NCBI GenBank assembly: GCA_030612665.1
Contig: JAUWNL010000003.1
Location: forward strand, 1 to 55,247
Source: an archaeon
GTDB taxonomy: Archaea > Nanobdellota > Nanobdellia > Pacearchaeales > UBA284
Reading direction: 5' to 3'
DNA: 55,247 nt
Shown: positions 1-55,247 of the stretch, one piece after another
Numbering within the stretch: position 1 is the first letter of the stretch
Layout of the letters: each line of letters opens with the position of its first letter
Program-made: the position numbers and the translations under genes
The notes under the pieces: generated by a model
What the model was told of the DNA's origin: nothing
Databases searched by the model: none
What the model saw: only the letters and a program-made list of their open reading frames with translations

Positions 1-121
1 TTTGATCTTTGATAAATGGAATGACAACTGTCCAAATAATTGCTGCTGCTGCAATCACTATAACAATCAACATAACTGTAGCAATCAAGGGCGCGATTCC
101 TTTCTTGTTTTCTATTTTCAT
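1..121 (-). CDS. Archaeal type IV pilin-like protein (runs off window edge)
   Basis: Manual translation MKIENKKG|IAPLIATVMLIVIVIAAAAIIW: class III signal peptide; not in the ORF track because it is truncated. Confidence 0.8.
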   Translation of the reverse strand, partial: MKIENKKGIAPLIATVMLIVIVIAAAAIIWTVVIPFIKDQ

Positions 122-166
122 TTATTTTTTTACCTCTTTTACTCTTTTATTTTATTATTATTTTGA

Positions 167-637
167 TTATGATGGTGAGGGACATGAAACAACAATTACT
201 TTGTTTTCACAAATATATTCTTCCTGAGCTCCTCCTTCAGTTATGCCAAGCAAGATTGGAATAATTTTTATTCTATCTGGAGCCCAACATGTTGTAATTG
301 ATATTGGGTTAGGGTAAGTTTCTCCAGAACGTAAATCAATAGTCACATCCTGTAATTTTGTTGTTCCTGTATTTGTTATTTCAAATATTTGTATTTTATG
401 AACATGAACATTTCCATTATTTTCTATTTGTAGTTGTGTTCCAATAAAATTTATTTCTAGTTGAATATTAGGACAGGCATTTTCAATTGGAACTCCAAAT
501 TTTTCGATTCTCTCACCTTGAAAACTTCTAACCCATAAAAAGATAATTAAGAATAAAGCAATAGCAATGACAATGAGCAATACTGTTGCTATAATCGGTG
601 AAATACCTTTTTTATTCTTCATTTCCATAATACTCAT
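167..637 (-). CDS. Type IV pilin/archaellin N-terminal-like protein
   Basis: NKKG|ISPIIATVLLIVIAI class III signal peptide; Cys pair in the globular domain. Confidence 0.8.
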   Translation of the reverse strand: MSIMEMKNKKGISPIIATVLLIVIAIALFLIIFLWVRSFQGERIEKFGVPIENACPNIQLEINFIGTQLQIENNGNVHVHKIQIFEITNTGTTKLQDVTIDLRSGETYPNPISITTCWAPDRIKIIPILLGITEGGAQEEYICENKVIVVSCPSPS

Positions 638-684
638 AAATATCTAATCTAATTTAAATAGATTTCTATGTGGTTGGAACTGTC

Positions 685-1161
685 TCACTTTGTTCCACTA
701 AACTCACACCCCACTATTTCCTGAACAATCTTGGCTTCAGGACAAAATTTAGTATAATGTTCTTCATAGTCAAATTTAAATGGAATCACTTCAATTTTTA
801 CTACATCAGCTTCATAAGAAATTGTTTTAGATTTTTCTTCATTAATTTCTAATTCTCCAGACTCTGGAACATCTTCCTCACAAATCACCCAACCATCTTT
901 ATCATATAATTTTACTTTTGCAGAACAAGTAAACCTGCCAGTATTTTTTATTGTGATTGTCATTTTATCGTCTTGACAACTATAATCTATAATAGCCACA
1001 CTAATTCCATCACAAGGCTCTTCTGGAAGAGGAGCTTCAGCATAAAATTTGAGATAAGCATAAACCCCTCCAGCCATTGCAAGCGCAAGCGTAATTAACA
1101 AGACATATGATATTAATTCACTAATCCCTTTTTTGTTTTTCATTCCCAGCTTTATTTTCAT
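685..1161 (-). CDS. Type IV pilin-like protein
   Basis: NKKG|ISELISYVLLITLAL class III signal peptide. Confidence 0.75.
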   Translation of the reverse strand: MKIKLGMKNKKGISELISYVLLITLALAMAGGVYAYLKFYAEAPLPEEPCDGISVAIIDYSCQDDKMTITIKNTGRFTCSAKVKLYDKDGWVICEEDVPESGELEINEEKSKTISYEADVVKIEVIPFKFDYEEHYTKFCPEAKIVQEIVGCEFSGTK

Positions 1162-1532
1162 TTTTCACATACATAAAATTCATTTTCTTTTTCTCGCGTC
1201 ATCCTAAAACTAAAAGTTTGATAATCTCCAGATGTATTATAATTATATTCAATTTCAACATCATATTCATCTTCAAATTTTCCTGTTAAACTTTTTAATT
1301 CATCAATAAATGTTTGGCTAAGAGGATTTGGTTGTTCTGTCTCTGTTATAAATTCTTTATGAAGTTGTTGAGCTTCATAATAATAATTTTCGCACACAAG
1401 ATTAAATTGTTCAAGCGCAGTATTTTTTGTTTCAGATGTATTGAACAAAACTGTAGCACTCAACAATAAAGCTCCTATGACCACAGCCATGATAAGGAAA
1501 AACTGTCCTTTTTTACCTCTTTTTCTTTTCAT
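1158..1532 (-). CDS. Class III signal peptide protein (minor pilin-like)
   Basis: KKG|QFFLIMAVVIG; ATGA overlap with next gene. Confidence 0.65.
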   Translation of the reverse strand: MKRKRGKKGQFFLIMAVVIGALLLSATVLFNTSETKNTALEQFNLVCENYYYEAQQLHKEFITETEQPNPLSQTFIDELKSLTGKFEDEYDVEIEYNYNTSGDYQTFSFRMTREKENEFYVCEK

Positions 1533-1557
1533 CTTTTACTTTATTCTTATTTTAAGT

Positions 1558-1818
1558 GAGCAGGCCCAGAAATTGCTTAATACCAAACTAAGAAGTTTAC
1601 CCAACTTCTTCTTGATTTTGCAACCCCACAAGCATCTAAACTCTAATTTAGGGCTGCTTCCTTCCGGAACTGACCCGCTTCCTTAAAGCAAGATCAAGCA
1701 GGACAAAATTTCATTGTTGAAATCAGGACTTTTTAGTTAATATATCACTCATCCTGTCAGGTCTGCCATAAAGCCCGTTTGCAAATGGCGCAGGGCTAAC
1801 ACGCCAACCCGCCTGCTC
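1558..1818 (-). ncRNA. ffs: Archaeal SRP (7S) RNA
   Basis: GC-rich island; helix-8 motif GGUCAGUUCCGGAAGGAAGCAGCC; complementary ends GAGCAGGC/GCCUGCUC; 5' Alu-like hairpins. Confidence 0.88.
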
Positions 1819-1949
1819 GAATAAATCAAGAAATAGTGTTTTTTAAAGCTTGTTATTTGCTTATTTAGAATTTTAAGAAATTATTACTTAACAAAAATTT
1901 ATAATATAAAAAGAAAGATTTATAAGTATCAATAGAAAAAGTTGTTAAT

Positions 1950-2684
1950 ATGACAAAAATAATAAAATATATAGTAGGATTCCCATTAAATATAAAACCC
2001 CGATCAAGAATATTTGAAAATTTTAAGAAAATCTATCAATTTAAAAAAGAGAAGGTTGATGTTTGGGCATATAGCGGCCCCTTCACAAGAGAAGATTTTG
2101 ATGCATTACACAGTATATTAACCTCTGAACAATATTTTAATTTAAAAAATATTACTCTAAGGAACAGGTCAAAGATATTGTCTTTAGTAAAAGAGAGTAT
2201 ATTCGGTAATCTTCAATTAACTAACAAATACCACAAAGAACAACTAAAAAGTCTGCCAGAAACTTCTGAAAATTTCTTGCCAACATTGGAAGAATTACTT
2301 GATCATAAAGACTCCCCTTTATGTTGGGATGATGCTCAAAGATACTTATTAGAACAAGCTAAAAAAAGTGGGTTGCATGTTCCAATTTCATTTTCTTATT
2401 ATTATGAAAATATGTTTGAAGATTTGACATATAATAAAAAAGTTTTAGTATTTATAAATAATATTTTAGAGGGAAAAGTTACTTTAAGAAAAACAGGTCA
2501 ATATAATGATCCAAGAGCAGGATATTTTGAAGAAGGAAAAATAAAAATTAATGTTTTAGGACAAGAAAAAAGAGCAGATTGGAATTCATGGCAAGGTAAT
2601 TCTTTAAGATGGATAGTTGATCCTAAAATAAGAAAGGGAATTCTAAAGGAAAAAGAAGAAGGAATTATATTCATAAGATTATGA
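1950..2684 (+). CDS. Hypothetical protein
   Basis: 244-aa ORF with AAAGATTTATA promoter-like motif upstream; no family recognised. Confidence 0.65.
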   Translation: MTKIIKYIVGFPLNIKPRSRIFENFKKIYQFKKEKVDVWAYSGPFTREDFDALHSILTSEQYFNLKNITLRNRSKILSLVKESIFGNLQLTNKYHKEQLKSLPETSENFLPTLEELLDHKDSPLCWDDAQRYLLEQAKKSGLHVPISFSYYYENMFEDLTYNKKVLVFINNILEGKVTLRKTGQYNDPRAGYFEEGKIKINVLGQEKRADWNSWQGNSLRWIVDPKIRKGILKEKEEGIIFIRL

Positions 2685-2757
2685 AAATATTCTTGAAACT
2701 ATTATTAGATAATTTTTTTACTAAATCCATCAATCAATATTTTCACAGAACTCTTTT

Positions 2758-3474
2758 TCACCATGTTGCATGATCAATTCTTATATTAAATTCTACAAGC
2801 TCATCATTGACTAGAACTGGACAAGCATATTCATTATCAAAACTATTACAATATTCTTTATTTTCATTTATAGGATCTTCAACAAGAACACTATATTGTC
2901 CATTTGGCAAACCTATTTCATAATATCCCTCTTGATTTGATATGACAGTTACAATTGGTTCTTGTTTTATAATTTTACATTCAAATGGATTTTCAAGTTT
3001 TTCACAAAAAGTATATCTAATTAATTTATTATCTTTTTCAGGACAGGACATATACCATCCTTCACTCCTAGAACCAATTAACTCACAGGTTATTTCGCAA
3101 TCACAGCTTTCACCAGATATTTCTTCACTGTCTTCATACCAAACAGATGTTCCAAGATAATACCCTTCTTTAATATCATCTTTACCTATTAATTCATAAA
3201 TTTTTACTGTAGTTGAAAGTTTATTTATTAAACATTCGAGGCCTGCTGGAGGCATACAATTTCCTTGATATAAGGTAACATGTCCTTTGATTCCTTTTTC
3301 TATCTGTGTACTTTTACAATCTTCTGGACAGTTTTCATAATTTTCTCCTTCCTCGCAAACATGGTCTCCACAATAAGGCTCTTTTTCTTCTTTAACCACA
3401 AAGAGAAAGAGTATTGCTATTACGAATAAAAAAATTATCAAAGAAGTAATAAGAATAACTTTATAATTTCCCAT
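2758..3474 (-). CDS. Membrane-anchored Cys-rich extracellular protein
   Basis: N-terminal TM; CGDHVCEEGENYENCPEDC motif; C-terminal SNQEGYYEIGLPNGQYSV carboxypeptidase-regulatory-like beta-sandwich. Confidence 0.7.
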   Translation of the reverse strand: MGNYKVILITSLIIFLFVIAILFLFVVKEEKEPYCGDHVCEEGENYENCPEDCKSTQIEKGIKGHVTLYQGNCMPPAGLECLINKLSTTVKIYELIGKDDIKEGYYLGTSVWYEDSEEISGESCDCEITCELIGSRSEGWYMSCPEKDNKLIRYTFCEKLENPFECKIIKQEPIVTVISNQEGYYEIGLPNGQYSVLVEDPINENKEYCNSFDNEYACPVLVNDELVEFNIRIDHATW

Positions 3475-3496
3475 ATTTTTTTGAGTTGTCTTGTAT

Positions 3497-3673
3497 TTAA
3501 TTAAGTTTCCCTTCCAATCTTTTTATCTTCATAATCCAATCTCTATCTTCTGGCCTTTTTATTACTTTTGCTTCTTTATTCTTTATTTCTATCACAAAGG
3601 TCCTATAATACGATTTATTATTATCAAAGAATTCAAAAGTTATTTTATAATGTTCGCTCTTTTCTTCACTCAT
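3497..3673 (-). CDS. Small hypothetical protein (58 aa, MSEEKSEHYKITFEFF...)
   Basis: Manual translation, ATG to TAA, below the ORF-track cutoff; co-oriented with downstream gene. Confidence 0.45.
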   Translation of the reverse strand: MSEEKSEHYKITFEFFDNNKSYYRTFVIEIKNKEAKVIKRPEDRDWIMKIKRLEGKLN

Positions 3674-3718
3674 TTTTCTATCTGTCTATCTGTTTTATTT
3701 TTATTTTTATTTTCAAAG

Positions 3719-3729
3719 TGCGGGAGACA
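3719..3729 (-). repeat. 11-bp direct repeat of tRNA-Leu 3' end (att-like)
   Basis: TGCGGGAGACA identical to 4545-4555. Confidence 0.8.
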
Positions 3730-3826
3730 CGCAGAAAATTATCTTAGCATATCGCTAAGATTTAGCTTTTTTAATCTTTTTAATTTTATCATTCTAATGA
3801 GTCCTAATATTTATAATTTTTCTTTT

Positions 3827-4186
3827 TTAATTTAAATCTAAACTTATTTTAATTGCTAAATCTACTTTCTTCAAAATATAAGGATCCAAAGAACCAATTT
3901 TTTTTATCAATCTTGTTCTATCAATTGTTCTGATTTGGTTTAATAGAATAGTTGAATCTTTGTTTAATTTAGAATCTTTCTTAAGAATAAAAACATTTGT
4001 AGGAAACTCCTTTTCATAAACTTTTGAGGTAATTGCAGCAACTATTGTTATTGGAGAATGTTTATTAGATATATCATTTTGAATTATTAATACAGGCCTA
4101 ATCCCCCCCTGTTCACTTCCTTTTATTGGTTCTAAATTTGCAAGAAAAATTTCTCCTCTTTTTGGAATCATATTTACCATTCCCAT
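3827..4186 (-). CDS. mazF: PemK/MazF family toxin (endoribonuclease)
   Basis: RGEIFLANLEPIKGSEQGGIRPVLIIQND...QIRTIDRTRL signature. Confidence 0.95.
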   Translation of the reverse strand: MGMVNMIPKRGEIFLANLEPIKGSEQGGIRPVLIIQNDISNKHSPITIVAAITSKVYEKEFPTNVFILKKDSKLNKDSTILLNQIRTIDRTRLIKKIGSLDPYILKKVDLAIKISLDLN

Positions 4187-4404
4187 TCATCTAAATTTTC
4201 TATTGCTTCAAACTCTTTTGCAATCTTTAAATTTTCTTTTGCCATCTCTTTACAACCTTCTATTAAAAGTTGCTTTTGTTCTCTCCTATTTTTTTCAGCA
4301 ATTTTCATTAGATCTAAAATTACTTCTTCATAAGTTTCTTTATTAGTCTTCATTTTATCTAAAGCATTCTTAACATTTTCATTAAGCTGTATGGTGGTTA
4401 TCAT
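4174..4404 (-). CDS. Cognate antitoxin (ribbon-helix-helix-like)
   Basis: TTIQLNENVKNALDKMK...ETYEEVI RHH-like N-terminus; LIEGCKEMAKENL MazE/EndoAI-like C-terminus; overlaps mazF. Confidence 0.8.
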   Translation of the reverse strand: MITTIQLNENVKNALDKMKTNKETYEEVILDLMKIAEKNRREQKQLLIEGCKEMAKENLKIAKEFEAIENLDEWEW

Positions 4405-4406
4405 TT

Positions 4407-4427
4407 AACTATAGAATTTCTATAGTT
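4407..4427. promoter_or_regulatory. Perfect inverted repeat, putative TA autoregulatory operator
   Basis: AACTATAGAA-T-TTCTATAGTT between the TATA box (TTTATAAA 4426-4433) and the antitoxin start. Confidence 0.7.
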
Positions 4428-4544
4428 TATAAATATTTTGTTTTTAAGTCTTAAGGGTTTATTTTCATGGTTTTATTATTGTTCTTATATTTTTATACGC
4501 CCTATGGAGGGTGTACATCCCATGAAAATGCTAGAAAGATAGTA

Positions 4545-4628
4545 TGCGGGAGACAGGGTTCGAACCTGCGTAGGCACTAAGCCACAGGATCTTAAGTCCT
4601 GTTCGTTTGACCACTCCGACACTCCCGC
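4545..4628 (-). tRNA. tRNA-Leu(TAA)
   Basis: Cloverleaf; CAGGA-CTTAAGA-TCCTG anticodon arm; long variable arm; CCA not encoded. Confidence 0.96.
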
Positions 4629-4671
4629 ATACGAGAAAAAGAGAAAAGAAAGTATAAAAATTTAACTCTTG

Positions 4672-6090
4672 CTAACCCTTAACAACGCCAATTGGCTTTA
4701 ATCTAACAACAAGATTTCCGATTCCTGCTTCATGACTAACTCTAACAACTTCTTCTATGTCTTTGTAAACCTGGGGAGCTTCTTCTGCAAGTCCTCTCCA
4801 ACTCCCAGTCTCAATATCAATTCCTTTTTTTTCTAATTCCTGCTTTATTTTTTCTCCACTGATAGTTTTTCTTGCCCGAGTTCTTGACATTAATCTTCCT
4901 GCACCGTGTGCAGTGCTGCTAAATGATACTTCTTCTGCTTTTTTTGTTCCTATTAAGACATAAGATGCAGTCCCCATATTTCCTGGAATAAGAACAGGCT
5001 GGCCAACTTTTCTATAATCACTTGGAACTTCTGGATGGCCAGGGCCAAAAGAACGAGTTGCTCCTTTTCTCATAATTAAAACCTGTTTTTCTTTTCCGTC
5101 AATAATATGTTTTTCAAATTTAGCAATATTATGACAAATGTCATAAACAACATCTATTTTTAGGTTAGGAAAATAATGTTTTAGATCCTGTCTAACCCAA
5201 TGAGTTATAAGCTGTTTATTTGCAAAAGCAAAATTAGCAGCAGCGGCCATAGCTGACAGATATTTCTTTCCAAGCTCACTTTTTATTGGAGCATTTACTA
5301 ATTCTCTGTCTTGTTTTGGCCATCCATATTTATTCTCCATTTCTTTAATATAATCACTTGCTACCTGATGCCCTAACCCTCTTGAGCCACAGTGAATCAT
5401 AATTGTAATTTGTCCTTTTTCTAAACCAAAAATTTTAGCAATTTTTTCATCAAAAATTTCATCGACAACCTGAATTTCTAAAAAATGATTTCCAGCCCCA
5501 AGGCTTCCTAATTGAGATTTGCCTCTTGATTTTGCTCTTTCTGAAACTGCAGAAGAATCTGCTCCCTTAATACAACCTTGTTCTTCTGTATGAAGATAAT
5601 CTTGGTTAATACCATAACCTTTTTTAACAGCCCATTGAGCTCCTTCTTTTAAAACATCATTTAGTTCTTGTTTACTAAGTTTTAATTTGCTTCCTTTTCC
5701 TACTCCTGAAGGAATTGTTCTAAACAAAGAATGAATAATTTCTTTTTTGCCTTTTTTTTCTATATCTTCAAGTTTTAAATTTGTTTTTAGTAAACGAACA
5801 GAGCAATTAATGTCATAGCCAATTTCGCCTGGAGAAATTACTCCCTTATTTATATCAAATGCAGAAACTCCCCCTATACATGCCCCATATCCTTGGTGAG
5901 CGTCCGCGCATACTACTATATTTTTCAAAACTCCTGGCAAAGAAGCCATATTCATAGACTGTTTAATTGTATCATCTTGTTTTATCTTTTCTAGTAATTT
6001 TTTAGATGCAAAAATTATAACTGGAACTTTCATATCCCCAAATTTTTCTATTTTCCAAGTTACATCATTTATTTTTTTAATTTCAACCAT
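4672..6090 (-). CDS. rtcB: RtcB tRNA-splicing/RNA ligase
   Basis: DAHQGYG, GYDINC, GNHFLE, HCGSRGLGHQ, HGAGR, EEAP motifs; probable start MVEIKK at 6090. Confidence 0.96.
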   Translation of the reverse strand: MVEIKKINDVTWKIEKFGDMKVPVIIFASKKLLEKIKQDDTIKQSMNMASLPGVLKNIVVCADAHQGYGACIGGVSAFDINKGVISPGEIGYDINCSVRLLKTNLKLEDIEKKGKKEIIHSLFRTIPSGVGKGSKLKLSKQELNDVLKEGAQWAVKKGYGINQDYLHTEEQGCIKGADSSAVSERAKSRGKSQLGSLGAGNHFLEIQVVDEIFDEKIAKIFGLEKGQITIMIHCGSRGLGHQVASDYIKEMENKYGWPKQDRELVNAPIKSELGKKYLSAMAAAANFAFANKQLITHWVRQDLKHYFPNLKIDVVYDICHNIAKFEKHIIDGKEKQVLIMRKGATRSFGPGHPEVPSDYRKVGQPVLIPGNMGTASYVLIGTKKAEEVSFSSTAHGAGRLMSRTRARKTISGEKIKQELEKKGIDIETGSWRGLAEEAPQVYKDIEEVVRVSHEAGIGNLVVRLKPIGVVKG

Positions 6091-6106
6091 TTTTTCTTTT
6101 CTTAAT

Positions 6107-6526
6107 TTAAACATCCACAACAACTTGGCATATAAATTTATCTTTTTGTTTTTTCACAAACATTTCATTATATGTTATAGCTTTAACATCTAGTTCAGTT
6201 TTATAATTTTTAGCATTGTCTCCTAAAGCTTCCACGTTTAACTCATAATCTCCATTTTTCTTATTTATTTTTAGATTTTTAATTTTTCCAAGCAAAAAAT
6301 CTTTAGAATCTAATAAAAAAATAAATTCTTCTAAAAAATTATAAAGCAAATTCTCTAAATCTTTTCCCTTAATTTTTATTTGTTTTTTAATTAAGGGTTT
6401 TATTTTCTCTTTGCACATAATATTGATAAGCGCATAACTTGCATTTTCAAAAGCTTTTTCTAATGTTTTGCCGAATGCCTGAAACTTAACATCAGCAGTA
6501 TGTTCTAAAAATTTATATTTTCTCAT
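6107..6526 (-). CDS. Archease
   Basis: FLEHTADV...VKAITY...VVDV; immediately upstream of rtcB; start MRKYK. Confidence 0.95.
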   Translation of the reverse strand: MRKYKFLEHTADVKFQAFGKTLEKAFENASYALINIMCKEKIKPLIKKQIKIKGKDLENLLYNFLEEFIFLLDSKDFLLGKIKNLKINKKNGDYELNVEALGDNAKNYKTELDVKAITYNEMFVKKQKDKFICQVVVDV

Positions 6527-6533
6527 TTTATTT

Positions 6534-6935
6534 CTATTCCCAGATATATAATGTAAATTTTTTATAATTTTCAGATGATGCAATAATGATTGAAGAAGCA
6601 AAAATTTCTTTGTTTAATGGTTTTTCCATTCCTCCCTCACAACTCTTTGGAGTTACGAGATCCTCAATTGAGAATGCATAATCATAATCTAGAATTATAT
6701 TTCCACAATCTAAGTCATCACAATTTAGATTTAAGATTTCTTGTCTGATTACATTATCTTTTTCTATCTTTAAGACAAGATCATTTGCCCTTTGTTGCAT
6801 GTTTGTTTCCTTTACTTCTGCTTTATTCATTATAATCATTACAAACCCAATAAGTATGATTATGGCCATGCAAGCTTCTACAACACGAAGCCATCCTCTT
6901 TTATTTTTGCTTTTACCAAACACGTAAGATAACAT
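6534..6935 (-). CDS. Class III signal peptide protein (pilin-like)
   Basis: NKRG|WLRVVEACMAIIILIG. Confidence 0.6.
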   Translation of the reverse strand: MLSYVFGKSKNKRGWLRVVEACMAIIILIGFVMIIMNKAEVKETNMQQRANDLVLKIEKDNVIRQEILNLNCDDLDCGNIILDYDYAFSIEDLVTPKSCEGGMEKPLNKEIFASSIIIASSENYKKFTLYIWE

Positions 6936-7446
6936 TTTCTGTTGTTATTCCACCATTTTTTAATAATTTAATTTCAATTTCCTTTGCATTTATTGAGACT
7001 TGTTCTGGAGGTTTTTCACTATTTGTCGTAGGTTTTTCATCAATAATTATTTGAAAATCCTTCTCTGAGTCAAATGTATCAATAGCATCATAATCATAAA
7101 TATTTATTTTCATTGGAAAAGTGTAATGTTCCTCACTAAATTCACATTCAGATACTATATTTGCCATATCCGTCTCATTCGTATAAACTTTATAATAAAG
7201 TAATTCTTCTTTAACAATTACCTTGCCACTATAACAACCCATACTTGTTTTAGTATAAAATACTAAATTATATTGCGATTTTGTACGTTCTTTAAATTCT
7301 TCTTCAAGAGCATTGAGTTGAACTTGAGAAGGTTCTTCTGAAATAAAAGTTGGTCTTGCTAAAATCATCACCATCACAATCCCCGCTAAAAAAATTACAA
7401 TTGAGAGAATTGCTTCAATATGGGTTATGCCTCTTTTATTCCTCAT
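6913..7446 (-). CDS. Class III signal peptide protein (pilin-like)
   Basis: NKRG|ITHIEAILSIVIFLAG with E at +5. Confidence 0.65.
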   Translation of the reverse strand: MRNKRGITHIEAILSIVIFLAGIVMVMILARPTFISEEPSQVQLNALEEEFKERTKSQYNLVFYTKTSMGCYSGKVIVKEELLYYKVYTNETDMANIVSECEFSEEHYTFPMKINIYDYDAIDTFDSEKDFQIIIDEKPTTNSEKPPEQVSINAKEIEIKLLKNGGITTENVILRVW

Positions 7447-7610
7447 GTTTTTAATATGATTTTTATTCTTTTAATGTTTTTGTTTTCTCTTTCTAGTTTC
7501 TTTTCATCTTTAAAAAAGCTTTTAAACCTTAAAAATTTAATGAATTGATTTTTAAAGGTTCTTAAAAATTTAACAGAAATTTTTATAAACTTTTAAAACT
7601 TACTGGGTTT

Positions 7611-8219
7611 ATGAGTGACAGAAGAAAGGTAAAAAAGGTTATAAAAAAAACATGGAATTTTCTATGGAAGAGCAATAGTATTTGGAGTTGGTTAATTGAC
7701 CTGGTACTTATATTTTTAATTGTTAAGTTTATCTTTTTTCCATTATTTGGATTGATTTTCGCTACTTCCTTACCTTTTGTCATAGTTGAGAGTGATAGTA
7801 TGCATCATCACGGAAATTTTGATGAATGGTATAATCAATTTGGTTCTTGGTATGAAAATAATGGCCTTACAAAACAAGAAATTATTGAATGGCCTTATGG
7901 AAATGGACTTGATAAAGGAGACATAATAATTGTTCTGGGAAAAGAACCAGGAGAGTATGAGGTGGGAGATATAATTATCTTTAAGACGAAAGTTCAAACT
8001 ACTCCCATCATTCACAGGCTTGTTGATGTTGAACAAGAAGAAAATGAATTTATTTTTTCAACAAAAGGCGACAATAATCAAAGACAGTTAGTTTATTTTG
8101 GATTTAACATTGAAAAAGACATTAAACAAGAAAATGTTCTTGGCAGAGCTGGTTTAAGAATTCCATATCTTGGATGGGTTAAACTAGTTTTTGTGGAATT
8201 GTTTAAAGGATTCTCTTAA
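7611..8219 (+). CDS. Signal peptidase I (Sec11/S26B type)
   Basis: VESDSM catalytic Ser, PIIHR catalytic His, TKGDNN, IPYLGW. Confidence 0.92.
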   Translation: MSDRRKVKKVIKKTWNFLWKSNSIWSWLIDLVLIFLIVKFIFFPLFGLIFATSLPFVIVESDSMHHHGNFDEWYNQFGSWYENNGLTKQEIIEWPYGNGLDKGDIIIVLGKEPGEYEVGDIIIFKTKVQTTPIIHRLVDVEQEENEFIFSTKGDNNQRQLVYFGFNIEKDIKQENVLGRAGLRIPYLGWVKLVFVELFKGFS

Positions 8220-8381
8220 ATTCTTTCTAATTTAATAATATTTTTTCTTATATCTTCTTATATATTTTCAAAAAACACAAACTATTTAAACGACTAAAAG
8301 TTACAACAACCTAATTTATAATCATTAAAAAAGAGCTAGAAAATAATAATCTAAAAAATACTAAAGCATTAAAAAAGAAAA

Positions 8382-8690
8382 ATGAAATTTTGTCCTAAAT
8401 GTGGTTCGATTCTCATTCAAAAGAAAAAGAGATTTGCATGTCCAAAGTGTGGTTATGTATCTAAAGACAAAATCAAGCTAATGAGTTCTGAAAAAATAGT
8501 GAGCAATAGTAAGATAGCAGTGCTTCATGAAAAAGATTCAAATGTTTGGCCAATAGTTTCAGTAACATGTTCAAAATGCGGCAATGATCAAGCTTTTTTC
8601 TGGACTGCCCAGATGAGGGCAGCAGATGAAGCAGAAACAAGATTCTTTCGCTGCACCAAATGTAAACATACCTGGCGAGAATACTCTTAA
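8382..8690 (+). CDS. tfs: Transcription factor S
   Basis: Two Zn ribbons; QMRAADE...FFRCTKCKHTWREY. Confidence 0.95.
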   Translation: MKFCPKCGSILIQKKKRFACPKCGYVSKDKIKLMSSEKIVSNSKIAVLHEKDSNVWPIVSVTCSKCGNDQAFFWTAQMRAADEAETRFFRCTKCKHTWREYS

Positions 8691-8772
8691 CAATACTTTT
8701 GATTTTTTTTGATTAATTGGATTAATTGGGAAATGCAAAGTTTATAAATTAGTTTTCTTTTTCAATTCCATT

Positions 8773-8844
8773 GGGCCCGTAGCTCAATGGTAGAGCACTT
8801 GGCTCTTAACCAAGGTGTTGCGGGTTCGAAACCCGTCGGGCCCA
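8773..8844 (+). tRNA. tRNA-Lys(CTT)
   Basis: GGGCCCG acceptor stem; CTTGG-CTCTTAA-CCAAG anticodon arm. Confidence 0.96.
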
Positions 8845-8882
8845 TTCCTTATTTTATTCCATTCCTTATCCCATATTTCAAA

Positions 8883-9236
8883 ATGAATGAAGAAAAAAGA
8901 AATAAAATTCTCAATTTAATTGATAAAGCTAGAAAAGAACACGCATTAATTATTGTCGAAGGTAAAAAAGACGAAGCAGCTTTAAAAAAACTTGATCTGA
9001 TTAATATCTTCATTCTCAAGAAAGGAAATCTTCCAGATGCAATTGAGAACATAATTAATAAAAAAATAAAGAAGTGTGTTATTCTTACTGATTTTGATTG
9101 TGAAGGCAGAAAACTCTATATGATCCTTAAACGAGAACTTGTAAAAAATGGTATCAGAATCGATGATAAACTAAGAATAATTTTAATGAAAGAAAAATTA
9201 AGTCATATTGAAGGAATTGATACCTTCTTATCTTAA
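8883..9236 (+). CDS. Toprim domain protein (small primase-like)
   Basis: IIVEGKKD and ILTDFDCEG motifs; start moved to MNEEKR because the track ORF begins inside the tRNA. Confidence 0.88.
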   Translation: MNEEKRNKILNLIDKARKEHALIIVEGKKDEAALKKLDLINIFILKKGNLPDAIENIINKKIKKCVILTDFDCEGRKLYMILKRELVKNGIRIDDKLRIILMKEKLSHIEGIDTFLS

Positions 9237-9803
9237 TTAATATTTCAAGTTTTCTTTACAATTCTCACATACAAACATATCTCTAAATTTATATAACAAG
9301 TCAAAAGCCCCACACTCATCACAAGCACCTTCCCTCATCCATTTTTCTCCACCAGTCCCTCTTATCCTTTTCCATTTCTGCTCTTCTTCTTTAATCTGCC
9401 AATGCTCTAACGCAATGTCAAGCAAGGTTGGTTGAATCTTTAATATGTCTTTTAATGTAACCATTCCAATAACTTTTCCATCAACAAGAACAGGCAACCA
9501 TCTAGCTTTGCTCTTTTTCATCTTGAGCATGGCTTGATATATATCTTTTGAAGGAGGTATAGTTGCTGGTTTTTTTGTCATTACGTTACTAGCTGTAGTC
9601 TTCTCTAAATCTTTTTTCTTGACTAACGCTCGAAGAATGTCCTTTTCAGTGATCAAGCCAACAAAATGTTGATTTTCTTTGACAATAAGCGATCCAACTT
9701 TATGATTAACCATTTCCCTAGAACACTTAGAAAGATTATGGATAGGTTTGACTGAGATAAAATTCCTGGTCATAATATCTCCAACTTTAATTCCAGTTTT
9801 CAT
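9237..9803 (-). CDS. CBS-pair protein with C-terminal Zn ribbon
   Basis: VGDIMT, GLITEKDI, GMVTLKDI; CDECG...CENC. Confidence 0.9.
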   Translation of the reverse strand: MKTGIKVGDIMTRNFISVKPIHNLSKCSREMVNHKVGSLIVKENQHFVGLITEKDILRALVKKKDLEKTTASNVMTKKPATIPPSKDIYQAMLKMKKSKARWLPVLVDGKVIGMVTLKDILKIQPTLLDIALEHWQIKEEEQKWKRIRGTGGEKWMREGACDECGAFDLLYKFRDMFVCENCKENLKY

Positions 9804-10024
9804 TTCCTTAGCCTCAATCTTGATAAATGCAAGAAATATTTAAACTTTGTCATTTCAGGCCTTTTAATCTATTTATTTTGATGTAGTTACAATCTAGATT
9901 ATTCTTTAGAAAGCTTTTTAAATATCCAAATATGATTTGATATACATAATATAGATAATATACACCATATCCATAATATCTATAGAATATACATCCGGCG
10001 AGGGAAATAAATAAACAAATAAAT

Positions 10025-11677
10025 ATGGCACAAGACAAACAACCCATTTTCATACTTCCTGAAAATGTTCAGAGAATGATGGGCAAAGATGCTCAGAGAA
10101 ATAATATTCTTGCAGCAAGAATTGTAGCTGAAACTGTCAAAACCACTCTTGGTCCTAAAGGGATGGACAAGATGTTAGTTGATTCTATGAATGATATTAC
10201 TGTCACAAATGACGGTGTCACAATACTCAATGAAATAGAAATTGAACATCCAGCAGCAAAGATGATAGTTGAAATTGCCAAGACTCAAGAAGATGAAGTG
10301 GGAGATGGAACAACTACAGCAGTTATTTTTGCAGGCAAGCTGCTTGAAAATGCTGAAAAACTTCTTGATGAGAAGATTCATCCAACTGTCATAGCCCGTG
10401 GTTATAGACTTGCTTCTGAAGAAGCCCAGAAAATATCAAAAGAATTAGCAATTAGAATTACCCCAGAACAAAAAGATCTCCTTAAGCAAATAGTAATAAC
10501 TGCAATGACTGGAAAAGGTGCAGAAGCAGCAAAAGAAAAATTGAGTGAGATTATAGTTAATGCAGTCAGGCAGGTTTTAAAATCAGGCCCAGAAGGAATA
10601 AAAGTTGACAGAGCTAGCATAAAATTAGAAAAAAAGAAAGGAGAGGGAATTGAAGATACTCAACTTATATCTGGAATAGTTCTTAACAAAGAACGTGTTA
10701 ATTCAGATATGCCAGAACAAGTTATTAATGCTAAAATTGCATTACTTGATACAGCTCTAGAACTAAAGAATCCTGAAACAGATACAAAAATCCAAATCAC
10801 AAGCCCAGAACAAATTCAGGCTTTCATAGATCAAGAAGATAAAGCACTTAGGGATATGGTTGATAAAATCAAGAAAGCTGGAGCAACAGTTGTATTATGC
10901 CAAAAAGGAATTGATGATGTTGCCCAATATTATTTTGCCAAGGAAAAAATCTTTGCAGTAAGAAGAGTAAATAAAAGTGATATGGAACTTCTGGTCAAAG
11001 CCACAGGTGGAAAAATAGTCTCAAATTTAAATGAACTCAAACCTGAAGAGCTTGGTTATGCCTCCAAAGTCGAAGAAAAAACAGAATCTGAGGATGAAGG
11101 GATGATTTATGTAACAGGATGTAAAAATCCAAAGGCTCTCACAATTCTTATAAGAGGAGGAACAGAACATGTTATCGACGAGCTTGAAAGAGCTATTAAA
11201 GATGGTATTGGTGACGTGAGTATTGCCCTTGAAAAAGGATTTGTTGTTGCAGGTGGAGGGGCTTTTGAAATGGAATTAGCCAAACGTTTAAAAAAATTCT
11301 CTCATAGTATAAAGGGTAGAGAACAACTTGCTATAAATCTTTTTGCAGAATCACTCGAAGTTATTCCAAGAACCTTAGCAGAAAATTCTGGACTTGATCC
11401 AATTGATATTCTTACTGAACTCAAGGCACATCATGATAAAGATGAAAAAACAATAGGCTTAGACCTTAGCACCTCATCATTATCAACTTCAAAAGGGGGA
11501 GAAATTTGTAATACCCTTGAAAGAGGAATTATTGAGCCACTTGAAATAAAAGTTCAGGCAATCAAAAGCGCAAGTGAAGTTACAATGATGATTCTAAGAA
11601 TCGATGATGTCATAGCAAGCGGCAAAGGACCACAAGGCCCATCACAAGGCATGCCTCCTGGAATGTCTCCGTACTAA
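10025..11677 (+). CDS. ths: Thermosome (group II chaperonin) subunit
   Basis: [32 protein letters not shown]. Confidence 0.97.
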
Positions 11678-11697
11678 ATATAAATACTCAACCCAAA

Positions 11698-12114
11698 ATG
11701 GCAATAACAGTAGATAGTGGATGGATGAGAATTATTCCAGAAAAGATGTATAAAGAGCTTTTTTCTAAATATTCTAAACTTGAAAAAGATAAAGGTAGCA
11801 TTTATGTTAAAAACAATAAGACTGGAGAAGAATACTCTATTGAAATGTCTCATGAGGAATTTCATCAACATGAACTAAAGATGATGCAATGGTATCATGA
11901 TATGTTTCCCATTATTAAAAAAGAATTTAGTGAAGCAGGACTCATTTTTCATCCAAAACCAAATAATAGAACCTCTGAAGCATCATACTTTAAGGAAAAA
12001 TGGGGAGAATTTGTTATATGCTTGAGAAATGCTACAAAAGAAAAAAGAAAAAAAATTGATGGATTGGCCAAAAAACTTGAAGAAAAACATGATATCAAGA
12101 TAGACATTACTTAA
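11698..12114 (+). CDS. Hypothetical protein
   Basis: 138-aa ORF; no family recognised. Confidence 0.6.
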   Translation: MAITVDSGWMRIIPEKMYKELFSKYSKLEKDKGSIYVKNNKTGEEYSIEMSHEEFHQHELKMMQWYHDMFPIIKKEFSEAGLIFHPKPNNRTSEASYFKEKWGEFVICLRNATKEKRKKIDGLAKKLEEKHDIKIDIT

Positions 12115-12154
12115 ATACTAAACTTTAAATATTTCCTTCTTTTCATTTTTTCAT

Positions 12155-12225
12155 GCGCTAGTAGTCTAGTGGTAAGACGCGACGTTGCCAACGTTGTGAC
12201 CTGGGTTCGAATCCCGGCTGGCGCA
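12155..12225 (+). tRNA. tRNA-Gly(GCC)
   Basis: CGACG-TTGCCAA-CGTTG anticodon arm; GTTCGAATC T loop. Confidence 0.95.
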
Positions 12226-12237
12226 TTGCATTAAAAA

Positions 12238-12996
12238 ATGTATGAAATGTTTAAATTTAAGAAAGGAAACCCAGAGAATTTGAAAGGAAAATTCTCTATA
12301 TTTTTTAGAGAGATAAGTAGAGATAAACTTTTTGCTATAATTGGTTCTACTGAAGACTCAGACCTTTCTAAATTTTTATCTAAATATACATATTTTGAAC
12401 CATCACAGGAGCCTATTACAGAAGATGAAAAAATTAAAGGATATATTGTTTATTCTAAAATACCAATCCAGATGAAAGATGAGCAAGAATTAGAAGAATT
12501 TGAAGATATAGAAAGAATCTATTTAGGGGAATTATTCTTAGAAGATGCAAGCAATATATCAGAAATATTAAAATCTGCATTTATGGTTTATTATTCTCAT
12601 TATTATTCTCAGATTAGAGGCAATAATTCTAAAATCCAGAAATTTATTAGAGATATAAAATACACGGGAAATTTCTATACAGATTTTGAACCTGATAAAT
12701 TAAAGAAAAACATGCGATCAAAACTTTCACATATCTTAGATTCTATTCAGTTTAATAGAGGAAGGGATTTAGAAAAAGGATTATTTGACCTCAAAATGTT
12801 CTTGAGAGAATTTCCAAATCAAGAAATTGTAACGAAGATGATAAAAGTGGCTAAAAGCAGCAGTGTGAAAAAACTTGATTTCCTCGATCTTTTGATAAAT
12901 GAAATAGCTGCTATTCGTGGTGAAAATTATGAGGAAGCAGGAGAAATAAAGAAAAAGATAAAAAAACTTGAGAGAAAGATTTCAAAAGATATTTAA
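12238..12996 (+). CDS. Hypothetical protein with C-terminal UvrB/UvrC-like motif
   Basis: AIRGENYEEAGEIKKKIKKLE resembles the UVR motif. Confidence 0.6.
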   Translation: MYEMFKFKKGNPENLKGKFSIFFREISRDKLFAIIGSTEDSDLSKFLSKYTYFEPSQEPITEDEKIKGYIVYSKIPIQMKDEQELEEFEDIERIYLGELFLEDASNISEILKSAFMVYYSHYYSQIRGNNSKIQKFIRDIKYTGNFYTDFEPDKLKKNMRSKLSHILDSIQFNRGRDLEKGLFDLKMFLREFPNQEIVTKMIKVAKSSSVKKLDFLDLLINEIAAIRGENYEEAGEIKKKIKKLERKISKDI

Positions 12997-13039
12997 ATTA
13001 AATCTGACTTGGTTATTTATAAATATATAAAGAGAAAAA

Positions 13040-13540
13040 ATGGCAGAAGAAGATAAGATTTATGAAACAAAACTTAAGCATGCGGGATTATTTGATTTCA
13101 AAGAATTATATAAATTCTTCTATGAGTGGTTCACTTCTTATCAATATGTTGTTGCTGAAAAGAAATATGAAGAAAAAATTGTTCCAGAAGGAAAGGATAT
13201 TGAAGTAGAATGGGAATGTCTAAGAAAGATTAGTGATTATTTCAGGTTTAAGGTTAAAATCACTTTCAGAATCACTGGAATGGTTTCAGTTGAAGTTCAA
13301 AAAGGCAATGTGAAGATTAAACTTAATAAAGCGCAAGTTGAAGTTAAAGCTGCAGGTTATCTTGAAAAAGATTATGAAAATAGATGGGAAAGAACTCCTG
13401 TTGCTAAGATTATGAGGGGAATCTATGATAAATATATTATCAGGAGCAGAATCGAGCAATACGAAGATAAACTTGCCACAGAAGTTGATGAAGCAATAGC
13501 CCAAGTCAAAGCTTTCTTAGCTCTTGAATCTAGAAGATAA
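13040..13540 (+). CDS. Hypothetical protein (looks like a conserved DPANN family)
   Basis: 166-aa ORF with core-gene-like composition; FDFKELY...LEKDYENRWE. Confidence 0.7.
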   Translation: MAEEDKIYETKLKHAGLFDFKELYKFFYEWFTSYQYVVAEKKYEEKIVPEGKDIEVEWECLRKISDYFRFKVKITFRITGMVSVEVQKGNVKIKLNKAQVEVKAAGYLEKDYENRWERTPVAKIMRGIYDKYIIRSRIEQYEDKLATEVDEAIAQVKAFLALESRR

Positions 13541-13553
13541 ACATTTTATTTTG

Positions 13554-14180
13554 TTAGAATTTATTTCTAAGATGTAATACAGTTTTTTCAAGGGTTTTTT
13601 CATCACGATATTTTTTCCAATTCCAATTAGAAGATTTTGTGTGAGAAGCCACCATTTTTCTAAAATATTGTAGAGGCCGGTGAAAATTTTGCTCTGATAA
13701 CAGCTGAGTTCCTTCTAGATTTTCAACATATAAATAAGATCTATTTGTCTCACATAATTCTCTTGCTTTTTCAAAACCTTCAACTCTTTCAACTCGATAG
13801 AAATGTCCCTTATTTCCTAATCTCCCCATCATATCTATTGCCCAATCATTAGTTATATCTATTCCTGGAACGACATGTAAATGAGCATGATCAATTGATT
13901 TTCCTGATTCAGTCTCTCCTAATCTTGGTCCATGTTCAAATATTAAAGAAGGTTTTTTATATGCCTCAGATATCACTTTTTTTACATCATTTATCAATTC
14001 ATTCATTTCACTACGATCTTTTGGAGGTATCATTCCGAATCCAAGATAATGTTCTTTGGACACAATTAATAAATATCCTTCAATTCCTAGGGATCCTAAA
14101 GTTGGAATAACAAAGAAATTTGGAGTTTCACAAAGTAATCTTTCTTCATATAGCGCAGCTCCGAGTTCACAACAGGTCAT
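13554..14180 (-). CDS. HIT-family nucleotide hydrolase
   Basis: GYLLIVSKEH, FEHG and HAHLHVV histidine triad. Confidence 0.8.
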   Translation of the reverse strand: MTCCELGAALYEERLLCETPNFFVIPTLGSLGIEGYLLIVSKEHYLGFGMIPPKDRSEMNELINDVKKVISEAYKKPSLIFEHGPRLGETESGKSIDHAHLHVVPGIDITNDWAIDMMGRLGNKGHFYRVERVEGFEKARELCETNRSYLYVENLEGTQLLSEQNFHRPLQYFRKMVASHTKSSNWNWKKYRDEKTLEKTVLHLRNKF

Positions 14181-14227
14181 CAGAAAGAGATATAAACATC
14201 ATTTAAAAAATTTATGCAATTAAGAAA

Positions 14228-14932
14228 TTAATAAGTCTCGAATCTGATTTCTACTTTTTCAAAATAAGGATTAAGAATTTTCTTGAATTCTTCAAGCTGT
14301 TCTTTCTTGAAAGTCTCTTTCTTGTTATATCTTTTATCAAGACAATCCTTAGCGCGGAATTGTTGAATATAGAAAGATTTAGCTCCTTTCAATTCTTTTC
14401 CAATTTCAATTAAATTTTCTTTTGTTATTAATCCTGGGACAACCGTAGTTCTAAATTCATGCTCTGGGAATTTTTTTATTATCTCGATACTTTCTTTTAT
14501 ATTATTAATATTAATCTTTTCCCTAATTACATTATCATATTGCTCTAGCGAAGCTTTAATATCCATAGCAATATAATCAATAAGATTTTTTTTGATTAAT
14601 TCTTGCAACATCCCAGGATTTGTTCCATTTGTGTCAAGCTTGATTTTATAACCAATTTCTTTTATTTTCATTAGAAATTCTGGAAGTTCTGGACTTAATG
14701 TTGGCTCACCGCCAGTAATACAGACTCCATCAAGAAAATCTTTTCTTTCATACAAAAAAGATATTATCTCTTGTTCTGTATAAGTCTTTAATTTTTTTGC
14801 TTCTTCTGGCAAAACTAGCGAAGGGTTATGACAATAAGGACATTTAAAGTTACAACCAAAAAGAAAGATAGTTGCAGCTATCTTACCTGGATAATCCAAA
14901 AGAGTCATTTCCTGAAGTCCTTTAATTAACAT
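14228..14932 (-). CDS. nrdG: Anaerobic ribonucleotide reductase activating enzyme (radical SAM)
   Basis: LLDYPGK, CNFKCPYCHN, ITGGEPT, KLDTNG; near nrdD. Confidence 0.93.
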   Translation of the reverse strand: MLIKGLQEMTLLDYPGKIAATIFLFGCNFKCPYCHNPSLVLPEEAKKLKTYTEQEIISFLYERKDFLDGVCITGGEPTLSPELPEFLMKIKEIGYKIKLDTNGTNPGMLQELIKKNLIDYIAMDIKASLEQYDNVIREKININNIKESIEIIKKFPEHEFRTTVVPGLITKENLIEIGKELKGAKSFYIQQFRAKDCLDKRYNKKETFKKEQLEEFKKILNPYFEKVEIRFETY

Positions 14933-15018
14933 TTTTTATTTCTCCTTTCCTTTTTCTTCCCCTTATTCTTAGCCTGCTTTTTATAAACAATCCTAATGAT
15001 AGAAATATTTAAACATTT

Positions 15019-15819
15019 TTATTCTACAGGAACTACGCTTCTTTCTGGAGGATTTCCTTTGTAAAGCATTGATTTTTCTCTTATCAAAGTTATTTTTATC
15101 TCCTCATTTCTTTCATCTAATGGAATAAAAAAATAATATCCTACAGGATCTATATCAATCCATCCTTTCTCAGTTTCTATACAGATCCAAACATGATCTC
15201 CTATTTCTTTTTCATTTTCTATGATTTTTCCAAATTTCATGTAACAAGGGATTCCATAATAATTCAATAATGCAAAATAAGCTGGAGCAAGGTCATTGCA
15301 ATCTCCCTCAGAATCATTAATAAGATTTTCTATACCTGAAGAGCCAAGAGTTATTTTTCCCCTGTGGATTTTATTTGAAATATGCGAGTACATTCTTTCT
15401 AATTTCTCTGAAACTTGCAAATTTTCATGGGAATATTCTTCATTTAATTTAATCAATAATTCTTTAAGGGGTTTATGATGTTCATCTAACTTATCTAAAG
15501 GAATTTCATCAATTTTTTTGATAATTTGCATATTCCATATTGTATTAAGCAAGGTAAAGCCCTGAGATCCAGCTGCTTCATACTTTGTTAATGGTCTAAA
15601 TTTAAGTTGGCGCTCTCGTTTATCTACTGATTGCAAAAAATCTATTTCTTCTCTGGAGAAATCTTTATTTGTCAAATTTAGATAATTCTCATTTATTCCA
15701 CCATAATGCTCATTAAATCTTTTTGTTTTAGAATTATAGATTCTATGTCCAGAATCATTTGGAGGACAAGAAAGACCAAGTAATAATATTAATGGAATTA
15801 AGAAATTTTTAAAACCCAT
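15019..15819 (-). CDS. Transglutaminase-like domain protein, putative lipoprotein
   Basis: GDCNDLA / HVW / IDP catalytic triad pattern; LLGLS|C lipobox-like N-terminus. Confidence 0.75.
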   Translation of the reverse strand: MGFKNFLIPLILLLGLSCPPNDSGHRIYNSKTKRFNEHYGGINENYLNLTNKDFSREEIDFLQSVDKRERQLKFRPLTKYEAAGSQGFTLLNTIWNMQIIKKIDEIPLDKLDEHHKPLKELLIKLNEEYSHENLQVSEKLERMYSHISNKIHRGKITLGSSGIENLINDSEGDCNDLAPAYFALLNYYGIPCYMKFGKIIENEKEIGDHVWICIETEKGWIDIDPVGYYFFIPLDERNEEIKITLIREKSMLYKGNPPERSVVPVE

Positions 15820-15871
15820 ATTTAATCATACAGATTTCTTTTTTTAAGTTTTTATATGATAAAATATATTC

Positions 15872-15995
15872 TTATTCTTCTAGTTCAACAGTTATTGGCT
15901 CTGCATTCTTTATGTATTCTGGTTCAGGAACTTTATTTCCAACATCCTTGCATGTATGCATCAAGATAACATTTCAAAGATGTTGCCCTTACCAT
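15872..15995 (-). pseudogene. Frameshifted remnant resembling HicB antitoxin C-terminus
   Basis: Removing a 4-nt insertion gives LKCYLDACKDVGNKVPEPEY... Confidence 0.4.
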
Positions 15996-16014
15996 CTTAT
16001 GATTATCTTTTCTA

Positions 16015-16245
16015 TTATCTTTTCTTTTTCTTCTTTTTACTTCCACATTTTGAGAAGATAAAGATATAAAGAATTTCAAGGATTGCAAGAGTGTTTACAA
16101 CAAGCAAGACAATAAACCAGACAATGTGTTTTCTCCTTGCTGCTTTCCACAATGCTACTCCTTTCCATGGAGCAGTCCATATAGTAACTAGAAGAATGAA
16201 CCACACCCCCCATGACGCAACAATCTGGTTAATTTGTTCTAACAT
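16015..16245 (-). CDS. DUF5652-like small membrane protein
   Basis: WTAPWKGVALWKAARR..WFIVLLVVNTLAILEILYIF. Confidence 0.8.
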   Translation of the reverse strand: MLEQINQIVASWGVWFILLVTIWTAPWKGVALWKAARRKHIVWFIVLLVVNTLAILEILYIFIFSKCGSKKKKKKR

Positions 16246-16291
16246 TTTCTGTTCTTTTTTCTCTCTTTTTTATTTTACTTTCTATTTTTAT

Positions 16292-18397
16292 TTATTCTTT
16301 TAAGTTAACTTTCTTTAGATTATAAGTTTTTCTTTCTTGATATTCTTCCTTTTTTCCTTTATTCCAATCATGAACAGGCCTAAGATAACCAACAACACGG
16401 CTATAGACTTCAGCAGGCTTTTTACATGTTGGACATTTATGTTTTTCTCCTTTAATATATCCGTGGTCAGGACAAATTGAGAATGTTGGAGTTAAAGTGA
16501 TATAGGGGATTTTAGAACTATTACAAATTTTTTTTACTAATAGTTTTGCATGTTTTCCTTCTATTCTTTCACCGAGAAAACTATGGAAAACTGATCCACC
16601 TGTGTATAAAGTTTGCAGTGGTTCCTGATGTTTTAGAGCAGAAAAAAGATCATTAGTATAACCAACTGGCAGGTTTGTAGAATTTGTGTAATAAGGCTCT
16701 TTTTTTCCTGCAGTTATTATTTCAGGATATGTTTTTTTATCTATTTTAGCAAGCCTATATGACGTGCCTTCTGCAGGAGTAGCCTCAAGATTATAAATAT
16801 GCCCAGTATGTTCTTGGAATTCTTTTAACCTTTCCCTCATAAAATTAAGAGTCTCAACAGCAAATTTTTGTCCTTCTTTTGTTGCAATCCCATTATTTTT
16901 TCCAAAGAGATTTAAACAAGCTTCATTCATTCCAACAAGCCCAATTGTTGAAAAATGATTGTTAAGGTTTCCAAGATATCTTTTTGTATAAGGCAGCAAC
17001 CATTTCTGTATATTCTTATCAACAACTTTTCTCTTTATCTCAAGAGAACGCATAGCAAGGTACATTAATTGTTCAAGTCTTTCATAAAATCTCTCTTTGG
17101 TTTTGCTTAAATATGCAATTCTAGGCAGGTTCATAGTGACGACCCCAACACTGCCAGTACTTTCACCAGAACCAAAAAGGCCTCCAGTAACATTTCGCAT
17201 TAATTCTTTCATATTCAATTGAAGACGACAACACATTGACCTTACATCTCCAGGATTTAAATCACTATTAATAAAATTCTGAAAATAAGGCAGGCCATAT
17301 TTAGCTGTCATTTCAAATAATTTGTCAGCTATCTCACTATCCCAATTAAAATCTTTGGTTATATTATAAGTTGGAATAGGAAAAGTAAAAACACGGCCTT
17401 TTGCGTCTCCCTCTGTCATTACTTCAATAAAAGCTTTGTTAATAACATCCATTTCATTTTGATAATCTCCATAAGTACTCTTTTGTAGTTTGCCACCGAT
17501 TGTTACATGTTGATCTTTCAAGTCATCTGGAACAGTTAGATCAAGAGTTAAATTAGAAAATGGACTTTGCCCCCCCCAACGACTTGATACATTCATATTA
17601 AAAACAAATTCTTGGATTGCCTGCTTAACTTCCTTGTAGCTAAGATTATCTGCCCTGACAAAAGGCGCAAGATAAGTATCAAAACTACTGAAAGCTTGGG
17701 CACCAGCCCATTCATTTTGGAGAGTGCCTATAAAATTAATCATTTGTCCTACTGCAGTCCTGAGGTGCTTTGGAGGAAGACATTCAACTTTCCCAGGAAC
17801 TCCGTTAAATCCTTCATGAAGAAGCTGTCGAAGACTCCAGCCAGAACAATAGCCACAAATACTTCCACTCATATCATGAATATGTATATCCCCATCAAAA
17901 TGAGCTTTGGCAATTTCAGGAGGATAAACCTGGTTCATTCCATAGTAAGCCATTACTGTTCCTGCTGCATGCCATAACAATCCAGAATAACTATATGTAG
18001 CATTAGCATTTTCATAAACACGCCAGTCTTCTTTGGCAATATAATCTCTAATAATCTGCTGAGAATCAATAAGTAATTTTCTTGTGTCTCTCAACTTTGT
18101 ATGTTCCTCACGATAAAGAATGAATGCTTTAGCTGTTTTAGCATGACCCCCTTCAATAAGAACCTTTTCAACATAATCCTGGATTTCTTCAACAGTAGGG
18201 GCTCTTTTCTTATATTTTTCCTTCAGAATTGTGGTTATTTCATCAGCAATTTGTTCAGAGGTTTTTCTATCCTGACCACCAACAGCACGAACTGCTTTCC
18301 AGATAGCATCAGTAATTTTTTCTTTATCAAATTCAACTAACCTCCCATCTCTTTTTCTTATCCTAAAAATACTTTCTTTTTCTTTCCTCTTTTTCAT
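16292..18397 (-). CDS. nrdD: Anaerobic (class III) ribonucleoside-triphosphate reductase with ATP cone
   Basis: IRKRDGRLVEFD ATP cone; SMCCRL; ATPAEG; Zn ribbon; YSRVVGYL glycyl-radical site; start set at MKKRKEK. Confidence 0.96.
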   Translation of the reverse strand: MKKRKEKESIFRIRKRDGRLVEFDKEKITDAIWKAVRAVGGQDRKTSEQIADEITTILKEKYKKRAPTVEEIQDYVEKVLIEGGHAKTAKAFILYREEHTKLRDTRKLLIDSQQIIRDYIAKEDWRVYENANATYSYSGLLWHAAGTVMAYYGMNQVYPPEIAKAHFDGDIHIHDMSGSICGYCSGWSLRQLLHEGFNGVPGKVECLPPKHLRTAVGQMINFIGTLQNEWAGAQAFSSFDTYLAPFVRADNLSYKEVKQAIQEFVFNMNVSSRWGGQSPFSNLTLDLTVPDDLKDQHVTIGGKLQKSTYGDYQNEMDVINKAFIEVMTEGDAKGRVFTFPIPTYNITKDFNWDSEIADKLFEMTAKYGLPYFQNFINSDLNPGDVRSMCCRLQLNMKELMRNVTGGLFGSGESTGSVGVVTMNLPRIAYLSKTKERFYERLEQLMYLAMRSLEIKRKVVDKNIQKWLLPYTKRYLGNLNNHFSTIGLVGMNEACLNLFGKNNGIATKEGQKFAVETLNFMRERLKEFQEHTGHIYNLEATPAEGTSYRLAKIDKKTYPEIITAGKKEPYYTNSTNLPVGYTNDLFSALKHQEPLQTLYTGGSVFHSFLGERIEGKHAKLLVKKICNSSKIPYITLTPTFSICPDHGYIKGEKHKCPTCKKPAEVYSRVVGYLRPVHDWNKGKKEEYQERKTYNLKKVNLKE

Positions 18398-18673
18398 CTT
18401 CTTTCTTTTCTTCCTTTCCTTACTTCTTTTACCTCTTTTATAAATTGTAGATAATAATAAAAAACAATAATAAATAATAACAACAGTAATAATCATAATA
18501 ATTGTAATAATAATAAAGATATACTCGACGATTTAGTTTTTAAATATAGTTGTTTTATATAATAATATTCCACCTTTTGTTCACGACTTTTGAGTTAAAT
18601 CAAAACTTCTTTTTCTATTTAAAAATCTTTTGAGAAAACTTTAAAAGGTGAAAATAAACCAAATTAAACCAAA

Positions 18674-19474
<801 letters not shown>

Positions 19475-19479
19475 CTTTT

Positions 19480-22149
19480 TTACCTTTTTCTTAGTTTATT
19501 AAGTCTCTTTTCTTTTATAATTTTTACTACTTCAAAAATAATTATCCCTGAAACTGCAAGTGGAATAACAATCATCCAATCTCTTATAGTGAGGGGAACA
19601 ACTCCAAATAAGGTTCCAAGAGGAGAATAAATAAGGATTATCTGGAGCATAATAGCAATAATAACCGCTCCTGTAAGATATTTATTTGAAAAAATTCCTA
19701 TTTTATGCAATGGTTTATTTGAACGGCAAGTAAATATAAAGAACATCTCAAAAATAATTCCTGTTGTTAATACGAGGGTCCTTATTTTTTCTATATTATA
19801 AGCAGATTGTAATCCTAAATGAAAGATGACAAGTTCTGCAATAAAAGCAAGTAATGCAGCAAACACCAAGAACAGAGTTATCCCCTGAAGCATTGATTTC
19901 TCTTTAATAGGTTTTTTATTCAAAACACTCTCCCCTTTTTCCACACTTAAAGCAAGAGCAGGGAGACTATCAGTCACTAGATTAGTCCATAAAATCTGCA
20001 GAGGTAATAAAGGCAAAGGTAGTCTCATGATAATAGAATAAAGAACAATCATCAATTCAGAAAAATTAACTCCAAGAAGAAACTTTGTTGATTTTTTTAT
20101 ATTATCATAAACAATTCTTCCTTCCTTGACACCTTTCACAATTGAAGCAAAATTATCATCAATAAGAATAATATTTGAAGTTTCTCTTGCAACATCACTT
20201 CCACGGATTCCCATTGCAATCCCTATGTCTGCTGCTTTGAGAGCAGGAGCATCATTTACTCCATCACCAGTCACAGCAACTATCTCTTTTTTTTCTTTCA
20301 AGATATTTATTATTCTTAATTTATGTTCTGGGCTAATTCTTGCAAAGATTGTAATATCATCAATCCTTGATTTAAGTTCAGAATCACTCATTCTTTCGAG
20401 CTCATCAACGTTAATTGCCTCCCCCATCAAACCAATTTTATTAGCTACAGCTTTAGCAGTCAACAATGAATCTCCAGTAATTATTTTTATTACTATGCCA
20501 GCATTTTCAGCTGCTTTAATAGCCCCCCTGACTTCTGGTCTTGGAGGATCCATCATTCCTTCAAACCCTATGAAAACCAGGTTTTGTTCAGCATCTTTTT
20601 GTTTAATCTTGCTTGCTTTCATGTTTAATTCTTTAAATGCAAATCCAAGAACTCGCAATCCAGAAGAAGCCATCTCTTCATAAACATGAATAATCTCTTT
20701 TTTTCTTGCTTGAGTTAATTGTTGAATCTTACCAAAAACAATTTCCTTAGAACATCTTTCAATCAACACGTCTGGAGCACCTTTAACATAACTTATTATT
20801 TTTCCATCTTGTTGCCTGCGTCTTATAATTGACATTAATTTTCTTGAAGAACTAAATGCGAATTCTTTAATTCTTAATTCTTCTGCAGTTAATTCTCTTT
20901 TATCAAATCCATAATCTAATGCTGCCCTAAGAAGAGCTTTTTCTGTTGGATCTCCAAAAAATATTTTTTTATCATCAATTTCTTCAATCCTCGCATTATT
21001 ACAAAGACAATTTGTTTTAAACAAAATCTCAAGGCTTTTTTCTTTATCTCTTTCTTTATCTTTCTCTCTCTTCACTTTTTCTAATTCAATCAATTTATTA
21101 TCATAAAATAAATCTGTAACTGTCATCTTTTCACTTGTTATAGTTCCTGTTTTATCACTACAAATCACAGTAACTCTACCAAGAGTTTCAGCAGAAGGAA
21201 GTGTTCTAATCAAACTTTTTTGTTTAAACATTCTTTGAACAGCTATTGCCAAACAAATAGTGATTACTGCTGGAAGACCTTCTGGAACAGCAGCAACAGC
21301 AAGACTTATTGAAGTCAATAAAACATCAAATTTATCCATTCCAAGGAAGAATCCAATTAATCCAATTAATACTGAAATAAAAATAATAAATAATCCAACT
21401 TTTTTTGCAAAGCTGTCTATTCTTTTTTGCAAAGGGGTTTTTTCCTGCTTAACTTTTTGCACCATAAAAGCAATTTTTCCAAATTCAGTATTCATTCCTG
21501 TAGAGAAGACAACAGCCTTAGCAGAACCCAACACAATACTTGTTCCAGAATAAACAATATTCTCTCTATCAACGAGAGGAACATCAATCTGCATTTTTTT
21601 TGTGAATTTTACTGCTGCTACACTTTCTCCAGTTAATATGGCTTCATTGACTTGTAATCCCTGGACTTCAATGAGCCTTGCATCAGCAACTATCTTATCT
21701 CCTTCTTGCAAAATAAGAATGTCCCCAGGAACAACTTCAGATGCATGAATTTCATAAAATACATTATTACGTAGAATTTTGGCTTTAGGAACCAACATTT
21801 TTCTTAATTCCCTAATTGAATTTTCTGCTTTATAATTTTGAAAAAAACCTATAGAAGCATTTACAATAACAATAGCCATAATTACATAGAAATCTATCCA
21901 GTGATTAAGTAATGCAGAAATTCCCGCAGCAATCACCAATAAAAAAATAAAAAAAGAATTAAATTGAGAAAGAAGAATCAACAAGGGCCTTATTCTCCCT
22001 TTTCTTTTTATCTCGTTTTTACCAAATCTCTCTAATCTTAATTTAGCTTCTTTATTCCCTAATCCTTTCTTGTTGCTTTTTAATTCTTTAATAACAGCAT
22101 CACAAGAAAGCGCATGCCAAGCTATCCCACCTTCAACCTCTTTTTCCAT
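19480..22149 (-). CDS. Cation-transporting P-type ATPase (type IIA, Ca2+-like)
   Basis: TGES, PEGL, DKTGT, KGAP, MDPPR, GDGVNDAPAL. Confidence 0.95.
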   Translation of the reverse strand: MEKEVEGGIAWHALSCDAVIKELKSNKKGLGNKEAKLRLERFGKNEIKRKGRIRPLLILLSQFNSFFIFLLVIAAGISALLNHWIDFYVIMAIVIVNASIGFFQNYKAENSIRELRKMLVPKAKILRNNVFYEIHASEVVPGDILILQEGDKIVADARLIEVQGLQVNEAILTGESVAAVKFTKKMQIDVPLVDRENIVYSGTSIVLGSAKAVVFSTGMNTEFGKIAFMVQKVKQEKTPLQKRIDSFAKKVGLFIIFISVLIGLIGFFLGMDKFDVLLTSISLAVAAVPEGLPAVITICLAIAVQRMFKQKSLIRTLPSAETLGRVTVICSDKTGTITSEKMTVTDLFYDNKLIELEKVKREKDKERDKEKSLEILFKTNCLCNNARIEEIDDKKIFFGDPTEKALLRAALDYGFDKRELTAEELRIKEFAFSSSRKLMSIIRRRQQDGKIISYVKGAPDVLIERCSKEIVFGKIQQLTQARKKEIIHVYEEMASSGLRVLGFAFKELNMKASKIKQKDAEQNLVFIGFEGMMDPPRPEVRGAIKAAENAGIVIKIITGDSLLTAKAVANKIGLMGEAINVDELERMSDSELKSRIDDITIFARISPEHKLRIINILKEKKEIVAVTGDGVNDAPALKAADIGIAMGIRGSDVARETSNIILIDDNFASIVKGVKEGRIVYDNIKKSTKFLLGVNFSELMIVLYSIIMRLPLPLLPLQILWTNLVTDSLPALALSVEKGESVLNKKPIKEKSMLQGITLFLVFAALLAFIAELVIFHLGLQSAYNIEKIRTLVLTTGIIFEMFFIFTCRSNKPLHKIGIFSNKYLTGAVIIAIMLQIILIYSPLGTLFGVVPLTIRDWMIVIPLAVSGIIIFEVVKIIKEKRLNKLRKR

Positions 22150-22182
22150 AAATCATTTAAACTATTATTGATTATAAACTTT

Positions 22183-23034
22183 ATGATAAATTTCACCAAC
22201 ATCAACATTCTTTTTGAAATAGGGTCATTTAAAGTTCATGCTTGGGGGTTAATGTTTGTCATAGCCTTTATTATTTCCTTTTTATTAATTCTAAGAGAAG
22301 CTAAAAAACAAAAAATTGATTCTAGACATATCTATAATATTGGATTATACATTTTACTTGGATCATTGATTGGTGCAAGACTTTTTTATGTCATAGAACA
22401 CTTGCCTTTCTTTTTACAAGATCCCCTCAAAATTCTTTTAGTCTGGCAAGGTGGCTTGACAAGTTATGGTTCTCTACTTGCAATTTTTTTCGTTTGGTTA
22501 TACATAAGGAAACAAAAAGATCTCAGTTTTTCAAAAATCCTTGACATAATGGCTCCATATATTGTTCTTGCATTTGCAATAACAAGAATTGGTTGTTTCC
22601 TTCGAGGATGTTGCGGAGGTATTGCAACAGACTTGCCATGGGCAGTTAATGGAAAACATCCAACACAACTCTATGAATCAATCTACAGCATGATTATTGT
22701 TTTCATTCTTCTAAGACTCAAAAAAATAAAAAAAGCAGGAAAGAAAACAAGATTCAAAATTCTTCTCAATAAAAAAGGCGCAATGTTTTTATATTTCCTC
22801 GGCATGTATTCTTTCTTCAGATTCTTCAATGACTTTCTCCGTGTTTATGAAACATTCTTTTTTGGTTTTGCATTAAGCCAGTGGATAGCTCTTGGAATCT
22901 TTGTTTCTTCTATGGTTTTGCTTATAAAAACTCGCTCTAGTTTTGCTATTTGGAAAATTAAGGATTCAGTAAAATTTGTAAAAAAAATTAGAGCTGAGAG
23001 TGAAAAAAGACTTTTAAGACGGAAAATAGAATAA
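22183..23034 (+). CDS. lgt: Prolipoprotein diacylglyceryl transferase-like protein
   Basis: IGARLFYV, WQGGLTSYG, RIGCFLRGCCGG, HPTQLYE, YSFFRFFNDFLR. Confidence 0.85.
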   Translation: MINFTNINILFEIGSFKVHAWGLMFVIAFIISFLLILREAKKQKIDSRHIYNIGLYILLGSLIGARLFYVIEHLPFFLQDPLKILLVWQGGLTSYGSLLAIFFVWLYIRKQKDLSFSKILDIMAPYIVLAFAITRIGCFLRGCCGGIATDLPWAVNGKHPTQLYESIYSMIIVFILLRLKKIKKAGKKTRFKILLNKKGAMFLYFLGMYSFFRFFNDFLRVYETFFFGFALSQWIALGIFVSSMVLLIKTRSSFAIWKIKDSVKFVKKIRAESEKRLLRRKIE

Positions 23035-23073
23035 GAGACATAAGTATATTTATTGGTAATTTATATGGAATAG

Positions 23074-23091
23074 TTAAGCCAGCTCACCCCA
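23074..23091 (-). repeat. Relic copy of aIF2-gamma 3' end (WGELA*)
   Basis: TGG GGT GAG CTG GCT TAA vs TGG GGT GAA CTT GCA TAA at 23931-23948. Confidence 0.8.
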
Positions 23092-23100
23092 AAAAATAAT

Positions 23101-23892
23101 TTATTTCAAAATAGTGCTTTTTCTTACATGGCTTTTGTTATTAACTCTTAATACAGAAAAATAGTGTCCGTTATGTTCTGGTTCAAATTTATAATTATAA
23201 TCTCCAGGAGATTGGTTTTCATCAACAATTTCTCCTACTTTAACTCCAAGAAGACTATAAATAGAAAGATTAACTTGCGCATTACTTTTCAATGTGTAAT
23301 CTAATTCAATTTTTTTTGAAGGATTAACACCTGTTTTAAAATTATAAAGTATTTTTTCAAGACCTTTTTTTTCTTCAGTTCCTACACTTGTAGATATTTT
23401 AGCATAAAGATAATCTGCTTTCCACAAACTATCTACATTACCTGTAGCTAATGATTTTATTTGTGTTTCAAGACCAAATATATCTTGCCACGTCCAAGAT
23501 TTTTGTCCTGTTATATCATATTCAATAATATTTGGTACTGAATCTCCTAAAAATGATTTTTCTATACCTTGCCATGGAGGTGTTCCATCAATATAACCTT
23601 TCATTAAAAGAGAATCATCAACAAATCCAGAGATATTATTTAGAGCACAAATCCTTACATTCGTAATAATCTGGTTAGTTGTTTCAGCAGGAGTAGGATC
23701 TCTTAGAGAAACTCTCAGTTCTTTATTATCTTTGTCACAAAAAGAATATTGGCTGTCAGCAACAAATGTATTTTCTGGATTTATCCATTTATTTCCAGGA
23801 TTCGAAGTTACTCCGTCAGCTGGCAATTCTAATAATAATGGTTTAGCAAGACTAGCTAAAAAGAATAATGTAACAGCAAGTTTTTTAAACAT
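23101..23892 (-). CDS. Secreted protein with T9SS type-A sorting (CTD)-like C-terminus
   Basis: Signal peptide; C-terminal NP..IELDYTL...VNLSIYSLLGVKV...PGDY...GHYF...RKSTILK. Confidence 0.7.
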   Translation of the reverse strand: MFKKLAVTLFFLASLAKPLLLELPADGVTSNPGNKWINPENTFVADSQYSFCDKDNKELRVSLRDPTPAETTNQIITNVRICALNNISGFVDDSLLMKGYIDGTPPWQGIEKSFLGDSVPNIIEYDITGQKSWTWQDIFGLETQIKSLATGNVDSLWKADYLYAKISTSVGTEEKKGLEKILYNFKTGVNPSKKIELDYTLKSNAQVNLSIYSLLGVKVGEIVDENQSPGDYNYKFEPEHNGHYFSVLRVNNKSHVRKSTILK

Positions 23893-23930
23893 TTTACTTA
23901 AATTTTAAACCTCTGATGGATTTATAAAGT

Positions 23931-25148
23931 TTATGCAAGTTCACCCCAACCAATAAGTCTCCAATGTCCATTATAATTTCTAGCTATACCAAATCTGTCT
24001 TCTAAGAAAGGAACAATCGGGATCTTCAGAAAAAGTTCAGTAACTTTCTCGCGTGCAGATGTGACTTGCCCGACACTAATAGAAGTATTTACACTTAACA
24101 TTAAAGTTTCATTGCTCTTAATCTTTTCAACAGCTAATTTTTCTTTTGTACCAACAATTTCCTTGAATAAATTAACTTTAAGTTTAATCTTATTAGTTAT
24201 TTCAGGAAGGGTTCCACCAAGAGAAGCGACACAACCAGATAATGAATCAGCTTTAGTCAGCAAAGGGTCAAGACTTGTTTGAATAGCAAGGCTTCCAGAA
24301 GGTAAAGCCTCATCAAGATTGTTTTTCCCTGAACGCAAGGCAATAATTTTTGTCTTGATTGTTTCATATTCTGTTTTATTCTGTTTTTTCAGAGATTTCC
24401 CAGGTTTAATTTCAATCTCTTGTCCAACAACAAGCTTTCCTTTCTTGAGAGTTCCACCAAGAATTCCTCCCCTAAGCTGTTCAGGTTTTGTTCCAGGTTT
24501 GTTAACATCAAAACTTCTAGCCACAAGGAATAAAGGCTTGCTCTTGACATCTCTTTCAGGCACCTCAAGTTCATTAATAACTTCAAGAATAGCAGAAATA
24601 TTAACTGCTTGCTGTCCACAAACAGGAATTATCTCAGCATTTTTAGCAATAGTTCCTTTGATAAATTCCTTAATCTTCTTATACTGTGCGAGTGCTTGTT
24701 CTTTAGTAACAAGATCAAGTTTATTTTGAATAATAATAATTTGTTTTATCTCCTTACTTTCCAAGGCTAGCAGATGTTCTTTGGTTTGTGGTTGTGGAAA
24801 ATCCTCATTAGCTGCAATAACCAACATGGCAGCATCAATTATAGCAGCTCCTCCGAGCATTGTTGCCATCAACATCTCATGTCCAGGAGCATCAATGAAA
24901 CTAATATATCTCACCTCTTCAGTCTTACCACCACATTCACATTCTTCTTTGATTGTATACATCCCACATTTTTCACACTTCCTAATAACTGCATCAGCAT
25001 ACCCCAACTTGATTGTAATTCCTCTTTTCAGCTCTTCAGAATGTTTATCACTCCAAACTCCAGTCAGTTGATAGAGTAAAGTTGTCTTGCCATGATCTAT
25101 ATGTCCTACAAGACCAATATTCAATACAGGTTGTTTTGTTATCATCAA
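23931..25148 (-). CDS. eif2g: Translation initiation factor 2 gamma subunit
   Basis: GHIDHGKTT, EELKRGITIKLGY, DAPGHE, PQPQTKEH, WRLIGWG. Confidence 0.97.
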   Translation of the reverse strand: MMITKQPVLNIGLVGHIDHGKTTLLYQLTGVWSDKHSEELKRGITIKLGYADAVIRKCEKCGMYTIKEECECGGKTEEVRYISFIDAPGHEMLMATMLGGAAIIDAAMLVIAANEDFPQPQTKEHLLALESKEIKQIIIIQNKLDLVTKEQALAQYKKIKEFIKGTIAKNAEIIPVCGQQAVNISAILEVINELEVPERDVKSKPLFLVARSFDVNKPGTKPEQLRGGILGGTLKKGKLVVGQEIEIKPGKSLKKQNKTEYETIKTKIIALRSGKNNLDEALPSGSLAIQTSLDPLLTKADSLSGCVASLGGTLPEITNKIKLKVNLFKEIVGTKEKLAVEKIKSNETLMLSVNTSISVGQVTSAREKVTELFLKIPIVPFLEDRFGIARNYNGHWRLIGWGELA

Positions 25149-25205
25149 AACAGAAAAGAAAACACTCTTTTAAATATTTCTCAATCTAACTTAATTTAAT
25201 TTTCC

Positions 25206-25388
25206 CTATTCACATGCATGTATACGCATCCCTTGAAGTGAGAATTTCTTTCTTTCATTTATCTTATTTTCATCACAAATTAATTTTTCTAAGTTTTCAT
25301 TTCCATAAACTTCAAAATTATCTTCATAACTATCCCCATACATCTCTACATATATCTTTAGAAGAGTATATATTCCTTTTACTGGCAT
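25206..25388 (-). CDS. Small hypothetical protein
   Basis: 60-aa ORF between S6e and aIF2-gamma. Confidence 0.35.
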   Translation of the reverse strand: MPVKGIYTLLKIYVEMYGDSYEDNFEVYGNENLEKLICDENKINERKKFSLQGMRIHACE

Positions 25389-25549
25389 TTTATTTTCTTA
25401 GTTAAATCTTTAGTAGATGTCTTTTTTAGAGAAAGATTATATTTAAAGATTTATAGTAATAGAAATATATTCTTATAATATATACAAAAAAGAATAATAA
25501 TAAAAAATAAAATAAATGAAGATAATAATAAAAATAAAATAAAAAAAGT

Positions 25550-26074
25550 TTATTTCCCTTCTTCAGTTGATTTTTCGTCTCCTTTTTCTGCTGGTTCTTC
25601 TTTTTTCTCTTTAGCAGGTTCCTCTTCTTTTGTTTCTTTCTCTTTAGTTTCTTCTTCAGTTTTCTCTTCAGGTTTTTCTTCCTTACCAAAAACTTCTTCA
25701 AGAGGCTTAGTTCCTTGTTTAATCACAGATAAATTTATTTGAATAATACCTTCATCAATTGTGTTAGCATGAACACTCTTTCTAAGTTTGAGCCCTTTAA
25801 CAGGCTTTCTCAACTTTTTCTTTTTTTTCACCTTTCTCAATCCCTTGCCTCTAGTCAAAAGCACTCGTTTCAAGCCCATGCCTTCAACATCAGCAAGAGC
25901 AGGAAAACCTTGCTTGTCACTTGCGCCAGTGATCTTAAATTCATAACCATCCAGCCTAGAATCAAAATCTTTTCCAGCAACACTCTCTCCAACCTTCTTT
26001 CCATTAAAGACAGGAGCTTCTATCTCAAGCTTGTGTGTCTTTCCTTTCTGCGATATATTTAATTTAAATACCAT
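25550..26074 (-). CDS. rps6e: 30S ribosomal protein S6e (acidic C-terminal tail)
   Basis: FKLNIS, ITGASDKQGFP, RKSVHANTI, QINL; usual position between aIF5B and aIF2-gamma. Confidence 0.92.
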   Translation of the reverse strand: MVFKLNISQKGKTHKLEIEAPVFNGKKVGESVAGKDFDSRLDGYEFKITGASDKQGFPALADVEGMGLKRVLLTRGKGLRKVKKKKKLRKPVKGLKLRKSVHANTIDEGIIQINLSVIKQGTKPLEEVFGKEEKPEEKTEEETKEKETKEEEPAKEKKEEPAEKGDEKSTEEGK

Positions 26075-26090
26075 CTTAATATTTTATCTT

Positions 26091-26351
26091 TCAAATTTCA
26101 CTTACTAAAGGAACTTCTAAATTATTTACGTTTATTATCCCCTCCAAGTTTTTTAAAAATTCTGTTACTCTTCTTTTTAAAAAAAAACCATTCCTGAAAG
26201 AAGGTTTTTTTATAATTTTTTTAATTTCTGATGAATGTGGCTCAAAAGTAAACTGGTCATTTGGTAACTCATTTATGCGCCCATATCTTTCTAATATCTT
26301 TAGTATCATTGTTCTATAATGTGAATCAGTTGTTGTGATTAGATATTCCAT
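26091..26351 (-). CDS. Hypothetical protein
   Basis: Fills the infB-rps6e gap; probable start MEYL. Confidence 0.55.
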   Translation of the reverse strand: MEYLITTTDSHYRTMILKILERYGRINELPNDQFTFEPHSSEIKKIIKKPSFRNGFFLKRRVTEFLKNLEGIINVNNLEVPLVSEI

Positions 26352-26353
26352 TT

Positions 26354-28081
26354 TTATATCCCCCAAGTTGCCTTAATTTTCCTTTTTATTTGAGCAATTT
26401 CTTGAAGTAATGAAATTTCTTCTTTGCTTAAATACTTTTTGTTTTCCCTGAGAATTCTAAACTCATCTTCATTTATATTAGAATAAAGGAAATCATCTTC
26501 TTTAACTTGTCTACCAAACGTGACTTTAGGAAGAGAAATAGCTAATTCTTTTCCTTGCCCTGCTTTATCAATATTCTTGCTTTCATGTTGCATTCCCTTA
26601 ACCTTGGCTATCTCATTCCCATCAGAATTCATTAACCTAACTCCACTTTTCAAGGTTCCAATCTCAATTCGAACACCAAAAACAGCAGGTTTGCTCTGTC
26701 TGAAACAACAATTTCTAAGGATCTTGAGCTTGCAAGGCATTGTAACTTTTTCAAGTTTCTTTCTTTCAATTTCAATGGCTTTCTTTTCTCGCCATTTAGC
26801 AAGTTCTTCAATAATATGATAAATAATCTCACTTTCAATGACATGAATCCTTTCATCACCAATTTCTTCTTCAATTGTGACATTAAAAGCAACAATAACA
26901 GCATTTAATGGCTGAGTTTCTAGATTTGCAATTGCAGAAACAACATTCCCCCGAGTGACATTGCCTATTCCAGCTTTACTGATTTTAATTCCATTTTTCC
27001 TAAGCAAGTCAATAAGTGCCTCAAGCGAGCCAAGACCTTCAGCCTTGACAATAATTCCTTTTTTATCCAGCTTAATTGATTCAGAAATTTCTTTTTGAAG
27101 TTCTTGTTTTAACTCATCAATATCTCCAGTCTTGACAGCAAAAGGCATCCCAGGAACTAGGCCTTCTGTTGTAGGCAGCTGAAGTCTTATCCCAGCTGCA
27201 GCAATAACCTCCTCGCGTAATTCATAACCTCTACCAAAAGGTAATGCCTCAAACAAAGACCTCATCTTTATTACAACAGGCTCTTCAAAACCAGCAACAA
27301 TAATTTCATCTTCCTTTTTCAACCTCCCATCATAAAGAATTGCTTCAATACAAGTAAACCCCTTCTCCTTTTTTATCTCAAGTATTGTGCCTTTTCCTTG
27401 CTCCCCAATATTTAATTTCCCTTTAAGGAATCTTTGAGCAAGTCCAGCAAGCATGACCATTAATTCAGGCAATCCCTCACAGGTTTTTCCAGAACAAGGA
27501 ATAAGCGCGAGTTGTTTGCTAAAATTTCCAATTCTATAAAAAATCTCAGAATCAAAACCAAGAGCATTAAACGAGCCCAGAATATTATAAAACTTTTTTT
27601 CAAAATCTTTTTTAGTGAATTCATTTTGACTTTCAATATTCTCGCGAAGATCCTCATGAATTTTCTTCCAACCAGCAATCCTATCAACTTTATTAAGAGC
27701 AACAATAAAAGGAATTTTATTCATTCGAAGCACTTCAATACTCTCACGAGTCTGCTCCATAATTCCTTCATTAATATCAACCACAAGAACAGCAAGGTCA
27801 GCAAGTGCTCCACCACGTTTCCGGAGATTTGTAAAAGCAGCATGTCCTGGAGTATCAATAAAAAGAAAACCAGGAATCTCTAAATCTATTCCAAACTTTT
27901 CAAGCAATGAGCCGCATTTCTCTTTAATATGATCTGAAGGAACTTGAGTAAAACTAATCTTTTGAGTAATAGCGCCAGCTTCTTTACCCGCAACACAGGT
28001 GCCCCTAATACTATCTAAGATAGTTGTCTTGCCATGGTCAACATGGCCTGCTACAGTCACGATTGGTTGTCTAATTTTCAT
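26354..28081 (-). CDS. infB: Translation initiation factor aIF5B (IF-2)
   Basis: IRQPIVTVAGHVDHGKT, DTPGHAAFTNLRKRGG, NKVD. Confidence 0.97.
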   Translation of the reverse strand: MKIRQPIVTVAGHVDHGKTTILDSIRGTCVAGKEAGAITQKISFTQVPSDHIKEKCGSLLEKFGIDLEIPGFLFIDTPGHAAFTNLRKRGGALADLAVLVVDINEGIMEQTRESIEVLRMNKIPFIVALNKVDRIAGWKKIHEDLRENIESQNEFTKKDFEKKFYNILGSFNALGFDSEIFYRIGNFSKQLALIPCSGKTCEGLPELMVMLAGLAQRFLKGKLNIGEQGKGTILEIKKEKGFTCIEAILYDGRLKKEDEIIVAGFEEPVVIKMRSLFEALPFGRGYELREEVIAAAGIRLQLPTTEGLVPGMPFAVKTGDIDELKQELQKEISESIKLDKKGIIVKAEGLGSLEALIDLLRKNGIKISKAGIGNVTRGNVVSAIANLETQPLNAVIVAFNVTIEEEIGDERIHVIESEIIYHIIEELAKWREKKAIEIERKKLEKVTMPCKLKILRNCCFRQSKPAVFGVRIEIGTLKSGVRLMNSDGNEIAKVKGMQHESKNIDKAGQGKELAISLPKVTFGRQVKEDDFLYSNINEDEFRILRENKKYLSKEEISLLQEIAQIKRKIKATWGI

Positions 28082-28227
28082 GCAAACTTAAAAGAAAATT
28101 AACTTTTAAATCTTACTTCTTTTTATGCCTTGTAGAAAGAGAATAAGAACACAAGATAAAGATAAATTTAGTTAACAAACAGAGCCCTCTTAGAAAGATT
28201 TAAGAATTAGAAAATTATATACTTTTT

Positions 28228-28548
28228 ATGAAAGTGATAACCTTTATGGTATTAATAGCATTCTTTCTGATGTTTTTATTTTTTATAAACGGATGTGTCA
28301 AAGACAACATTGAATGGGAAAAAACAGACAACTTATGGCGAGCAACAAATATGACCTGTTTAGAAGAAAAGCACATAGATTATCTTTGTATTGATAACTG
28401 TTATGAAGAAACAACAGATATATGGCAATTTTGTCAAGATAAAGGAACTATAAAACAAACAAACACTGGAATAGACGTCCTTTGTTTTCCCCAAAGTTGT
28501 ATTCCCCAGATTATCGAAGAAGAATGTACCGTGGTTTGTCCACTTTAA
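28228..28548 (+). CDS. Small Cys-rich putative lipoprotein
   Basis: Hydrophobic N-terminus ending FING|C. Confidence 0.6.
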   Translation: MKVITFMVLIAFFLMFLFFINGCVKDNIEWEKTDNLWRATNMTCLEEKHIDYLCIDNCYEETTDIWQFCQDKGTIKQTNTGIDVLCFPQSCIPQIIEEECTVVCPL

Positions 28549-28560
28549 ATCTTATTTAAA

Positions 28561-29385
28561 TTACCTAAAAACAATTCCAGCATAACCAACAGCAGTATTA
28601 TAATCCCCAGAAATATCTCCACTTGTATAATAATCAATGAGTTTGGCTTGCCATTTTTTGATTTTAGCTATTTCACTTAAAATTGTTATTCCATATATCC
28701 CACAAACAGTTGATTTTTCAGCTAAACTGTAGAAACCTTTAGAATCATTCTTTGAAATTTCAAGAATCATATTATTATCTAATCTAAACAGGTTTTCCTT
28801 AACATCCTTACTAAATGGAATAAATCCATATGAAGCACCATAATGAGTAAAATCAGATGAAACAATAATTGCTTCGTTAACAATAATCTCAGAAAGAATC
28901 CCAGCAATTTTCTTACAATCTTCATAACTTAATCCACCCAAGATAATAGAAACAATTTCAAATTTTTTCTGGCTAAGTTGTAAAAAAGGAAGCTGAACTT
29001 CAATACTATGTTCAGATTGATGAGCCTTTTCATTGACCTCAACAACAATCCTCTCTTTTTCCAGCTTTTTCATAATTCTCTCACTAAGACTTTTATTACA
29101 TTTGACAATTCCTAAAGGTGTTTCAAAATTCTCAAGACTAAAACATACTTTCGAGCCAATCCCAGAATGATTAACTCCCAAAATAATAAAATCTTTTTTA
29201 TTAGGAATCAAGCTAAATGTCTTGCCAGCAAGTTTCCCAGAAAACATGTATCCAGCATGTGGAACAATCGCAGCATGAACATTCTCCCTTTTACCAGAAC
29301 CAAGAAACTTCTCAACTTGTTTCTTTAATTCATCCTTGTCCGCAGGATAAAATTGACCTGCAACAATTGGTTTTCTCATAGTCAT
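28561..29385 (-). CDS. MEMO1 family protein (AmmeMemoRadiSam protein B)
   Basis: RKPIVAGQFYP, PHAGYMFSG, EHSIEVQLPFLQ, SSDFTHYG, VGYAG. Confidence 0.94.
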   Translation of the reverse strand: MTMRKPIVAGQFYPADKDELKKQVEKFLGSGKRENVHAAIVPHAGYMFSGKLAGKTFSLIPNKKDFIILGVNHSGIGSKVCFSLENFETPLGIVKCNKSLSERIMKKLEKERIVVEVNEKAHQSEHSIEVQLPFLQLSQKKFEIVSIILGGLSYEDCKKIAGILSEIIVNEAIIVSSDFTHYGASYGFIPFSKDVKENLFRLDNNMILEISKNDSKGFYSLAEKSTVCGIYGITILSEIAKIKKWQAKLIDYYTSGDISGDYNTAVGYAGIVFR

Positions 29386-29407
29386 GCAAAATTAAAAGAA
29401 AAAGCAA

Positions 29408-29860
29408 TTAAAAACATTCCTGTTTATCTGCATCAAGAAATAATTGATTCATTCTCCGGCCGAAATTCCAATCTAACATTGCTAAATACATCTTATCTTC
29501 GGGGATATATTTTTCATATGGTAATCCAGACATCTTAGCAATTTCTTCCGATACAAAAAGTCCTGAAGTCAATTGAACTGGTTCTAAGAAACGGTCTATA
29601 AAACTTATTTTTCCATTAATTGGATGAATGAATACTTCTCCTCCAATTTTATTAATATACTCCCCCAAATGGTCATTATTAGAAAGAAGATGATATTTTA
29701 ATGGAATCCCAATTTGGAATAAACGTGGAGCATCTTTCCATTCTTTTTTAGGAAAAACAGTTATTGGACAATAGCATAAACTATCTCTTTCAATGATTTC
29801 TCTAAAAAGTGATTCAATTCTCGAAAAATCTTTTCTTAAATATATCTCAGATTCTTTCAT
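29408..29860 (-). CDS. Hypothetical protein
   Basis: 150-aa ORF, ATGA-coupled to upstream ORF. Confidence 0.6.
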   Translation of the reverse strand: MKESEIYLRKDFSRIESLFREIIERDSLCYCPITVFPKKEWKDAPRLFQIGIPLKYHLLSNNDHLGEYINKIGGEVFIHPINGKISFIDRFLEPVQLTSGLFVSEEIAKMSGLPYEKYIPEDKMYLAMLDWNFGRRMNQLFLDADKQECF

Positions 29861-30228
29861 TTTTTTCTCAATCTTTTTTCAACTTTAGTAACATAATTTT
29901 CTGATCCATTAAGCCCAGTATCTTCTGTATCTGGAAAATAACCTTCTCTTTTGAATTCAGCTTCTCTGAAATCAGGAAAATCTTCTAATAGTTTATAATA
30001 AATCTTATACATTTTGTCTTCAATTCTAGCTTTTTCTAGTGTTTCTTGATCAGTTTTTCCTAGACTAGCCACATGAATAATATATGCCATTAAATTACCA
30101 ACAATATGATGATAATGTGTGAATTTATCTGAAACTCCAAATCTTTTTGGAAATTCATTTATCATCTCACGCCAGTGCAGCTCTTTCTGTTTAAATTCCT
30201 CAATAATCTTTTCTAATCCAGTTACCAT
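29857..30228 (-). CDS. Hypothetical protein
   Basis: 123-aa ORF with TATA box upstream. Confidence 0.6.
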   Translation of the reverse strand: MVTGLEKIIEEFKQKELHWREMINEFPKRFGVSDKFTHYHHIVGNLMAYIIHVASLGKTDQETLEKARIEDKMYKIYYKLLEDFPDFREAEFKREGYFPDTEDTGLNGSENYVTKVEKRLRKK

Positions 30229-30258
30229 AGAAATTGTCCTAAGAATGATTTTATAAAC

Positions 30259-30309
30259 TTATTGTTTTACTTCAATCTTCTTAATTCCCATCTCCTTCAA
30301 CTGGGCTTT
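30259..30309 (-). pseudogene. Relic copy of cca 3' end (KAQLKEMGIKKIEVKQ*)
   Basis: Matches intact cca C-terminus KSQLKEMGIKEIKEVK* at 31725-31775. Confidence 0.85.
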
Positions 30310-30310
30310 C

Positions 30311-31522
30311 TTAAAGCAATAACCATTTCCAAACTGGTCGCACAATCAACTTTTTGCCCCCAACCAAGAACTCATCTTCTTGATTAAAAGTCAAAATTAA
30401 ACCCTCACTTAAACTAAACCTCTTTAAAGCATTTACTAATCCTTCTATTTCCCTGTCTTTATTTTCTTCAGTTAAATCAAAACAAACTTGAATTGCCCCA
30501 GTAATTTTATCTTTTTCTTTGACTACAAAATCACATTCATTTTTTTCCTGAAAATAAAAAATATTTTTGAATCTTCTTCTCAAGCCTAAGAAAACAGCAT
30601 TTTCTAGCATCTTTCCTTTATCCTTTGAGAAAGAAGCAGAATTTGCATAAGAGAAGCCATTATCAATTGAATAGACTTTTTTTGGATTTACTTGTTGCTG
30701 CTTGTATGAATAACTAAATCTTGGGATTGTGAATATTAAATAAGAATTCTCGAAATGAGATATATAATCAATAACACTCTGAACTGACTTGATTTTAAAC
30801 ATCTTCTTTATAGAATTATAAGAGAATTCTTTTCCTACATTGCTAATGAGATAAACTGCAATTTTGTTAAGTACATCTGTATTTTTTATGCCAAACCTGA
30901 CAGCAACATCTTTCATAACTACATCTGAAAGCAGCTCATGATTAATAGCAGGATCATCTTTTTTCAGATATTCTGGAAAACCTCCTTTGTTCAAATATTC
31001 CTCGAAAGATTCTGCTGACGGCCTCTTCTTTTTCATATCCAAAAATTCCCTATATGAAAATGGAAATAATTCTAACTGTAGGTGCCTGCCAGTCAGTTTT
31101 GTTCCGAGCTCAGTGCTTAACAGAGAGGCATTAGAACCTGTTATCAAGACTTTTTCCTTTTTGTCAATCAAATATCTTATGAATTTCTCCCATTTTTTAA
31201 TGTTCTGGATTTCATCAAAAAAATATATTCCTCCTTCACCATATAACTCTTTCATTATCTGCTCGGCTTTGTTAAAATCAGAAAGCTCAAAATCCCCCAA
31301 TCTGGGGTCTTCAAGATTGAGATAGCAGCCTCTTTTCTGTTTTTTTAAAATCTGGTGGAGAAAAGTGCTTTTTCCACATCTCCTTATTCCTGTAATCAAA
31401 AGAGCAAAGGAGTCCCTAATTTTAATGTCTTTTATTTTCTCTCTCAAAATGCCAAGATCTAATCTGTTTAAAGACTCTCTTTGCGCAAGTATTACTTCTT
31501 TAAGCATGTCACGTGTTATCAT
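30311..31522 (-). CDS. AAA_14 / DUF4143 ATP-binding protein
   Basis: GIRRCGKS, FFDEIQ, ITGSNA, LTGR, GGFPE, ENAVF, ECDFV...IQVC. Confidence 0.92.
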   Translation of the reverse strand: MITRDMLKEVILAQRESLNRLDLGILREKIKDIKIRDSFALLITGIRRCGKSTFLHQILKKQKRGCYLNLEDPRLGDFELSDFNKAEQIMKELYGEGGIYFFDEIQNIKKWEKFIRYLIDKKEKVLITGSNASLLSTELGTKLTGRHLQLELFPFSYREFLDMKKKRPSAESFEEYLNKGGFPEYLKKDDPAINHELLSDVVMKDVAVRFGIKNTDVLNKIAVYLISNVGKEFSYNSIKKMFKIKSVQSVIDYISHFENSYLIFTIPRFSYSYKQQQVNPKKVYSIDNGFSYANSASFSKDKGKMLENAVFLGLRRRFKNIFYFQEKNECDFVVKEKDKITGAIQVCFDLTEENKDREIEGLVNALKRFSLSEGLILTFNQEDEFLVGGKKLIVRPVWKWLLL

Positions 31523-31553
31523 AGGATTATAGTGTTCATAAGATATATAAATC

Positions 31554-31595
31554 TTTCTATTAGCAGTAGAAACTATTTTCTATTTAGAATAGAAA
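31554..31595. promoter_or_regulatory. Two TTTCTA-N7-TAGAAA palindromic boxes upstream of the ATPase
   Basis: 31554-31572 and 31577-31595, adjacent to the TATA-like element. Confidence 0.55.
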
Positions 31596-31724
31596 CTTTA
31601 ATCTCCAGAGAAAATTTAGAGCTGAAGTGATTGAAGTGACAGAGTTGTAAGAGAAGTTCGCGCCATTTTCCAACAGCTTATAAGAAAGTCAATTAAATCA
31701 ATCTTCTTCTTTCTCTCACCTATC

Positions 31725-32984
31725 TTACTTCACTTCTTTTATCTCCTTTATCCCCATTTCTTTGAGCTGACTTTTGGGAATTCTCCTAATGAGTTTTTTC
31801 ATATCAAAAATCTTTCTCTGTGCTTTAGCATATAATCTCTTGTTCTTTACAAAGGTTTTTTTCCATGTTTTTTTGAATTTCTTAATATGTTTTTCAGGGA
31901 TATTCAATGGAGGCCCAGCAATAACATAATTTTTTTCTGGTTCTTTGTAAATAAAATAAAATTTTGCTTCTAGATTTTTCTCAGAAAATCCAAAAATACT
32001 TCTTATAACTTTAAAACCATTTTTTTTAAGAATAAATTGCAGATATTCATAGAATTTCCTTGTTTTGCTACCAGCAACATCAACTTTCTTTTTTAATGTA
32101 GTAACTTGAATTGTCACAAATTTTGCTTTGTTTCTCTTTGTTTCTTTCTTTAATGCTTCAATGTTTATTTCATGTTTAAAAAAATATGATTCTGAAGATC
32201 TTTTCAAGTATTTTTTGGCGACTTTAATAAATTTTTCAAGTGTCTTAAAACTAAGAGCAGCTGCAGCATTCCTATCTTTCTGAACAGGATCAATAAGAAT
32301 GATTGGTGAATGAAGTTTTGCTTTGTTTAATGAATGCATTACTTGTGCTTTGCTTGAATAATATTTCTTAGGATCAATAACTATTTTTTCTTTTCCATTC
32401 CATTTTGTCATTGCTCTTAGGAACTTCATGAATGAGCCATAATAACAAACAAGAACTTCAAGAACATAACCACTAAATCCGCGGATGTAGGATTCAGCTC
32501 CATAACAATCAGCACTATAGCTAAATGCCTTGGCAAGCCTAATTTCATCAGCAAGTTTCTTATTCTTTTTTATCTTACTTAGAATATAAGTGACATGAAG
32601 AGGCGAGACATCAGTAATATTTACTGCTTCTTCTGCTTTCTTGATTTTAAGTATTGGAACTAATTCAATTGTAATTTTATTGATTTTGACTTGAAAATAA
32701 TCCCTAGAACCATGAAGTCTTATTGCCTTGATTTTATGTTTTTTTAAAATCTTGCTTAGAAAATCAGCAAGTTTATGGCTCTGCTTAGCCATCTTATAAG
32801 GAAACATGACAAAAACATCCACATCATAACCTTTATCTCTCTTGACAAGAGTTTTCTTGGCATAACTTCCTCCAATAAAAAGTTCTATTCCTCTGCCTTT
32901 AATCTTCATAACTCTGTTTAGAGCTTCTTTTATCTCATCAAGATCTTTTTTCTCAGGCCTTATTTTTTCAAATACTTTTTTCAT
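31725..32984 (-). CDS. cca: CCA-adding enzyme (archaeal class I)
   Basis: GGSYAKKT...DVDVF, DVSPLH, YGAESYIRGFSGY, IDPVQKDRNAAAAL. Confidence 0.93.
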   Translation of the reverse strand: MKKVFEKIRPEKKDLDEIKEALNRVMKIKGRGIELFIGGSYAKKTLVKRDKGYDVDVFVMFPYKMAKQSHKLADFLSKILKKHKIKAIRLHGSRDYFQVKINKITIELVPILKIKKAEEAVNITDVSPLHVTYILSKIKKNKKLADEIRLAKAFSYSADCYGAESYIRGFSGYVLEVLVCYYGSFMKFLRAMTKWNGKEKIVIDPKKYYSSKAQVMHSLNKAKLHSPIILIDPVQKDRNAAAALSFKTLEKFIKVAKKYLKRSSESYFFKHEINIEALKKETKRNKAKFVTIQVTTLKKKVDVAGSKTRKFYEYLQFILKKNGFKVIRSIFGFSEKNLEAKFYFIYKEPEKNYVIAGPPLNIPEKHIKKFKKTWKKTFVKNKRLYAKAQRKIFDMKKLIRRIPKSQLKEMGIKEIKEVK

Positions 32985-32986
32985 AC

Positions 32987-33400
32987 TTATTTCAACCCCT
33001 TTTTAATTATATAAATTAATTCCTTTATATCTTTTTCTAATTCTTCTGTAATTGAATGGAAAACAATTTCATCATCTATACTGCCATACTCATGAGCAAT
33101 TATATTTCTCATACTCTTTGCGTCTTTAAGTTTTTCTGTAAGTTCAGACGAAATTATTTTATTTTGTAAAAGAATATCAAATGCATGTAAATCACTTTCT
33201 GGAAGAGATAACCTTCTTTCTTTAATAAATAAAAATGTTAAATCAATTACTGCTTCTATAATTATTTCAGCATATCTCTCACATGCAGCTTTTGCCTTTA
33301 AATCGTGAATATATTCTTTTAGATTAATTGGTCTTATTTCATTAAGTTCAGATAAATATTTTTCTATATCTTTAATTTTATCTTTAATTCTTTCGTTCAT
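32987..33400 (-). CDS. HEPN/DUF86 (HepT-like) RNase toxin
   Basis: RNIIAHEY = RX4HXY motif; start MNERIK. Confidence 0.9.
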   Translation of the reverse strand: MNERIKDKIKDIEKYLSELNEIRPINLKEYIHDLKAKAACERYAEIIIEAVIDLTFLFIKERRLSLPESDLHAFDILLQNKIISSELTEKLKDAKSMRNIIAHEYGSIDDEIVFHSITEELEKDIKELIYIIKKGLK

Positions 33401-33890
33401 ATAAAACTTTCCCCTTATTATCAATTTCTTTTTTTATTTTATCTGGAAGAATATTATAAACCTGTATTTCTATTTTTTTGTTTACTTTTCTTAAAATATC
33501 TAATCTAAATTGCATAGCTTCTTTTTTTGTAATTTGAAAAAATTCTACTGCAAGGTCTATATCAGAAGATAAAGTTAACTGGCGTTCTACTATTGACCCA
33601 AACAAAATAATTCTTTTTATTCTTTTGAAATATTTGCTTTCTAGAATAACTTCTTTTGCTTCGGAAATCATCTCTTTGATTATTGCTCCATGTTTGAGTT
33701 GAAAATCCTTAACAAATGGTGCAAGTGCATTAATTGCTTCAAACTTTTTTCTTATATCTCGAGAAAGCCTTGTTTTTTCTGAAGCTTTCAAACTCACTCC
33801 AAGCAATTGCTTCTCAATAATCTTTAACTCTCTCTTTCCAAATATTTTCCTTAGATTTTCGTCCTTTTTAACAACACTTAATAAATTCAT
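33384..33890 (-). CDS. Minimal nucleotidyltransferase (MNT/MntA-like) antitoxin with N-terminal extension
   Basis: LFGSIVERQLTLSSDIDLAV = GSX10DXD; overlaps HEPN gene. Confidence 0.9.
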   Translation of the reverse strand: MNLLSVVKKDENLRKIFGKRELKIIEKQLLGVSLKASEKTRLSRDIRKKFEAINALAPFVKDFQLKHGAIIKEMISEAKEVILESKYFKRIKRIILFGSIVERQLTLSSDIDLAVEFFQITKKEAMQFRLDILRKVNKKIEIQVYNILPDKIKKEIDNKGKVLYERKN

Positions 33891-33895
33891 TTTAT

Positions 33896-33932
33896 TATCT
33901 CCATTGTGATAATAGTTATCAGCATAGCGATA
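33896..33932. promoter_or_regulatory. Two TATC-N8-GATA boxes, putative MNT-HEPN operator
   Basis: 33896-33911 and 33917-33932, between the TATA box and the start codon. Confidence 0.5.
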
Positions 33933-33939
33933 TATTTAA

Positions 33940-33999
33940 ATCTTTCTTTTCTGGCCTTATTTTTTCTAATACTTTTTTCATTTCAGTTTCTTTTCTCAT
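33940..33999 (-). pseudogene. Relic copy of cca 5' end (MRKETEMKKVLEKIRPEKKD)
   Basis: 38/42 nt identical to 32943-32984 (MKKVFEKIRPEKKD); retains GAGGT RBS at 34003-34007. Confidence 0.88.
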
Positions 34000-34111
34000 A
34001 TAACCTCAAAAGAATTGAAATTTAAAAAAGCTTGGTTATTCTCTTAATTATACTAACGAGTATATTGCCAAAAAATATTTAAGATAAGAATTTCTTTTAT
34101 TTTATATTAAA

Positions 34112-34897
34112 ATGACAAACTTTCATTTTGGTCCTGCTGGTCTCGGTGGTGTTAAAGAAGCAATTGGAAATCTTGAAAGATACAAGAAATTAGGTCTTGA
34201 TGCCTGTGAAATTGCTTTTACTTATCAAGTTTATATAAAGAAAAATTCTGATGCCAAAAAGATTGGCAAGGCTGCACAGAGGTTAGGAATAAAGCTTAGT
34301 ATTCATGCTCCTTATTATATTAACCTCGCAAGTAAAGAAAAGAAAAAGATTGAGGCAAGCAAAAGAAGAATTCTTGATTGTTGTGAGAAAGCTCATTGGC
34401 TTGGAGCAGATTATGTTGTGTTTCATGCAGCTTATTATAGTGGCAGGAATGAACAAGAAATTTATGAAATTGTCAAGAAAGAAATAATTGATATGCAGAA
34501 AATTATTAAACAGCGAAATTGGAAAGTGAAACTTTGTCCTGAAACAACTGGCAAGAAAAGCCAGTTTGGCTCGCTTGATGAATTGCTTAGACTTGCCAAA
34601 GAAACAGGATGCTTTTTTTGTGTTGATTTTGCTCATCTTCTTGCACGTGATGGAAAGATTAATTATGATTCAGTTTTTGGAAAGCTAAAAAATCTTGTGC
34701 ATATTCATTCTCATTTTTCTGGAATAGTTTATGGCAAGAAAGGTGAACAGAGACATGTTGTTACTGATAGTGAGAAACTTTTGCAATTGCTGAGATTTGC
34801 CAAGAAAAATCATGTCAAAGACATTACAATTATTAATGAAAGTCCTGATCCTGTTGGAGATTCAATTAAGGGCCTGAAGATGGCTTCTAAACTGTAA
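34112..34897 (+). CDS. nfo: Endonuclease IV-like TIM-barrel (AP endonuclease family 2)
   Basis: FGPAG, SIHAPYYINL, VFHAAY, PETTGKKSQFG, VDFAH, NESP. Confidence 0.88.
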   Translation: MTNFHFGPAGLGGVKEAIGNLERYKKLGLDACEIAFTYQVYIKKNSDAKKIGKAAQRLGIKLSIHAPYYINLASKEKKKIEASKRRILDCCEKAHWLGADYVVFHAAYYSGRNEQEIYEIVKKEIIDMQKIIKQRNWKVKLCPETTGKKSQFGSLDELLRLAKETGCFFCVDFAHLLARDGKINYDSVFGKLKNLVHIHSHFSGIVYGKKGEQRHVVTDSEKLLQLLRFAKKNHVKDITIINESPDPVGDSIKGLKMASKL

Positions 34898-35112
34898 TTT
34901 TTCTTTATTTTCCTTTTCCGACGCTATTTTTACAAGTTTTTCTTGATATTATTAGTTACCACTTGTGTTGGGTAACAAATAACCGAACAATAGAAAGCTT
35001 TATAAGGCATTATCACTTGAAAATAGCAACACATTTTTAGTTTACATGAACTCCATGCAGGCTAAAAAAATTATAAAAAATTAAATTAAACTAAAAAACA
35101 AAAAAACAAAAA

Positions 35113-36480
35113 ATGAAAAGCAAACTTGGTTTGTTTTTTGTCTTATTCACCGCTTTAGTAGCAGTATTTGCTGGCGCTATAACTGTATCAGCTCTTGAAC
35201 AAGTTGATATAAAAGAAATGACAGTTTATGTTGATGGTGAACTTACTTGGTATGGCTATTGTACATACAATGGCATAAGAATCGCTCCAAACCATGAACT
35301 TCCATATATTGATGGCGGACGTGGCTGGGAATGTGAAAGTATCCAGTATAGTATTCCATCAATTGAACGTGATGAAGTACTTCCTGTAAAGGTTGTATTC
35401 ACACCACAAGAAAGTCATGACGAAGTTGTTGTTAAGAGTTGGATAAATGGTTATAGAGAAGACATAGAAGATGAAACTGCAAGATTTGATATGTTTAAGG
35501 ATTACACCTACAACAAGTATCTTTATTTGGATATTCCTTCAGATATAGATGCTAAGGAACGTTACACTCTTTATGTAGAAATACATGATAGTGAAGTTTT
35601 CGAAGGTGTTTTCAAAGCACAAATTGATCTTCAGGTTCAAAAAATCTCAAATGTTCTTGATATAAAGTCTGTTGAATTTTATGCTGGTCGTGATATTTGC
35701 GGCTGTTATAAAGAACAGATAAGCAAGGGAATTTGTGGAGAATGCTATGTTGATTTCGAAGCTGGTTCAACCTTATATGCTGATGTTGTTGTAAAAAACA
35801 TGGGCAGTCAAACTCAAAAGGATGTTTACATCACAATGAGTGTAGCTGGCGAATGTATTGAAAGAACAGTTTATTTAGGAGATCTTAATGCAGGTGAGAC
35901 TGAAAAAGTCACACTTTACATTATATTGCCTGATCAAGCTGGAACTTATGAAATAGAAGTTGAAACTTTCAATGATGATGTTAGTGCAAAGATTGAACAA
36001 ACTCTTACTGTAGCTGAAAGTGAAGCAGATGTTAGCATTATACTTGAACAAACAAGAAATAATGTTGTACAAGGCGGAAGTGCTGTTTACAGTGTTTATG
36101 TTGCAAACACAGGTTCAGCTGAAACTTTCATAGTTTCAGTAGAAGGAACAAGTGGTTGGGCAACTGCTCAGGTTAACCCTGTAACTTTCACTCTTGGTGA
36201 AGGTCAGAGTAAACTTGTTAACATATATTTGAATGTAAACGAAGAAGCTCTTGCTGCTGAACATCAATTCACAGTTAAGGTATCTTACGGTGGAGAAGTA
36301 AAAAGCTATAATTTCAGTGCAAATGTTACTGAAACTCCAGGACTTGAACTTAAGTACTTACTTTTAATAATTGGTATAGTACTTGCAGTTGCTATTTTAG
36401 TATTGTTAATCTTACTTTTAACTAGTAAGAATGGCAAGTCTAGGATAGAAAAGCCTGAAGAAGAATATAGCTATTACTAA
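35113..36480 (+). CDS. Cell-surface Ig-like (CARDB-type) protein with C-terminal TM; S-layer-associated candidate
   Basis: Signal peptide; acidic beta-rich repeats (VVVKNMG, VANTG); C-terminal TM; long leader and poly-T terminator. Confidence 0.75.
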   Translation: MKSKLGLFFVLFTALVAVFAGAITVSALEQVDIKEMTVYVDGELTWYGYCTYNGIRIAPNHELPYIDGGRGWECESIQYSIPSIERDEVLPVKVVFTPQESHDEVVVKSWINGYREDIEDETARFDMFKDYTYNKYLYLDIPSDIDAKERYTLYVEIHDSEVFEGVFKAQIDLQVQKISNVLDIKSVEFYAGRDICGCYKEQISKGICGECYVDFEAGSTLYADVVVKNMGSQTQKDVYITMSVAGECIERTVYLGDLNAGETEKVTLYIILPDQAGTYEIEVETFNDDVSAKIEQTLTVAESEADVSIILEQTRNNVVQGGSAVYSVYVANTGSAETFIVSVEGTSGWATAQVNPVTFTLGEGQSKLVNIYLNVNEEALAAEHQFTVKVSYGGEVKSYNFSANVTETPGLELKYLLLIIGIVLAVAILVLLILLLTSKNGKSRIEKPEEEYSYY

Positions 36481-36510
36481 CAAGACAAGAACAACAAACA
36501 AAACAACCAG

Positions 36511-36584
36511 TTATTTTTTTCTTTTTTTTCTTTTTTAAATTTTTTTTCTTTTTTTCTTTATTTTTTATTTTCTTTATTTTTTTT
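36511..36584 (+). terminator. Oligo(dT) tract terminator
   Basis: Several T7-T8 runs directly downstream of 35113-36480. Confidence 0.5.
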
Positions 36585-36757
36585 ATCATGATTTTTCTAT
36601 AATCTCCCATATTTTCTCTTTATTTGAAAACAAAAGTATATTTTCTCTTATAATATTTAATTTATAATAATCTTTATATATGATTTTTTGTTATTTTTGC
36701 TATTGATTTTGCTATCGATTTACTATCGATATAGTGATAAAAAAGATAATAAGAAAA

Positions 36758-39088
36758 ATGACAAAAATACCAAAGAAATTTTTATTGGCGTCTGTGTTTC
36801 TATTGTTATTAATCCCAATTATTCCCCTCGTAGCAGCTGATTTTTCTATAGAAACAGAAATGACTACTAATTCTGTATGCCCAACCCATACAATTCTTAT
36901 ACAAGATATAGTAACTAGTACTGTGAATGCTCCATACAGTGTGACAATCACAGGTCCTGCTGCGTCATTCACAACTGCAGTGCCTCCAGGTTTTTATCTT
37001 GAAGCAGGCCAGAGCCAAACTGTTTTCTTATATATAACACCTCCAAGTAGCACCATGCCTAACACATATGAATTAATTGTTACTATTGAAAGCCAAGGCA
37101 CAAGCAAACAAGTAACTCATGATATTATTGTTGAAAATTGTCATAGTACGTCATTAACAGCCTCACCAAAGACAATTGAGATTTGTTCATGTGATGAAAC
37201 TGACGTTATTCTTACTCTTGAGAATCAGGGAGAGTATCTTGAAGAATATGAATTATCTGCTGAAGGTTTTGCAAGCAGCTGGATAACTCTATCTTCTGAT
37301 GAAATTGACTTGCTGCCTGATAGCAGCATAGATCTTACTGCACATATCCAAGTTCCTTGTGGAAAAGCAGGAGATTATGAAATCACTTTTAATGTTGAAT
37401 CAAAAAATTCTATAGCAGAAGCATCTGACAATGTTCTTATCAAAGTTTATCCTTGTTATGATTTTATTATTAGTACAGAAAAAACTCTTTATGAAGTATG
37501 TGAGAAAAATGATATAATAATTCCTGTTTCAATTAAAAATCTTGGAACTCAAGATAACACTTATAAAATAAATTTTGATGGTCCAAATTGGGCAAGTATT
37601 GATATGAAAGAAATCTCAATCAACAAAGGAGAATCAGACTCATTCAATATAAATGTAGCCCCACCATTAAGAACAACAGGTCAGTTCACACTCGAATTAG
37701 AAATAATGTCAATAAATGGCAAAGTCATAAAAAAAGAAGAAATCACAATTGATTCAATAAAATGTTATGATTTTTCTATAAGTATTGAAGAAGAACAAGA
37801 AATAATTTGTAATGGTCTTAGCACTACTTACGCTATTGATCTTAAAAACTATGGCAAGTTTGATGCAACATACTCCATAGTTCTTGAAGGACCTTCATGG
37901 GCAACTCTCAGCCAAGATGAAATTTTCTTAAATCCTAATGAAAAGAAATCACTAACACTTACTGTTGCACCCCCAGAAAATACTTTTGCTCAATCTTATG
38001 AAATAAAAATAAAAGCAACAGACCAAGAAACAAAGCTTAGTGGAGAAGATTCTTTGAGTGTTACAACAGCTACACAAAAACAATGTTATCAACCTTTCAT
38101 TACAACTGAAAAAGAAATCTTTGAAGTAGCACGAGACAATACTGCTACAGCATTATTTATAATTGAAAACAAAGGAACTCAAGAAGGAATTTATGATATT
38201 GTCGTTACTGGCACAGCCACACAATTCTCCCAGATAAATCCTGGAACTATTACAATAAAACCAGCAAAAGCTGAAAATCTTTATCTTTATATTGCTCCAT
38301 CTCCAGATGTGGATCTTGGAACTTACACTGCTACTATAACAGCAAGACTCAAAGATTCGACAATTCTCGCAACAAAAACAATCACAATTAATGTTATTGA
38401 AGGAAAAGAAACAGAACCAACAGTAACACCAGCTCTTGATCTCGGAAAAATATGGGGCAATATTATAAATTTCTTCAAAGGCATTTTCACATTTGAAAAA
38501 GAACCAGAAGATGAAGTTATAATAATTGGCGAAGGCGAAGCTGAAGCTGAAGCTGAAGCAGAAAGTGAAAGCGAGGCAGAAGCTGAAGCAGAAGGAGAAT
38601 CAGAAGGCGAGGGTGAACCAGTTACTGGAACTGCTCCTTATCTTGTTAAAGACATTCCAAACATTAAAATAGGAATTAATGAAGCTTATACTCTTGACCT
38701 TAATGAATATTTTGGAGACCCAGATGATGATGCTTTATTTTATACTGCAGTCAAGCCTATCAACATAACTCTTCAAATGGTTCAAAACGTTGTAACAATA
38801 AAACCAGAGAATGGTTTTGAAGGTGAAAGAATAATTATCTTTTATGCAAGTGATGGAGTAGATACAGTAACAAGCAATGACATTACAATAACTGTTGGTC
38901 AAGCAACTGAAAAAGAAGTTGCAATAGATTTTGCAAGAATCCTAAGTGATTATAAATATTATTTTATTGGCGCTGCAATTATTATTCTCATTATCATAAT
39001 TCTTTTAAGCGGACTTGGAGAGAAAATTGTTGATTTCTTTGAAGAAGAAGTTGAAGAAAAACCAAAGAATAACAATAAGAAAAAATAA
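36758..39088 (+). CDS. Large cell-surface protein with tandem Ig-like repeats, (EA/EG)n linker and C-terminal TM
   Basis: About 4 repeats with Cys pairs and LENQG/IKNLG/LKNYG/IENKG; DLNEYFGDPDDD Ca-binding-like module. Confidence 0.75.
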   Translation: MTKIPKKFLLASVFLLLLIPIIPLVAADFSIETEMTTNSVCPTHTILIQDIVTSTVNAPYSVTITGPAASFTTAVPPGFYLEAGQSQTVFLYITPPSSTMPNTYELIVTIESQGTSKQVTHDIIVENCHSTSLTASPKTIEICSCDETDVILTLENQGEYLEEYELSAEGFASSWITLSSDEIDLLPDSSIDLTAHIQVPCGKAGDYEITFNVESKNSIAEASDNVLIKVYPCYDFIISTEKTLYEVCEKNDIIIPVSIKNLGTQDNTYKINFDGPNWASIDMKEISINKGESDSFNINVAPPLRTTGQFTLELEIMSINGKVIKKEEITIDSIKCYDFSISIEEEQEIICNGLSTTYAIDLKNYGKFDATYSIVLEGPSWATLSQDEIFLNPNEKKSLTLTVAPPENTFAQSYEIKIKATDQETKLSGEDSLSVTTATQKQCYQPFITTEKEIFEVARDNTATALFIIENKGTQEGIYDIVVTGTATQFSQINPGTITIKPAKAENLYLYIAPSPDVDLGTYTATITARLKDSTILATKTITINVIEGKETEPTVTPALDLGKIWGNIINFFKGIFTFEKEPEDEVIIIGEGEAEAEAEAESESEAEAEAEGESEGEGEPVTGTAPYLVKDIPNIKIGINEAYTLDLNEYFGDPDDDALFYTAVKPINITLQMVQNVVTIKPENGFEGERIIIFYASDGVDTVTSNDITITVGQATEKEVAIDFARILSDYKYYFIGAAIIILIIIILLSGLGEKIVDFFEEEVEEKPKNNNKKK

Positions 39089-39100
39089 GTTTCTAGTATT

Positions 39101-41494
39101 CTAAACCTTCAAACTAATTATTCTACTGATACCTTCATGCATTGTGGCTCCATAAAGAGTATCTGCTTGGCTCATTGTTGCATCATTATGGCTGATTATT
39201 ATATATTGAGATTGTTTTATATGGCTTCTTAATAATGAAGAAAGCTTTTCACTGTTGTGTTTATCAAGAGCTGCATCAATCTCATCGAGAATATAAAAAC
39301 AATAAGGCTTGAATTCTTGAATAGCGAAAATAAAGGAGATAGCTACAATAACTTTTTCCCCTCCTGATAACGATGAGGCATCAACTTCTTTACCCTTTCC
39401 AATTTTCACGATTATGTCAACTCCACCAGAAAAAGGATCTTGTTTGTTTTCAAGTTCTAACAAGGCTTTGCCTTTATCACTAAGCTTTATAAAATTATTG
39501 CCAAACCCTTCATTAAGTCTATTGAAAGTTTCCATAAAAGAACTTTTCTTTTTTTTGTCTACTTCATCAATAATCTTTAGGATTTCATCTTTCTCTTCCT
39601 TGAGCTTGTTAACTTTTTCTAGAATTTCATCATATTCTGCCTTGACCTTATCATAAACCTCCAGGGCCCTGAGGTTGACTGAACCAATTTCATCAATTTC
39701 TTTTATAGCTCTTCTGAGTTTATTTTCAAAATCAAATCTAGTTCTTCCTTTACTGATTTCTTTTATTTTTTCTTCTATATCCTTATACTCTTGAAACTCG
39801 CTTGTGAAAGCCTCTTGTTCAGCATCTATCTTAGCTTTTTCAATCCTTAAGTTATTAACTTCATTTTCTATAATCTTTGCATTACTTTCCTTAGCAACAA
39901 CATTTTTTTCATGTTCCTTGAGTTGCTCCCCCAGTTTGCTTTTCTTTTCAAGGAGTTTTTGAAATTCCCCTGTAAGACGTTTGCCTACTTTTTCTTTATC
40001 AAATACTTGCTTTTCTTTAATTCCTTTTTCTTTGAGCATTTTTTCCACAGAAGATTTAATTTCCTGTTTTTCTTTAGTGCTTTTCTTTATAATATTTCTA
40101 ATTTTATCAATATCTTTTTTTGCAAGACTTATTTCAAGATCAATATCTCGCCTTTGAGGAATTTTTTCCATATCTATTGTTTCAAGAACTTTGTCAAGCC
40201 TTTCTATATCTATTTTTCCGATTTTTTCAAGCTTTTTACAGTCTTTATCTATTTCTTTGATAATTTCCTGAACTTTTGGGGTGAGATTATAAATATCTTT
40301 TTCATCAATAAGTTTCTGGAGCTCTTGACGATATCTCTCCATTTTCCCAATAAAATCAGAAATTAATGAAAAGTTAGTGGCTGCCTGCTTAATCTTTTCA
40401 ACTATTTTTTTAATCTCAGCCTTATAGTCAATAACCTCATACCCTTCACCCCTCTCGCTTTCAAGTTTTTCAATTTCTTTGAGTATAGAGGTAATTTCAT
40501 TATTCAAACCTATCATCCTTTTTTCTATGTTGCTGTATTGTTCTTTATAATGTTCAAGCTTAATATTAACAACTGCACTTTCTGATTTAAGATCAGAAAT
40601 TTGATTGAACAATGATTCTTGTTCAACTCCAGACGTGCTCTTTATATTTTCATCAATCTCATTTACTTGTTTTTTTATCTTATTAATTTCTTCTTGAATA
40701 ATATTGACTTTATTATTTTGTTTTCCAATAATTTTTTCCTTCTCTCCAATTTTCTTGTTGAATCTAGCTCCCAAATTTTCTTTTTCCCCCATTTTCTTGA
40801 AAATAAGGCAAGCCTTATATCTTCGAATAGCTTTCTTAAGATTTTTATATTTCAATGCCTGTGCTCTTTCTTTATCAAGATTTCTTAAGTAGGCTGTTCT
40901 CTGATTGAGAATGATTTCAACTTCCTTGAGCTTGTTCTCAGTCTTTTCTAATTCTCTAAGACTTCTCTTCTTACGTTCTTCATAGATACTAATTCCTGCA
41001 ATATCTTCGATAATCCCACGTCTTTCTTCAGAATGCATTTTAACAAATTGGTCAATTTCTGCCTGAAGAATTATGTTGAAACCATAAGGGTCAATTCCCG
41101 CCTGTGCCAAAAGCTCTAGGACTTCTTGCCTGGTTTTAGTTTGATTATTTATTTTATAGATGCTTGAACCAGTTTTCTTTACAATTCTGGATATTGCAAC
41201 TTCTTTTTCTGGCAACGAAAAAGTATTGTCAGAATTATCAAAAACCATAGTTACTTTAGCTTGTTGTGCAGCTTTCCCTTCTTTACCTCCATGAAAAATC
41301 AAGTTAGAGGCTCTCAAAGCCCTCATACTCTTAACCCTTAATCTTCCAAGAACAAAACAAATAGCGTCAGCTAAGTTACTCTTGCCTGCTCCATTAGGTC
41401 CAACCACAACATTCAAACCTTTTTCAAGCAAAAGATCAGTTGGATGAGCAAATGACTTGAAACCTTGAAGTGTTAATTTTTTTATATGTGGCAT
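39101..41494 (-). CDS. smc: SMC-family ATPase (short, 797 aa)
   Basis: GFKSF, GPNGAGKSN, VNLRA, LSGGEK, ILDEIDAALD, IISH. Confidence 0.9.
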   Translation of the reverse strand: MPHIKKLTLQGFKSFAHPTDLLLEKGLNVVVGPNGAGKSNLADAICFVLGRLRVKSMRALRASNLIFHGGKEGKAAQQAKVTMVFDNSDNTFSLPEKEVAISRIVKKTGSSIYKINNQTKTRQEVLELLAQAGIDPYGFNIILQAEIDQFVKMHSEERRGIIEDIAGISIYEERKKRSLRELEKTENKLKEVEIILNQRTAYLRNLDKERAQALKYKNLKKAIRRYKACLIFKKMGEKENLGARFNKKIGEKEKIIGKQNNKVNIIQEEINKIKKQVNEIDENIKSTSGVEQESLFNQISDLKSESAVVNIKLEHYKEQYSNIEKRMIGLNNEITSILKEIEKLESERGEGYEVIDYKAEIKKIVEKIKQAATNFSLISDFIGKMERYRQELQKLIDEKDIYNLTPKVQEIIKEIDKDCKKLEKIGKIDIERLDKVLETIDMEKIPQRRDIDLEISLAKKDIDKIRNIIKKSTKEKQEIKSSVEKMLKEKGIKEKQVFDKEKVGKRLTGEFQKLLEKKSKLGEQLKEHEKNVVAKESNAKIIENEVNNLRIEKAKIDAEQEAFTSEFQEYKDIEEKIKEISKGRTRFDFENKLRRAIKEIDEIGSVNLRALEVYDKVKAEYDEILEKVNKLKEEKDEILKIIDEVDKKKKSSFMETFNRLNEGFGNNFIKLSDKGKALLELENKQDPFSGGVDIIVKIGKGKEVDASSLSGGEKVIVAISFIFAIQEFKPYCFYILDEIDAALDKHNSEKLSSLLRSHIKQSQYIIISHNDATMSQADTLYGATMHEGISRIISLKV

Positions 41495-41539
41495 TTTTTC
41501 CTCCTTTTTTATTCCTTTATACTTCTTCGAGGCAAAACC

Positions 41540-41559
41540 ATTATTTAAAATTTATTATG
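41540..41559. repeat. 20-bp direct repeat, left copy (smc promoter)
   Basis: ATTATTTAAAATTTATTATG identical to 44433-44452. Confidence 0.75.
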
Positions 41560-41602
41560 GTGGAAAAGAAAGATATTTATAACATTTTACTTGAATACAT
41601 CT

Positions 41603-43189
41603 ATGAAAAAGTGGGGGATCTTTGGAATTTTGATATTAGTATTCCTTACAATTATTTTTATTAGCGGCTGTATTGAAGAAGATATTGAGAATATTCCTGA
41701 ATCTGAATTGCAAGAAATATGTGCAGGAGAATCCTGGCCTTCTGATGGTTGTAATGTTATAGAGGATTTACAAGGGAGACAATTATGTGAAAAATGTAAG
41801 GAGTTGTTAGGTTATGTAAAAACCGATGGTGAAGGCCCAGAAGGAGGAGTAGCATCTAATTCTCAATTTAGTCTTATTGAAGGTGACAGTGAAAGTTGGA
41901 TGGTAGTAGAATCAATAATTGGAGTATATGTACCAAGCCCAACATGGTTTAGATTTGATTATCTAAATGAAGGGCCATCTTTAAGATGCAAACAATTTGC
42001 AAACTTAGAAAATGCTCAAAATAATGTTAAGCCATTAGGTGAAGCAGTTGTAGATTATGTTGGAACAACAACTGAACCTTATTTATTTGAATTTGGTGAA
42101 CGAGGTACAACTTTTGTTAATTTAGTTGTTGGTGTTTTAAACTTTCCTCCAAATAATTATGCTATTTATCAGGGTGAAGCAGAAGAAGTACAAGAAGATG
42201 GTTATCCTATACCAAAAGAAGGCCTTGAAGCAGAGGCGATTTTTAGTGCTGATAATATAGTTCAGGTTACTTCTTTTACAGGAGAAGGATTATCTGCTGA
42301 TCCGGACTTTAGTCCAGATGGAAGACAGATAGCTTTTAGTAGACTTACTAAAACAGGTGAGGATAAAAATGGAAATATGTATATTATAAATATCGATGGA
42401 ACAGGGCTCACTAAAATCGGACATGAATATCTTTATGATCCTTCTTGGAGTCCTATTGATAATAGAATATTATGTTATGGAGGAGAAGATAGTGATTTAT
42501 ATATAATTGATTTAAATGTAGATAAAACAAATGCAGTTCCTTTTGGCATGAAAAACTCACATTTAGCAATATGGAGTCCTGATGCAACAAAGATTGCTTA
42601 TGCAGTTTATGATAATAGTAATGCACCTGTCCCATCAAGTGATCCAACTTGTGATGGAACAGGAGTTTTAGGTTCAATTTGGATTATGAATTCTGATGGA
42701 ACTGGAAAAACTCAATTAACAACTGAAGAAGAGGGTTATTGCAGTGGTCCATCTTTTAGTCCAGATGGCTCAAAAATTGTTTATAACAAAGGATTCATTC
42801 ATGGCAGTACACCTTTTTTAATTCACAGACCAGCACATGAAATTTGGGTAATGAACAGTGACGGCTCAAACAAGCATGCAATCTATAAACCAGAAGCTAG
42901 CATACATTATATGTATCAAAATGCTTGGAGTAAAAATAATGAAATTATGTTTCCAAGAATTTGGTGGAAAAGAAGACCTCAAATATGGAGTATAAACTCT
43001 GATGGAACTAATCCTCAATGTTTGATTAAAGTTCCAGAACTTTCTCAACCAGAAGATGCTGCTCATGAATTTATGTATGGCGATGTTGCCTGGGATAAAA
43101 CTGGAACTAAAATAGTATCAACACAAGAAATAAATCCAGGACCAGATATTTATGAGGATTGCAATATTGTTATATTTTCTTTAGAATGA
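41603..43189 (+). CDS. TolB-like beta-propeller putative lipoprotein
   Basis: FISG|C lipobox; PD40 repeats (PDFSPDGRQIAF, WSPDATKIAY, FSPDGSKIVY). Confidence 0.85.
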   Translation: MKKWGIFGILILVFLTIIFISGCIEEDIENIPESELQEICAGESWPSDGCNVIEDLQGRQLCEKCKELLGYVKTDGEGPEGGVASNSQFSLIEGDSESWMVVESIIGVYVPSPTWFRFDYLNEGPSLRCKQFANLENAQNNVKPLGEAVVDYVGTTTEPYLFEFGERGTTFVNLVVGVLNFPPNNYAIYQGEAEEVQEDGYPIPKEGLEAEAIFSADNIVQVTSFTGEGLSADPDFSPDGRQIAFSRLTKTGEDKNGNMYIINIDGTGLTKIGHEYLYDPSWSPIDNRILCYGGEDSDLYIIDLNVDKTNAVPFGMKNSHLAIWSPDATKIAYAVYDNSNAPVPSSDPTCDGTGVLGSIWIMNSDGTGKTQLTTEEEGYCSGPSFSPDGSKIVYNKGFIHGSTPFLIHRPAHEIWVMNSDGSNKHAIYKPEASIHYMYQNAWSKNNEIMFPRIWWKRRPQIWSINSDGTNPQCLIKVPELSQPEDAAHEFMYGDVAWDKTGTKIVSTQEINPGPDIYEDCNIVIFSLE

Positions 43190-44163
43190 AATCAAAATAT
43201 ATTGTGATTGGAATAATAATTTTAGTGATAATAGTTGGGGTTATTTTTATTATTAATCCTTTTAAACAAGAAGCAGAAACAGGAGATGGGGGAAATGGAC
43301 AAACATCTGAATCTGTTGAACCTCTTGAAGTAACCCAGCTCACTTCTTTTGAAAATGCTATTGACCCAGATTGGAGCCCTGATGGAAGCCAAATTGTTTT
43401 TTGTCGTATGCAGGGGCAGACTCAAACTCTATACTTAATCAATGCTGATGGAACTGGACTCACAGAAATTGGCCTGGGGTTTGACCCATCCTGGAGTCCT
43501 GTAGAAGATAACATAGCATACGAATTGAACAATCAGATTTACACTATGAACTCTGATGGGAAGGACAATTCTCCATTGACAACTGAGCCAAGCAATTCCC
43601 AGCCTGCTTGGAATCCAGATGGAACTAAAATTGCATATACTCATTATGAATCTGGAAAACCATCAATTTGGATAATGAATTCTAATGGAACAGAAAAAAC
43701 TCAACTTACTACAGAAGAGGATGAGCCATGTTCCTGGCAGTCTTTTAGTTATGATGGCTCAAAAATCGTTTATATTAAAGGACAAGTATGGTATCCTAGT
43801 TCTGAAAGATTTCCAAAAGTGCCAAATGAGATTTGGATTATGAATAATGATGGCTCAAACAAACATCAGATATATGCTCCAAGTGATACTTATCAGTGGA
43901 TATTCCAACGAGCATGGAATAAAAATGAGGAGATTATATTTGGAACATCTCCCCTCCAAGAAATAAAAATTCCAGAAATTGGGATTATAAATAGTGATGG
44001 TAGTAATCTTAGATTTATACTTAATCCTCCAATGGATTCTTTAGGTATGCCTGAATGTATTTATGGTGATACTGTTTGGGATAATTTTGGGACTAAAATA
44101 GCACTCACTAAAAAAATGATAGATGGACCAATCAACATCGCTACTGTTTCTTGGGAAGAATAA
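43186..44163 (+). CDS. TolB-like beta-propeller protein, paralog of upstream gene
   Basis: N-terminal TM; PDWSPDGSQIVF, PAWNPDGTKIAY; shares KTQLTTEE and EIW.MN.DGSNKH with upstream gene. Confidence 0.85.
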   Translation: MKSKYIVIGIIILVIIVGVIFIINPFKQEAETGDGGNGQTSESVEPLEVTQLTSFENAIDPDWSPDGSQIVFCRMQGQTQTLYLINADGTGLTEIGLGFDPSWSPVEDNIAYELNNQIYTMNSDGKDNSPLTTEPSNSQPAWNPDGTKIAYTHYESGKPSIWIMNSNGTEKTQLTTEEDEPCSWQSFSYDGSKIVYIKGQVWYPSSERFPKVPNEIWIMNNDGSNKHQIYAPSDTYQWIFQRAWNKNEEIIFGTSPLQEIKIPEIGIINSDGSNLRFILNPPMDSLGMPECIYGDTVWDNFGTKIALTKKMIDGPINIATVSWEE

Positions 44164-44176
44164 ATTAAAATATAAA

Positions 44177-44389
44177 ATGAAAAGAATATTAAAAAAAATT
44201 AATAAACCCCAAAAAATCTTCTTTGCAATCCTTATAGCTTTTGCAGTTATTTCTTTTTGGAGGGGAGTTTGGGGTTTAATGGATTTATATTTATTTCCAA
44301 ATGATTATGAACTAAGTCTTTGGATATCAGTAATGCTTGGTATTGGGATTCTTATCCTCAGTGGATACTCACTTAGAAAATTGATTTAG
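44177..44389 (+). CDS. Small two-TM membrane protein
   Basis: AVISFWRGVWGLMDLYLFP. Confidence 0.7.
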   Translation: MKRILKKINKPQKIFFAILIAFAVISFWRGVWGLMDLYLFPNDYELSLWISVMLGIGILILSGYSLRKLI

Positions 44390-44432
44390 AAAATTAATAT
44401 CCTCTCTTTTAATGTTTTTTTATATGTTTAAA

Positions 44433-44452
44433 ATTATTTAAAATTTATTATG
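44433..44452. repeat. 20-bp direct repeat, right copy
   Basis: Identical to 41540-41559. Confidence 0.75.
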
Positions 44453-44499
44453 CTGAATTAAACGATACTCTTTTATACTTCTTGTCCCTATTTTTTATT

Positions 44500-45054
44500 A
44501 TGACTTTAATAGATCTTTTGAGAAAGCATTCTCTTGTTATTGGTATAATCGCCATGATTCTTTTGGTTATAGGCACAATTGTCGAAGGCGGCTCATTGCT
44601 TCAGAAATTGCTTTTTGTGATTGGTGCACCAGTATTAGGATTTACTGCTTATTTAAATAAACAAAAAATGTTTATAACACTTCAAATAATTGTATCAATC
44701 GGCGCAATTCTTGCATTTTTTGGTGACATCTATACGATTTTAAGATATACTATTTTAGTTGGTAGTGCAATATTTGCGATTGGCTATTTAATAAAAATAA
44801 ATTATTATAAAAAAGATTTATGGTGGCCATTGGGAGGTTTAGGTCTTTTAAGCATAGCAGTAGGATTTGCAACAAATGCAATTGCTTTCCCAATATTGTT
44901 TAATTCTCTACTCGCTGCGGGTGGAATTTTAGTGGCTATTTATTCTGCAATTGGATTTTTCCATTTTAAGGTTAGAATCGCAGCCATTTGGCTTATATTA
45001 AATATAATATTTAGTATAAACCCCCTAAGAATCGTTTTTTCTCAAATTTTATGA
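44500..45054 (+). CDS. Multi-pass membrane protein
   Basis: About 7 hydrophobic segments. Confidence 0.7.
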   Translation: MTLIDLLRKHSLVIGIIAMILLVIGTIVEGGSLLQKLLFVIGAPVLGFTAYLNKQKMFITLQIIVSIGAILAFFGDIYTILRYTILVGSAIFAIGYLIKINYYKKDLWWPLGGLGLLSIAVGFATNAIAFPILFNSLLAAGGILVAIYSAIGFFHFKVRIAAIWLILNIIFSINPLRIVFSQIL

Positions 45055-45079
45055 TAGAAAATCAGAAATATATCAGAAA

Positions 45080-45775
45080 TCAGAAATCCTTGAGCCTTTT
45101 TTGCGTTTTTTTATTGACATGGTTCTTCCATGTCTGCCATGTCTTACGTACTATTCCAAGTTCAGCAAATTCATCACCTTGTTCTCTGAGAAATTTCTTA
45201 CAAAGCGGATCAGCAGGATAACCAGAACCACACTCAATTCCATATTTTATTTTTATTTTTTCAATCTCTGCATCTCTCGTTACTTTACCAAGAATCGATG
45301 CAGCACTGACAATAGCATGATTTACATCAGCCTTATGTTCACATCTCATGTTTATTTTCACATTTTTATTTTCAATAATGTGTTTCATCAAATAATCTTT
45401 CCATGATTCTCTATTAACAGAAGGGCAATCAATAATAATCTCTACTTCCTTTAGTTTTAGTTCATCGACTTTTTTCATAAGCAGATTGATAATTTCAGCT
45501 GCTTTTATGGCTTCAACTTTATTAAGATTAATTCCAGAATTTAATTGATGGTCTATTTCTTGTGCAGGGATTTTAATAATATAATGTGCAGAAATAAATT
45601 TCTTTATTCTTTTAGCAAGTAACTCGCGTCTTCTTGGAGTAATCATTTTTGAATCCTTAGCTCCTAGTTCCTTGAGGATTTTAATTTGTTTTTCATCTGC
45701 AAGGATTCCTGCAAGTACCATTGGTCCAATTACTGGACCACGTCCAGAATCATCAATTCCAATGAAGTATTTCAT
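45080..45775 (-). CDS. rnhB: Ribonuclease HII
   Basis: GIDDSGRGPVIGPM, KDSK, HKAD, VSAASI, GSGYPADP. Confidence 0.95.
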   Translation of the reverse strand: MKYFIGIDDSGRGPVIGPMVLAGILADEKQIKILKELGAKDSKMITPRRRELLAKRIKKFISAHYIIKIPAQEIDHQLNSGINLNKVEAIKAAEIINLLMKKVDELKLKEVEIIIDCPSVNRESWKDYLMKHIIENKNVKINMRCEHKADVNHAIVSAASILGKVTRDAEIEKIKIKYGIECGSGYPADPLCKKFLREQGDEFAELGIVRKTWQTWKNHVNKKTQKRLKDF

Positions 45776-46419
45776 TTTTCAAAAAATCCTCCATGAGTAT
45801 ATTTTCTATTTATGACTGAAAGTACTTTAAATTCATTAGTATATTTGTTTTTTCTTATATTTCCTTTCATTATTTTATAATCTTCTGTTTTTAATTCAAG
45901 ATTTTCCAAAGCTTTTTTTGGATTTTCTAAAAGCAAATTTACATCTTTCCTTTTAAATGCCATATAATCTAACCACAAACTTTTTGGTCTATAGATCCCA
46001 TTTTTTCCGCACATCTCTTGTATTATATCAAAAGAAAGAATGATTAAAGAGTCAATATTATCTAATAATTCTTTTTTAAGTTCTTCAATATTAAATCTAT
46101 CGGCAATAGGTTTAACTTTATGAGAGAAAAAAGCATAATATACTTCAGGATCTTTGAAAAAAAAATCCAATTGGCTATATCTCCCCTCTGCAAGATTTTT
46201 ATGTAATAAATATTGTCTTTCAAGAATTAGAAATCTATCTTTATAATGGCCTCCTTTTACTTCTACACATCTATGCTTATCAAAATCAGTTATGTCTATC
46301 TCTCCAACTTCTCGATTATTTCCTAAATGTGTTCTTTTTCCCTTGAATAAACCTTGGAATAATTCTTCAAAAGTTTCTCCAATTATTATTTTTCCAAGTT
46401 CAACTCCAATAGTGGTCAT
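45772..46419 (-). CDS. Hypothetical protein, possible PD-(D/E)XK nuclease
   Basis: E...IDITD...VEVKG pattern. Confidence 0.5.
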   Translation of the reverse strand: MTTIGVELGKIIIGETFEELFQGLFKGKRTHLGNNREVGEIDITDFDKHRCVEVKGGHYKDRFLILERQYLLHKNLAEGRYSQLDFFFKDPEVYYAFFSHKVKPIADRFNIEELKKELLDNIDSLIILSFDIIQEMCGKNGIYRPKSLWLDYMAFKRKDVNLLLENPKKALENLELKTEDYKIMKGNIRKNKYTNEFKVLSVINRKYTHGGFFEK

Positions 46420-46434
46420 TTTTCCTTAGCCAAA

Positions 46435-46510
46435 TAGCGAGGGCGGGATTTGAACCACGCGACCTCAGGGTTATGGGCCCTGCGAGCACTCCAGGCTGCT
46501 CCACCTCGCT
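46435..46510 (-). tRNA. Initiator tRNA-Met(CAT)
   Basis: A1-U72 pair; three consecutive G-C pairs in anticodon stem; CAT anticodon. Confidence 0.92.
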
Positions 46511-46562
46511 ATCACTATTTTAAATAAAAAGATTTTTTAAACCTTGCTATACTCTATTTAGC

Positions 46563-46811
46563 ATGTCAGGACCAGGACAAGGAAAATATCCTATTAAAGC
46601 AAAAGTTTATTTGCATGAAAAAGGAAAGAGCCGAGCTCGTATTACTCATATAGATATTGAAAGTCCTGAGATTGCGAGAATCATAGGAAAAGAGGCTACT
46701 TATTGTGCAGGCAAGTCAGGAGGTTGTTTTATTGGCTTGAAAAAAGAAATGATTAAAAGAGCTGAAAACATTATCAAGAAAAGAAAAAAGGCAGAAAAAA
46801 ATGAGACATAA
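46563..46811 (+). CDS. Small hypothetical protein
   Basis: 82-aa ORF MSGPGQGKYP... Confidence 0.65.
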   Translation: MSGPGQGKYPIKAKVYLHEKGKSRARITHIDIESPEIARIIGKEATYCAGKSGGCFIGLKKEMIKRAENIIKKRKKAEKNET

Positions 46812-47031
46812 AATTAATTTTATAAGATATGAAGGATTCATACTTGTTGGTTTTATTATAGCTATGGGCGCTATGATAAAGATAACTGGAGTTTATGATT
46901 TTTCTTCTAATTGGTTTTGGTTCCTCGTTGGAATAGGACTTGTTATTGAGGGAACAATTTCATTCATCAAACAACGCCGTTTTGATAGAAAGTTTAAGAT
47001 AATTGAGAGAAAAGGAATCAAGGAATATTAA
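46801..47031 (+). CDS. Small two-TM membrane protein
   Basis: Overlaps previous ORF; two hydrophobic helices. Confidence 0.6.
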   Translation: MRHKINFIRYEGFILVGFIIAMGAMIKITGVYDFSSNWFWFLVGIGLVIEGTISFIKQRRFDRKFKIIERKGIKEY

Positions 47032-47117
47032 CAAAATAGATTAACAAAACATATTAATAAAACATATTGACATCTTAATCCCAAAGTTTAAAAATTAAAA
47101 ATCATCTATTCCTGTAT

Positions 47118-47199
47118 GCCGGGATGGCCCAACGGTAAGGCGCAAGGTTGCTAACCTTGTTTCCGCAAGGATATCTGGGTTCGATTCCCAGTCCCGGCG
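47118..47199 (+). tRNA. tRNA-Ser(GCT)
   Basis: CAAGG-TTGCTAA-CCTTG anticodon arm; long variable arm; G discriminator. Confidence 0.96.
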
Positions 47200-47253
47200 T
47201 TTTAGAATTCTTAATAAACATTAATAATTAAAAAAGAAAAGATTTTTATTATT

Positions 47254-49050
47254 CTACCTGAAACCATAATGTTTCTTATGTACTGAAAAGTTGATTTCAA
47301 AGGGAAACTTAATCTTTTTTCTGAAGATAAATCCAAGAATTCCTGTTGCTACAATTACAGCTCCAACAATTATCCAAGCCCAGACTGGCAAGCCTAGCCA
47401 CCATTTGTTTCCTATCCAATCAAACTTAATTTTTTCTTCAATCCATTCTTTAACATCATTATATGCTCTTTCAAACCACTGGAAAACTATGAACTTAGAA
47501 GATTTTTCACACGAGTTATTTATACATTCAAAACCTAAAGCACATCCACAATCTTGGCAACAGGTTGTTGAATTTTCATCAGGGTCACAAATACCATCAC
47601 CACATCCTGGTCCTGTTCCTACAGTTTCTCCAGTTATCCTTTTATCAGAGACAATTACAAAATCACTGAACCCAGGACTTTCAGCTTCAAAGAAAGCGTA
47701 ATTTATTTCATCTTGACTTAAGTCTTCTGTATCAAGTTCTTCCCAGCCTTCCTTGTATCTGTTGAGATTAGTCGTATCCCTGTGATGATCATAGAAGAAT
47801 GATTTAGCAATAGAAAATTCTATATTAACACTTGTCAAATCCTCGTCACTAATTCCAGTTGGTTCTATCTGGAAATATTTGTAAACCTTATTATCCTCAG
47901 AATATTTTGTTACACCAGCAGTCGTAATACTAATAACTTGTTTTACTTTCAAACAAGTATTACTCAAAGCTTTATTTGGAATAATTGTAATTTTTCTTAT
48001 TCCAATTTCCTCATTATCAACTTCATAATCTATTGTTGCTCCAGCTTCGAGAATATCCCAACATTTTTCTTCTGTTCTTGGTTCTGGCTCTCCTTCTCCC
48101 TCGCCCTCGCCTTCGGCTTCACCCTCACTTTCTGCCTCACCTTCTGCTGGTGGTTCTTCGAGGACAGTGTAATTTGCAGTCACCCGATGAAAATTTCCTG
48201 CTCTATCAGTTGCTGTGAAGGTTGCAGTTTTTTGTCCAGCACTGTTTGTATTACATCCAGTTCCAGAACAAGTTATTTCATTATCAAGATTATCTGTAGC
48301 AGTGCAATTACAGTTTATGGATTGATCTATATCATATTCAGAATCATTTGCAACCCCCGTACTGGTTATTACTGGATCAGTCCAGTCTATGGTTAAAGTT
48401 CTTGTTTCACTTGAATTTATTCTTTTGAGAGTATCATTACAGGTAATATTCCAAGTATGGTGCCCTTCAGGAAGATTTGTCTGAAAAAAATTATTTTGAG
48501 AACCATTTAATAAAGGAATTTGTGTGGATGTTAGATTAGTTATATTTTTTTGTTCTGTTACATTCCAAGTCAAATAGCAAGTATGTAATAGAACATCTGA
48601 GGGAGTGTAATCAAATGAAATATTTGTTGAAGGTGTATTTAAATTATTTATAGGATCATTTAAATTAATTACAGGAAAAGTGTTATCAACTATGACATTT
48701 GTGCTTATATCTGAAGCTTCAGTATATTCATCAAGAAGTGCTGCTCTCCCAATTGCATTAAATGTATAAGTACCATCACTTAATTGGATAGAATTATTAT
48801 CACAAATAAAAGTCTTGTCTGTACTACTTGCAGTATCATTAAAACAAATAAGAGTCCATTCAGGATTGTTGCTGTAAAAAGATACATTATCAGCAATTCC
48901 AGTAATTGTTGTATTAAAAGTATAAGTTCCATTTATTACATCCTCATCTGCAGGAGCATTTAAGGTAATTCCACTAATCTCTGCAATTGCAAAACATGCC
49001 AGAAGAATTATGATAATTGTTGATGAAAAAATTAAATATTTCTTGTTCAT
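47254..49050 (-). CDS. PGF-pre-PGF domain surface glycoprotein
   Basis: Signal peptide; many N-X-S/T sites; Ig-like domains; VYKYFQI...AESPGFSDFVI; C-terminal TM. Confidence 0.85.
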   Translation of the reverse strand: MNKKYLIFSSTIIIILLACFAIAEISGITLNAPADEDVINGTYTFNTTITGIADNVSFYSNNPEWTLICFNDTASSTDKTFICDNNSIQLSDGTYTFNAIGRAALLDEYTEASDISTNVIVDNTFPVINLNDPINNLNTPSTNISFDYTPSDVLLHTCYLTWNVTEQKNITNLTSTQIPLLNGSQNNFFQTNLPEGHHTWNITCNDTLKRINSSETRTLTIDWTDPVITSTGVANDSEYDIDQSINCNCTATDNLDNEITCSGTGCNTNSAGQKTATFTATDRAGNFHRVTANYTVLEEPPAEGEAESEGEAEGEGEGEGEPEPRTEEKCWDILEAGATIDYEVDNEEIGIRKITIIPNKALSNTCLKVKQVISITTAGVTKYSEDNKVYKYFQIEPTGISDEDLTSVNIEFSIAKSFFYDHHRDTTNLNRYKEGWEELDTEDLSQDEINYAFFEAESPGFSDFVIVSDKRITGETVGTGPGCGDGICDPDENSTTCCQDCGCALGFECINNSCEKSSKFIVFQWFERAYNDVKEWIEEKIKFDWIGNKWWLGLPVWAWIIVGAVIVATGILGFIFRKKIKFPFEINFSVHKKHYGFR

Positions 49051-49333
49051 TTTCCTCTTTTGTTTCCTCTTTTATCTTGCTCTTTATAAAAAATTAAGGG
49101 AAAAATAGTTTAAATATATTTCGTTGGTACAATGCAAATATAAAACATAAAGAAATAAAAGAGGTAAAGATGTTAAAAGAATATTATGGTTATGATTATG
49201 GAAATTATGATTATAGAAACAAAGATAATCAAAATAAATACTAAATAAATACTAAAAATCTAGATTTATCTAAGATTATAAGATTAAAAACATTGGTTAA
49301 TTAAAAATCCTTATAATAAACAACAGGTAAACA

Positions 49334-50521
49334 ATGGGATTTATTGATTTTTTAAAAAAATTAATAGAAAAGAATAGAACTAAAGAGTCTGAAAGAGAAA
49401 CAGAAAAAGTGGCTTTTGATGAGATTGGAGATTGGGTTGAAAACAAAGGAAAAGAAATTAAAGATAAAGAAAAAGAGGTTTTTGTTTTGATACAGGAAAA
49501 AATTAATTTTTTTATTAATGAACTTAAGGAAAAAGCAGATATTTTAGAGAGTGTTGATGTTGATTCAATAAAGACTAAAGATAAAATTAAATCCATAGTA
49601 AATGAAGGAAGGGAAAAATACCTTGAAAAAATAAAAGATTTCTCAGAGAGTTTAAGTATATTGAAAAAAAACAACCTTGAGGAATTTATTTTGGATGTAA
49701 ACAAACTTTATTACAATTTTAGTAAGAGTTCACGTATGAGTTATGAAAGAACCACTATTTTAATTGGAAAGGAAATAGGTAATATAAAAGAGAGAGTAAC
49801 TGGTTTTTCTAAATATTTAACAAAGACATTTGATAAAAATAAAGATATTATTAATTCTTCTAAAATAATCTCTTTTATTAAATTAAAATTAAAGCATGTT
49901 ATTGAAATGGAGAGGATTCTTAAGGAAATTGATGAATCAATAACCTCTTTAGATAAAAAAATAACTGAAAAAAAACAAGAAAATAAGGAAATTATTGAAG
50001 AAATTGAAAAGATTAAAAAAGAGAAAAGTTATATTGAAAATTTAAAAAAACAAGAAAAAATTAAATTATTGGAGGGGGCGTTAGAAAAAGATATTTTCAG
50101 TTTAAGGCAACTTATTGATTTTAAAGCACTGGCTAATTTTTTCCATATTTTTGAAGAACAAATGAATATTGTAAAATCTCATAAAGAAGATTTTCAAACA
50201 AACTTTCAGGGAGATGGTGGGGCAAGCATTCTAATCCTGCTTGACGAAGCTAAATTAAATAATGAAGCAATCTTAGCCAAGATAAAACAAATTAATGACA
50301 AAAAAGACGAAATAATCAAAAATAAAGCAACAATTAAGAAAGATGAAATTGAAGATTTATTAGCTGAAATAAAAAAGATAAAATTAGAAATTGAAAAGTT
50401 AAATAACGAAAAGGCAAAAAAGCTAAAAAGAGGCGAAAGGCTTAAAATAAGCAGAGAAAAAATAATAAACTCAATAAAACAGGGGCTGGCTAAAATAAAT
50501 GTGATTATACTAGATGTTTAG
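49334..50521 (+). CDS. Coiled-coil hypothetical protein
   Basis: 395-aa K/E-rich heptad pattern. Confidence 0.7.
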   Translation: MGFIDFLKKLIEKNRTKESERETEKVAFDEIGDWVENKGKEIKDKEKEVFVLIQEKINFFINELKEKADILESVDVDSIKTKDKIKSIVNEGREKYLEKIKDFSESLSILKKNNLEEFILDVNKLYYNFSKSSRMSYERTTILIGKEIGNIKERVTGFSKYLTKTFDKNKDIINSSKIISFIKLKLKHVIEMERILKEIDESITSLDKKITEKKQENKEIIEEIEKIKKEKSYIENLKKQEKIKLLEGALEKDIFSLRQLIDFKALANFFHIFEEQMNIVKSHKEDFQTNFQGDGGASILILLDEAKLNNEAILAKIKQINDKKDEIIKNKATIKKDEIEDLLAEIKKIKLEIEKLNNEKAKKLKRGERLKISREKIINSIKQGLAKINVIILDV

Positions 50522-50703
50522 TATATAAAATCACTGAGAAAAAATTTAACTCAATGCAAATATTTTTATATCAAATCCCTCTTCTAAAATATATCTTTTG
50601 AAATATATAAATTACAGATTATAAGTTATAATATAAAGTATAATATAAAATATAAATTATAAAAAAAGAGGTAAGAGAGATAATAGAAACAAGAGAGGTG
50701 TGA

Positions 50704-52500
50704 ATGGTGATTGATATATCTACTATAGCTAGTTTTTTTTCAGGAATTCTTTCAGCTCTAGGTACAGCTTTTTCTTCATTTTCTTCTGGAGTTTCATCTC
50801 TACAAATTTTACTTTCCCAGCTTCCTGAGAGCCAGGCTGTATTGATTAGTATAGGATTAATTATTATTGTTGCCGCTTTCTTTGCCTTGGTTATGAAATC
50901 TCTTAGACAAGAAATGATTCCCGCATATATTATTGCCGGCCTGATAATCGGCCCTCTTGTTCTTGGTTTGGTGAAAAATACAATTTTGATTTCAGTTTTT
51001 GCTGAGATTGGAATAGCTTTCTTGTTGTTTGTTGCTGGACTTGAAATTAGTATTTCAAAATTAAAGGAAACTTCTCTTGGTTCTGTACTTGCTGGATGTT
51101 TTCAAATTGCAATAATTGGCGCAGCAACTTTCTTTATTTCTCAGGCTCTAGGCTTTTCTTTGATTACAGGGATTTATCTTGCCTTAATTTTATCATTTAG
51201 CTCAACTATCCTTGTTATCAAATTACTTGCAGATAAATATGAAGTTAATACCTTACATGGCAGAATAATCATTTCAATTCTTTTGATACAAGATATTGTT
51301 GCAATCTTTGCTCTTGCTTTACTTTCAAAGGAATTTTCTTCATACTTTATTTTTATTGCTCTAACAAAACTGGTTTTAATGTTATCATTTGCTTTTATTT
51401 TAAACAAAACTGTTCTTAAGCCTTTATTCAAATTTTCCTCAAAATCCCCAGAATTATTATTTATTGTTGCTATAGCTTTCTTATTTTTATTTGCTGCTTT
51501 CTCATACTTATTAGGCTTTTCAATTATTATTGGTTCTTTTATTGCAGGTCTTGCTCTAGCTAATTTACATTATAAAACAGAGATAGAATCAAAAATCAGA
51601 CCTCTTCGTGATTTCTTTGCAATCATATTTTTCGTGTCACTTGGAATGTTGCTTACTTCATTTAATATTATACCTATTATTATTCCATTCCTCATTTTCC
51701 TTGCTCTTGTTTTAATTGCCAAACCATTGATTATTGCATTTTTTGTAAGAATCGTAGGCTACAAAAGAAGAACAAGTGCTTTGACAGGATTTGGTCTTGC
51801 TCAAATATCCGAATTTTCATTGATTCTTGCATTCCAAGGTCTTCTTTTAGGAATGTTAACACAAGAAATATTTACAATTGTTGTCCTTATTGCTATAGTC
51901 AGTATGGGTTTAACTCCTTATTTTATCAAAGGAAGCATGACACTCTATTCAAAGACAATCGGGTCATTATGGCTCTTAGACAAACTGCCAACTTTCAGAG
52001 AGAAAACAAGATACAAGGGAGAAAAAAAGAAAACTGTCCTATTGATTGGTTGCCACAGGATGGGTTCTATATTTTTGAAAAAACTTAAGAAATACCATCA
52101 CAAAATCCTTGCTGTAGATTTTAATCCTGAAATTATTAAATCTCTTGAAAATAAGAATATCTCGGCGATTTATGGAGACATCTCAAATACAGAAATTTTA
52201 AATCACTTACCACTTAAAAGACTTAGGGTTGTTATTTCAACTATTCCAAGAAAAGAAGATAATCTTCTTATAATAGGTTATTTCAAAAAATTTTGGCCAA
52301 GAATTTTTATTGTAGTGACTGCACAGAATATTGATGGGGCTCTTGAAATGTACAAAGAAAAAGCTGACTATGTTATGTTGCCACTGATTACGACCGCTGA
52401 AATGAGCGTAAATATGATTAAGAAATTAAATAAATGGCAATTTAGGAAATTAAAAAAAGATCATATAAAATATCTAAGAGAACTGAAGAAAGAGATCTAA
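50704..52500 (+). CDS. CPA2/Kef-type cation:proton antiporter with TrkA-N domain
   Basis: AYIIAGLIIGP, SFSSTI, LLIQD, LAQISEFS, IGCHRMG, IYGD. Confidence 0.92.
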   Translation: MVIDISTIASFFSGILSALGTAFSSFSSGVSSLQILLSQLPESQAVLISIGLIIIVAAFFALVMKSLRQEMIPAYIIAGLIIGPLVLGLVKNTILISVFAEIGIAFLLFVAGLEISISKLKETSLGSVLAGCFQIAIIGAATFFISQALGFSLITGIYLALILSFSSTILVIKLLADKYEVNTLHGRIIISILLIQDIVAIFALALLSKEFSSYFIFIALTKLVLMLSFAFILNKTVLKPLFKFSSKSPELLFIVAIAFLFLFAAFSYLLGFSIIIGSFIAGLALANLHYKTEIESKIRPLRDFFAIIFFVSLGMLLTSFNIIPIIIPFLIFLALVLIAKPLIIAFFVRIVGYKRRTSALTGFGLAQISEFSLILAFQGLLLGMLTQEIFTIVVLIAIVSMGLTPYFIKGSMTLYSKTIGSLWLLDKLPTFREKTRYKGEKKKTVLLIGCHRMGSIFLKKLKKYHHKILAVDFNPEIIKSLENKNISAIYGDISNTEILNHLPLKRLRVVISTIPRKEDNLLIIGYFKKFWPRIFIVVTAQNIDGALEMYKEKADYVMLPLITTAEMSVNMIKKLNKWQFRKLKKDHIKYLRELKKEI

Positions 52501-52565
52501 AGAAAGAGATTTAATTGATAATCTAGCTGATTATCTATCTGATTATTATTTATTAGTTGATGATA

Positions 52566-54056
52566 TTAGTTGATGACAATTGCCTTTGAATCTTTAAAGA
52601 TTTTTTCTGCGTAATTCAATTTTCTTTTATTTTCTGAATAAATTGTAGCAATTATATCATTCTTTTTTACAAAATCTCCGACTTGCTTATGAAGATAAAT
52701 GCCTGCTCTTTTGTCTGCAGGACATCCAGCGACTCTTGCAACAAAATTTATTTTTTTATTATTCATTTCTTCTATCTTGCCATGTTCTTCTGCAATAATT
52801 ATTTTTTTGAAATTAGCTAACCTTAATTTTTCATTTAAATCTCCAAAGTTTCCGTGCTGTGCCTTTATAATCTCCTTGAATTTTTCAAGAGCTTGCCCTG
52901 AATTAAGGATATATGAAGCAAGCCTTTTACCATGACCTTTTTTTGTTTTTCCAGCAAGTTCAAAGATTAGCCCAGCAAGAACAATTGCTTTAGCCTCGAG
53001 ATCTAAAGGTCTTGATTTTTCTCTTACAAGAACTGCAAGGATATCTCTCATTTCAAGAACAGGGCCTATTCCTTTTCCTATTGGTTGATTTCCATCTGTT
53101 AATGCTATCATGATTTTTAGTCCAAGAAGGGTTGATATTTTATGGAATTTTTTTGCAAGTTTTTTTGCTTGTCCAAAATTTACTTTTGCTCCTTTTCCAA
53201 AAGGAATATCAAGTAAAAAATGAGTTGCACCAACTGAAACTTTTTTTGCAAGAATCGAAGCAATGAGTTGTGCCTGAGGGTCAATACCCATTATCCTCTC
53301 TACTTGTATTATTTTATCATCTGTAGGTGCCAAGCCAAGAGAACCACCCCAGACGAGACATGCATTATTCTTATTTACTATTTTTTTAATCTCTTCAAGT
53401 GAAAATTCTACATTGCATAAAGTTTCAATAACATCTGCAGTTCCAGCAGCACTTGTTATAGCTCTCGATGATGTTTTGGGCATCACGAGTCCTGTGGCAG
53501 CACAAATCGCAATAACAATCGGAGTAGTCCTATTTCCTGCTATTCCTCCAATACTATGTTTGTCTATAATCATCTTTTTATTTAAATCAAGAATTTTTCC
53601 AATCTTGACCATCGCATTGGTTAGTGCAATTGTCTCATTATCATTCATTCCATAGACATACATTCCAGAAATAAAATAAGCAATTTCAGTTTCAGTTAGA
53701 GAATTTTTATATATATCCTTCATTATAGAAAAAATTTCAGTATAACTGAGTTTTTTTCCTTGCAGCTTTTTCAAAATAAAATTAGTACTTAAAGGTTTTA
53801 ATGCTGGTTCAATATCTACTAAAGAATCTTCTCTTAATCTGAGTTTCTTGAAAATTTCATAAGAAACAACAATTTCATCTTCTTTAAGAATGCCTGTTGC
53901 AATATCAACAATTGAAATTATTTCTTGATGATCTTTTTTCTTTCTTATAGCTACTCTTTCTCCAGAATGAACATCTAGTTTTTGAGAAACTTTTTGATGA
54001 ATAATTGCTACAGGACGACCTGCCAAAAATTTTAAAGATTTTACTTTTAGTAACAT
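52566..54056 (-). CDS. AMP phosphorylase (thymidine phosphorylase family)
   Basis: DKHSIGGIAGNRTT, KTSSRAITSAAGTAD; N-terminal extension typical of AMP phosphorylase. Confidence 0.92.
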   Translation of the reverse strand: MLLKVKSLKFLAGRPVAIIHQKVSQKLDVHSGERVAIRKKKDHQEIISIVDIATGILKEDEIVVSYEIFKKLRLREDSLVDIEPALKPLSTNFILKKLQGKKLSYTEIFSIMKDIYKNSLTETEIAYFISGMYVYGMNDNETIALTNAMVKIGKILDLNKKMIIDKHSIGGIAGNRTTPIVIAICAATGLVMPKTSSRAITSAAGTADVIETLCNVEFSLEEIKKIVNKNNACLVWGGSLGLAPTDDKIIQVERIMGIDPQAQLIASILAKKVSVGATHFLLDIPFGKGAKVNFGQAKKLAKKFHKISTLLGLKIMIALTDGNQPIGKGIGPVLEMRDILAVLVREKSRPLDLEAKAIVLAGLIFELAGKTKKGHGKRLASYILNSGQALEKFKEIIKAQHGNFGDLNEKLRLANFKKIIIAEEHGKIEEMNNKKINFVARVAGCPADKRAGIYLHKQVGDFVKKNDIIATIYSENKRKLNYAEKIFKDSKAIVIN

Positions 54057-54101
54057 AACAATAATCTCCCTCTTTTACCTCTTTTTTAATTTTTCAAAAT
54101 T

Positions 54102-55109
54102 CTATTTTCTTTTTTTATAAATTTGTATAAATATTAAAATATATTCTATAATAATAGGGCCTACAACTAATCCAACTGGTCCAATCAATGCAAGTCCTCC
54201 CAGCATGCCGACGAGGGCTATTGCAGGATTTATTTTTCCTTTTTTTCCTACAATATGTGGCCTTATAACATCATCAATTAATCCAACAATGATTAATCCA
54301 TAAACCATCAATAAGATACCATTTACAACATCTCCTGATGCAATCATCATCAATCCAACAGGAATCCAAACAAGCCATGCACCAACAAAAGGCAAGATTG
54401 AAAGGAATACAGCAAGTACAGTGAAGAATAAAGGAGATGGAGCACCAAATAAATAAAAGGAGATTCCTGCAGTAATACCTTGGATAATCCCTATGATAAT
54501 TTGTCCGAAGATTGTTGCATTTGCAATGTCTGCAGATCTTTTTAAGAATCTGTCTTTTATCTTTTTTTCAAAAGGAAATAAACTATAAAGATTTTTGATA
54601 ATTTTTTTACCATCTCTCAAAAAGTAGAAAGTCACAAAAAAAGTAACAAAGATTTGTAAGAATAATTTTGGAGCATCAGTAATCACAGTTCCAGCACTAT
54701 TCATGAAACTATTAATTGCTTCTGTTGCTGTTTGTTGGATTGAAATTGTTAATTGCCTGCTTAATTCCGGAGCATCTATAAATATTCTAGATAGAAGATT
54801 ATTTATTATATTAAATATATCAATTTTTTGAATTGAAAGATAAAGATTAAAAGCTTCTTTTATTGCGATTTGTGCTATAAACCATAACATGACTGCCACA
54901 GCTGCAATAAAAACAAACGTTATGATCCCTGCACTTAAATTAGGTTTTTTTATTAGCTTGACTAATCTTTTATGAATTGGGTGTAACATGTATGCGAAAA
55001 CTGCAGCAAATAAAATTGCCCCTATAAAAGGTTTGATCAGAAAAAAGGTTAATACAATTAAAGCGAGAAATATAGTTATTGCTAAAATTTTCTTCACATC
55101 TTTTTCCAT
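54102..55109 (-). CDS. AI-2E family transporter
   Basis: FYFLRDG, LPFVGAWLVWIP, DDVIRP, GLVVGP. Confidence 0.9.
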   Translation of the reverse strand: MEKDVKKILAITIFLALIVLTFFLIKPFIGAILFAAVFAYMLHPIHKRLVKLIKKPNLSAGIITFVFIAAVAVMLWFIAQIAIKEAFNLYLSIQKIDIFNIINNLLSRIFIDAPELSRQLTISIQQTATEAINSFMNSAGTVITDAPKLFLQIFVTFFVTFYFLRDGKKIIKNLYSLFPFEKKIKDRFLKRSADIANATIFGQIIIGIIQGITAGISFYLFGAPSPLFFTVLAVFLSILPFVGAWLVWIPVGLMMIASGDVVNGILLMVYGLIIVGLIDDVIRPHIVGKKGKINPAIALVGMLGGLALIGPVGLVVGPIIIEYILIFIQIYKKRK

Positions 55110-55247
55110 AATACAACAAGCTTTTTATATCTTATAAACTTTTTTAAATAAATCAAAAAAGAGAGAAAATATAAAAACAATATAAAACCAATATAAAAAC
55201 AAAGATTTAAATATATCTGTTACTATCAAGAAGTAGTATTAAAATGG

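Follow-up and report, generated by a model that had tools for sequence, protein, structure and literature searches.

Displaced copies of gene ends beside accessory cassettes in the tiny genome of a DPANN-type archaeon

Repeated gene ends in the window

The DNA analysed here (the window; 55,247 nt) belongs to G000, a DPANN-type archaeon with a tiny genome of ∼0.7 Mb, which is represented by a metagenome bin of 41 contigs that is 83.5% complete. It was compared with the related complete genome G017, from another genus within the same family, and with the G017 congeners G013, G020 and G006; no congener of G000 was among the genomes compared, and the closest relative in a metagenome scan was 44% identical. 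Contigs from another, independent study (runs X2–X4) were compared with the junctions in the window. A preliminary description had listed five clear cases of a cassette lying between a gene end or promoter and a second copy of it, and weaker cases in the infB and kef leaders. The general features of these loci are shown in Table 1.

Table 1. Targets, cassettes and repeated ends in the window.
Feature	Position	Strand	Basis or remark
tRNA-Leu(UAA), intact	4544..4629	-	ARAGORN, sequence, pattern search
mazEF-type toxin-antitoxin cassette	3827..4404	-	Pfam
Orphan exact 11-mer copy of tRNA-Leu 3' end	3719..3729	-	Pattern search of window
aIF2-gamma, intact, ending GWGELA-stop	23931..25148	-	Pfam GTP_EFTU + eIF2_C
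Inserted ORF, 263 aa	23101..23892	-	Sub-threshold T9SS-type sorting tail
Short orphan copy of aIF2-gamma 3' end	23074..23099	-	FWGELA-stop, 21/26 nt identical
cca, class I CCA-adding enzyme, intact	31725..32984	-	Pfam tRNA_NucTransf2 + CAA_C
AAA_14 + DUF4143 ATPase cassette, downstream of cca	30311..31522	-	Pfam
Orphan cca C-terminus, 16 codons + stop	30259..30309	-	Sequence, genome-wide end search
MNT + HEPN/HepT-like toxin-antitoxin cassette	32987..33890	-	Pfam Polbeta/NTP_transf_2, HepT-like
Orphan cca 5' end (MKKVLEKIRPEKKDLNISLC-stop)	33919..33981	-	Repeat search; score 71
Left copy, AT-only promoter-like repeat	41540..41562	+	22/23 match
Two tandem PD40 (TolB-like beta-propeller) genes between AT-rich copies	41603..44163	+	Pfam PD40
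Right copy, AT-only repeat	44433..44455	+	∼48 nt upstream of 44500 ORF
Convergent stops of 36758-39088 gene and smc; slot empty here	39073..39108	.	Joints in independent contigs

An 11-mer from the 3' end of tRNA-Leu (4545-4555, minus strand) is found again 97 nt past the mazF stop, beyond a cassette of a PemK/MazF toxin (3827-4186; Pfam PemK_toxin, E 9e-33) and a small antitoxin-like ORF (4174-4404; Pfam DUF7557 and VAPB_antitox). These are its only two matches in the window with up to one mismatch (0.13 expected by chance), and 1 of 100 shuffled windows reached two. This is a clear duplication, and one that resembles a classical att site just as much.

Clear duplications are also found at both ends of cca, which is relocated away from the kef-cca-AMP phosphorylase arrangement of the family (synteny, L002-L019). 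The DUF4143 ATPase downstream has a patchy distribution, with matches in 5 of 23 other genomes of the family (best match 49% identity), and the orphan cca C-terminus begins 1 base past its stop codon, reading KAQLKEMGIKKIEVKQ and a stop where the working end reads KSQLKEMGIKEIKEVK and a stop. The two copies are identical at 25 of 34 nt and differ by an in-frame codon indel, and identical cores extend over a few bases at most; their BLOSUM score is 53, and no control reached 42. The orphan fits the C-terminal motif conserved among cca orthologues. A remnant scoring at least 38 is missing, however, from all nine DUF4143 loci that were inspected, seven of them in relatives and two in G000. At the other end, the first 42 nt of cca (32943-32984) are repeated at 33940-33981 (38/42 identical), upstream of the MNT (33384-33890) and HEPN/HepT-like (32987-33424) genes, with the HEPN stop 2 nt ahead of the cca start.

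The 263-aa ORF beside aIF2-gamma (74% identical to its reciprocal best match in G017) has no Pfam match and scores below threshold with NCBIfam TIGR04183 (E 0.0011; 19 bits, cut-off 23). The orphan copy beyond it, in which FWGELA and the stop occupy 23074-23091, is only six codons long and taken alone is weak, but its score of 38 exceeds all 71 values obtained at relatives' aIF2-gamma loci (maximum 33). In 7 of these 71 loci the convergent neighbour is the first ORF downstream of aIF2-gamma, and in six of the seven the gap between them is -4 to 89 nt. Six loci (L113-L116, L118 and L125) have no inserted ORF between aIF2-gamma and the 22114 orthologue and thus represent the empty site that the preliminary description had anticipated in relatives.

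The remaining cases are weak. The AT-only repeat lies ∼45 nt upstream of the smc start and likewise of the first of two PD40 genes without an orthologue in G017; further partial matches nearby do not line up with one another, and two or more matches with up to three mismatches were obtained in 6 of 100 shuffles (p ∼0.06). The infB leader similarity comprises a promoter and the N-terminus RKPIVAGQFYP, typical of Memo-family proteins, and because it is promoter-like with a Memo-type N-terminus it is probably due to chance; the kef leader case is weak as well. Tandem paralogues are frequent in G000, among them the PD40 pair, three DUF4143 genes on contig C16 and pilin-like genes. At the slot between the convergent stops of smc and its neighbor, 34 nt are replaced by 1119 different nt in a near-identical strain from run X2; the slot is empty in G013, differently filled in G020 and G006, and filled in G017 with a gene and a C-terminal remnant.

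Genome-wide direction, frequency and recombinase content

The genome-wide search for orphan gene ends used a score of at least 42, a low-complexity filter and only matches outside called ORFs, and was compared, for C- and N-terminal queries alike, with the opposite flank, the antisense strand and the flanks of other genes. In G000, orphan C-termini lie downstream on the same strand for 6 of 628 queries and orphan N-termini upstream for 2 of 559, so that eight are on the predicted side and none in any of the controls. The corresponding numbers in G017 are 3 of 645 and 4 of 585, seven in total against two N-terminal matches downstream and none in the other controls. Repeats of at least 40 bits that are 300–6000 nt apart are 22 direct and 1 inverted in G000, and 22 direct and 2 inverted in G017. 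When pairs with any copy within a gene body are set aside there are 17 direct and 0 inverted, with tandem-paralogue ends accounting for 7 of the 17.

The flanking repeats range from 11 to 126 nt and are unrelated in sequence, and at least ten unrelated targets are used in the ∼0.7 Mb genome. The view that the cassettes are insertions is supported: the target genes (tRNA-Leu, aIF2-gamma and cca) are intact, each with the displaced end copy beyond the cassette. The joints appear imprecise, since several cassette ORFs extend up to or into the orphan copy, as at the DUF4143 stop and on contigs C8 and C20, where they terminate within the repeat. Across ten pairs (149 codons), 26 changed codons are synonymous and 26 nonsynonymous, compared with a synonymous share of 17.6% expected of random single-base changes, and the nucleotide differences by codon position are 19/11/39. 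The third-position bias reported for the window is therefore real, though partly inflated because several pairs were found through amino-acid similarity.

Other repeats depart from this pattern. On contig C20 an MNT-HEPN cassette sits within a duplicated 125-nt unit of gene end, spacer and next gene start, an arrangement closer to what a staggered-break duplication, or an excised circle that re-integrated, would leave. Perfect repeats of 80 nt (after EF-1alpha, contig C19) and 49 nt (contig C41), both outside the window, flank single-gene inserts and resemble classical att sites just as much. Moreover, of 52 clean insertions that distinguish G017 from G013 by presence or absence, only ∼4 bear a scar, so that most genes are gained without one. 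The scar marks a minority of insertions and does not amount to an integron-like system, and the general, integron-like route first suggested is not borne out.

Neither an integrase nor a transposase was detected in the window, in agreement with the preliminary description, and no recombinase was found in or near the cassettes. A six-frame search of G000 with PF00589 gave one match, on a contig other than that of the window, and no fragments; this is a XerA_Arch equivalog (264 bits, cut-off 220) and falls below the integron-integrase cut-offs. Profiles for Resolvase, OrfB_IS605, DDE_Tnp_1 and Cas1 gave no matches in the 83.5% complete genome and neither ComEC nor DprA was found, leaving it without a known DNA-uptake route; among the candidates originally named (XerA, integrases, DprA and ComEC), XerA is the one that was found. 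Some relatives have extra tyrosine recombinase matches, with five in G009, one of them in a 410-aa frame.

Contigs from X2–X4 bridge the remnant/DUF4143, cca/HEPN-MNT and MNT/5'-remnant/next-gene junctions, and the strain-chimeric assembly envisaged as a refutation does not account for them. Neither circle joints nor trustworthy empty-site joints, both proposed as things to look for, were seen in these contigs, from which rare forms can escape; joints that skip a cassette always have a shorter side of no more than 31 letters.

The Lhr locus of G017 and the proposed origin of the scars

Polarity was obtained for one event only, at the Lhr gene of G017, in a genus other than that of G000. A 5.9-kb insert of six metabolic genes without a recombinase is missing here from all three congeners (G013, G020 and G006), which thus provide the empty site. 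The two copies of the Lhr end have an exact run of 111 nt in common and are identical at 121 of 126 nt overall; each differs from G013 at 20-23 of the 126 positions, and the 111-nt run is ∼18% off G013. In the orphan, 20/28 nt of the tail agree with G013 and the sequence beyond it is G013-like, whereas the working tail matches G013 at only 14/28 nt and the orphan tail at only 15/28 nt. Immediately to the left of the orphan, the next gene in the syntenic order is represented by a diverged piece of its 5' end (score 60; 44 nt, 82% identity). The orphan thus carries the native end of the gene, and it is the working end that is foreign; the resident 111-nt stretch has been duplicated, and the donor DNA, which had the same synteny, ends at the foreign piece of the next gene. 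Gene conversion between the copies could mimic the identical run. The proposal that a relative's version of the target end arrives with the cassette holds at this one polarisable case, and because it is the single polarised event and no congener of G000 is among the genomes compared, the cases in the window may share its polarity and mechanism by analogy.

We consider it somewhat probable that the scars arose through terminal displacement by one-sided homologous recombination (homology-facilitated illegitimate recombination, HFIR, or one-ended break repair). Linear DNA from a related archaeon would bring the donor's accessory genes along with the end of a shared gene that adjoins them. One side of this DNA, the homologous anchor, would recombine in register with the resident gene, while the other would be joined illegitimately to resident DNA slightly upstream of, or at, the anchor point. 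Because of the in-register recombination, the resident gene would run on into the incoming end and stay functional, with the cargo next to it and its original end displaced behind the cargo as the orphan; 5' ends would be the mirror image. The data show the architecture, its direction, the empty sites and, in one relative, the polarity; we infer the enzymology, either HFIR or one-ended break repair copied from foreign DNA and then end joining, and likewise the route of DNA entry. The cargo is mostly addictive or selfish (MazEF, MNT-HEPN, Fic, and DUF4143/ATPase_2 ATPases) and, once in, hard to lose.

Site-specific integration seems rather unlikely, whether the integrases act in trans or have since disappeared. 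The cassettes would then be stripped elements and the repeats attL and attR, as in integrase-less att-flanked islets or archaeal 'gene capture' after SSV-type integration. The tRNA 3' end with its exact 11-nt core is a classic target, the perfect 80-nt and 49-nt repeats and the extra recombinase matches in relatives such as G009 are in keeping with it, and toxin-antitoxin genes could survive decay of the remainder of an element. However, the sole PF00589 match is the XerA equivalog, without fragments elsewhere, at least ten unrelated targets are many for ∼0.7 Mb, and the cca 3' pair has no identical core beyond a few bases. At Lhr, the metabolic cargo lacks a recombinase, and neither the foreign gene tail nor the foreign next-gene fragment would travel with an element that has a fixed attP.

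Campbell-type single crossover of a circle carrying a target-end copy and a cassette, with host recombination over tens of bases, we regard as quite unlikely, although it yields the same gross architecture without a dedicated enzyme. The cassette within the duplicated unit on C20 is expected of re-integration of an excised circle, and the next-gene 5' fragment in G017, which directly adjoins the 3' orphan, could be a circle joint. Yet the 111 nt of the Lhr orphan would have to be the donor's and nevertheless equal the resident's, with adjacent tails at 15/28, and the expected joints are not seen in contigs. Of the two mechanisms first put forward, homology-anchored capture therefore fits better than a small circle, whose donor must equal the recipient over 111 nt and diverge in the next 28.

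Local tandem duplication across a gene end, with the two copies later losing or replacing different parts, would create a repeat without foreign DNA, and the junction of a gene B 5' fragment with a gene A 3' fragment in G017 is what duplication from the A 3' end to the B 5' end yields; tandem paralogues, moreover, are common in G000. It is nonetheless improbable, as it leaves unexplained the foreign Lhr working tail, the coding-type divergence of the cca pairs, and the cargo, which is missing from all three congeners and from the second copy. Chance matches in AT-rich sequence or a chimeric assembly may account for the smc promoter (AT-only, p ∼0.06) and the leaders and could be considered for the six codons at aIF2-gamma and in view of the 41-contig bin, but as a general account are very improbable given eight predicted-side matches against none in controls, three junction sets spanned by X2–X4 contigs, and diverged copies without a common k-mer able to mislead an assembler, and for the tRNA-Leu and two cca cases they are largely refuted.

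Relation to known systems

Integrons are reported in Archaea within PMC9668308, and an integron analogy for displaced arrays is drawn in part of PMC5361080. The likeness to terminal displacement is that cassettes depending on a promoter are added serially at a fixed place and displace what was there before; here, in contrast, an integron integrase is absent, insertion sites are scattered genome-wide, and a shared attC-like repeat was not noticed on informal inspection. CIMEs are integrase-less att-flanked islets, and archaeal 'gene capture' was reportedly described by She et al. in 2001. The microcin H47 island is presented, in sections of PMC3191183 and PMC5426353, as direct-repeat-bounded genes without their own recombinase. 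CIMEs and H47 are alike in having small gene sets between direct repeats and no recombinase of their own, but they and captured genes derive from, or are mobilised by, integrase-bearing elements, and SSV-type capture leaves split integrase fragments at its borders, none of which was detected in our six-frame search.

Phage 21 and e14 insert at the end of icd and supply a synonymously diverged replacement end. Islands at the dusA 5' end are likewise an integrase-mediated gene-end insertion in the portion of PMC4482086 that treats them, and tycheposons are characterised in part of their literature as integrase-mediated too. All of these, and tRNA islands, have a gene-end direct repeat on both sides of the insert and an intact target; they encode or need a site-specific recombinase and a fixed attachment site, whereas here only XerA was found, and targets and repeat lengths are heterogeneous.

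HFIR is known from transformable bacteria and E. coli conjugation; the original work is reportedly in Acinetobacter, Pseudomonas and Streptococcus papers, and the usual product deletes recipient DNA. Parts of PMC3240628 and PMC5361080 describe linear foreign DNA with one homologous and one illegitimate end, whose non-homologous cargo enters without a dedicated recombinase, and these are the points of likeness. HFIR is defined by bacterial experiments, whereas ours are natural scars in archaea, in a genome without detected DNA-uptake genes, and here the illegitimate joint lies upstream of the homologous switch, which duplicates a portion of the target and preserves the gene's native end.

Displacement of Rhs C-termini was reportedly treated earlier by Jackson et al. 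in 2009. In the passages of PMC5361080 on Rhs/T6SS loci, a new 3' end and downstream genes arrive, the old 3' end and its partner are orphaned, and HFIR is the mechanism proposed. The displacement logic is thus already in print for bacteria, and in both settings the arriving DNA has the conserved portion of a gene in common with the resident, whose old end is pushed downstream. The Rhs/T6SS targets are polymorphic toxin genes, and it is their variable tips that the exchange is about, whereas those in the G000 family are the housekeeping genes for cca, aIF2-gamma, the Lhr helicase and a PP-loop ATPase, together with a tRNA; here the displaced and new ends have the same function, and the payload is the neighboring cassette.

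Duplicated gene ends beside cassettes in the window

The window has a G+C content of 31% and belongs to a bin of 41 contigs (667,650 nt, 83.5% complete). Profile matches identify aIF2-gamma, the CCA-adding enzyme (cca), AMP phosphorylase and a Memo-family protein among its housekeeping genes, and a putative aIF5B (the infB of the preliminary description), a thermosome subunit, RtcB and SMC are named from their translations alone. Gene coordinates come largely from a crude greedy ORF caller, not a gene finder, with a minimum of 70 aa (60 aa in the comparison of insertions between two relatives below). There is no congener of the source genome among the genomes compared; the nearest are of other genera, with cca identities of at most 62%, and a search of metagenome contigs with cca for a close relative gave a single locus at 44% identity.

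The preliminary description listed five clear cases in which a cassette lies between the end of a core gene and a second copy of that end. Copies were found in three of these, at tRNA-Leu and at both ends of cca. The terminal 11-mer of tRNA-Leu(UAA) recurs exactly 97 nt past a PemK/MazF toxin gene and its small partner, and the window contains no third match even at one mismatch (0.13 matches expected). At the 3' end of cca, a copy of the C-terminus (16 codons plus stop) begins one base past the stop codon of an AAA_14+DUF4143 ATPase gene; the two copies are identical at 25 of 34 nt, with an in-frame codon indel and no long identical run, and the orphan agrees with a C-terminal motif conserved in the family's cca orthologues. 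The first 42 nt of cca also have a second copy (38/42 identical), with an MNT/HepT-like pair between the copies and the HEPN stop only 2 nt ahead of the cca start. This 5' orphan has the family-typical 'VLEKI' and the working gene 'VFEKI', which is only a hint that the orphan may be the native end.

For the fourth locus, a FWGELA* copy of the aIF2-gamma end comes after a 263-aa ORF with a sub-threshold T9SS-type tail, and 21 of 26 nt agree around the copy. The orthologue of the next, convergent gene is the first ORF after aIF2-gamma in seven of 71 relatives' loci, six loci having a gap of −4 to 89 nt and one (L109) a gap of 567 nt, and unrelated ORFs lie between the two genes in four other relatives' loci. 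The remnant scores 38, and the maximum is 33 among the 71 aIF2-gamma loci; because of this margin and the empty slots in relatives, the insertion is secure and the remnant plausible. The fifth case, at the smc promoter beside the PD40 genes, is weak: it is an AT-only match of 22/23 nt about 45 nt upstream of gene starts, 6 of 100 shuffles give two matches at three or fewer mismatches, and three partial matches around the copies lie in different order, so there is no extended duplication.

Two further candidates were rejected. The infB, Memo and aIF2-gamma leaders are promoter-like, their N-termini happen to be alike, and the resemblance is probably chance; at the kef leader nothing convincing as a terminal copy was found. 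Separately, a near-identical 14-mer stands in tandem directly after the final 14 nt of the kef-like gene, stop included; this could be a minimal terminal duplication, the footprint of a lost neighbour, or chance in purine-rich sequence. Blastx of all spacers of at least 40 nt in the genome against its own ORFs and those of the complete related genome G017 revealed no further remnant beside the window cassettes bar the cca 5' copy. As the preliminary description had it, the target genes are intact, with cca, aIF2-gamma and tRNA-Leu full length and aligning with their orthologues right to their ends, and the repeats, being ends of different genes, have no common sequence by inspection.

Coordinates of gene ends, copies, inserts and related features
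Feature	Location	Positions
Contig-end match	window	2-121
Second copy of the tRNA-Leu 11-mer	window	3719-3729
tRNA-Leu(UAA) terminal 11-mer	window, minus strand	4545-4555
Gene convergent with aIF2-gamma	window	22114-23034
FWGELA* copy	window	23074-23091
ORF with 412-letter replacement in run X2	window	26075-26353 (replaced 26091-26351)
ORF with 494-letter replacement in run X2	window	29382-29860 (replaced 29408-29860)
cca C-terminal copy	window	30259-30309
AAA_14+DUF4143 ATPase gene	window	30311-31522
cca	window	31725-32984
cca 5' copy	window	33940-33981
Synteny break beside cca	window	33982-34111
Gene beside the synteny break	window	34112-34897
Gene convergent with smc	window	36758-39088
Acidic GEAEAE-type repeat	window	38499-38630
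Stretch replaced by 1119 letters in run X2	window	39073-39108
kef-like gene end and tandem 14-mer	window	52486-52514
Region of the adjacent kef-like gene and AMP phosphorylase	window	50704-54056
kef-like gene/AMP phosphorylase boundary	window	52500/52566
EF-1alpha repeat and insert (L090)	contig C19	26306-28351
Gene orthologous to the other neighbour of the MNT-HEPN pair in relative G015	contig C19	5282-7054
DUF4143 ATPase trio (L088)	contig C16	29349-33556
MNT-HEPN pair	G015, L032	550-1456
tRNA-Leu-like pair	G017	471667-474153

Strain-chimeric assembly, which had been raised as a possible source of the pattern, does not explain it, as the cassette junctions are bridged by contigs from another study's runs. 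Logan contigs, not reads, from four runs were placed on window positions 23001-43000 (the perfect repeats on contigs C19 and C41 described below are outside that stretch); X1 may be the source run of the bin, and X2-X4, from the independent study, contain 50-73% of the words of a 9-kb window stretch. The junction of 3' remnant and ATPase gene is spanned by contigs of X2 (29861-31534) and X3 (29861-31029), cca/HEPN/MNT by X2 (31536-33053) and X4 (32696-33755), and MNT/5' remnant/next gene by X3 (33214-34931) and X1 (33029-35742). The aIF2-gamma case is covered by X2 (23074-25481, starting 1 nt before the copy) and X1 (23001-25481). Three joints that skip sequence (30047>31857, 30568>32226 and 32576>33414) have a shorter side of 21-25 letters and hence were not trusted. 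The Logan contigs gave no trustworthy joint for a circle or an empty-site form over 23001-43000, a comparison in which contigs can miss rare forms.

The same contigs show strain variation. Where the stops of smc and its neighbour converge, X2, from a near-identical strain, carries 1119 letters of other sequence in place of 34 nt; at two ORFs it has other sequence of about equal length (494 and 412 letters). The acidic repeat of a large surface-protein-like gene is longer by 30 nt after 38571 in X2 and X3 and by 6 nt after 38499 in X2-X4. At the ends of contigs C8, C9, C11, C12, C16, C20, C22, C26, C27, C28 and C34 and of the window, coding stretches match ORF ends of other contigs at 98-100% identity; in the window, for instance, the first 120 nt match the start of a pilin-like ORF on C8. 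These stretches probably reflect overlaps in the assembly graph and could help to order the contigs.

Terminal copies across the genome

Queries for the genome-wide counts were the C-terminal 16 residues with the stop, and the N-terminal 16 residues, of each called ORF; they were searched in three frames over 4 kb on either side. Orphan matches were kept if they scored at least 42, came from a non-repetitive query and lay outside called ORFs; these thresholds were set after a first look at the results, and identical ones were applied to the controls. In the source genome, C-termini gave same-strand orphans downstream in 6 of 628 queries and none upstream, antisense or in the flanks of other genes, and N-termini gave orphans upstream in 2 of 559 and none downstream, antisense or in other flanks. 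Terminal matches thus exceed controls, as the preliminary description would have it. G017 yielded 3/645 C-terminal and 4/585 N-terminal orphans in the predicted direction, two N-terminal orphans downstream, and none in the other controls. Among other aIF2-gamma loci (79 loci, 520 ORFs) there was one orphan in each predicted direction, one C-terminal orphan upstream and no N-terminal orphan downstream. Repeats 300-6000 nt apart scoring at least 40 bits are overwhelmingly direct, 22 versus one inverted in the source genome and 22 versus two in G017; for source-genome pairs of at least 35 bits with no copy within a gene body the figures are 17 and zero, seven of the 17 being ends of tandem paralogues.

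Some of the additional examples are perfect repeats. On contig C19 an exact 80-nt direct repeat, made up of the last 18 nt of the EF-1alpha gene and 62 nt downstream, surrounds a 1.9-kb insert with one ATPase_2-family gene, in what looks like the most recent event in this genome. A perfect 49-nt repeat surrounds a phosphorylase-family gene on contig C41, a 96-nt repeat (97% identity) another MNT-HEPN pair, orphan ends follow two Fic genes, and a pair on contig C27 is identical at 27/38 nt. The core is identical in both flanking repeats over 11 nt at tRNA-Leu, 80 nt on C19 and 49 nt on C41, but the cca 3' pair and the C27 pair have no such core; duplications range from 11 to 126 nt. The nine DUF4143 loci examined (seven in relatives, two in this genome) have no remnant scoring at least 38 within 1.5 kb. 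Contig C16 has three tandem DUF4143 ATPase genes, 37-43% identical to the window ATPase, whose last 110-166 nt are 89-90% identical to one another; copies of the end of the 953-aa gene upstream follow the first gene of the trio (36 nt, 97%) and the second (31 nt, 90%), a pattern that points to either repeated insertion at one site or unequal crossing-over.

By profile searches, most of the cargo consists of MazEF, MNT/HepT, Fic, ATPases of the DUF4143 or ATPase_2 kind, and small ORFs of unknown type. No site-specific recombinase or fragment of one was found in or beside the cassettes, only toxin-antitoxin, ATPase and unknown genes. The preliminary description reported no integrase or transposase, and this extends to the genome, in which XerA alone was recovered: PF00589 has a single match, on C41, which scores 264 bits as XerA_Arch and is below the cut-offs of the integron-integrase models. 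Resolvase (PF00239), OrfB_IS605, DDE_Tnp_1 and Cas1 have no matches, and ComEC and DprA no Pfam match; because the genome is 83.5% complete, these recombinase and uptake genes are 'not found' as opposed to 'absent'.

The Lhr locus, scar frequency and the relocated cca

The event that can be given a direction is in G017, a complete genome of 710,724 nt from another genus of the same family. Downstream of its Lhr-type helicase gene come 5.9 kb with six metabolic genes and no recombinase, and after this block the last ~50 Lhr codons recur; the block is missing in all three congeners (G013, G020 and G006). The two copies share an exact 111-nt run and are identical at 121/126 nt overall, each differing from G013 at 20-23 of the 126 positions. 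Past the run the tails match each other at 15/28 positions, and G013 at 20/28 (orphan) and 14/28 (working copy). The flank downstream of the orphan follows G013, and directly to its left is a fragment from the 5' part of the next syntenic gene, in diverged form (score 60; 44 nt, 82%). The Lhr reading frame runs on through the switch, and at the far joint the foreign fragment plus ~30 nt abuts Lhr codon −53. On our reading the native end has been displaced, working end and cargo are both foreign, a resident stretch has been duplicated, and the donor piece, which ended inside the next gene, came from a relative sharing this gene order. The same comparison at G017 targets 99550, 459822 and 494069 found no match in the three congeners; these targets are therefore themselves accessory genes.

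G017 and G013 share 461 reciprocal best hits (median identity 77%) and 428 syntenic adjacent pairs, 52 of which have a clean presence/absence insertion, defined as a shorter spacer of at most 150 nt and a longer one of at least 400 nt. In three of the 52 insertions a terminal remnant outscores all 768 controls (maximum 50), and three have an exact junction repeat of at least 18 nt, compared with 0/52 for inverted repeats and 0/156 in mismatched comparisons. Four insertions (~8%) have one or the other, and a scar is thus a minority signature. Elsewhere in G017, a stretch of 2.3 kb separates two complete 85-nt sequences resembling tRNA-Leu, which are 91% identical and differ around the anticodon; they may simply be genes for isoacceptors, or the whole tRNA may have been duplicated about an insert.

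In the majority of the family members that were examined, a CPA2/kef-like gene and AMP phosphorylase flank cca. In the source genome these two are adjacent and cca is 19 kb away among accessory ORFs, at a synteny break, and cca has therefore moved in this lineage; the analysis found nothing to tie that move to the cassettes. Relatives would be expected to show empty sites, and this was borne out at Lhr and in the aIF2-gamma slot; the cca of relatives has no flanking copies, although it is at a different locus there. Since cca starts 2 nt downstream of the HEPN gene, transcription of the toxin-antitoxin operon may continue into it. There are HEPN toxins that trim the 3' ends of tRNAs, ends that a CCA-adding enzyme repairs; a functional HEPN-cca link is possible. 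The scars show a core gene relocated to an accessory island and positioned for read-through. In relative G015, an MNT-HEPN pair (55% and 72% identical to the source-genome proteins) lies on the opposite strand between orthologues of a C19 gene and of the window gene beside the synteny break, in the intergenic slot that is broken in the source genome.

The convergent stops of smc and its neighbour are a recurrent insertion slot, empty in the source genome and G013, with other genes in G020 and G006, and in G017 with a gene and a C-terminal remnant (score 65) whose tails are ambiguous in the polarity comparison. Scars flag recurrent slots at convergent gene ends.

Origin of the scars and comparison with known systems

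These data fit one-sided homologous recombination with an illegitimate joint (HFIR), or an equivalent one-ended break repair followed by end joining. On one side, incoming foreign DNA would switch in register with the resident gene by homology, and on the other it would form a non-homologous joint to resident DNA; alternatively, a one-ended break would be repaired by copying from foreign DNA and then end-joined. With the illegitimate joint upstream of the switch, the gene's native end would be preserved as an orphan. One-sided capture would account for the directionality, the intact targets, the unrelated repeats, their lengths, the ORFs running into orphans and the coding-type divergence. Non-homologous joints are seen where the DUF4143 stop abuts the cca remnant and where cassette ORFs on contigs C8 and C20 end within the repeat. 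Changed codons divide into 26 synonymous and 26 non-synonymous (17.6% synonymous expected), and third positions hold 39 of 69 differences; this bias owes part of its size to the way in which the pairs were selected, and the proposal that both copies were once functional alleles is accepted only with that caveat. In the window's own cases the native polarity of the orphan is our inference, the one polarised event being in another genus.

Integrases acting in trans are a possible source of the tRNA-Leu case and the perfect repeats. The preliminary description offered either capture anchored by homology or single-crossover integration of small circles; the former fits, and the identical 111-nt Lhr run beside diverged tails speaks against a Campbell-type circle, unless gene conversion homogenised that run. 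We think it improbable that the scars, instead of being passive accidents, are the work of an active mobility system that has no integrase: in DPANN archaea, a cassette drive guided by homology and resembling homing. Cassette nucleases would then break neighbouring core-gene ends in cassette-free cells, and repair from a cassette-bearing relative would carry over the cassette together with a replacement gene end; candidate break-makers would be the nuclease toxins of toxin-antitoxin pairs and the DUF4143 ATPases, whose DUF4143 domain is predicted to have a restriction-endonuclease-like fold. Under such a drive the tight HEPN-cca coupling would be part of the strategy.

DPANN archaea have tiny genomes with many patchy toxin-antitoxin and ATPase genes, and the source genome has almost no recognisable mobile elements. 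Displaced ends are a readable scar: they reveal that the DNA came from a lineage that is related and has its genes in the same order, they tell which way an event went (native orphan versus incoming working end) and where exactly its joints lie, and their decay could in principle date it. To our knowledge, one-sided homologous capture has so far been described only for bacterial experiments and polymorphic-toxin loci, and if the G017 polarity holds widely, these scars would be natural evidence of such capture of foreign genes in Archaea. A limited literature search found nothing joining 'illegitimate recombination' with DPANN lineages, and prior publication is possible; the main text of a 2026 paper on ANME-1 variable hotspots has neither 'direct repeat' nor 'integrase'.

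The label 'integron-like' does not hold: integrons have IntI/attI and attC-ended cassettes, whereas here only XerA_Arch passes its cut-off and the repeats are unrelated gene ends. Transposons and casposons have a transposase or casposase and a fixed-length duplication, in contrast to the zero matches and variable lengths seen here. The icd phages are integrase-borne and restore a gene end. Similar repeats, arising by another route, are found in these phages, in the integrase-borne dusA islands that restore a gene end (PMC4482086), and in integrase-less repeat-flanked islets (PMC3191183 and PMC5426353). HFIR itself is described for bacteria (PMC3240628), and PMC5361080 proposes displacement with orphaned 3' regions for T6SS effector-immunity arrays and Rhs loci. 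The process there is the same; here, in DPANN archaea, it is housekeeping genes and a tRNA that bear the scars, and the main cargo is toxin-antitoxin and ATPase cassettes.

Follow-up and report, generated by a model that had tools for sequence, protein, structure and literature searches.

Introduction

tRNA genes serve as att sites for mobile elements, and DPANN archaea, in spite of their tiny genomes, gain lineage-specific surface proteins. Conserved protein-coding genes can be targeted as well: according to the accessible text of PMC4046053, thaumarchaeal casposons target the 3'-distal part of the aEF-2 gene and Tn7 targets glmS, with the conserved genes remaining undisrupted. Integron gene cassettes have been reported in Archaea (accessible sections of PMC9668308 / bioRxiv 10.1101/2022.02.06.479319). 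For Rhs loci and for arrays of type VI secretion system (T6SS) genes, finally, homology-facilitated illegitimate recombination together with displaced 3' gene ends has been proposed, as far as the accessible part of PMC5361080 describes it.

Here we analyse a locus at which the last codons of the gene for the translation factor aIF2-gamma occur a second time 857 nt downstream, with a single orphan gene in between. It is part of a window of 55,247 nt, i.e. the whole stretch of DNA that was analysed, and the host is presumably, going by the labels of the sequencing runs, an uncultured archaeon of the DPANN type, from cold-seep sediment. Read as an insertion, as proposed below, the locus resembles the orphan 3' ends of Rhs/CDI systems and the effector–immunity arrays of the V. 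cholerae T6SS as presented in the accessible text of PMC5361080: homology serves as the anchor, a new 3' end arrives together with one or more downstream genes, and the former 3' end is shifted downstream and persists there as an orphan piece. Unlike in those arrays, as they are portrayed in that part of the source, the displaced piece is here just 18–26 nt long and encodes the same residues, and a housekeeping translation factor, rather than a polymorphic toxin, serves as the anchor; moreover, the host is of the DPANN type, and a single event is seen, the route of which we infer.

With the casposons found at aEF-2, again within the accessible text of PMC4046053, the locus shares an insertion beside the end of a conserved essential translational GTPase gene that is left intact, as well as direct repeats. 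Unlike casposon and Tn7 elements, however, the 830-nt insert contains no Cas1, PolB, integrase or transposase and has no inverted repeats at its termini, whereas a casposon or DNA transposon would be expected to have such terminal repeats, a transposase or Cas1 and a short target-site duplication; its cargo is one gene of 263 aa, its repeats differ at 5/26 positions, and signs of recurrence or mobility are absent. The addition of a single-ORF unit at a fixed site with distal displacement of older sequence is reminiscent of integron cassettes (PMC9668308, accessible sections), but here, unlike in such cassettes, folding of 23036–23115 gave no attC-like hairpin downstream of the ORF, no IntI or other integrase lies adjacent and no array is formed.

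The duplicated end of aIF2-gamma

The gene for aIF2-gamma (23931..25148, minus strand) encodes 405 aa ending in HWRLIGWGELA-stop. Its identity is confirmed by an EF-Tu-type GTPase domain (GTP_EFTU, PF00009, 104.9 bits) and an eIF2-gamma C-terminal domain (eIF2_C, PF09173, 81 bits), both above the Pfam cut-offs, and by orthologues across its relatives, i.e. by 53–76% identity to aIF2-gamma in 60 related genomes, with best matches at E ≤ 1e-98 in 56 of the 60. Convergent with it lies lgt (22114..23034, plus strand), the gene for prolipoprotein diacylglyceryl transferase according to Pfam (LGT, 181.5 bits) and synteny, which is a conserved neighbour of aIF2-gamma in the family.

The 3' end of aIF2-gamma is TGGGGTGAACTTGCATAA, and TGGGGTGAGCTGGCTTAA is found at 23074–23091, on the same strand as aIF2-gamma and 857 nt downstream of its tail. 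These two 18-mers differ at three positions, every one of which is a third codon position and synonymous (GAA/GAG, CTT/CTG, GCA/GCT), and they have an exact core of 9 nt in common, TTGGGGTGA. If two more mismatches are allowed, the similarity covers 26 nt (21/26 identical, 5/26 positions differing). The proximal copy, which is the one in use, thus occupies 23931..23956 (minus strand; TTATTGGTTGGGGTGAACTTGCATAA), with WGELA-stop as its last 18 nt (23931–23948), and the distal, untranslated copy occupies 23074..23099 (minus strand; TTATTTTTTGGGGTGAGCTGGCTTAA), with WGELA-stop again as its last 18 nt (23074–23091). Written as codons, the end of aIF2-gamma reads CTT ATT GGT TGG GGT GAA CTT GCA TAA and the distal copy (23074–23099) ATT ATT TTT TGG GGT GAG CTG GCT TAA. 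A repeat finder returned this pair as the top direct repeat of the region (26 nt, 81% identity, spacing 857). In local alignments the likeness breaks off exactly at the stop codon: the alignment score of the 100-nt context was reached by 1/500 shuffles, the scores of the flanks by 294/500 (downstream) and 341/500 (upstream). With these flanking alignments at chance level, a repeat longer than 26 nt is ruled out.

An initial sequence-only reading of this DNA had described two copies that encode an identical WGELA-stop, differ by three synonymous third-position changes around a common core and bracket exactly one gene. All of this is borne out, on the minus strand and at the positions just given, and between the copies there is a single ORF of at least 60 aa with a plausible start, on the same strand. 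On the far side, the stop of the distal copy is separated from the stop of lgt by a spacer of 39 nt (23035..23073), which is the kind of spacing seen between abutting aIF2-gamma and lgt genes in relatives. The distal copy also stands in frame with the inserted ORF, three codons past its stop; a placing of this kind has a one in three chance of arising by itself and is left unexplained by the insertion model developed below.

The duplication is genuine and not a product of chance. Matches with up to three mismatches are expected 0.02 times per shuffled window, and the two copies are the sole such matches, and the sole WGELA-stop strings, in the genome of 667,650 nt. A degenerate pattern that admits any synonymous spelling of WGELA-stop matched twice here and not at all in 400 further genomes from the order, with the backward-read control giving one match across all 401 genomes. 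Among 86 other aIF2-gamma loci, i.e. those with at least 300 nt downstream, a single one has a tail match with up to three mismatches, and this match is AT-rich, has lost the stop and is not synonymous. The shuffles and the genome-wide, order-wide and 86-locus controls therefore all speak against the objection, raised along with the sequence-only reading itself, that a match of this quality might be expected by chance. For all three differences among 18 nt to be at third positions, our own arithmetic gives a probability of 20/816 = 0.025, a value that, like all statistics on this repeat, rests on few sites (18–26 nt).

The inserted gene

The gene between the two copies (23101..23892, minus strand) is an orphan ORF of 263 aa. 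It is preceded by a leader of 38 nt (23893..23930, minus strand), in which the TATA-like TTTATAAA at 23921–23928, 3 nt past the stop of aIF2-gamma, is a putative promoter. Directly 3' of its TAA, the sequence reads ATTATTTTTT (23091..23100, minus strand), a segment containing a T6 run (23091–23096) that might serve as an archaeal termination signal; the same segment forms the left edge of the distal copy and is the probable junction of the insert.

By eye, the hydrophobic N-terminus of the encoded protein looks like a signal peptide. Its C-terminal domain (aa ~183–262) weakly resembles Por_Secre_tail, with 15.6 bits against a cut-off of 27 for PF18962 (E 0.02) and, for the C-terminal part, 19 bits against a cut-off of 23 for TIGR04183 (E 0.0011). 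Of the label 'T9SS-CTD', which the gene had been given from the sequence, the weak likeness stands, but both models remain below their cut-offs. Visual comparison aligns this C-terminal part with relatives from the order whose tails read QNYPNPFNP...KMVLVK, a motif that we take to be linked to the Por_Secre_tail/T9SS sorting family. Single-sequence AlphaFold2 modelling produced a mean pLDDT of 34.7 and was unusable.

Elsewhere in the genome there is no paralogue and no second copy of the cargo or its flanks. The gene is present in 0/23 other genomes of the family, a search of 5.8e9 proteins in the length band of 144–461 aa returned no relative besides the cargo itself, and weak, domain-wise matches, either to the N-terminal part or to the C-terminal ~80 residues, occur in 9/400 genomes of the order. 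Its GC3 of 0.122 lies 2.3 sd below the genome mean (0.212, sd 0.039). Being lineage-specific and compositionally odd, the cargo has features in keeping with an insertion. In comparison with strain X2, which comes from an independent marine-sediment run, the cargo has 8 differences in 792 nt, located at 7 codons (4 synonymous changes, 2 single replacements and 1 codon altered at two positions), and aIF2-gamma has 3 differences in 1218 nt; this divergence fits a real, faster-evolving accessory gene.

Relatives and population variants

Variable DNA downstream of aIF2-gamma in related genomes, for which the sequence-only reading had advised looking, does exist. A convergent downstream lgt is present at 23 of the 76 aIF2-gamma loci that have enough flank; in 9 of these 23, the stop-to-stop gap between the two genes is −43 to +89 nt, without cargo, and in the other 14, which include this window with 896 nt, it amounts to 305–1523 nt. 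Upstream of aIF2-gamma the variability matches that on the downstream side, with a gap to S6e of 11–87 nt in 18/57 loci and of 176–1892 nt in 39/57. None of the seven GTDB relatives with cargo that were tested has flanking repeats above chance; in the same test, the window's own repeat was reached by 2/200 shuffles. In 10 cargo ORFs from relatives, Pfam recognised no gene of a mobile element; their products include two Prok-JAB proteins (loci L005 and L023) and one sub-threshold GIY-YIG match (L003).

Other aIF2-gamma proteins, from at least 29 GTDB relatives and 80 metagenome loci, end in WGEII, WGELL, WGEIL, FGEII and similar tails, with WGELAK occurring once. Since WGELA followed by a stop is thus confined, among those examined, to the aIF2-gamma of this genome, the second copy should come from this lineage or a close one. 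The GTDB relatives and the metagenome scan contained no closer relative and no empty site, with the best other aIF2-gamma at 76% protein identity (75% in metagenomes). A 19-mer tail pattern gave 15 matches in genome contigs and 4 in viral contigs, which is about chance level; all of them are in unrelated bacteria or viruses, have in-frame stops upstream and show no tblastn match to the local proteins.

Strain X2 differs from the window at 1/1713 nt in 21000–22712 and at 14/287 nt in 25714–26000, and, judged from these sequences, the same population shows mosaic recombination with diverged lineages. A second contig branch in X2 replaces or removes 22713–23073 and has a depth of 15, compared with 10.9 for the window-like branch; the right edge of this alternative branch is exactly base 23074, the distal copy's first base. 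X2 carries both 18-mers without change, and its flanking genes are ~0.06–0.5% different. An excision joint skipping 23092–23948 was absent from the contigs of four runs, contigs being a format that drops rare variants; runs X5 and X6, which offered short or unlike pieces, were left out.

Origin of the duplication

How did an essential gene come to have its last codons twice? The distal copy is probably the displaced original end of aIF2-gamma, pushed away by a one-off recombinational gain of DNA that brought along its own diverged aIF2-gamma tail. For this explanation as a whole we judge the chances of being right to be about even; its polarity (from spacing alone), the donor and the recombination route are what we infer. 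Being 39 nt from the lgt stop, the distal copy lies where the ancestral aIF2-gamma end should be, within the −43 to +89 nt of the nine cargo-free relatives. On the question of which codon version is ancestral, the spacing to lgt thus argues for the distal copy, and codon usage does not decide: the copy in use has the genome's commonest codons, and GAG, CTG and GCT, the codons found in the distal copy, are more frequent within aIF2-gamma (10/35, 6/46 and 16/27) than genome-wide. The restriction of the differences to synonymous ones and the kept stop suggest that both copies have evolved as coding aIF2-gamma ends.

In mechanistic terms, a unit of 830 nt—a TATA-like box, one orphan gene for a putative secreted protein and a T-run—would have been inserted just upstream of the original last codons. 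The donor DNA would have been that of a diverged related lineage and would have comprised the aIF2-gamma end of that lineage, with the cargo gene behind it. The tail that arrived in this way, GAA CTT GCA TAA, would now terminate aIF2-gamma, with the old tail, GAG CTG GCT TAA, having been pushed 857 nt downstream and still lying 39 nt from lgt. On one side, homology inside aIF2-gamma may have provided the anchor; on the other side, an illegitimate join at a short homology (TTATT..TTGGGG), 18–26 nt before the recipient's stop, may have closed the event. The route could have been homology-facilitated illegitimate recombination, with which the pattern of sequence is compatible, or else a small circle could have entered by a single crossover on a short shared stretch. 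For the first of these routes there is precedent in the Rhs and T6SS proposals of PMC5361080, and the mosaic recombination with diverged lineages in the population of X2 also speaks for the explanation as a whole. A donor of the inserted DNA was not found.

In such an insertion, the junction of a gene gain would be preserved at base resolution in a reduced DPANN genome, whereas such routes of entry are rarely visible, and exchange with diverged relatives by recombination, for which conserved genes provide the anchor, would be indicated as a route of gene gain. In closer relatives, an empty site ending in GAG CTG GCT TAA, 39 nt from lgt, is predicted. As a fossil of gene gain, the case is ordinary but clean; it belongs to a known kind of event and points to no new mobile-element system.

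Alternative explanations

The sequence-only reading had gone further and had concluded that aIF2-gamma acts as an attachment-like site. This claim we find unsupported, with no recombinase, no recurrence and neither an empty site nor an excision joint having been found, and site-specific integration, in which the 3' end of aIF2-gamma would be attB and an attP would carry the replacement tail, is unlikely. The two copies would then correspond to attL and attR around the 9-nt core, and the gene to a minimal cassette moved in trans or to a decayed remnant. As one would expect of att sites, direct repeats with an identical core (26 nt, 21/26) do enclose precisely one gene, with the end of aIF2-gamma restored. 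Likewise, an attP in imitation of the gene end would agree with differences that are all synonymous, variable DNA is found at the aIF2-gamma/lgt junction in 14/23 loci, and in a genome that is 83.6% complete an integrase could be unassembled.

Yet neither the ORFs nor Pfam revealed a recombinase in or beside the insert, and the sole PF00589 match of the genome is a 281-codon open frame on another contig, C41 (a search for tyrosine recombinases in a genome covered to the said 83.6%). The ends of the insert lack terminal inverted repeats and an attC-like fold. Reuse of the same site with different cargo and the same repeat was not seen in other genomes: flanking repeats above chance occur in 0/7 relatives with cargo, and a comparable tail copy in none of the 86 other loci. 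The genome has no second copy of the cargo or its flanks, the viral and genome collections gave no attP-like match in a relevant context, and variability is just as great on the 5' side of aIF2-gamma. Neither an empty site (attB) nor an excision joint or circle was found among relatives that are at most 76% identical and in four runs that were searched as contigs. In the literature, we found no paper that connects aIF2 with an integration site in archaea.

Duplication of the target in situ, i.e. a staggered break or a local tandem duplication that copied the last ~26 nt, followed by divergence in place, is quite unlikely. Short direct repeats around an insert are a classic outcome of such events, and a related lineage, L090, shows that an aIF2-gamma tail can be caught in a local duplication, since a perfect 59-nt tandem repeat of 2.2 copies begins there in the last 12 nt of the gene. 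However, neutral decay would be expected to follow, whereas 3/3 differences are synonymous third-position changes and the stop is kept. Decay in situ is disfavoured because changes would then be expected at the remaining 12–13 positions of the untranslated copy as well; for the combination of 3/6 third positions changed with 0/18 neutral positions changed, our own arithmetic estimate of the probability is at most about 0.002–0.01. Furthermore, 26 nt would be long for a target duplication of the transposase type, and transposon ends are absent.

To yet another view, in which the stop of aIF2-gamma is a live recombination point where one-gene units with tail copies are added or exchanged without an element-borne integrase, we would give a slim chance. 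The exchange would then be carried out by a recombinase of the host's own or by short-homology recombination. This would amount to a cassette-accretion system in reduced DPANN genomes, with an essential gene as its anchor. Both boundaries seen so far fall exactly after a copy of WGELA-stop, that of the cargo after the proximal and that of the X2 branch after the distal stop. Should the X2 branch be a recombination tract or another cassette with its end at the tail copy, this tail would be no mere passive relic.

That the distal copy is kept for a function of its own—as part of a terminator, as a small RNA or as a read-through extension of the cargo—so that its likeness to the gene end reflects constraint, is very unlikely. 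Its in-frame position behind the cargo ORF, three codons past the TAA, and the abutting T6 run would agree with such a role, as would the invariance of both 18-mers in X2 and the coincidence of the edge of the X2 variable branch with the first base of the copy. X2 is too close to be informative in this respect, however, given the ~0.06–0.5% difference in the flanking genes, and such an element is found in no relative. RNA folding at the distal copy (23036–23115) was no better than that of shuffles on either strand (z-scores +1.25 and −0.66), no Rfam family was detected in 21000–26500 except for one sub-threshold match elsewhere in that stretch, and a tRNA scan of 15000–32000 found no tRNA nearby.

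Chance resemblance or an artefact of assembly, finally, is extremely unlikely: the repeat is merely 18–26 nt long and 32/706 ORF tails of the genome have a match with up to three mismatches within 1.5 kb downstream, but most of these 32 are A-rich tails of lysine codons, the complex ones are real longer repeats, shuffles and order-wide controls speak against chance, and a misjoin is improbable because an exact shared core of just 9 nt cannot cause one at the k-mer level and because independent contigs of X2, covering 22683–23103 and 23074–25481 with 1 and 12 differences, carry both junctions in the same order. The other tail duplications in the genome are a heterogeneous collection—C16 has tandem paralogues, C41 an intergenic motif that is repeated, and C8 and C20 have small-gene blocks—and this heterogeneity led us to drop them as a sign of a common mechanism.

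Repeated gene ends elsewhere in the genome

Gene ends that recur downstream and thereby enclose small genes are found on other contigs of the window's own genome. On contig C8 (locus L143), the last 37 nt of an unknown gene of 275 aa (11367-11403) reappear 1305 nt downstream (12672-12708) with 35 of 37 positions identical, and the two copies bracket three small genes, i.e. a 114-aa ORF without any Pfam match, a nucleotidyltransferase of the Polbeta/NTP_transf_2 type and a protein with a histone fold. The repeat on contig C20 (locus L144) is longer: a direct repeat of 96 nt (28338-28433 and 29065-29160; 93/96 identical) spans the end of a 303-aa gene as well as 40 nt downstream of it, and its copies enclose two small ORFs of 95 and 112 aa, which by eye look like a putative nucleotidyltransferase/HEPN pair.

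Gene ends are also repeated in other arrangements in this genome. On contig C41 (~42419-42486), a gene tail encoding ALRYE-stop is repeated 32 nt downstream, with a short inverted repeat lying between copies that differ at just two positions, both of them silent (TAC/TAT and TAG/TAA). Contig C16 carries a tandem array of ~430-aa paralogues (~28264-33556; spacing ~1390-1405 nt), and behind each paralogue lies a ~36-nt copy of how the upstream 953-aa ORF ends. Elsewhere on C41, a GC-rich motif (AGCGAGCCCATTAGGGCGAGCGATA...) is present 3' of three consecutive genes (56820-56868, 57820-57868 and 58079-58103) and resembles a hairpin element that is repeated between genes.

Tail repeats of aIF2-gamma in relatives

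At L090, the locus of a metagenome relative with an aIF2-gamma identity of ~60%, a perfect 59-nt tandem repeat of 2.2 copies (2964-3093) begins within the last 12 nt of aIF2-gamma. Since the repeat starts inside the end of the gene, the gene tail GAGATTATTTAA reappears after every unit. A motif related to that of L090 is located 28 nt downstream of the aIF2-gamma stop at L025.

Strain variation around the distal tail copy

In X2, an independent marine-sediment run with the same gene order, two contig branches occur at window positions 22713-23073. One of these is window-like and has a depth of 10.9; the other, at a depth of 15, matches the window only in its 30-nt ends, and on the right it stops precisely where the distal tail copy, i.e. 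the untranslated WGELA-stop repeat at 23074-23099, has its first base. Within the S6e gene (25714-26000), the window differs from X2 at 14 of 287 nt (4.9%), against a single difference in 1713 nt from the same strain at 21000-22712; this segment of S6e resembles a tract brought in by recombination from a diverged lineage.

Sorting-domain-like protein ends and the lgt neighbour

The pattern QNYPNPFNP...KMVLVK, a typical feature of T9SS type-A sorting domains in bacteria, is odd in archaea, which are not known to have such a secretion system; it is present in the C-terminal domains of large proteins at L113, L114, L116, L117 and L120, all loci in genomes of this DPANN order.

The lgt gene (22114-23034, plus strand) is of bacterial type in the window as well as in relatives, and across the archaeal family it is kept convergent to aIF2-gamma at 23 of 76 loci. 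In alignments to relatives, the window's lgt has ~30 additional C-terminal residues. A 28-nt AT-rich inverted repeat (22958-22985 and 23881-23908; 79% complementary), with one arm in the lgt 3' end and the other around the start of the cargo gene, the orphan ORF at 23101-23892, is probably due to chance.

Follow-up and report, generated by a model that had tools for sequence, protein, structure and literature searches.

Displaced ends of an archaeal cca gene beside a MntA-HepT pair and a DUF4143 ATPase suggest two separate cassette insertions

Results

A cca gene between two cassettes and copies of its own ends

The window, by which we mean the whole stretch of DNA analysed, is 55,247 nt of archaeal sequence (GCA_030612665.1 JAUWNL010000003.1:1-55247) from a small, uncultured, DPANN-type host. 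The features considered here lie on its minus strand in the order 5′ cca relic, mntA, hepT, live cca, spacer, ATPase gene and 3′ cca relic. The live cca (31725..32984) encodes a probable archaeal class I CCA-adding enzyme of 419 residues, as judged from Pfam and NCBIfam profiles: tRNA_NucTransf2 (8e-33, 113.5 bits) and CAA_C (25.4 bits) both exceed their cut-offs, and the archaeal cca equivalog TIGR03671 scores 269.7 bits, slightly below its cut-off of 281.3. It is the single tblastn match for cca in the 668-kb assembly, and orthologs are present in 56 of 61 relatives.

Upstream of cca lie a HepT-type HEPN RNase toxin gene (32987..33424, with its likely true start at an ATG near 33400) and the gene of a MntA-like minimal nucleotidyltransferase, its predicted antitoxin partner (33384..33890; 168 residues, with an N-terminal extension). 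HepT was recognized by Pfam (HepT-like, 4.7e-27) and NCBIfam (HepT_toxin, 99.2 for a cut-off of 60), and MntA by Pfam (Polbeta, 4.9e-14, 52.7 for a cut-off of 26.9), its NCBIfam MntA_antitoxin score of 42.2 being below the cut-off of 60. The two ORFs overlap, which is the layout of a type VII toxin-antitoxin pair. The promoter of the pair, with palindromic operators, occupies 33891..33945 and contains AAAGATTTAAATATA, which we take to be a BRE/TATA element. This block forms the left border of the cassette and begins exactly at the 5′ junction, and the same element occupies the equivalent position before 12 other MNT homologs. cca appears to lack a promoter of its own and, since the hepT stop is only 2 nt from its ATG, would probably be transcribed from that of mntA. 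A 21-mer, GAAAAGAAAGATTTAAATATA, has just two copies in the genome, one before each of its two MNT genes. It was rejected as an attachment site, its last 15 nt being the cassette's own promoter as found at the 12 other loci and the extra 6 nt being uninformative.

Downstream of cca, an ORF ending in WKWLLL and a stop (30311..31522) encodes an ATPase with AAA_14 (3.5e-36, 124.5 bits) and DUF4143 (2.9e-21, 76.3 bits) domains, both over their Pfam cut-offs. It matches the PADLOC candidate defence family PDC-S01 (PDLC04787; COG1373) at 6.4e-111 over residues 26-402. DUF4143 is counted among the PD-(D/E)XK families (PMC3424549). The ATPase is preceded by a control region (31543..31602) of imperfect palindromes of the type TTTCTATT..AATAGAAA, including the inverted repeat I1 (31547-31572 / 31577-31602). 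This region is kept upstream of related ATPases elsewhere: it is conserved by blastn at L068, L069 and L090, and similar palindromes are found at L115, L118 and L127. Between it and the live cca stop lies a spacer of about 120 nt (31603..31724), which matched none of the loci compared, no other part of the genome and no Rfam family. We regard it as a 3′ flank that may have travelled with an imported cca end.

Pfam assigned the four genes of the block to ATPase, cca, HepT and MntA, none of them a recombinase; one PF00589 recombinase gene is found in the 84%-complete assembly, on another contig. An Rfam search of 29000-35000 gave no family above threshold. A sub-threshold match to 'skipping-rope' (27.3 bits, gathering score 36.7) lies inside the ATPase ORF.

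Both relics are ends of cca

The 3′ relic (30259..30309) comprises 16 codons and a stop; of the two repeat copies around the ATPase cassette, it is the one on the right. It had been placed 1 nt past the ATPase stop in the initial annotation, and a single base, 30310, indeed lies between them. Read from 30309 to 30259 it gives KAQLKEMGIKKIEVKQ before its stop, and the live end (the last 17 codons, 31725-31775) gives KSQLKEMGIKEIKEVK before its own. In this 51-nt repeat, 34/48 aligned bases are identical (71%), with one codon gap and a longest identical run of 5 nt. The peptide QLKEMGIK is common to both copies and, as had also been observed, five of its eight codons differ synonymously (TTG/CTC, AAG/AAA, GAG/GAA, GGA/GGG and ATT/ATA). 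Because cca C-termini across the family carry QLKEMGIK, the 3′ relic is a true cca end.

The 5′ relic, whose existence had been claimed as well, lies at 33981..33940, still behind the old cca upstream region and with an in-frame ATG further upstream, at 33999. It covers codons 1-14 and reads MKKVLEKIRPEKKD; its live counterpart (32943-32984) reads MKKVFEKIRPEKKD. This 42-nt pair is identical at 38/42 bases (90%), with a longest identical run of 14 nt, and its local alignment score of 64 was reached by none of 500 shuffles (mean 19.3, sd 2.8). Both repeat pairs are thus longer than 30 bp, are made of cca sequence and bracket their cassettes, and the relics retain all the residues conserved in the family. 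At the 5′ junction, AAAGAT(TTA) is found both in the cassette promoter and in cca codons 12-15 and constitutes a microhomology. No common core was seen at the 3′ junction, which is not resolvable to a single base, and the 30 nt past the relic stop are unlike the spacer at 31603..31724.

We considered the possibility that the relics belong to a family of expressed small ORFs, or that the junctions arose in assembly. Their frames are open, with an own stop in the 3′ relic and an own start in the 5′ relic, as a small ORF would have. Yet the peptides match cca termini family-wide, and a scan of the genome for gene-end peptides found relic copies beside cca only. Furthermore, the frame offset between the ATPase stop and the relic varies among loci, which argues that there is no conserved read-through product. 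Both junctions are bridged by Logan contigs of run X1, which may be the source of the assembly, and, from another study, of runs X2, X3 and X4, at about 98-99.6% identity. This support from four runs and two studies rules out an assembly artefact, and the explanation as a whole is scarcely credible. None of the Logan contigs aligned skips the 3.6-kb block, a result uninformative on absence. The 'joints' listed for contigs across the block have sides of 21-35 nt with low likeness and look like noise.

Host gene ends are duplicated beside related cassettes

Of 47 related ATPase loci in other genomes, 10 are bracketed by direct repeats of host sequence, 32-152 nt long, as assessed by alignment against shuffles with a threshold of z>8; no flanking repeat was detected at the other 37. 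They are perfect or near-perfect at L068 (42 nt), L115 (152 nt) and L123 (32 nt), and the duplicated host gene ends include those of a thioredoxin-like gene (L118) and a P-type ATPase (L127). On contig C16 of the same genome as cca, we found the array gene953-R-ATPase-R-ATPase-R-ATPase, in which each R repeats the final 9 codons of the surface-protein gene lying upstream. In a control with the same test on 256 genes of at least 250 residues in this genome, the only positives were the C16 ATPases, a Fic protein, an archaeal ATPase_2 protein and a PNP_UDP phosphorylase. In 8 of 12 loci, the right repeat begins between -4 and +11 nt from the ATPase stop.

Neither terminal inverted repeats nor a conserved left-end motif were seen in the ATPase cassettes. 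The perfect 42-nt repeat of G045 had no empty site in the same-genus genome G035, where the gene order differs. The idea that the ATPase is clipped by 2-4 codons at the junction was dropped, related ATPases ending 1-6 residues past WKWLL and the one at L109 also ending in WKWLLL and a stop.

For the toxin-antitoxin pair, host-derived direct repeats flank 2 of 27 other testable MntA-HepT loci, with none detected at the remaining 25. At L045 the duplicated piece beside MntA-HepT is the 5′ end of an AP-endonuclease gene, and its two copies show three differences, all synonymous. A cca-like or DUF357-like relic upstream of a second MntA-HepT pair (C20) was rejected as not significant, 419/500 and 64/500 shuffles, respectively, scoring as high.

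These scars could be ascribed to site-specific integration, that is, to elements that target gene ends, bring a surrogate end as tRNA and dusA islands do, and are mobilised by an integrase acting in trans or since lost. A restored end together with a displaced one is the architecture expected, and on C16 the cassettes seem to have accreted in tandem at a single site. Several loci have repeats of 36-51 nt, a size that resembles archaeal att sites. Against this, there is no integrase in the block and, as mentioned, a single PF00589 gene in the assembly; the 3′ pair lacks an identical core, its longest run of 5 nt comparing with 14 nt in the 5′ pair; and repeats reach 152 nt. The targets also share no sequence: R compared with the cca relic as a common target motif was not significant, with 1369/2000 shuffles and 1158/3000 random genome 66-mers scoring as high. 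We therefore regard this mechanism as very improbable.

Live and relic ends differ mainly at synonymous sites

Within the window, the repeat pairs show 11 synonymous and 3 non-synonymous codon differences, and the base differences by codon position are 3/1/13, so that 13/17 fall on third positions. As 19-25% of random changes would be synonymous, P is about 0.001 even at a generous share of 35%. Pooling eight coding repeat pairs gave codon differences of which 29 are synonymous and 14 non-synonymous, the base differences falling 10/7/37 by codon position. This concentration on third positions indicates that the live and relic ends derive from two functional cca alleles and not from a decayed local duplicate. 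The claim in the initial annotation that the synonymous pattern excludes neutral decay of a local duplicate is thereby sustained.

Another explanation is a local target-site duplication at insertion, which would yield identical copies that then diverge in place, the relics decaying neutrally and the live ends drifting under constraint. The perfect or near-perfect repeats at L068, L115 and L123 are what fresh duplications would look like, and the 5′ pair is still 90% identical. However, a decaying relic should accumulate mostly non-synonymous changes, the opposite of the 11 to 3 ratio; the relics keep every family-conserved residue; and repeat lengths from 32 to 152 nt are unlike a fixed enzymatic stagger. 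We give this explanation little credence. A mixed version is conceivable, in which an initial duplication was followed by replacement of the live gene with a diverged allele through ordinary recombination; it merges into the two-insertion explanation.

Divergence is lower in the 5′ pair (4/42 bases) than in the 3′ pair (14/48; Fisher P=0.03), which is compatible with two events without proving them.

By-eye counts over 16 residues, too short for testing, place the live tail IKEIKEVK nearer to other genera of the family (13/16 to L009) than to its own clade (10/16 or less), and find the relic tail IKKIEVKQ clade-typical (12/16 to P0003 and P0004).

The cassettes, but not cca, have their nearest relatives in other families

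The block had been proposed as possibly foreign. This fits the cassettes, which by sequence comparison are patchily distributed, with their closest relatives in other families. The nearest MNT relatives are found in f8 (74% identical) and f3, and those of the ATPase mainly in f9 (77% identical), only 1 of 23 genomes of its own family having a match at E<=1e-90. It needs qualifying for the live cca, which falls within the organism's own clade (69-75% identity to P0002-P0005, compared with 57-62% to other genera of the family).

The initial annotation had left two options, two independent insertions or a one-step replacement of the block 30310-33939. In the latter, a single foreign MntA-HepT-cca-ATPase fragment from a related archaeon would have swapped the cca interior by two illegitimate joins, leaving the resident ends behind. 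One donor would then account for both homeologous ends together; both joins do look illegitimate, with microhomology at the 5′ side and no common core at the 3′ side; and the whole 3.6-kb block is fixed in 4/4 runs. Yet cca adjoins neither cassette in any of 29 cca loci, 52 ATPase loci and 33 MNT loci from relatives, none of which has the four-gene block, whereas each cassette type alone leaves such a scar elsewhere, beside different genes and in other genomes. The difference between the nearest relatives of the two cassettes, the unequal divergence of the 5′ and 3′ pairs and the position of the live cca also speak against a single fragment. One-step replacement thus seems unlikely, and the option of two insertions is strengthened.

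No donor for the imported ends was found, none of the genomes examined having cca beside either cassette. Scans of metagenome and genome collections for close cca relatives with DNA context gave 1 and 5 loci, respectively, all at 41-44% identity. Because these scans, with this reach, found no empty site and no uninterrupted 'native' cca allele, we infer the insertion at cca and its direction. The relic site agrees with an apparently older cca-Memo linkage, which 3 of 9 loci in other families also have.

Discussion

Two proposed insertions into one essential gene

The explanation that we favour, and consider reasonably probable, is that two integrase-less cassettes recombined onto the ends of cca, each bringing a replacement end from another functional allele. 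The MntA-HepT pair, with its own promoter, would have been joined to the front of cca and carried replacement codons 1-14 behind HepT. The DUF4143/PDC-S01 gene, with its own control region, would have been joined to the back, with a replacement for the last 17 codons and about 120 nt of flank. In this manner cca would have stayed intact, the resident first 14 and last 17 codons being displaced outwards as orphans. The origin of the spare ends in another functional cca allele would explain why live and relic copies differ mostly synonymously.

We infer the recombination route, the donors and the order of the events, and the agent would be host recombination, by either of two routes. In the first, a crossover anchored in cca homology would be combined with a microhomology join at the far end (HFIR-like). 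In the second, a single or overlapping-arm crossover would take place with DNA already carrying the cassette and the gene end. Once in place, the cassettes would be improbable candidates for loop-out, because the repeats have diverged and their longest identical runs are 14 and 5 nt. The accessory genes would therefore be locked onto an essential gene.

Comparison with known systems

Insertion with long target duplication was reportedly described for restriction-modification gene units by Nobusato et al. 2000 (Gene 259:99). In Furuta et al. 2010, the mechanism is called unknown, DNA breakage by the cargo is suggested and no archaeal case passed the selection of the survey (PMC2853133). Those units resemble the present cassettes in being defence-type units without transposase or integrase, flanked by target repeats of more than 30 bp and of variable length, some of which overlap the 3′ end of a host gene (PMC2853133). 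The present case differs in its cargo, a PDC-S01 ATPase-nuclease and a type VII toxin-antitoxin pair, and in its DPANN-type host. Moreover, the repeats of restriction-modification units are near-identical, whereas those of cca are homeologous and synonymously diverged and affect both ends of one essential gene.

Displacement of 3′ ends at Rhs/CDI/T6SS effector loci, in connection with which Jackson et al. 2009 is also cited, offers a second parallel. Kirchberger et al. 2017 describe orphan ends produced by such displacement and propose homology-facilitated illegitimate recombination (PMC5361080). In that account, the DNA that enters is anchored in the conserved portion of a resident gene and supplies a new 3′ end and cargo, the old end is orphaned downstream, and repeated events build arrays, to be compared with the C16 array (PMC5361080). 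The cca locus has the order of such a displacement, a complete frame with a new end and the old 3′ end beyond the ATPase, and the mirror order at its 5′ end. Unlike the variable toxin domains of Rhs/CDI/T6SS loci, the cca ends are functionally equivalent and belong to a housekeeping gene, the cargo is unrelated to the host gene, and displacement also took the mirrored, 5′ form.

In Campbell-type insertion-duplication, a circle bearing a short host-gene fragment enters the chromosome through homologous recombination, after which a copy of the fragment lies on either side of the insert; the gene survives intact only if the fragment contains one of its ends. At cca, by contrast, no circular form was seen. 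The 3′ repeats as they now stand (71% identity, runs of at most 5 nt) are too diverged for homologous or site-specific recombination with each other, a point that also counts against our own explanation.

In islands of the tRNA/tmRNA or dusA type, a surrogate end borne by the element keeps the target whole and the displaced end is found at the far border. The cca cassettes differ from these islands in having no integrase or identical core and in being single- or two-gene units of 1-1.5 kb.

A possible general route

More tentatively, and as a possibility that we hold with more doubt than conviction, DUF4143/PDC-S01 genes, and to a lesser extent MntA-HepT pairs, may be widespread integrase-less mobile cassettes whose 3′ terminus is the end of their last ORF. 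They would settle on the ends of conserved or essential genes and use a spare gene end as a portable homology arm for re-insertion by the host into the same gene across DPANN families, becoming nearly undeletable; the initiating break may be the work of the ATPase's PD-(D/E)XK domain. If this is true, a cassette could not be deleted in practice, through either separation of the essential gene from its promoter or its bracketing by diverged repeats.

The movement of stand-alone defence and toxin-antitoxin genes that bring no recombinase with them is a long-standing puzzle. An essential single-copy gene struck at both ends by two unrelated cassettes is an unusually informative example: the relics are fresh enough to reveal that the spare ends stem from other functional alleles, and scars recur in the same and related genomes. 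With this locus, the range of long target duplication comes to include DPANN archaea as well as a type VII toxin-antitoxin pair. The locus also suggests a testable route, the use of a portable gene end by host recombination, and a way in which very small genomes may come to have accessory genes locked onto essential ones. For annotation, short in-frame copies of gene ends beside PDC-S01 or MNT-HEPN genes call for caution, being insertion scars and not small genes.

Two minor observations stand apart. The position of the right junction at the ATPase stop codon recurs in independent loci and receives no explanation from the proposed routes. The motif ATGAGAAARGAAA, to which we attach no interpretation, has three copies in the genome, all beside the two MntA-HepT cassettes, and 12/500 shuffles score as high.

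Live cca lies between two cassettes and two orphan cca ends

The assembly (668 kb in 41 contigs, 30% G+C) is that of a DPANN-type archaeon, and the nearest cca proteins are labelled Pacearchaeota in their sources. On the minus strand, from 34000 down to 30259, the old upstream region of the tRNA CCA-adding enzyme gene cca and its codons 1–14 (5' relic, MKKVLEKIRPEKKD; 33981-33940) lead into an MntA-HepT (MNT-HEPN) type VII toxin-antitoxin cassette (33945-32987), which has a promoter and operators of its own. The complete live cca (32984-31725) begins after a gap of 2 nt and is followed by a spacer of ~120 nt, the ATPase control region (31602-31543) and the AAA_14+DUF4143 ATPase gene (31522-30311). 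A single nucleotide separates the latter from the 3' relic, which consists of the last 16 cca codons and the stop (KAQLKEMGIKKIEVKQ*; 30309-30259); orf123, orf150, Memo and aIF5B come next, in this order. The initial annotation had described this relic by its position, its peptide match to live cca and the synonymous difference of 5 of the 8 QLKEMGIK codons, all of which the sequence bore out.

The relics are neither chance matches nor assembly artefacts. The 5' pair aligned with a score of 64 (shuffles, 19.3 ± 2.8), the QLKEMGIK motif of the 3' relic is common to cca C-termini across the family, and both relics were retrieved by a genome-wide scan of terminal peptides. Furthermore, both junctions are spanned by contigs in four public sequencing runs from two studies, at ~98–99.6% identity.

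Relic and live ends represent two cca alleles

Against an expectation that a random change in these codons would be synonymous 19–25% of the time, the window pairs showed 11 synonymous and 3 non-synonymous codon differences, with 3/1/13 base differences by codon position, and the family-conserved residues were all kept in the relics. This upholds the earlier argument that neutral decay of a local duplicate would not produce such a pattern, and the sequences indicate that the relic and live ends belong to two functional alleles, not to a decayed duplicate. The 5' pair is identical at 38/42 positions (longest identical run, 14 nt) and the 3' pair at 34/48 with a gap of one codon (longest run, 5 nt), a marginal difference in divergence (Fisher P = 0.03). 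Since cca ends are 58–83% identical among family cca genes of 72–78% overall identity, the 3' pair appears to differ as between genera and the 5' pair as between closer relatives. As they now stand, the two 3' copies differ too much to have recombined with each other.

Live cca is 69–75% identical to the four closest metagenomic proteins (P0002–P0005) and 57–62% identical to cca of other genera in its own GTDB family. Relics and live ends alike resemble the termini of the P0002–P0005 clade, and these identities together thus point to close kinship of the alleles involved. The best matches of MntA lie in other families (74%, 72% and 64%), the genome's own second copy being 61% identical. The ATPase subfamily (E ≤ 1e-90) was present in 48/356 genomes of family f9 and in 1/23 genomes of the own family, with a best identity of 77%. 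This ATPase is PADLOC candidate PDC-S01, a predicted defence family, and one published classification places DUF4143 among PD-(D/E)XK nuclease families (PMC3424549).

Host-derived repeats bracket other copies of the cassettes

For each ATPase gene, the 900 nt upstream of the start were compared with the 150 nt downstream of the stop, and shuffled sequences served as the reference (cut-off, z > 8). Direct repeats were found at 10/47 testable ATPase loci of other genomes (32, 32, 37, 42, 46, 53, 80, 86, 95 and 152 nt), and at most cassette copies this flank test detected no repeat. Repeats with coding content match the 3' terminus of the host gene that precedes the cassette, which encodes a thioredoxin-like CPTC protein at L118 and a P-type ATPase at L127. 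Relative to the ATPase stop, the start of the right repeat fell at −4 to +11 nt in 8/12 loci, and in four loci the stop codon was inside the repeat.

On contig C16 of this genome, a beta-helix surface-protein gene precedes three ATPases, mutually only 38–45% identical, and each ATPase is followed by a copy of the last 9 codons of the surface-protein gene, MRKSQKMRF*; the three differences among copies are all synonymous. This array (C16:28257-33556; L097:2258-7557) also includes an HTH-nucleotidyltransferase/142-aa pair. Its units are separated by four copies of a 36-nt repeat, which is this 3' end of the surface-protein gene; the copies are 75–100% identical to the reference copy, and the ATG that opens the repeat's MRKSQKMRF* mini-frame shares bases with the ATPase stop codons. 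Such arrays may be common, since DUF4143 ATPase paralogs are in tandem with, or neighbour, the best-matching copy at L123 (G219:C23), L111 (G278:C3) and L119 (G197:C60). At L075 (G030:C15; 1169-1335 and 2816-2961), two nested repeat pairs in swapped order (42 nt at 90%, 30 nt at 87%) surround the ATPase and may record successive insertions.

MntA-HepT had flanking repeats in 2/27 testable loci; at L045, each side carries the first codons of an AP-endonuclease gene, and the 3 differences between these copies are synonymous. When the flank test was applied as a control to 256 genes of this genome, only three genes besides the C16 ATPases were positive: a Fic/DOC protein (C17:2559-3803, L152; repeats of 91 nt, 86% identical), an archaeal ATPase_2 protein (C19:26435-28078, L153; 93 nt, 94%) and a PNP_UDP phosphorylase (C41:56890-57819, L154; 49 nt identical, third copy 67%). 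Pooled, 8 coding repeat pairs contained 29 synonymous versus 14 non-synonymous differences (10/7/37 by codon position).

The genome contains just three copies of the 13-mer ATGAGAAARGAAA, including in C20:2692-3817 and at 33987-33999 of the window: one upstream of each MntA-HepT cassette and one at the start of a DUF357-like ORF directly after the C20 HepT. Alignment tests associated with it were not significant. At L040 (G042:C81), a second copy (19/20) of the cassette promoter motif GAAMCAAAAGGTTTAAATAT lies ~100 nt past the HepT stop. A genome of family f9 (G293, C19:1315-5615) carries MntA (58%) and ATPase (62%) homologs 2.6 kb apart on one strand, their order reversed relative to the window.

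Separate events are favoured over import of a single block

The initial annotation had left two options, two independent insertions or replacement of native cca by one foreign MntA-HepT-cca-ATPase fragment. The former is favoured and the latter disfavoured, because each cassette alone makes a scar, i.e. a host-derived direct repeat bracketing it, and cca adjoins either cassette in no relative (29 cca, 52 ATPase and 33 MNT loci compared). Neither an empty site nor a donor of the imported ends was found among the compared relatives' loci. The block contains no integrase, and the whole assembly has one PF00589 gene only. In two separate events, each cassette would bring along a gene end taken from a different functional allele, and the resident gene's own end would become an orphan; such a passenger end would account for the synonymous bias. 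Enzymology, donors and sequence of events are inferred here.

The scar matches a process described for restriction-modification units as 'insertion with long target duplication', which has no known mechanism and for which a 2010 survey (PMC2853133) reports no archaeal case. It also matches the orphan ends left by 3'-end displacement at T6SS and Rhs loci, a process ascribed to homology-facilitated illegitimate recombination (PMC5361080).

Neighbourhood of cca in relatives

In 18/20 same-family cca loci, cca adjoins the CPA2 antiporter and/or AMP phosphorylase gene. In the window these two genes (50704-52500 and 52566-54056) are adjacent, 65 nt apart (52501-52565), with no cca between them in this genome; cca was either cleanly lost from this site or never present there in this lineage. 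Direct adjacency of cca to Memo was seen in 3/9 loci from other families, and in the same-family genomes listed for both genes the two share a contig, mostly ~3–5 kb apart. This synteny in relatives suggests that the Memo-side relic site is plausibly an old position of cca. The gene between this relic and Memo, orf150 (29381-29861), occupies a strain-variable slot, since one contig of run X2 has 494 unrelated nt in place of 479 nt with both flanks matching, and contigs of X1, a run of the other study, diverge at 29826 and 29858.

Follow-up and report, generated by a model that had tools for sequence, protein, structure and literature searches.

We propose, at a probability of roughly 70%, that a horizontally acquired MntA/HepT cassette of about 950 bp inserted in codon 14 of cca, the gene of the CCA-adding enzyme, through a microhomology-guided event with long target duplication. 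The stretch of DNA analysed, hereafter the window, spans 55,247 nucleotides of a small-genome DPANN-type archaeon, and in it the MntA/HepT pair is flanked by a 42-nt direct repeat of the cca 5' end whose copies are identical at 38 of 42 positions (90%). A direct-repeat search and a genome-wide match search place both copies on the minus strand: the upstream or stub copy at 33940..33981, whose last 7-12 nt overlap the BRE region of the cassette, and the downstream or working copy, cca codons 1-14, at 32943..32984, with a start-to-start spacing of 997. The initial annotation had counted four differences in 42 nt, all at third codon positions and three of them synonymous, and a recount from the sequence agrees (TTA/TTT, which exchanges Leu and Phe, CCA/CCT, GAA/GAG and AAG/AAA). 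Chance does not account for the repeat, since no third copy of the 42-mer occurs at up to nine mismatches in the entire 667,650-base assembly, the self-BLAST E value is 6.4e-8, the score lies at z = 16.8 relative to 200 shuffles, and it is above that of all 2,756 non-cognate flank pairs taken from related cassettes.

The upstream copy lies within an open reading frame of 26 codons (MRKETEMKKVLEKIRPEKKDLNISLC followed by a stop; 33919..33999, minus strand), which runs from the likely native start of cca into the cassette promoter. Likely native expression signals occupy 34000..34030 on the same strand: the upstream ATG at 33999 and the GAGGT at 34003-34007 are both present, as first described, and a TATA-like TTTTAAAT is found at about 34020-34027, 21-28 nt upstream of the ATG, so that the usual spacing of archaeal promoters suggests their function. 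The proposal that the stub preserves the original cca start is favoured by the distance between the nearest upstream Met and a conserved V-x-x-K-I motif, which is 5-27 residues (median 9) in 28 of 29 relatives; measured from the working start it is 3 residues, and from the upstream ATG of the stub 9. There is also a similarity between the upstream ATGAGAAAAGAAACT and the beginning of a DUF357 gene next to a paralogous cassette on contig C20. We considered whether this DUF357 gene, which follows the C20 cassette, had received its first codons from cca, but this is unsupported, its orthologues having similar Lys/Glu-rich N-termini and its DNA match to cca (E = 0.068) being the same as that of chance hits.

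The working cca (31725..32984, minus strand) encodes 419 residues without internal stops, with Pfam matches to tRNA_NucTransf2 (8e-33), CAA_C and NTP_transf_2; this combination of a head nucleotidyltransferase with tRNA_NucTransf2 and CAA_C in an intact frame identifies a class I (archaeal) CCA-adding enzyme. An orthologue is found in 56 of 61 related genomes, and the protein is 44-62% identical to 55 orthologues. Its ATG (32984) does lie 2 nt past the HepT stop codon (32989-32987), as had been stated, and because the downstream repeat copy begins the working gene at this point, cca now stands as the third cistron after MntA and HepT. On the other side of the unit, the divergent neighbour is nfo, which encodes a TIM-barrel AP endonuclease (34112..34897, plus strand; AP_endonuc_2, 1.4e-26); the divergent nfo-cca arrangement is seen in no relative, and in G015 and G325 a related cassette lies directly upstream of nfo.

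Between the repeat copies are two genes only, within a unit of 997 nt. The upstream gene (33384..33890, minus strand) encodes an MntA-type nucleotidyltransferase antitoxin of 168 residues, with Polbeta (4.9e-14, residues 88-167) and NTP_transf_2 matches and a GS-x10-DID motif (GSIVERQLTLSSDID) read from the translation, while its first 85 residues match no Pfam family. It overlaps by 20 nt (33384-33403) the gene of a HepT-like HEPN toxin (32987..33403, minus strand; 138 residues from ATG 33403; PF01934, 4e-27) that carries the Rx4H motif RNIIAH. MNT nucleotidyltransferases are defined by GS-x(9-10)-DxD, and such a gene adjoining, in one operon, a HEPN RNase gene with Rx4-6H is what characterizes type VII systems; the pair is thus a putative HepT/MntA (type VII) toxin-antitoxin, in which HepT would be expected to arrest growth and MntA to neutralise it by AMPylation. 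The predicted cassette promoter and leader (33891..33946, minus strand), laid out as in related cassettes, comprise a BRE/TATA element GAAAGATTTAAATATA at 33946-33931, a quasi-palindrome GATAACTATTATC at 33920-33908 and a GGAG (33902-33899) located 8 nt before the MntA ATG. Across the genome, the motif AAAGATTTAWATA is found 17 times.

Both ends of the insertion can be placed closely. The stub repeat ends at AAAGAT and is followed by TTAAATATA (33939-33931), as the initial annotation had it, and this left junction falls within AAAGAT, which is common to cca codons 13-14 and to the cassette BRE/TATA, an imperfect match between cca and the cassette BRE covering 10 of 12 nt in all. The homology that the closest cassettes show sets in at 33946-33955, among the final 7-16 nt of the stub repeat, and in 10 of 54 related cassettes AAAGATTTAAATA precedes MntA at the left end; together these two observations support the earlier suggestion that the promoter motif itself served as the junction microhomology. 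At the right end, homology to other cassettes ceases at 33000-33002 and is followed by 15 nt (GGGGTTGAAATAAGT; 32985..32999, minus strand) that are absent from other cassettes and encode the HepT tail (G-L-K) and its stop. Within this filler, TGAAATAAGTA is a near-tandem copy (10 of 11) of repeat bases 2-12, and strain variants occur at 32997 and 32999. That these 15 nt have no counterpart in other cassettes counts against our reading.

The distribution of the cassette indicates a foreign origin. Of 401 genomes in the order 59 carry it, and of 24 in the family 4 do; the MntA of the window shares 72-76% identity with copies in distant genomes (72-74% with those in another family), against only 44-47% for Cca. 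This patchy occurrence, an MntA identity far above that of Cca and a low GC content (25.6%, compared with 29.7% in cca and 31.1% in the window) lead us to consider the cassette foreign. In the cca loci of 29 relatives, no MNT, HEPN or nfo gene was found within 1.5 kb of cca, so that a shared toxin-antitoxin-cca arrangement is absent from them; together with the Pfam identities, the patchiness and the unequal MntA and Cca identities, these cassette-free loci bear out the idea of an incoming cassette. Among 72 candidate stretches in viral contigs, none encodes an MntA relative. The best Cca matches among the GTDB relatives are about 62% identical, their cca loci being too distant for DNA alignment and for showing the expected MRKETEMKKVL directly on cca, and a scan of metagenome contigs with Cca returned one locus at 44% identity. 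As no empty site was found, which also weighs against our reading, and the closest Cca is this distant, we infer the state before insertion rather than observe it.

The arrangement is not an assembly artefact, since each junction is spanned by contigs and these come from two independent studies, which speaks against the reservation that reads might not support the junctions. Run X2 belongs to a different study from X1, the run from which the assembly probably derives, and its contigs span 31700-33053 (HepT to cca) and 33029-34197 (HepT, MntA, stub and nfo start); a contig of X4 bridges 33214-34931. No contig skipping the 997-nt unit was seen in four runs, nor any circular junction in Logan contigs, although contigs cannot show absence in either case. 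One low-support joint from 32576 to 33414 (side 25, one run) was examined as an excised form and does not match the unit. Between strains, cca and the cassette differ by 0.4-0.6% and nfo by 2.3-8.6%, and the step at about 34150-34200 marks a recombination boundary beside the unit.

These features can be assembled into a single scenario. A type VII cassette of about 950 bp, bearing its own BRE/TATA promoter and operator-like palindromes, would have been acquired horizontally and would have entered cca at codon 14 by illegitimate, microhomology-guided recombination that duplicated the target. The left join would lie in AAAGAT and the right join just before the HepT stop, the stop being supplied by junction sequence. 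We infer a replicative template switch in one step, in which the nascent strand left cca at AAAGAT, copied the cassette and re-entered cca upstream, the near-tandem 11-mer at the right junction representing a stutter from this re-entry. No cassette-encoded recombinase would be involved. Template switching and recombination with an imported copy were both considered as sources of the duplication, and the former is to be taken as a model. As judged from the layout, the native promoter and start would now drive only the 26-codon stub that runs into the cassette promoter, whereas the working cca is intact and would be shorter by six N-terminal residues. Because the native start drives the stub and cca restarts after HepT, cca must be transcribed last in an MntA-HepT-cca unit; the cassette promoter must then serve it, probably with some additional read-through from the native promoter.

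The window is not an isolated case. In 96 related cassettes (sets of 52 and 44), strong flanking repeats of 22-72 nt bound exactly the cassette at eight loci, and besides cca their targets include nfo, a LigD-like gene, gene 3' ends and a tRNA-like sequence. The repeats correspond to the 5' end of nfo at L037 and of a LigD-PE-like gene at L065; they measure 72 nt at L120, 64 nt at L128 and 50 nt (49/50) at L147, match at 33/33 at L180, and at L161 comprise 23 nt that resemble the 5' part of a tRNA gene. Copy number was checked in five of the eight: the repeats of the window, L120, L128 and L180 are present just twice per genome, and that of L147 four times within a single array. In four of the eight, the downstream repeat contains or overlaps the HepT stop. 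An 80-nt flanking repeat at L057 was rejected as a target duplication because it is dispersed, matching 12 times in its genome; Rfam and ARAGORN gave nothing there. In the second cassette set the repeats were found by the DNA-level flank test only, a protein-level search for 5' stubs giving a score of at least 36 for none of 20 abutting genes. With only eight scars in 96 cassettes, most insertions must have arisen otherwise or lost their scar, which is a further point against our reading. G000, the genome of the window, itself contains 18 pairs of direct repeats with lengths of 24-200 nt, at least 82% identity and a separation of 300-4000 nt. Several surround other nucleotidyltransferase pairs, and the set also includes an AAA_14 ATPase array and a NYN gene accompanied by a 5' stub of the gene downstream.

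In a Campbell-type integration, DNA imported from a related lineage, either circular or anchored at one end and carrying the cassette and the cca 5' end of that lineage, could have recombined with the resident cca through this short homology; the repeat copies would then be donor/recipient hybrids rather than a de novo duplication, and excision between them would regenerate the circle, amounting to a recombinase-less life cycle. The excess of third-position differences between repeat copies agrees with this (by hand count 4/4 in the window, 3/3 in the core at L037, 5/7 at L120, 3/6 at L128 and 10/20 at L065), and such a lean is more in keeping with copies that diverged in separate lineages while still functional than with decay in place, a point against our own reading. 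It is also favoured by the L120 stub, which retains its frame and stop codon, by the L147 locus, an array in which copies of one gene's 3' end delimit each of two different two-gene cassettes, by the same downstream genes across genera (among 36 cassettes, LigD-PE-like five times, pgk four times, nfo and HAD twice each), and by the divergence step beside the unit. The third-position pattern of the window is nevertheless weak evidence. An identical 21-mer of the stub copy, GAAAAGAAAGATTTAAATATA, is also present at the paralogous C20 cassette, and the argument is weakened because GAAAAGAAAGAT is common to that cassette and because cca position 32970 is polymorphic among strains (TTT/TTA); two of the four differences may lie in sequence that the cassette itself supplied. 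With two in sequence also found on other cassettes and one polymorphic, CCA/CCT is the sole remaining fixed difference. Integration of this kind needs a prior duplication at each new target and therefore cannot be the origin of the scars, and neither circular junction nor empty site appears in the contigs. We regard it as an unlikely explanation of the window repeat.

Site-specific integration, with a recombinase supplied in trans and the 42-nt repeat serving as attL and attR, seems very improbable. Its models are archaeal integrative elements at tRNA genes, Xer-dependent elements, and phage 21/e14 with its surrogate icd end, that is, elements that bring a replacement gene end. As in the phage 21/e14 and tRNA-gene elements, a second copy of the gene end abuts the insert here and the displaced fragment lies on its other side; repeat lengths of 23-72 nt are within the range of archaeal att sites, the L161 repeat looks like the 5' part of a tRNA gene, and G000 encodes one tyrosine recombinase. 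Those elements, in contrast, bring along an integrase gene and recombine at one fixed core site, whereas our unit has two genes and junctions that differ by locus: the eight repeats have no core sequence in common, and the position of the cassette ends with respect to the TATA box varies by 0-45 nt. A PF00589 search found no integrase or recombinase in or beside the unit, the sole G000 match being on contig C41 of an assembly that is 83.55% complete, and the viral contigs searched lack a relative of MntA.

A selected function for the upstream copy or for the linkage with cca is scarcely credible. The stub could be a leader peptide or uORF coupling native transcripts to the cassette and cca, and it is intact, with its start, its GAGGT, no frameshift and no variants across 33940-33981 in the X2 strain; yet with only 26 codons this intactness carries no statistical weight, and the stubs at L037 and L065 have stops or have lost their start. 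Alternatively, Cca could mend tRNA 3' ends trimmed by HepT, and a HEPN toxin is said, from work in 2020, to trim tRNA 3' ends. Against this, unrelated genes abut related cassettes: the genes next to 36 of them fall in 21 different families, making cca one target among many.

Microhomology-guided insertion with long target duplication, the reading we prefer, has precedents. It was reportedly recognized for restriction-modification gene complexes in 2000. Furuta, Abe and Kobayashi 2010 (PMC2853133) describe such insertions under the criteria of an insert below 20 kb, a direct repeat above 30 bp that is unique in the genome and an empty site in a related genome; their account leaves the mechanism open and mentions no archaeal cases retained in the screen. 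The window shares with those insertions a small selfish unit without transposase or integrase between long direct target repeats, which in the cases they present exceed 30 bp, vary in length, are nearly identical and often overlap gene ends. Our unit is far shorter than 20 kb and has no other mobility gene, and its repeat is unique at 42 nt, or at 30 nt, the threshold itself, if the last 12 nt belong to the cassette. It differs in its cargo, a type VII toxin-antitoxin pair, in its DPANN-type host, in having no empty-site genome and in hitting the 5' coding end of an essential gene, which becomes a downstream cistron.

In gene content the cassette resembles the HepT/MntA modules described in PMC7641770, PMC11586414 and PMC4621449, with MNT upstream of and overlapping the HEPN RNase gene, both catalytic motifs, and a patchy, mobile distribution; unlike these, and compared by genes alone, its MntA has the extra 85-residue N-terminal region. 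Recent insertions of MNT-HEPN modules into operons were already noted by Makarova et al. 2009 (PMC2701414), and the passages concerned describe neither an insertion mechanism nor a flanking duplication. Bacterial T6SS effector/immunity cassettes are displaced additively by homology-facilitated illegitimate recombination (PMC5361080) and, according to the cases set out there, likewise enter beside a conserved gene segment, leave relics of earlier ends and form arrays comparable to L147, but their relics are 3' modules and their homology anchor is long. Searches of the literature, supplements aside, on flanking repeats or duplication at HEPN/MNT or toxin-antitoxin cassettes, and on homology-facilitated illegitimate recombination in archaea, did not return this anatomy. 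Bacterial restriction-modification genes are known to insert in this way, without a recombinase and with a long duplication of the target, but such insertion has apparently not been described for archaeal toxin-antitoxin cassettes.

Toxin-antitoxin pairs are described as mobile, yet the way in which a bare two-gene module without a recombinase moves has seldom been followed in the sequence itself. In the present case the scar can be read to the base, in a promoter microhomology, a duplicated gene start and a toxin reading frame that ends in target sequence, and its presence at several genes in a 0.67-Mb genome and its relatives extends insertion with long target duplication to archaeal toxin-antitoxin cassettes and provides many natural junctions for the study of the mechanism. 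As a tentative generalization, which we think doubtful, DPANN-type archaea could harbour recombinase-less mini-cassettes, mostly MntA/HepT with an open-ended toxin reading frame and their own promoter, that colonize the ends of housekeeping genes by this kind of insertion; the repeat would act as a portable homology arm, an excised circle would re-enter the same gene end in other lineages and build arrays, and an essential gene would be held hostage. Standing behind the toxin gene, cca would be such a hostage, since imprecise loss of the cassette would abolish its expression. From the sequence, an essential tRNA-maturation gene would now depend on the transcription of a selfish operon, and such dependence would offer a concrete route by which cassettes become hard to lose under strong genome reduction.

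Upstream of cca on the minus strand lie, in this order, a TATA-like element with GAGGT, a stub ORF of 26 codons (MRKETEMKKVLEKIRPEKKDLNISLC*, 33999..33919), a BRE/TATA motif followed by a short palindrome and GGAG, mntA (33890..33384, Polbeta/NTP_transf_2) and hepT (33403..32987, PF01934). The cca gene (32984..31725), encoding a class I CCA-adding enzyme, follows hepT after two bases, and nfo (34112-34897) adjoins the cassette in divergent orientation. Stub codons 7-20 and cca codons 1-14 form a 42-nt direct repeat, identical at 38/42 positions and 997 nt apart; the details of this repeat and its flanking genes in the initial annotation are all correct. There is no third match to the 42-mer in the whole 667,650-base assembly with up to nine mismatches, the repeat has E = 6.4e-8 in self-BLAST of that assembly, and the flank-to-flank alignment score of the cassette (z = 16.8 against shuffles) exceeds all 2,756 scores obtained by pairing non-cognate flanks of related cassettes.

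We compared contigs from four public sequencing runs (X1-X4, two studies) with positions 31700-35000. One X2 contig spans hepT-cca (31700-33053, 6 differences), a second spans hepT-mntA-stub and the start of nfo (33029-34197, 7 differences), and an X4 contig spans 33214-34931. Both junctions are bridged by contigs of X2, which comes from another study than X1, the run that may be the source of the window. Related strains thus carry the structure, and it is no assembly chimera. None of the four runs gave a contig that skips the unit, although contigs are unable to prove absence. An X4 contig matches the cassette as far as 33933, in the TATA box, and continues into unrelated sequence whose letters are absent from the window's assembly, which points to a similar cassette in a different setting within the same habitat.

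The MntA/HepT pair is a foreign cassette, as first proposed from the sequence. The 29 cca loci examined in the same family and order have no MNT, HEPN or nfo gene within 1.5 kb of cca. MntA homologues (E <= 1e-25) are patchily distributed, in 59/401 genomes of the order and 4/24 of the family; the nearest MntA proteins are 72-76% identical while Cca of those same genomes is just 44-47% identical, and family members with Cca at 50-62% have MntA at 53-57%. GC content is 25.6% in the cassette versus 29.7% in cca. DNA homology with the closest cassettes begins at 33946-33955 and ends at 33000-33002, and GAAAGATTTAAATATA was therefore brought by the cassette. Upstream of mntA, AAAGATTTAAATA occurs in 10/54 related cassettes, and the 21-mer GAAAAGAAAGATTTAAATATA is identical at a paralogous cassette on contig C20, these two sites being the only ones in the genome. 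The stub repeat ends in 7-12 nt that cca (GAGAAAAAAGAT) and the cassette have in common, which bears out the proposed junction microhomology (AAAGAT exact, 10/12 across the longer stretch). On the right side, cassette homology ends eleven bases short of the HepT stop; the 15 nt that follow (GGGGTTGAAATAAGT) code for the last HepT residues and the stop, and TGAAATAAGTA at this junction is a 10/11 near-tandem copy of repeat bases 2-12. HepT C-terminal tails vary between cassettes.

The stub's upstream ATG had been taken for the original cca start, and relatives agree: in 28/29 of them, 5-27 residues separate the nearest in-frame Met from the conserved V-x-x-K-I motif that follows it (median 9, none <= 3; a few positions are extrapolated where alignments begin some residues in), and the distance is 9 from the stub's ATG and an unmatched 3 from the working start. 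These comparisons support MRKETEMKK... as the probable original Cca N-terminus, an internal Met serving as the present start. All four repeat differences fall at third codon positions, suggesting that both copies diverged under coding constraint. The signal is weak and decides nothing alone, because two differences (GAA/GAG and AAG/AAA) lie within the 12 nt possibly supplied by the cassette, TTT/TTA is polymorphic (the working copy shares TTA with the stub in X2 and in some of X1, 9.6/21.4 depth), and one fixed difference, CCA/CCT, is left.

The genome (667 kb) has just three copies of the 13-mer ATGAGAAARGAAA, each flanking one of two paralogous MntA/HepT cassettes: one copy is at the upstream ATG of the stub (33985-33999), the others are on contig C20 at 2692 and 3805 (1287 and 2399 of locus L032). 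One of the C20 copies lies 219 nt before the cassette, and the other at the start of a DUF357 gene (PF04010) that directly follows the C20 HepT. The regions upstream of the two cassettes share identical blocks of 14, 10 and 21 nt in collinear order. Where the DUF357 gene starts, the match scores no higher than chance hits do (BLAST E = 0.068), and DUF357 orthologues have similar N-termini; chance nevertheless hardly accounts for the positions.

The same scar surrounds related cassettes. An order-level search (set 1) gave 64 loci and 52 cassettes usable on both flanks; of twelve copies first left out, eleven had no complete HEPN-size ORF (including the first of two tandem copies at L048, the second being retained) and one had its MNT start off the locus, while L053 and L060 were retained in the final count and L095 was excluded as a slicing artefact. 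Three cassettes had cognate flank scores above essentially all non-cognate pairs. DNA flank scores were 32 for the window cassette, 21.5 for L037 (genome G015), where a cassette on nfo has an nfo 5' stub (MAEIKFGPAGI...) before its TATA box, 17.5 for L042, due to a 20-nt promoter duplication, and 14.5 for L065, whose duplication was confirmed in the protein comparison. That comparison, of 36 cassettes abutting a co-directional gene, singled out three stubs, those of cca (71), a LigD-phosphoesterase-like gene (L065, 53) and nfo (51), against a non-cognate 99th percentile of 38 and a maximum of 52, the latter from another LigD-like gene versus the L065 stub. The flanking repeat of L057 is a dispersed element and was rejected as a target duplication. 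Cassettes lie directly upstream of nfo in both L037 (G015:C4, 1374-3231), with its nfo stub, and L072 (G325); taken with the divergent nfo of the window, these cases could mark a shared hot spot or be coincidental.

A scan of genome contigs (set 2) gave 80 loci, 25 of them already present among the earlier loci and 12 without a HEPN ORF, and yielded 44 with flanks. Five carry strong flanking repeats: L147 (50 nt, 49/50), L120 (72 nt, with the closest MntA, 76%), L128 (64 nt), L180 (33/33) and L161 (23 nt, tRNA-like). The duplicated segment in L120 and L128 is the 3' end of a convergent gene. Repeat copy number was determined for the window and for L120, L128, L180 and L147; L120, L128 and L180 have exactly two copies each in their genomes, and L147 has four (one partial) in one array (1614-3890) made of copies of a large surface-protein gene's 3' end and ordered as gene 3' end, MntA-HepT, repeat copy, second two-gene cassette (91 + 120 aa) and last copy. 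In L147, L120, L128 and L180 the HepT stop lies inside or across the downstream repeat, so at its right end the cassette leaves the toxin ORF open. Clear target duplication is found in 8/96 cassettes, or 9 if L042 is counted, these cassettes being kin and the counts not independent. In 36/51 cassettes of set 1 and 20/41 of set 2, an ORF of 80 aa or more in the same direction begins -45 to +30 of the HepT stop, the baseline being 96/358 (27%) of ORFs of at least 200 aa in the window's genome; the binomial p for set 1 (9e-11) is overstated by kinship. Downstream genes recur (LigD-like five times, membrane protein five, pgk four, nfo and HAD twice each). Given these positions, a gene beginning 2 nt past the HepT stop, as cca does, is usual in this cassette family.

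When the window's genome was compared with itself, 18 pairs of direct repeats emerged, 24-200 nt long, at least 82% identical and 300-4000 nt apart; inner genes are listed only for pairs that were checked. At C19:31664-32739 a 43-nt repeat, the downstream gene's 5' end, encloses an MNT-type gene and a small partner gene that matches HEPN weakly (E = 0.007), an anatomy as at cca. Other repeats enclose MNT and HepT (C20:28325-29176, 125 nt), MNT and a partner of no assigned family (C8:11367-12708, 37 nt), an NYN-domain gene together with a stub of the downstream gene's 5' end (C41:53495-54500, 46 nt) and a PNP_UDP_1 nucleoside phosphorylase (C41:56820-57868, 49/49), and three copies separate two tandem AAA_14/DUF4143 ATPase genes (C16:30736-33556). 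The units on these contigs measure 0.7-1.4 kb and lie between direct repeats of gene ends that are 36-125 nt long; the assembly has five HepT-like genes and one tyrosine recombinase. The gene after cca (30311-31522) is an AAA_14/DUF4143 ATPase of the C16 kind; in its upstream region (31543-31602) a 23-nt tandem repeat and an inverted repeat of 26 nt surround a BRE/TATA-like motif. A further 40-nt direct repeat (28059-28098 and 29363-29402, 85% identical, E = 4e-4) covers the 5' UTR and first eight codons of aIF5B-like (26354-28081) and Memo-like (28561-29385) genes; both N-termini look native, and it may have arisen by chance.

The observations comprise the cassette limits, microhomology at the left join, a duplicated target and a toxin stop supplied by the junction, in a unit without a recombinase that recurs with unrelated targets and variable ends. 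The duplication probably arose in one step through a replicative template switch: the nascent strand would have departed cca at AAAGAT, copied the cassette and re-entered cca upstream of the departure point, stuttering at the right junction. Recombination with imported DNA bringing its own gene end has some support from the third-position bias at several loci, the recurrent target genes, the L147 array and a sharp change in strain divergence at ~34150-34200, just inside nfo, where X2-X4 strains differ from the window by 0.4-0.6% in cca and cassette versus 2.3-8.6% in nfo, which looks like a recombination boundary beside the unit; such recombination is, however, unable to make the first duplication at a new target. 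Template switching and import may both be at work, one as origin and the other as spread. The closest phenomenon described is the insertion with long target duplication of restriction-modification genes, published for bacterial systems (PMC2853133), with repeats > 30 bp around small selfish units without mobility genes; no archaeal case survived the screen of that study. MNT-HEPN mobility and recent insertions have likewise been published (PMC2701414). A literature search, supplements aside, found neither such duplications around toxin-antitoxin cassettes or in archaea nor an essential gene 5' end split in this manner.

MntA residues 1-85 (33636-33890) form a conserved N-terminal region with no Pfam match (KIFGKRELKIIEKQL...SEK.RLSRDIRKKF), and related cassettes carry paired palindromes of the AACC..GGTT or GATAA..TTATC type between TATA box and start (33891-33930 in the window), which together suggest possible autoregulation through a DNA-binding domain. 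From the gene order, cca would now have to be co-transcribed with mntA-hepT, and the native promoter is likely to read through across the stub into the cassette and cca.
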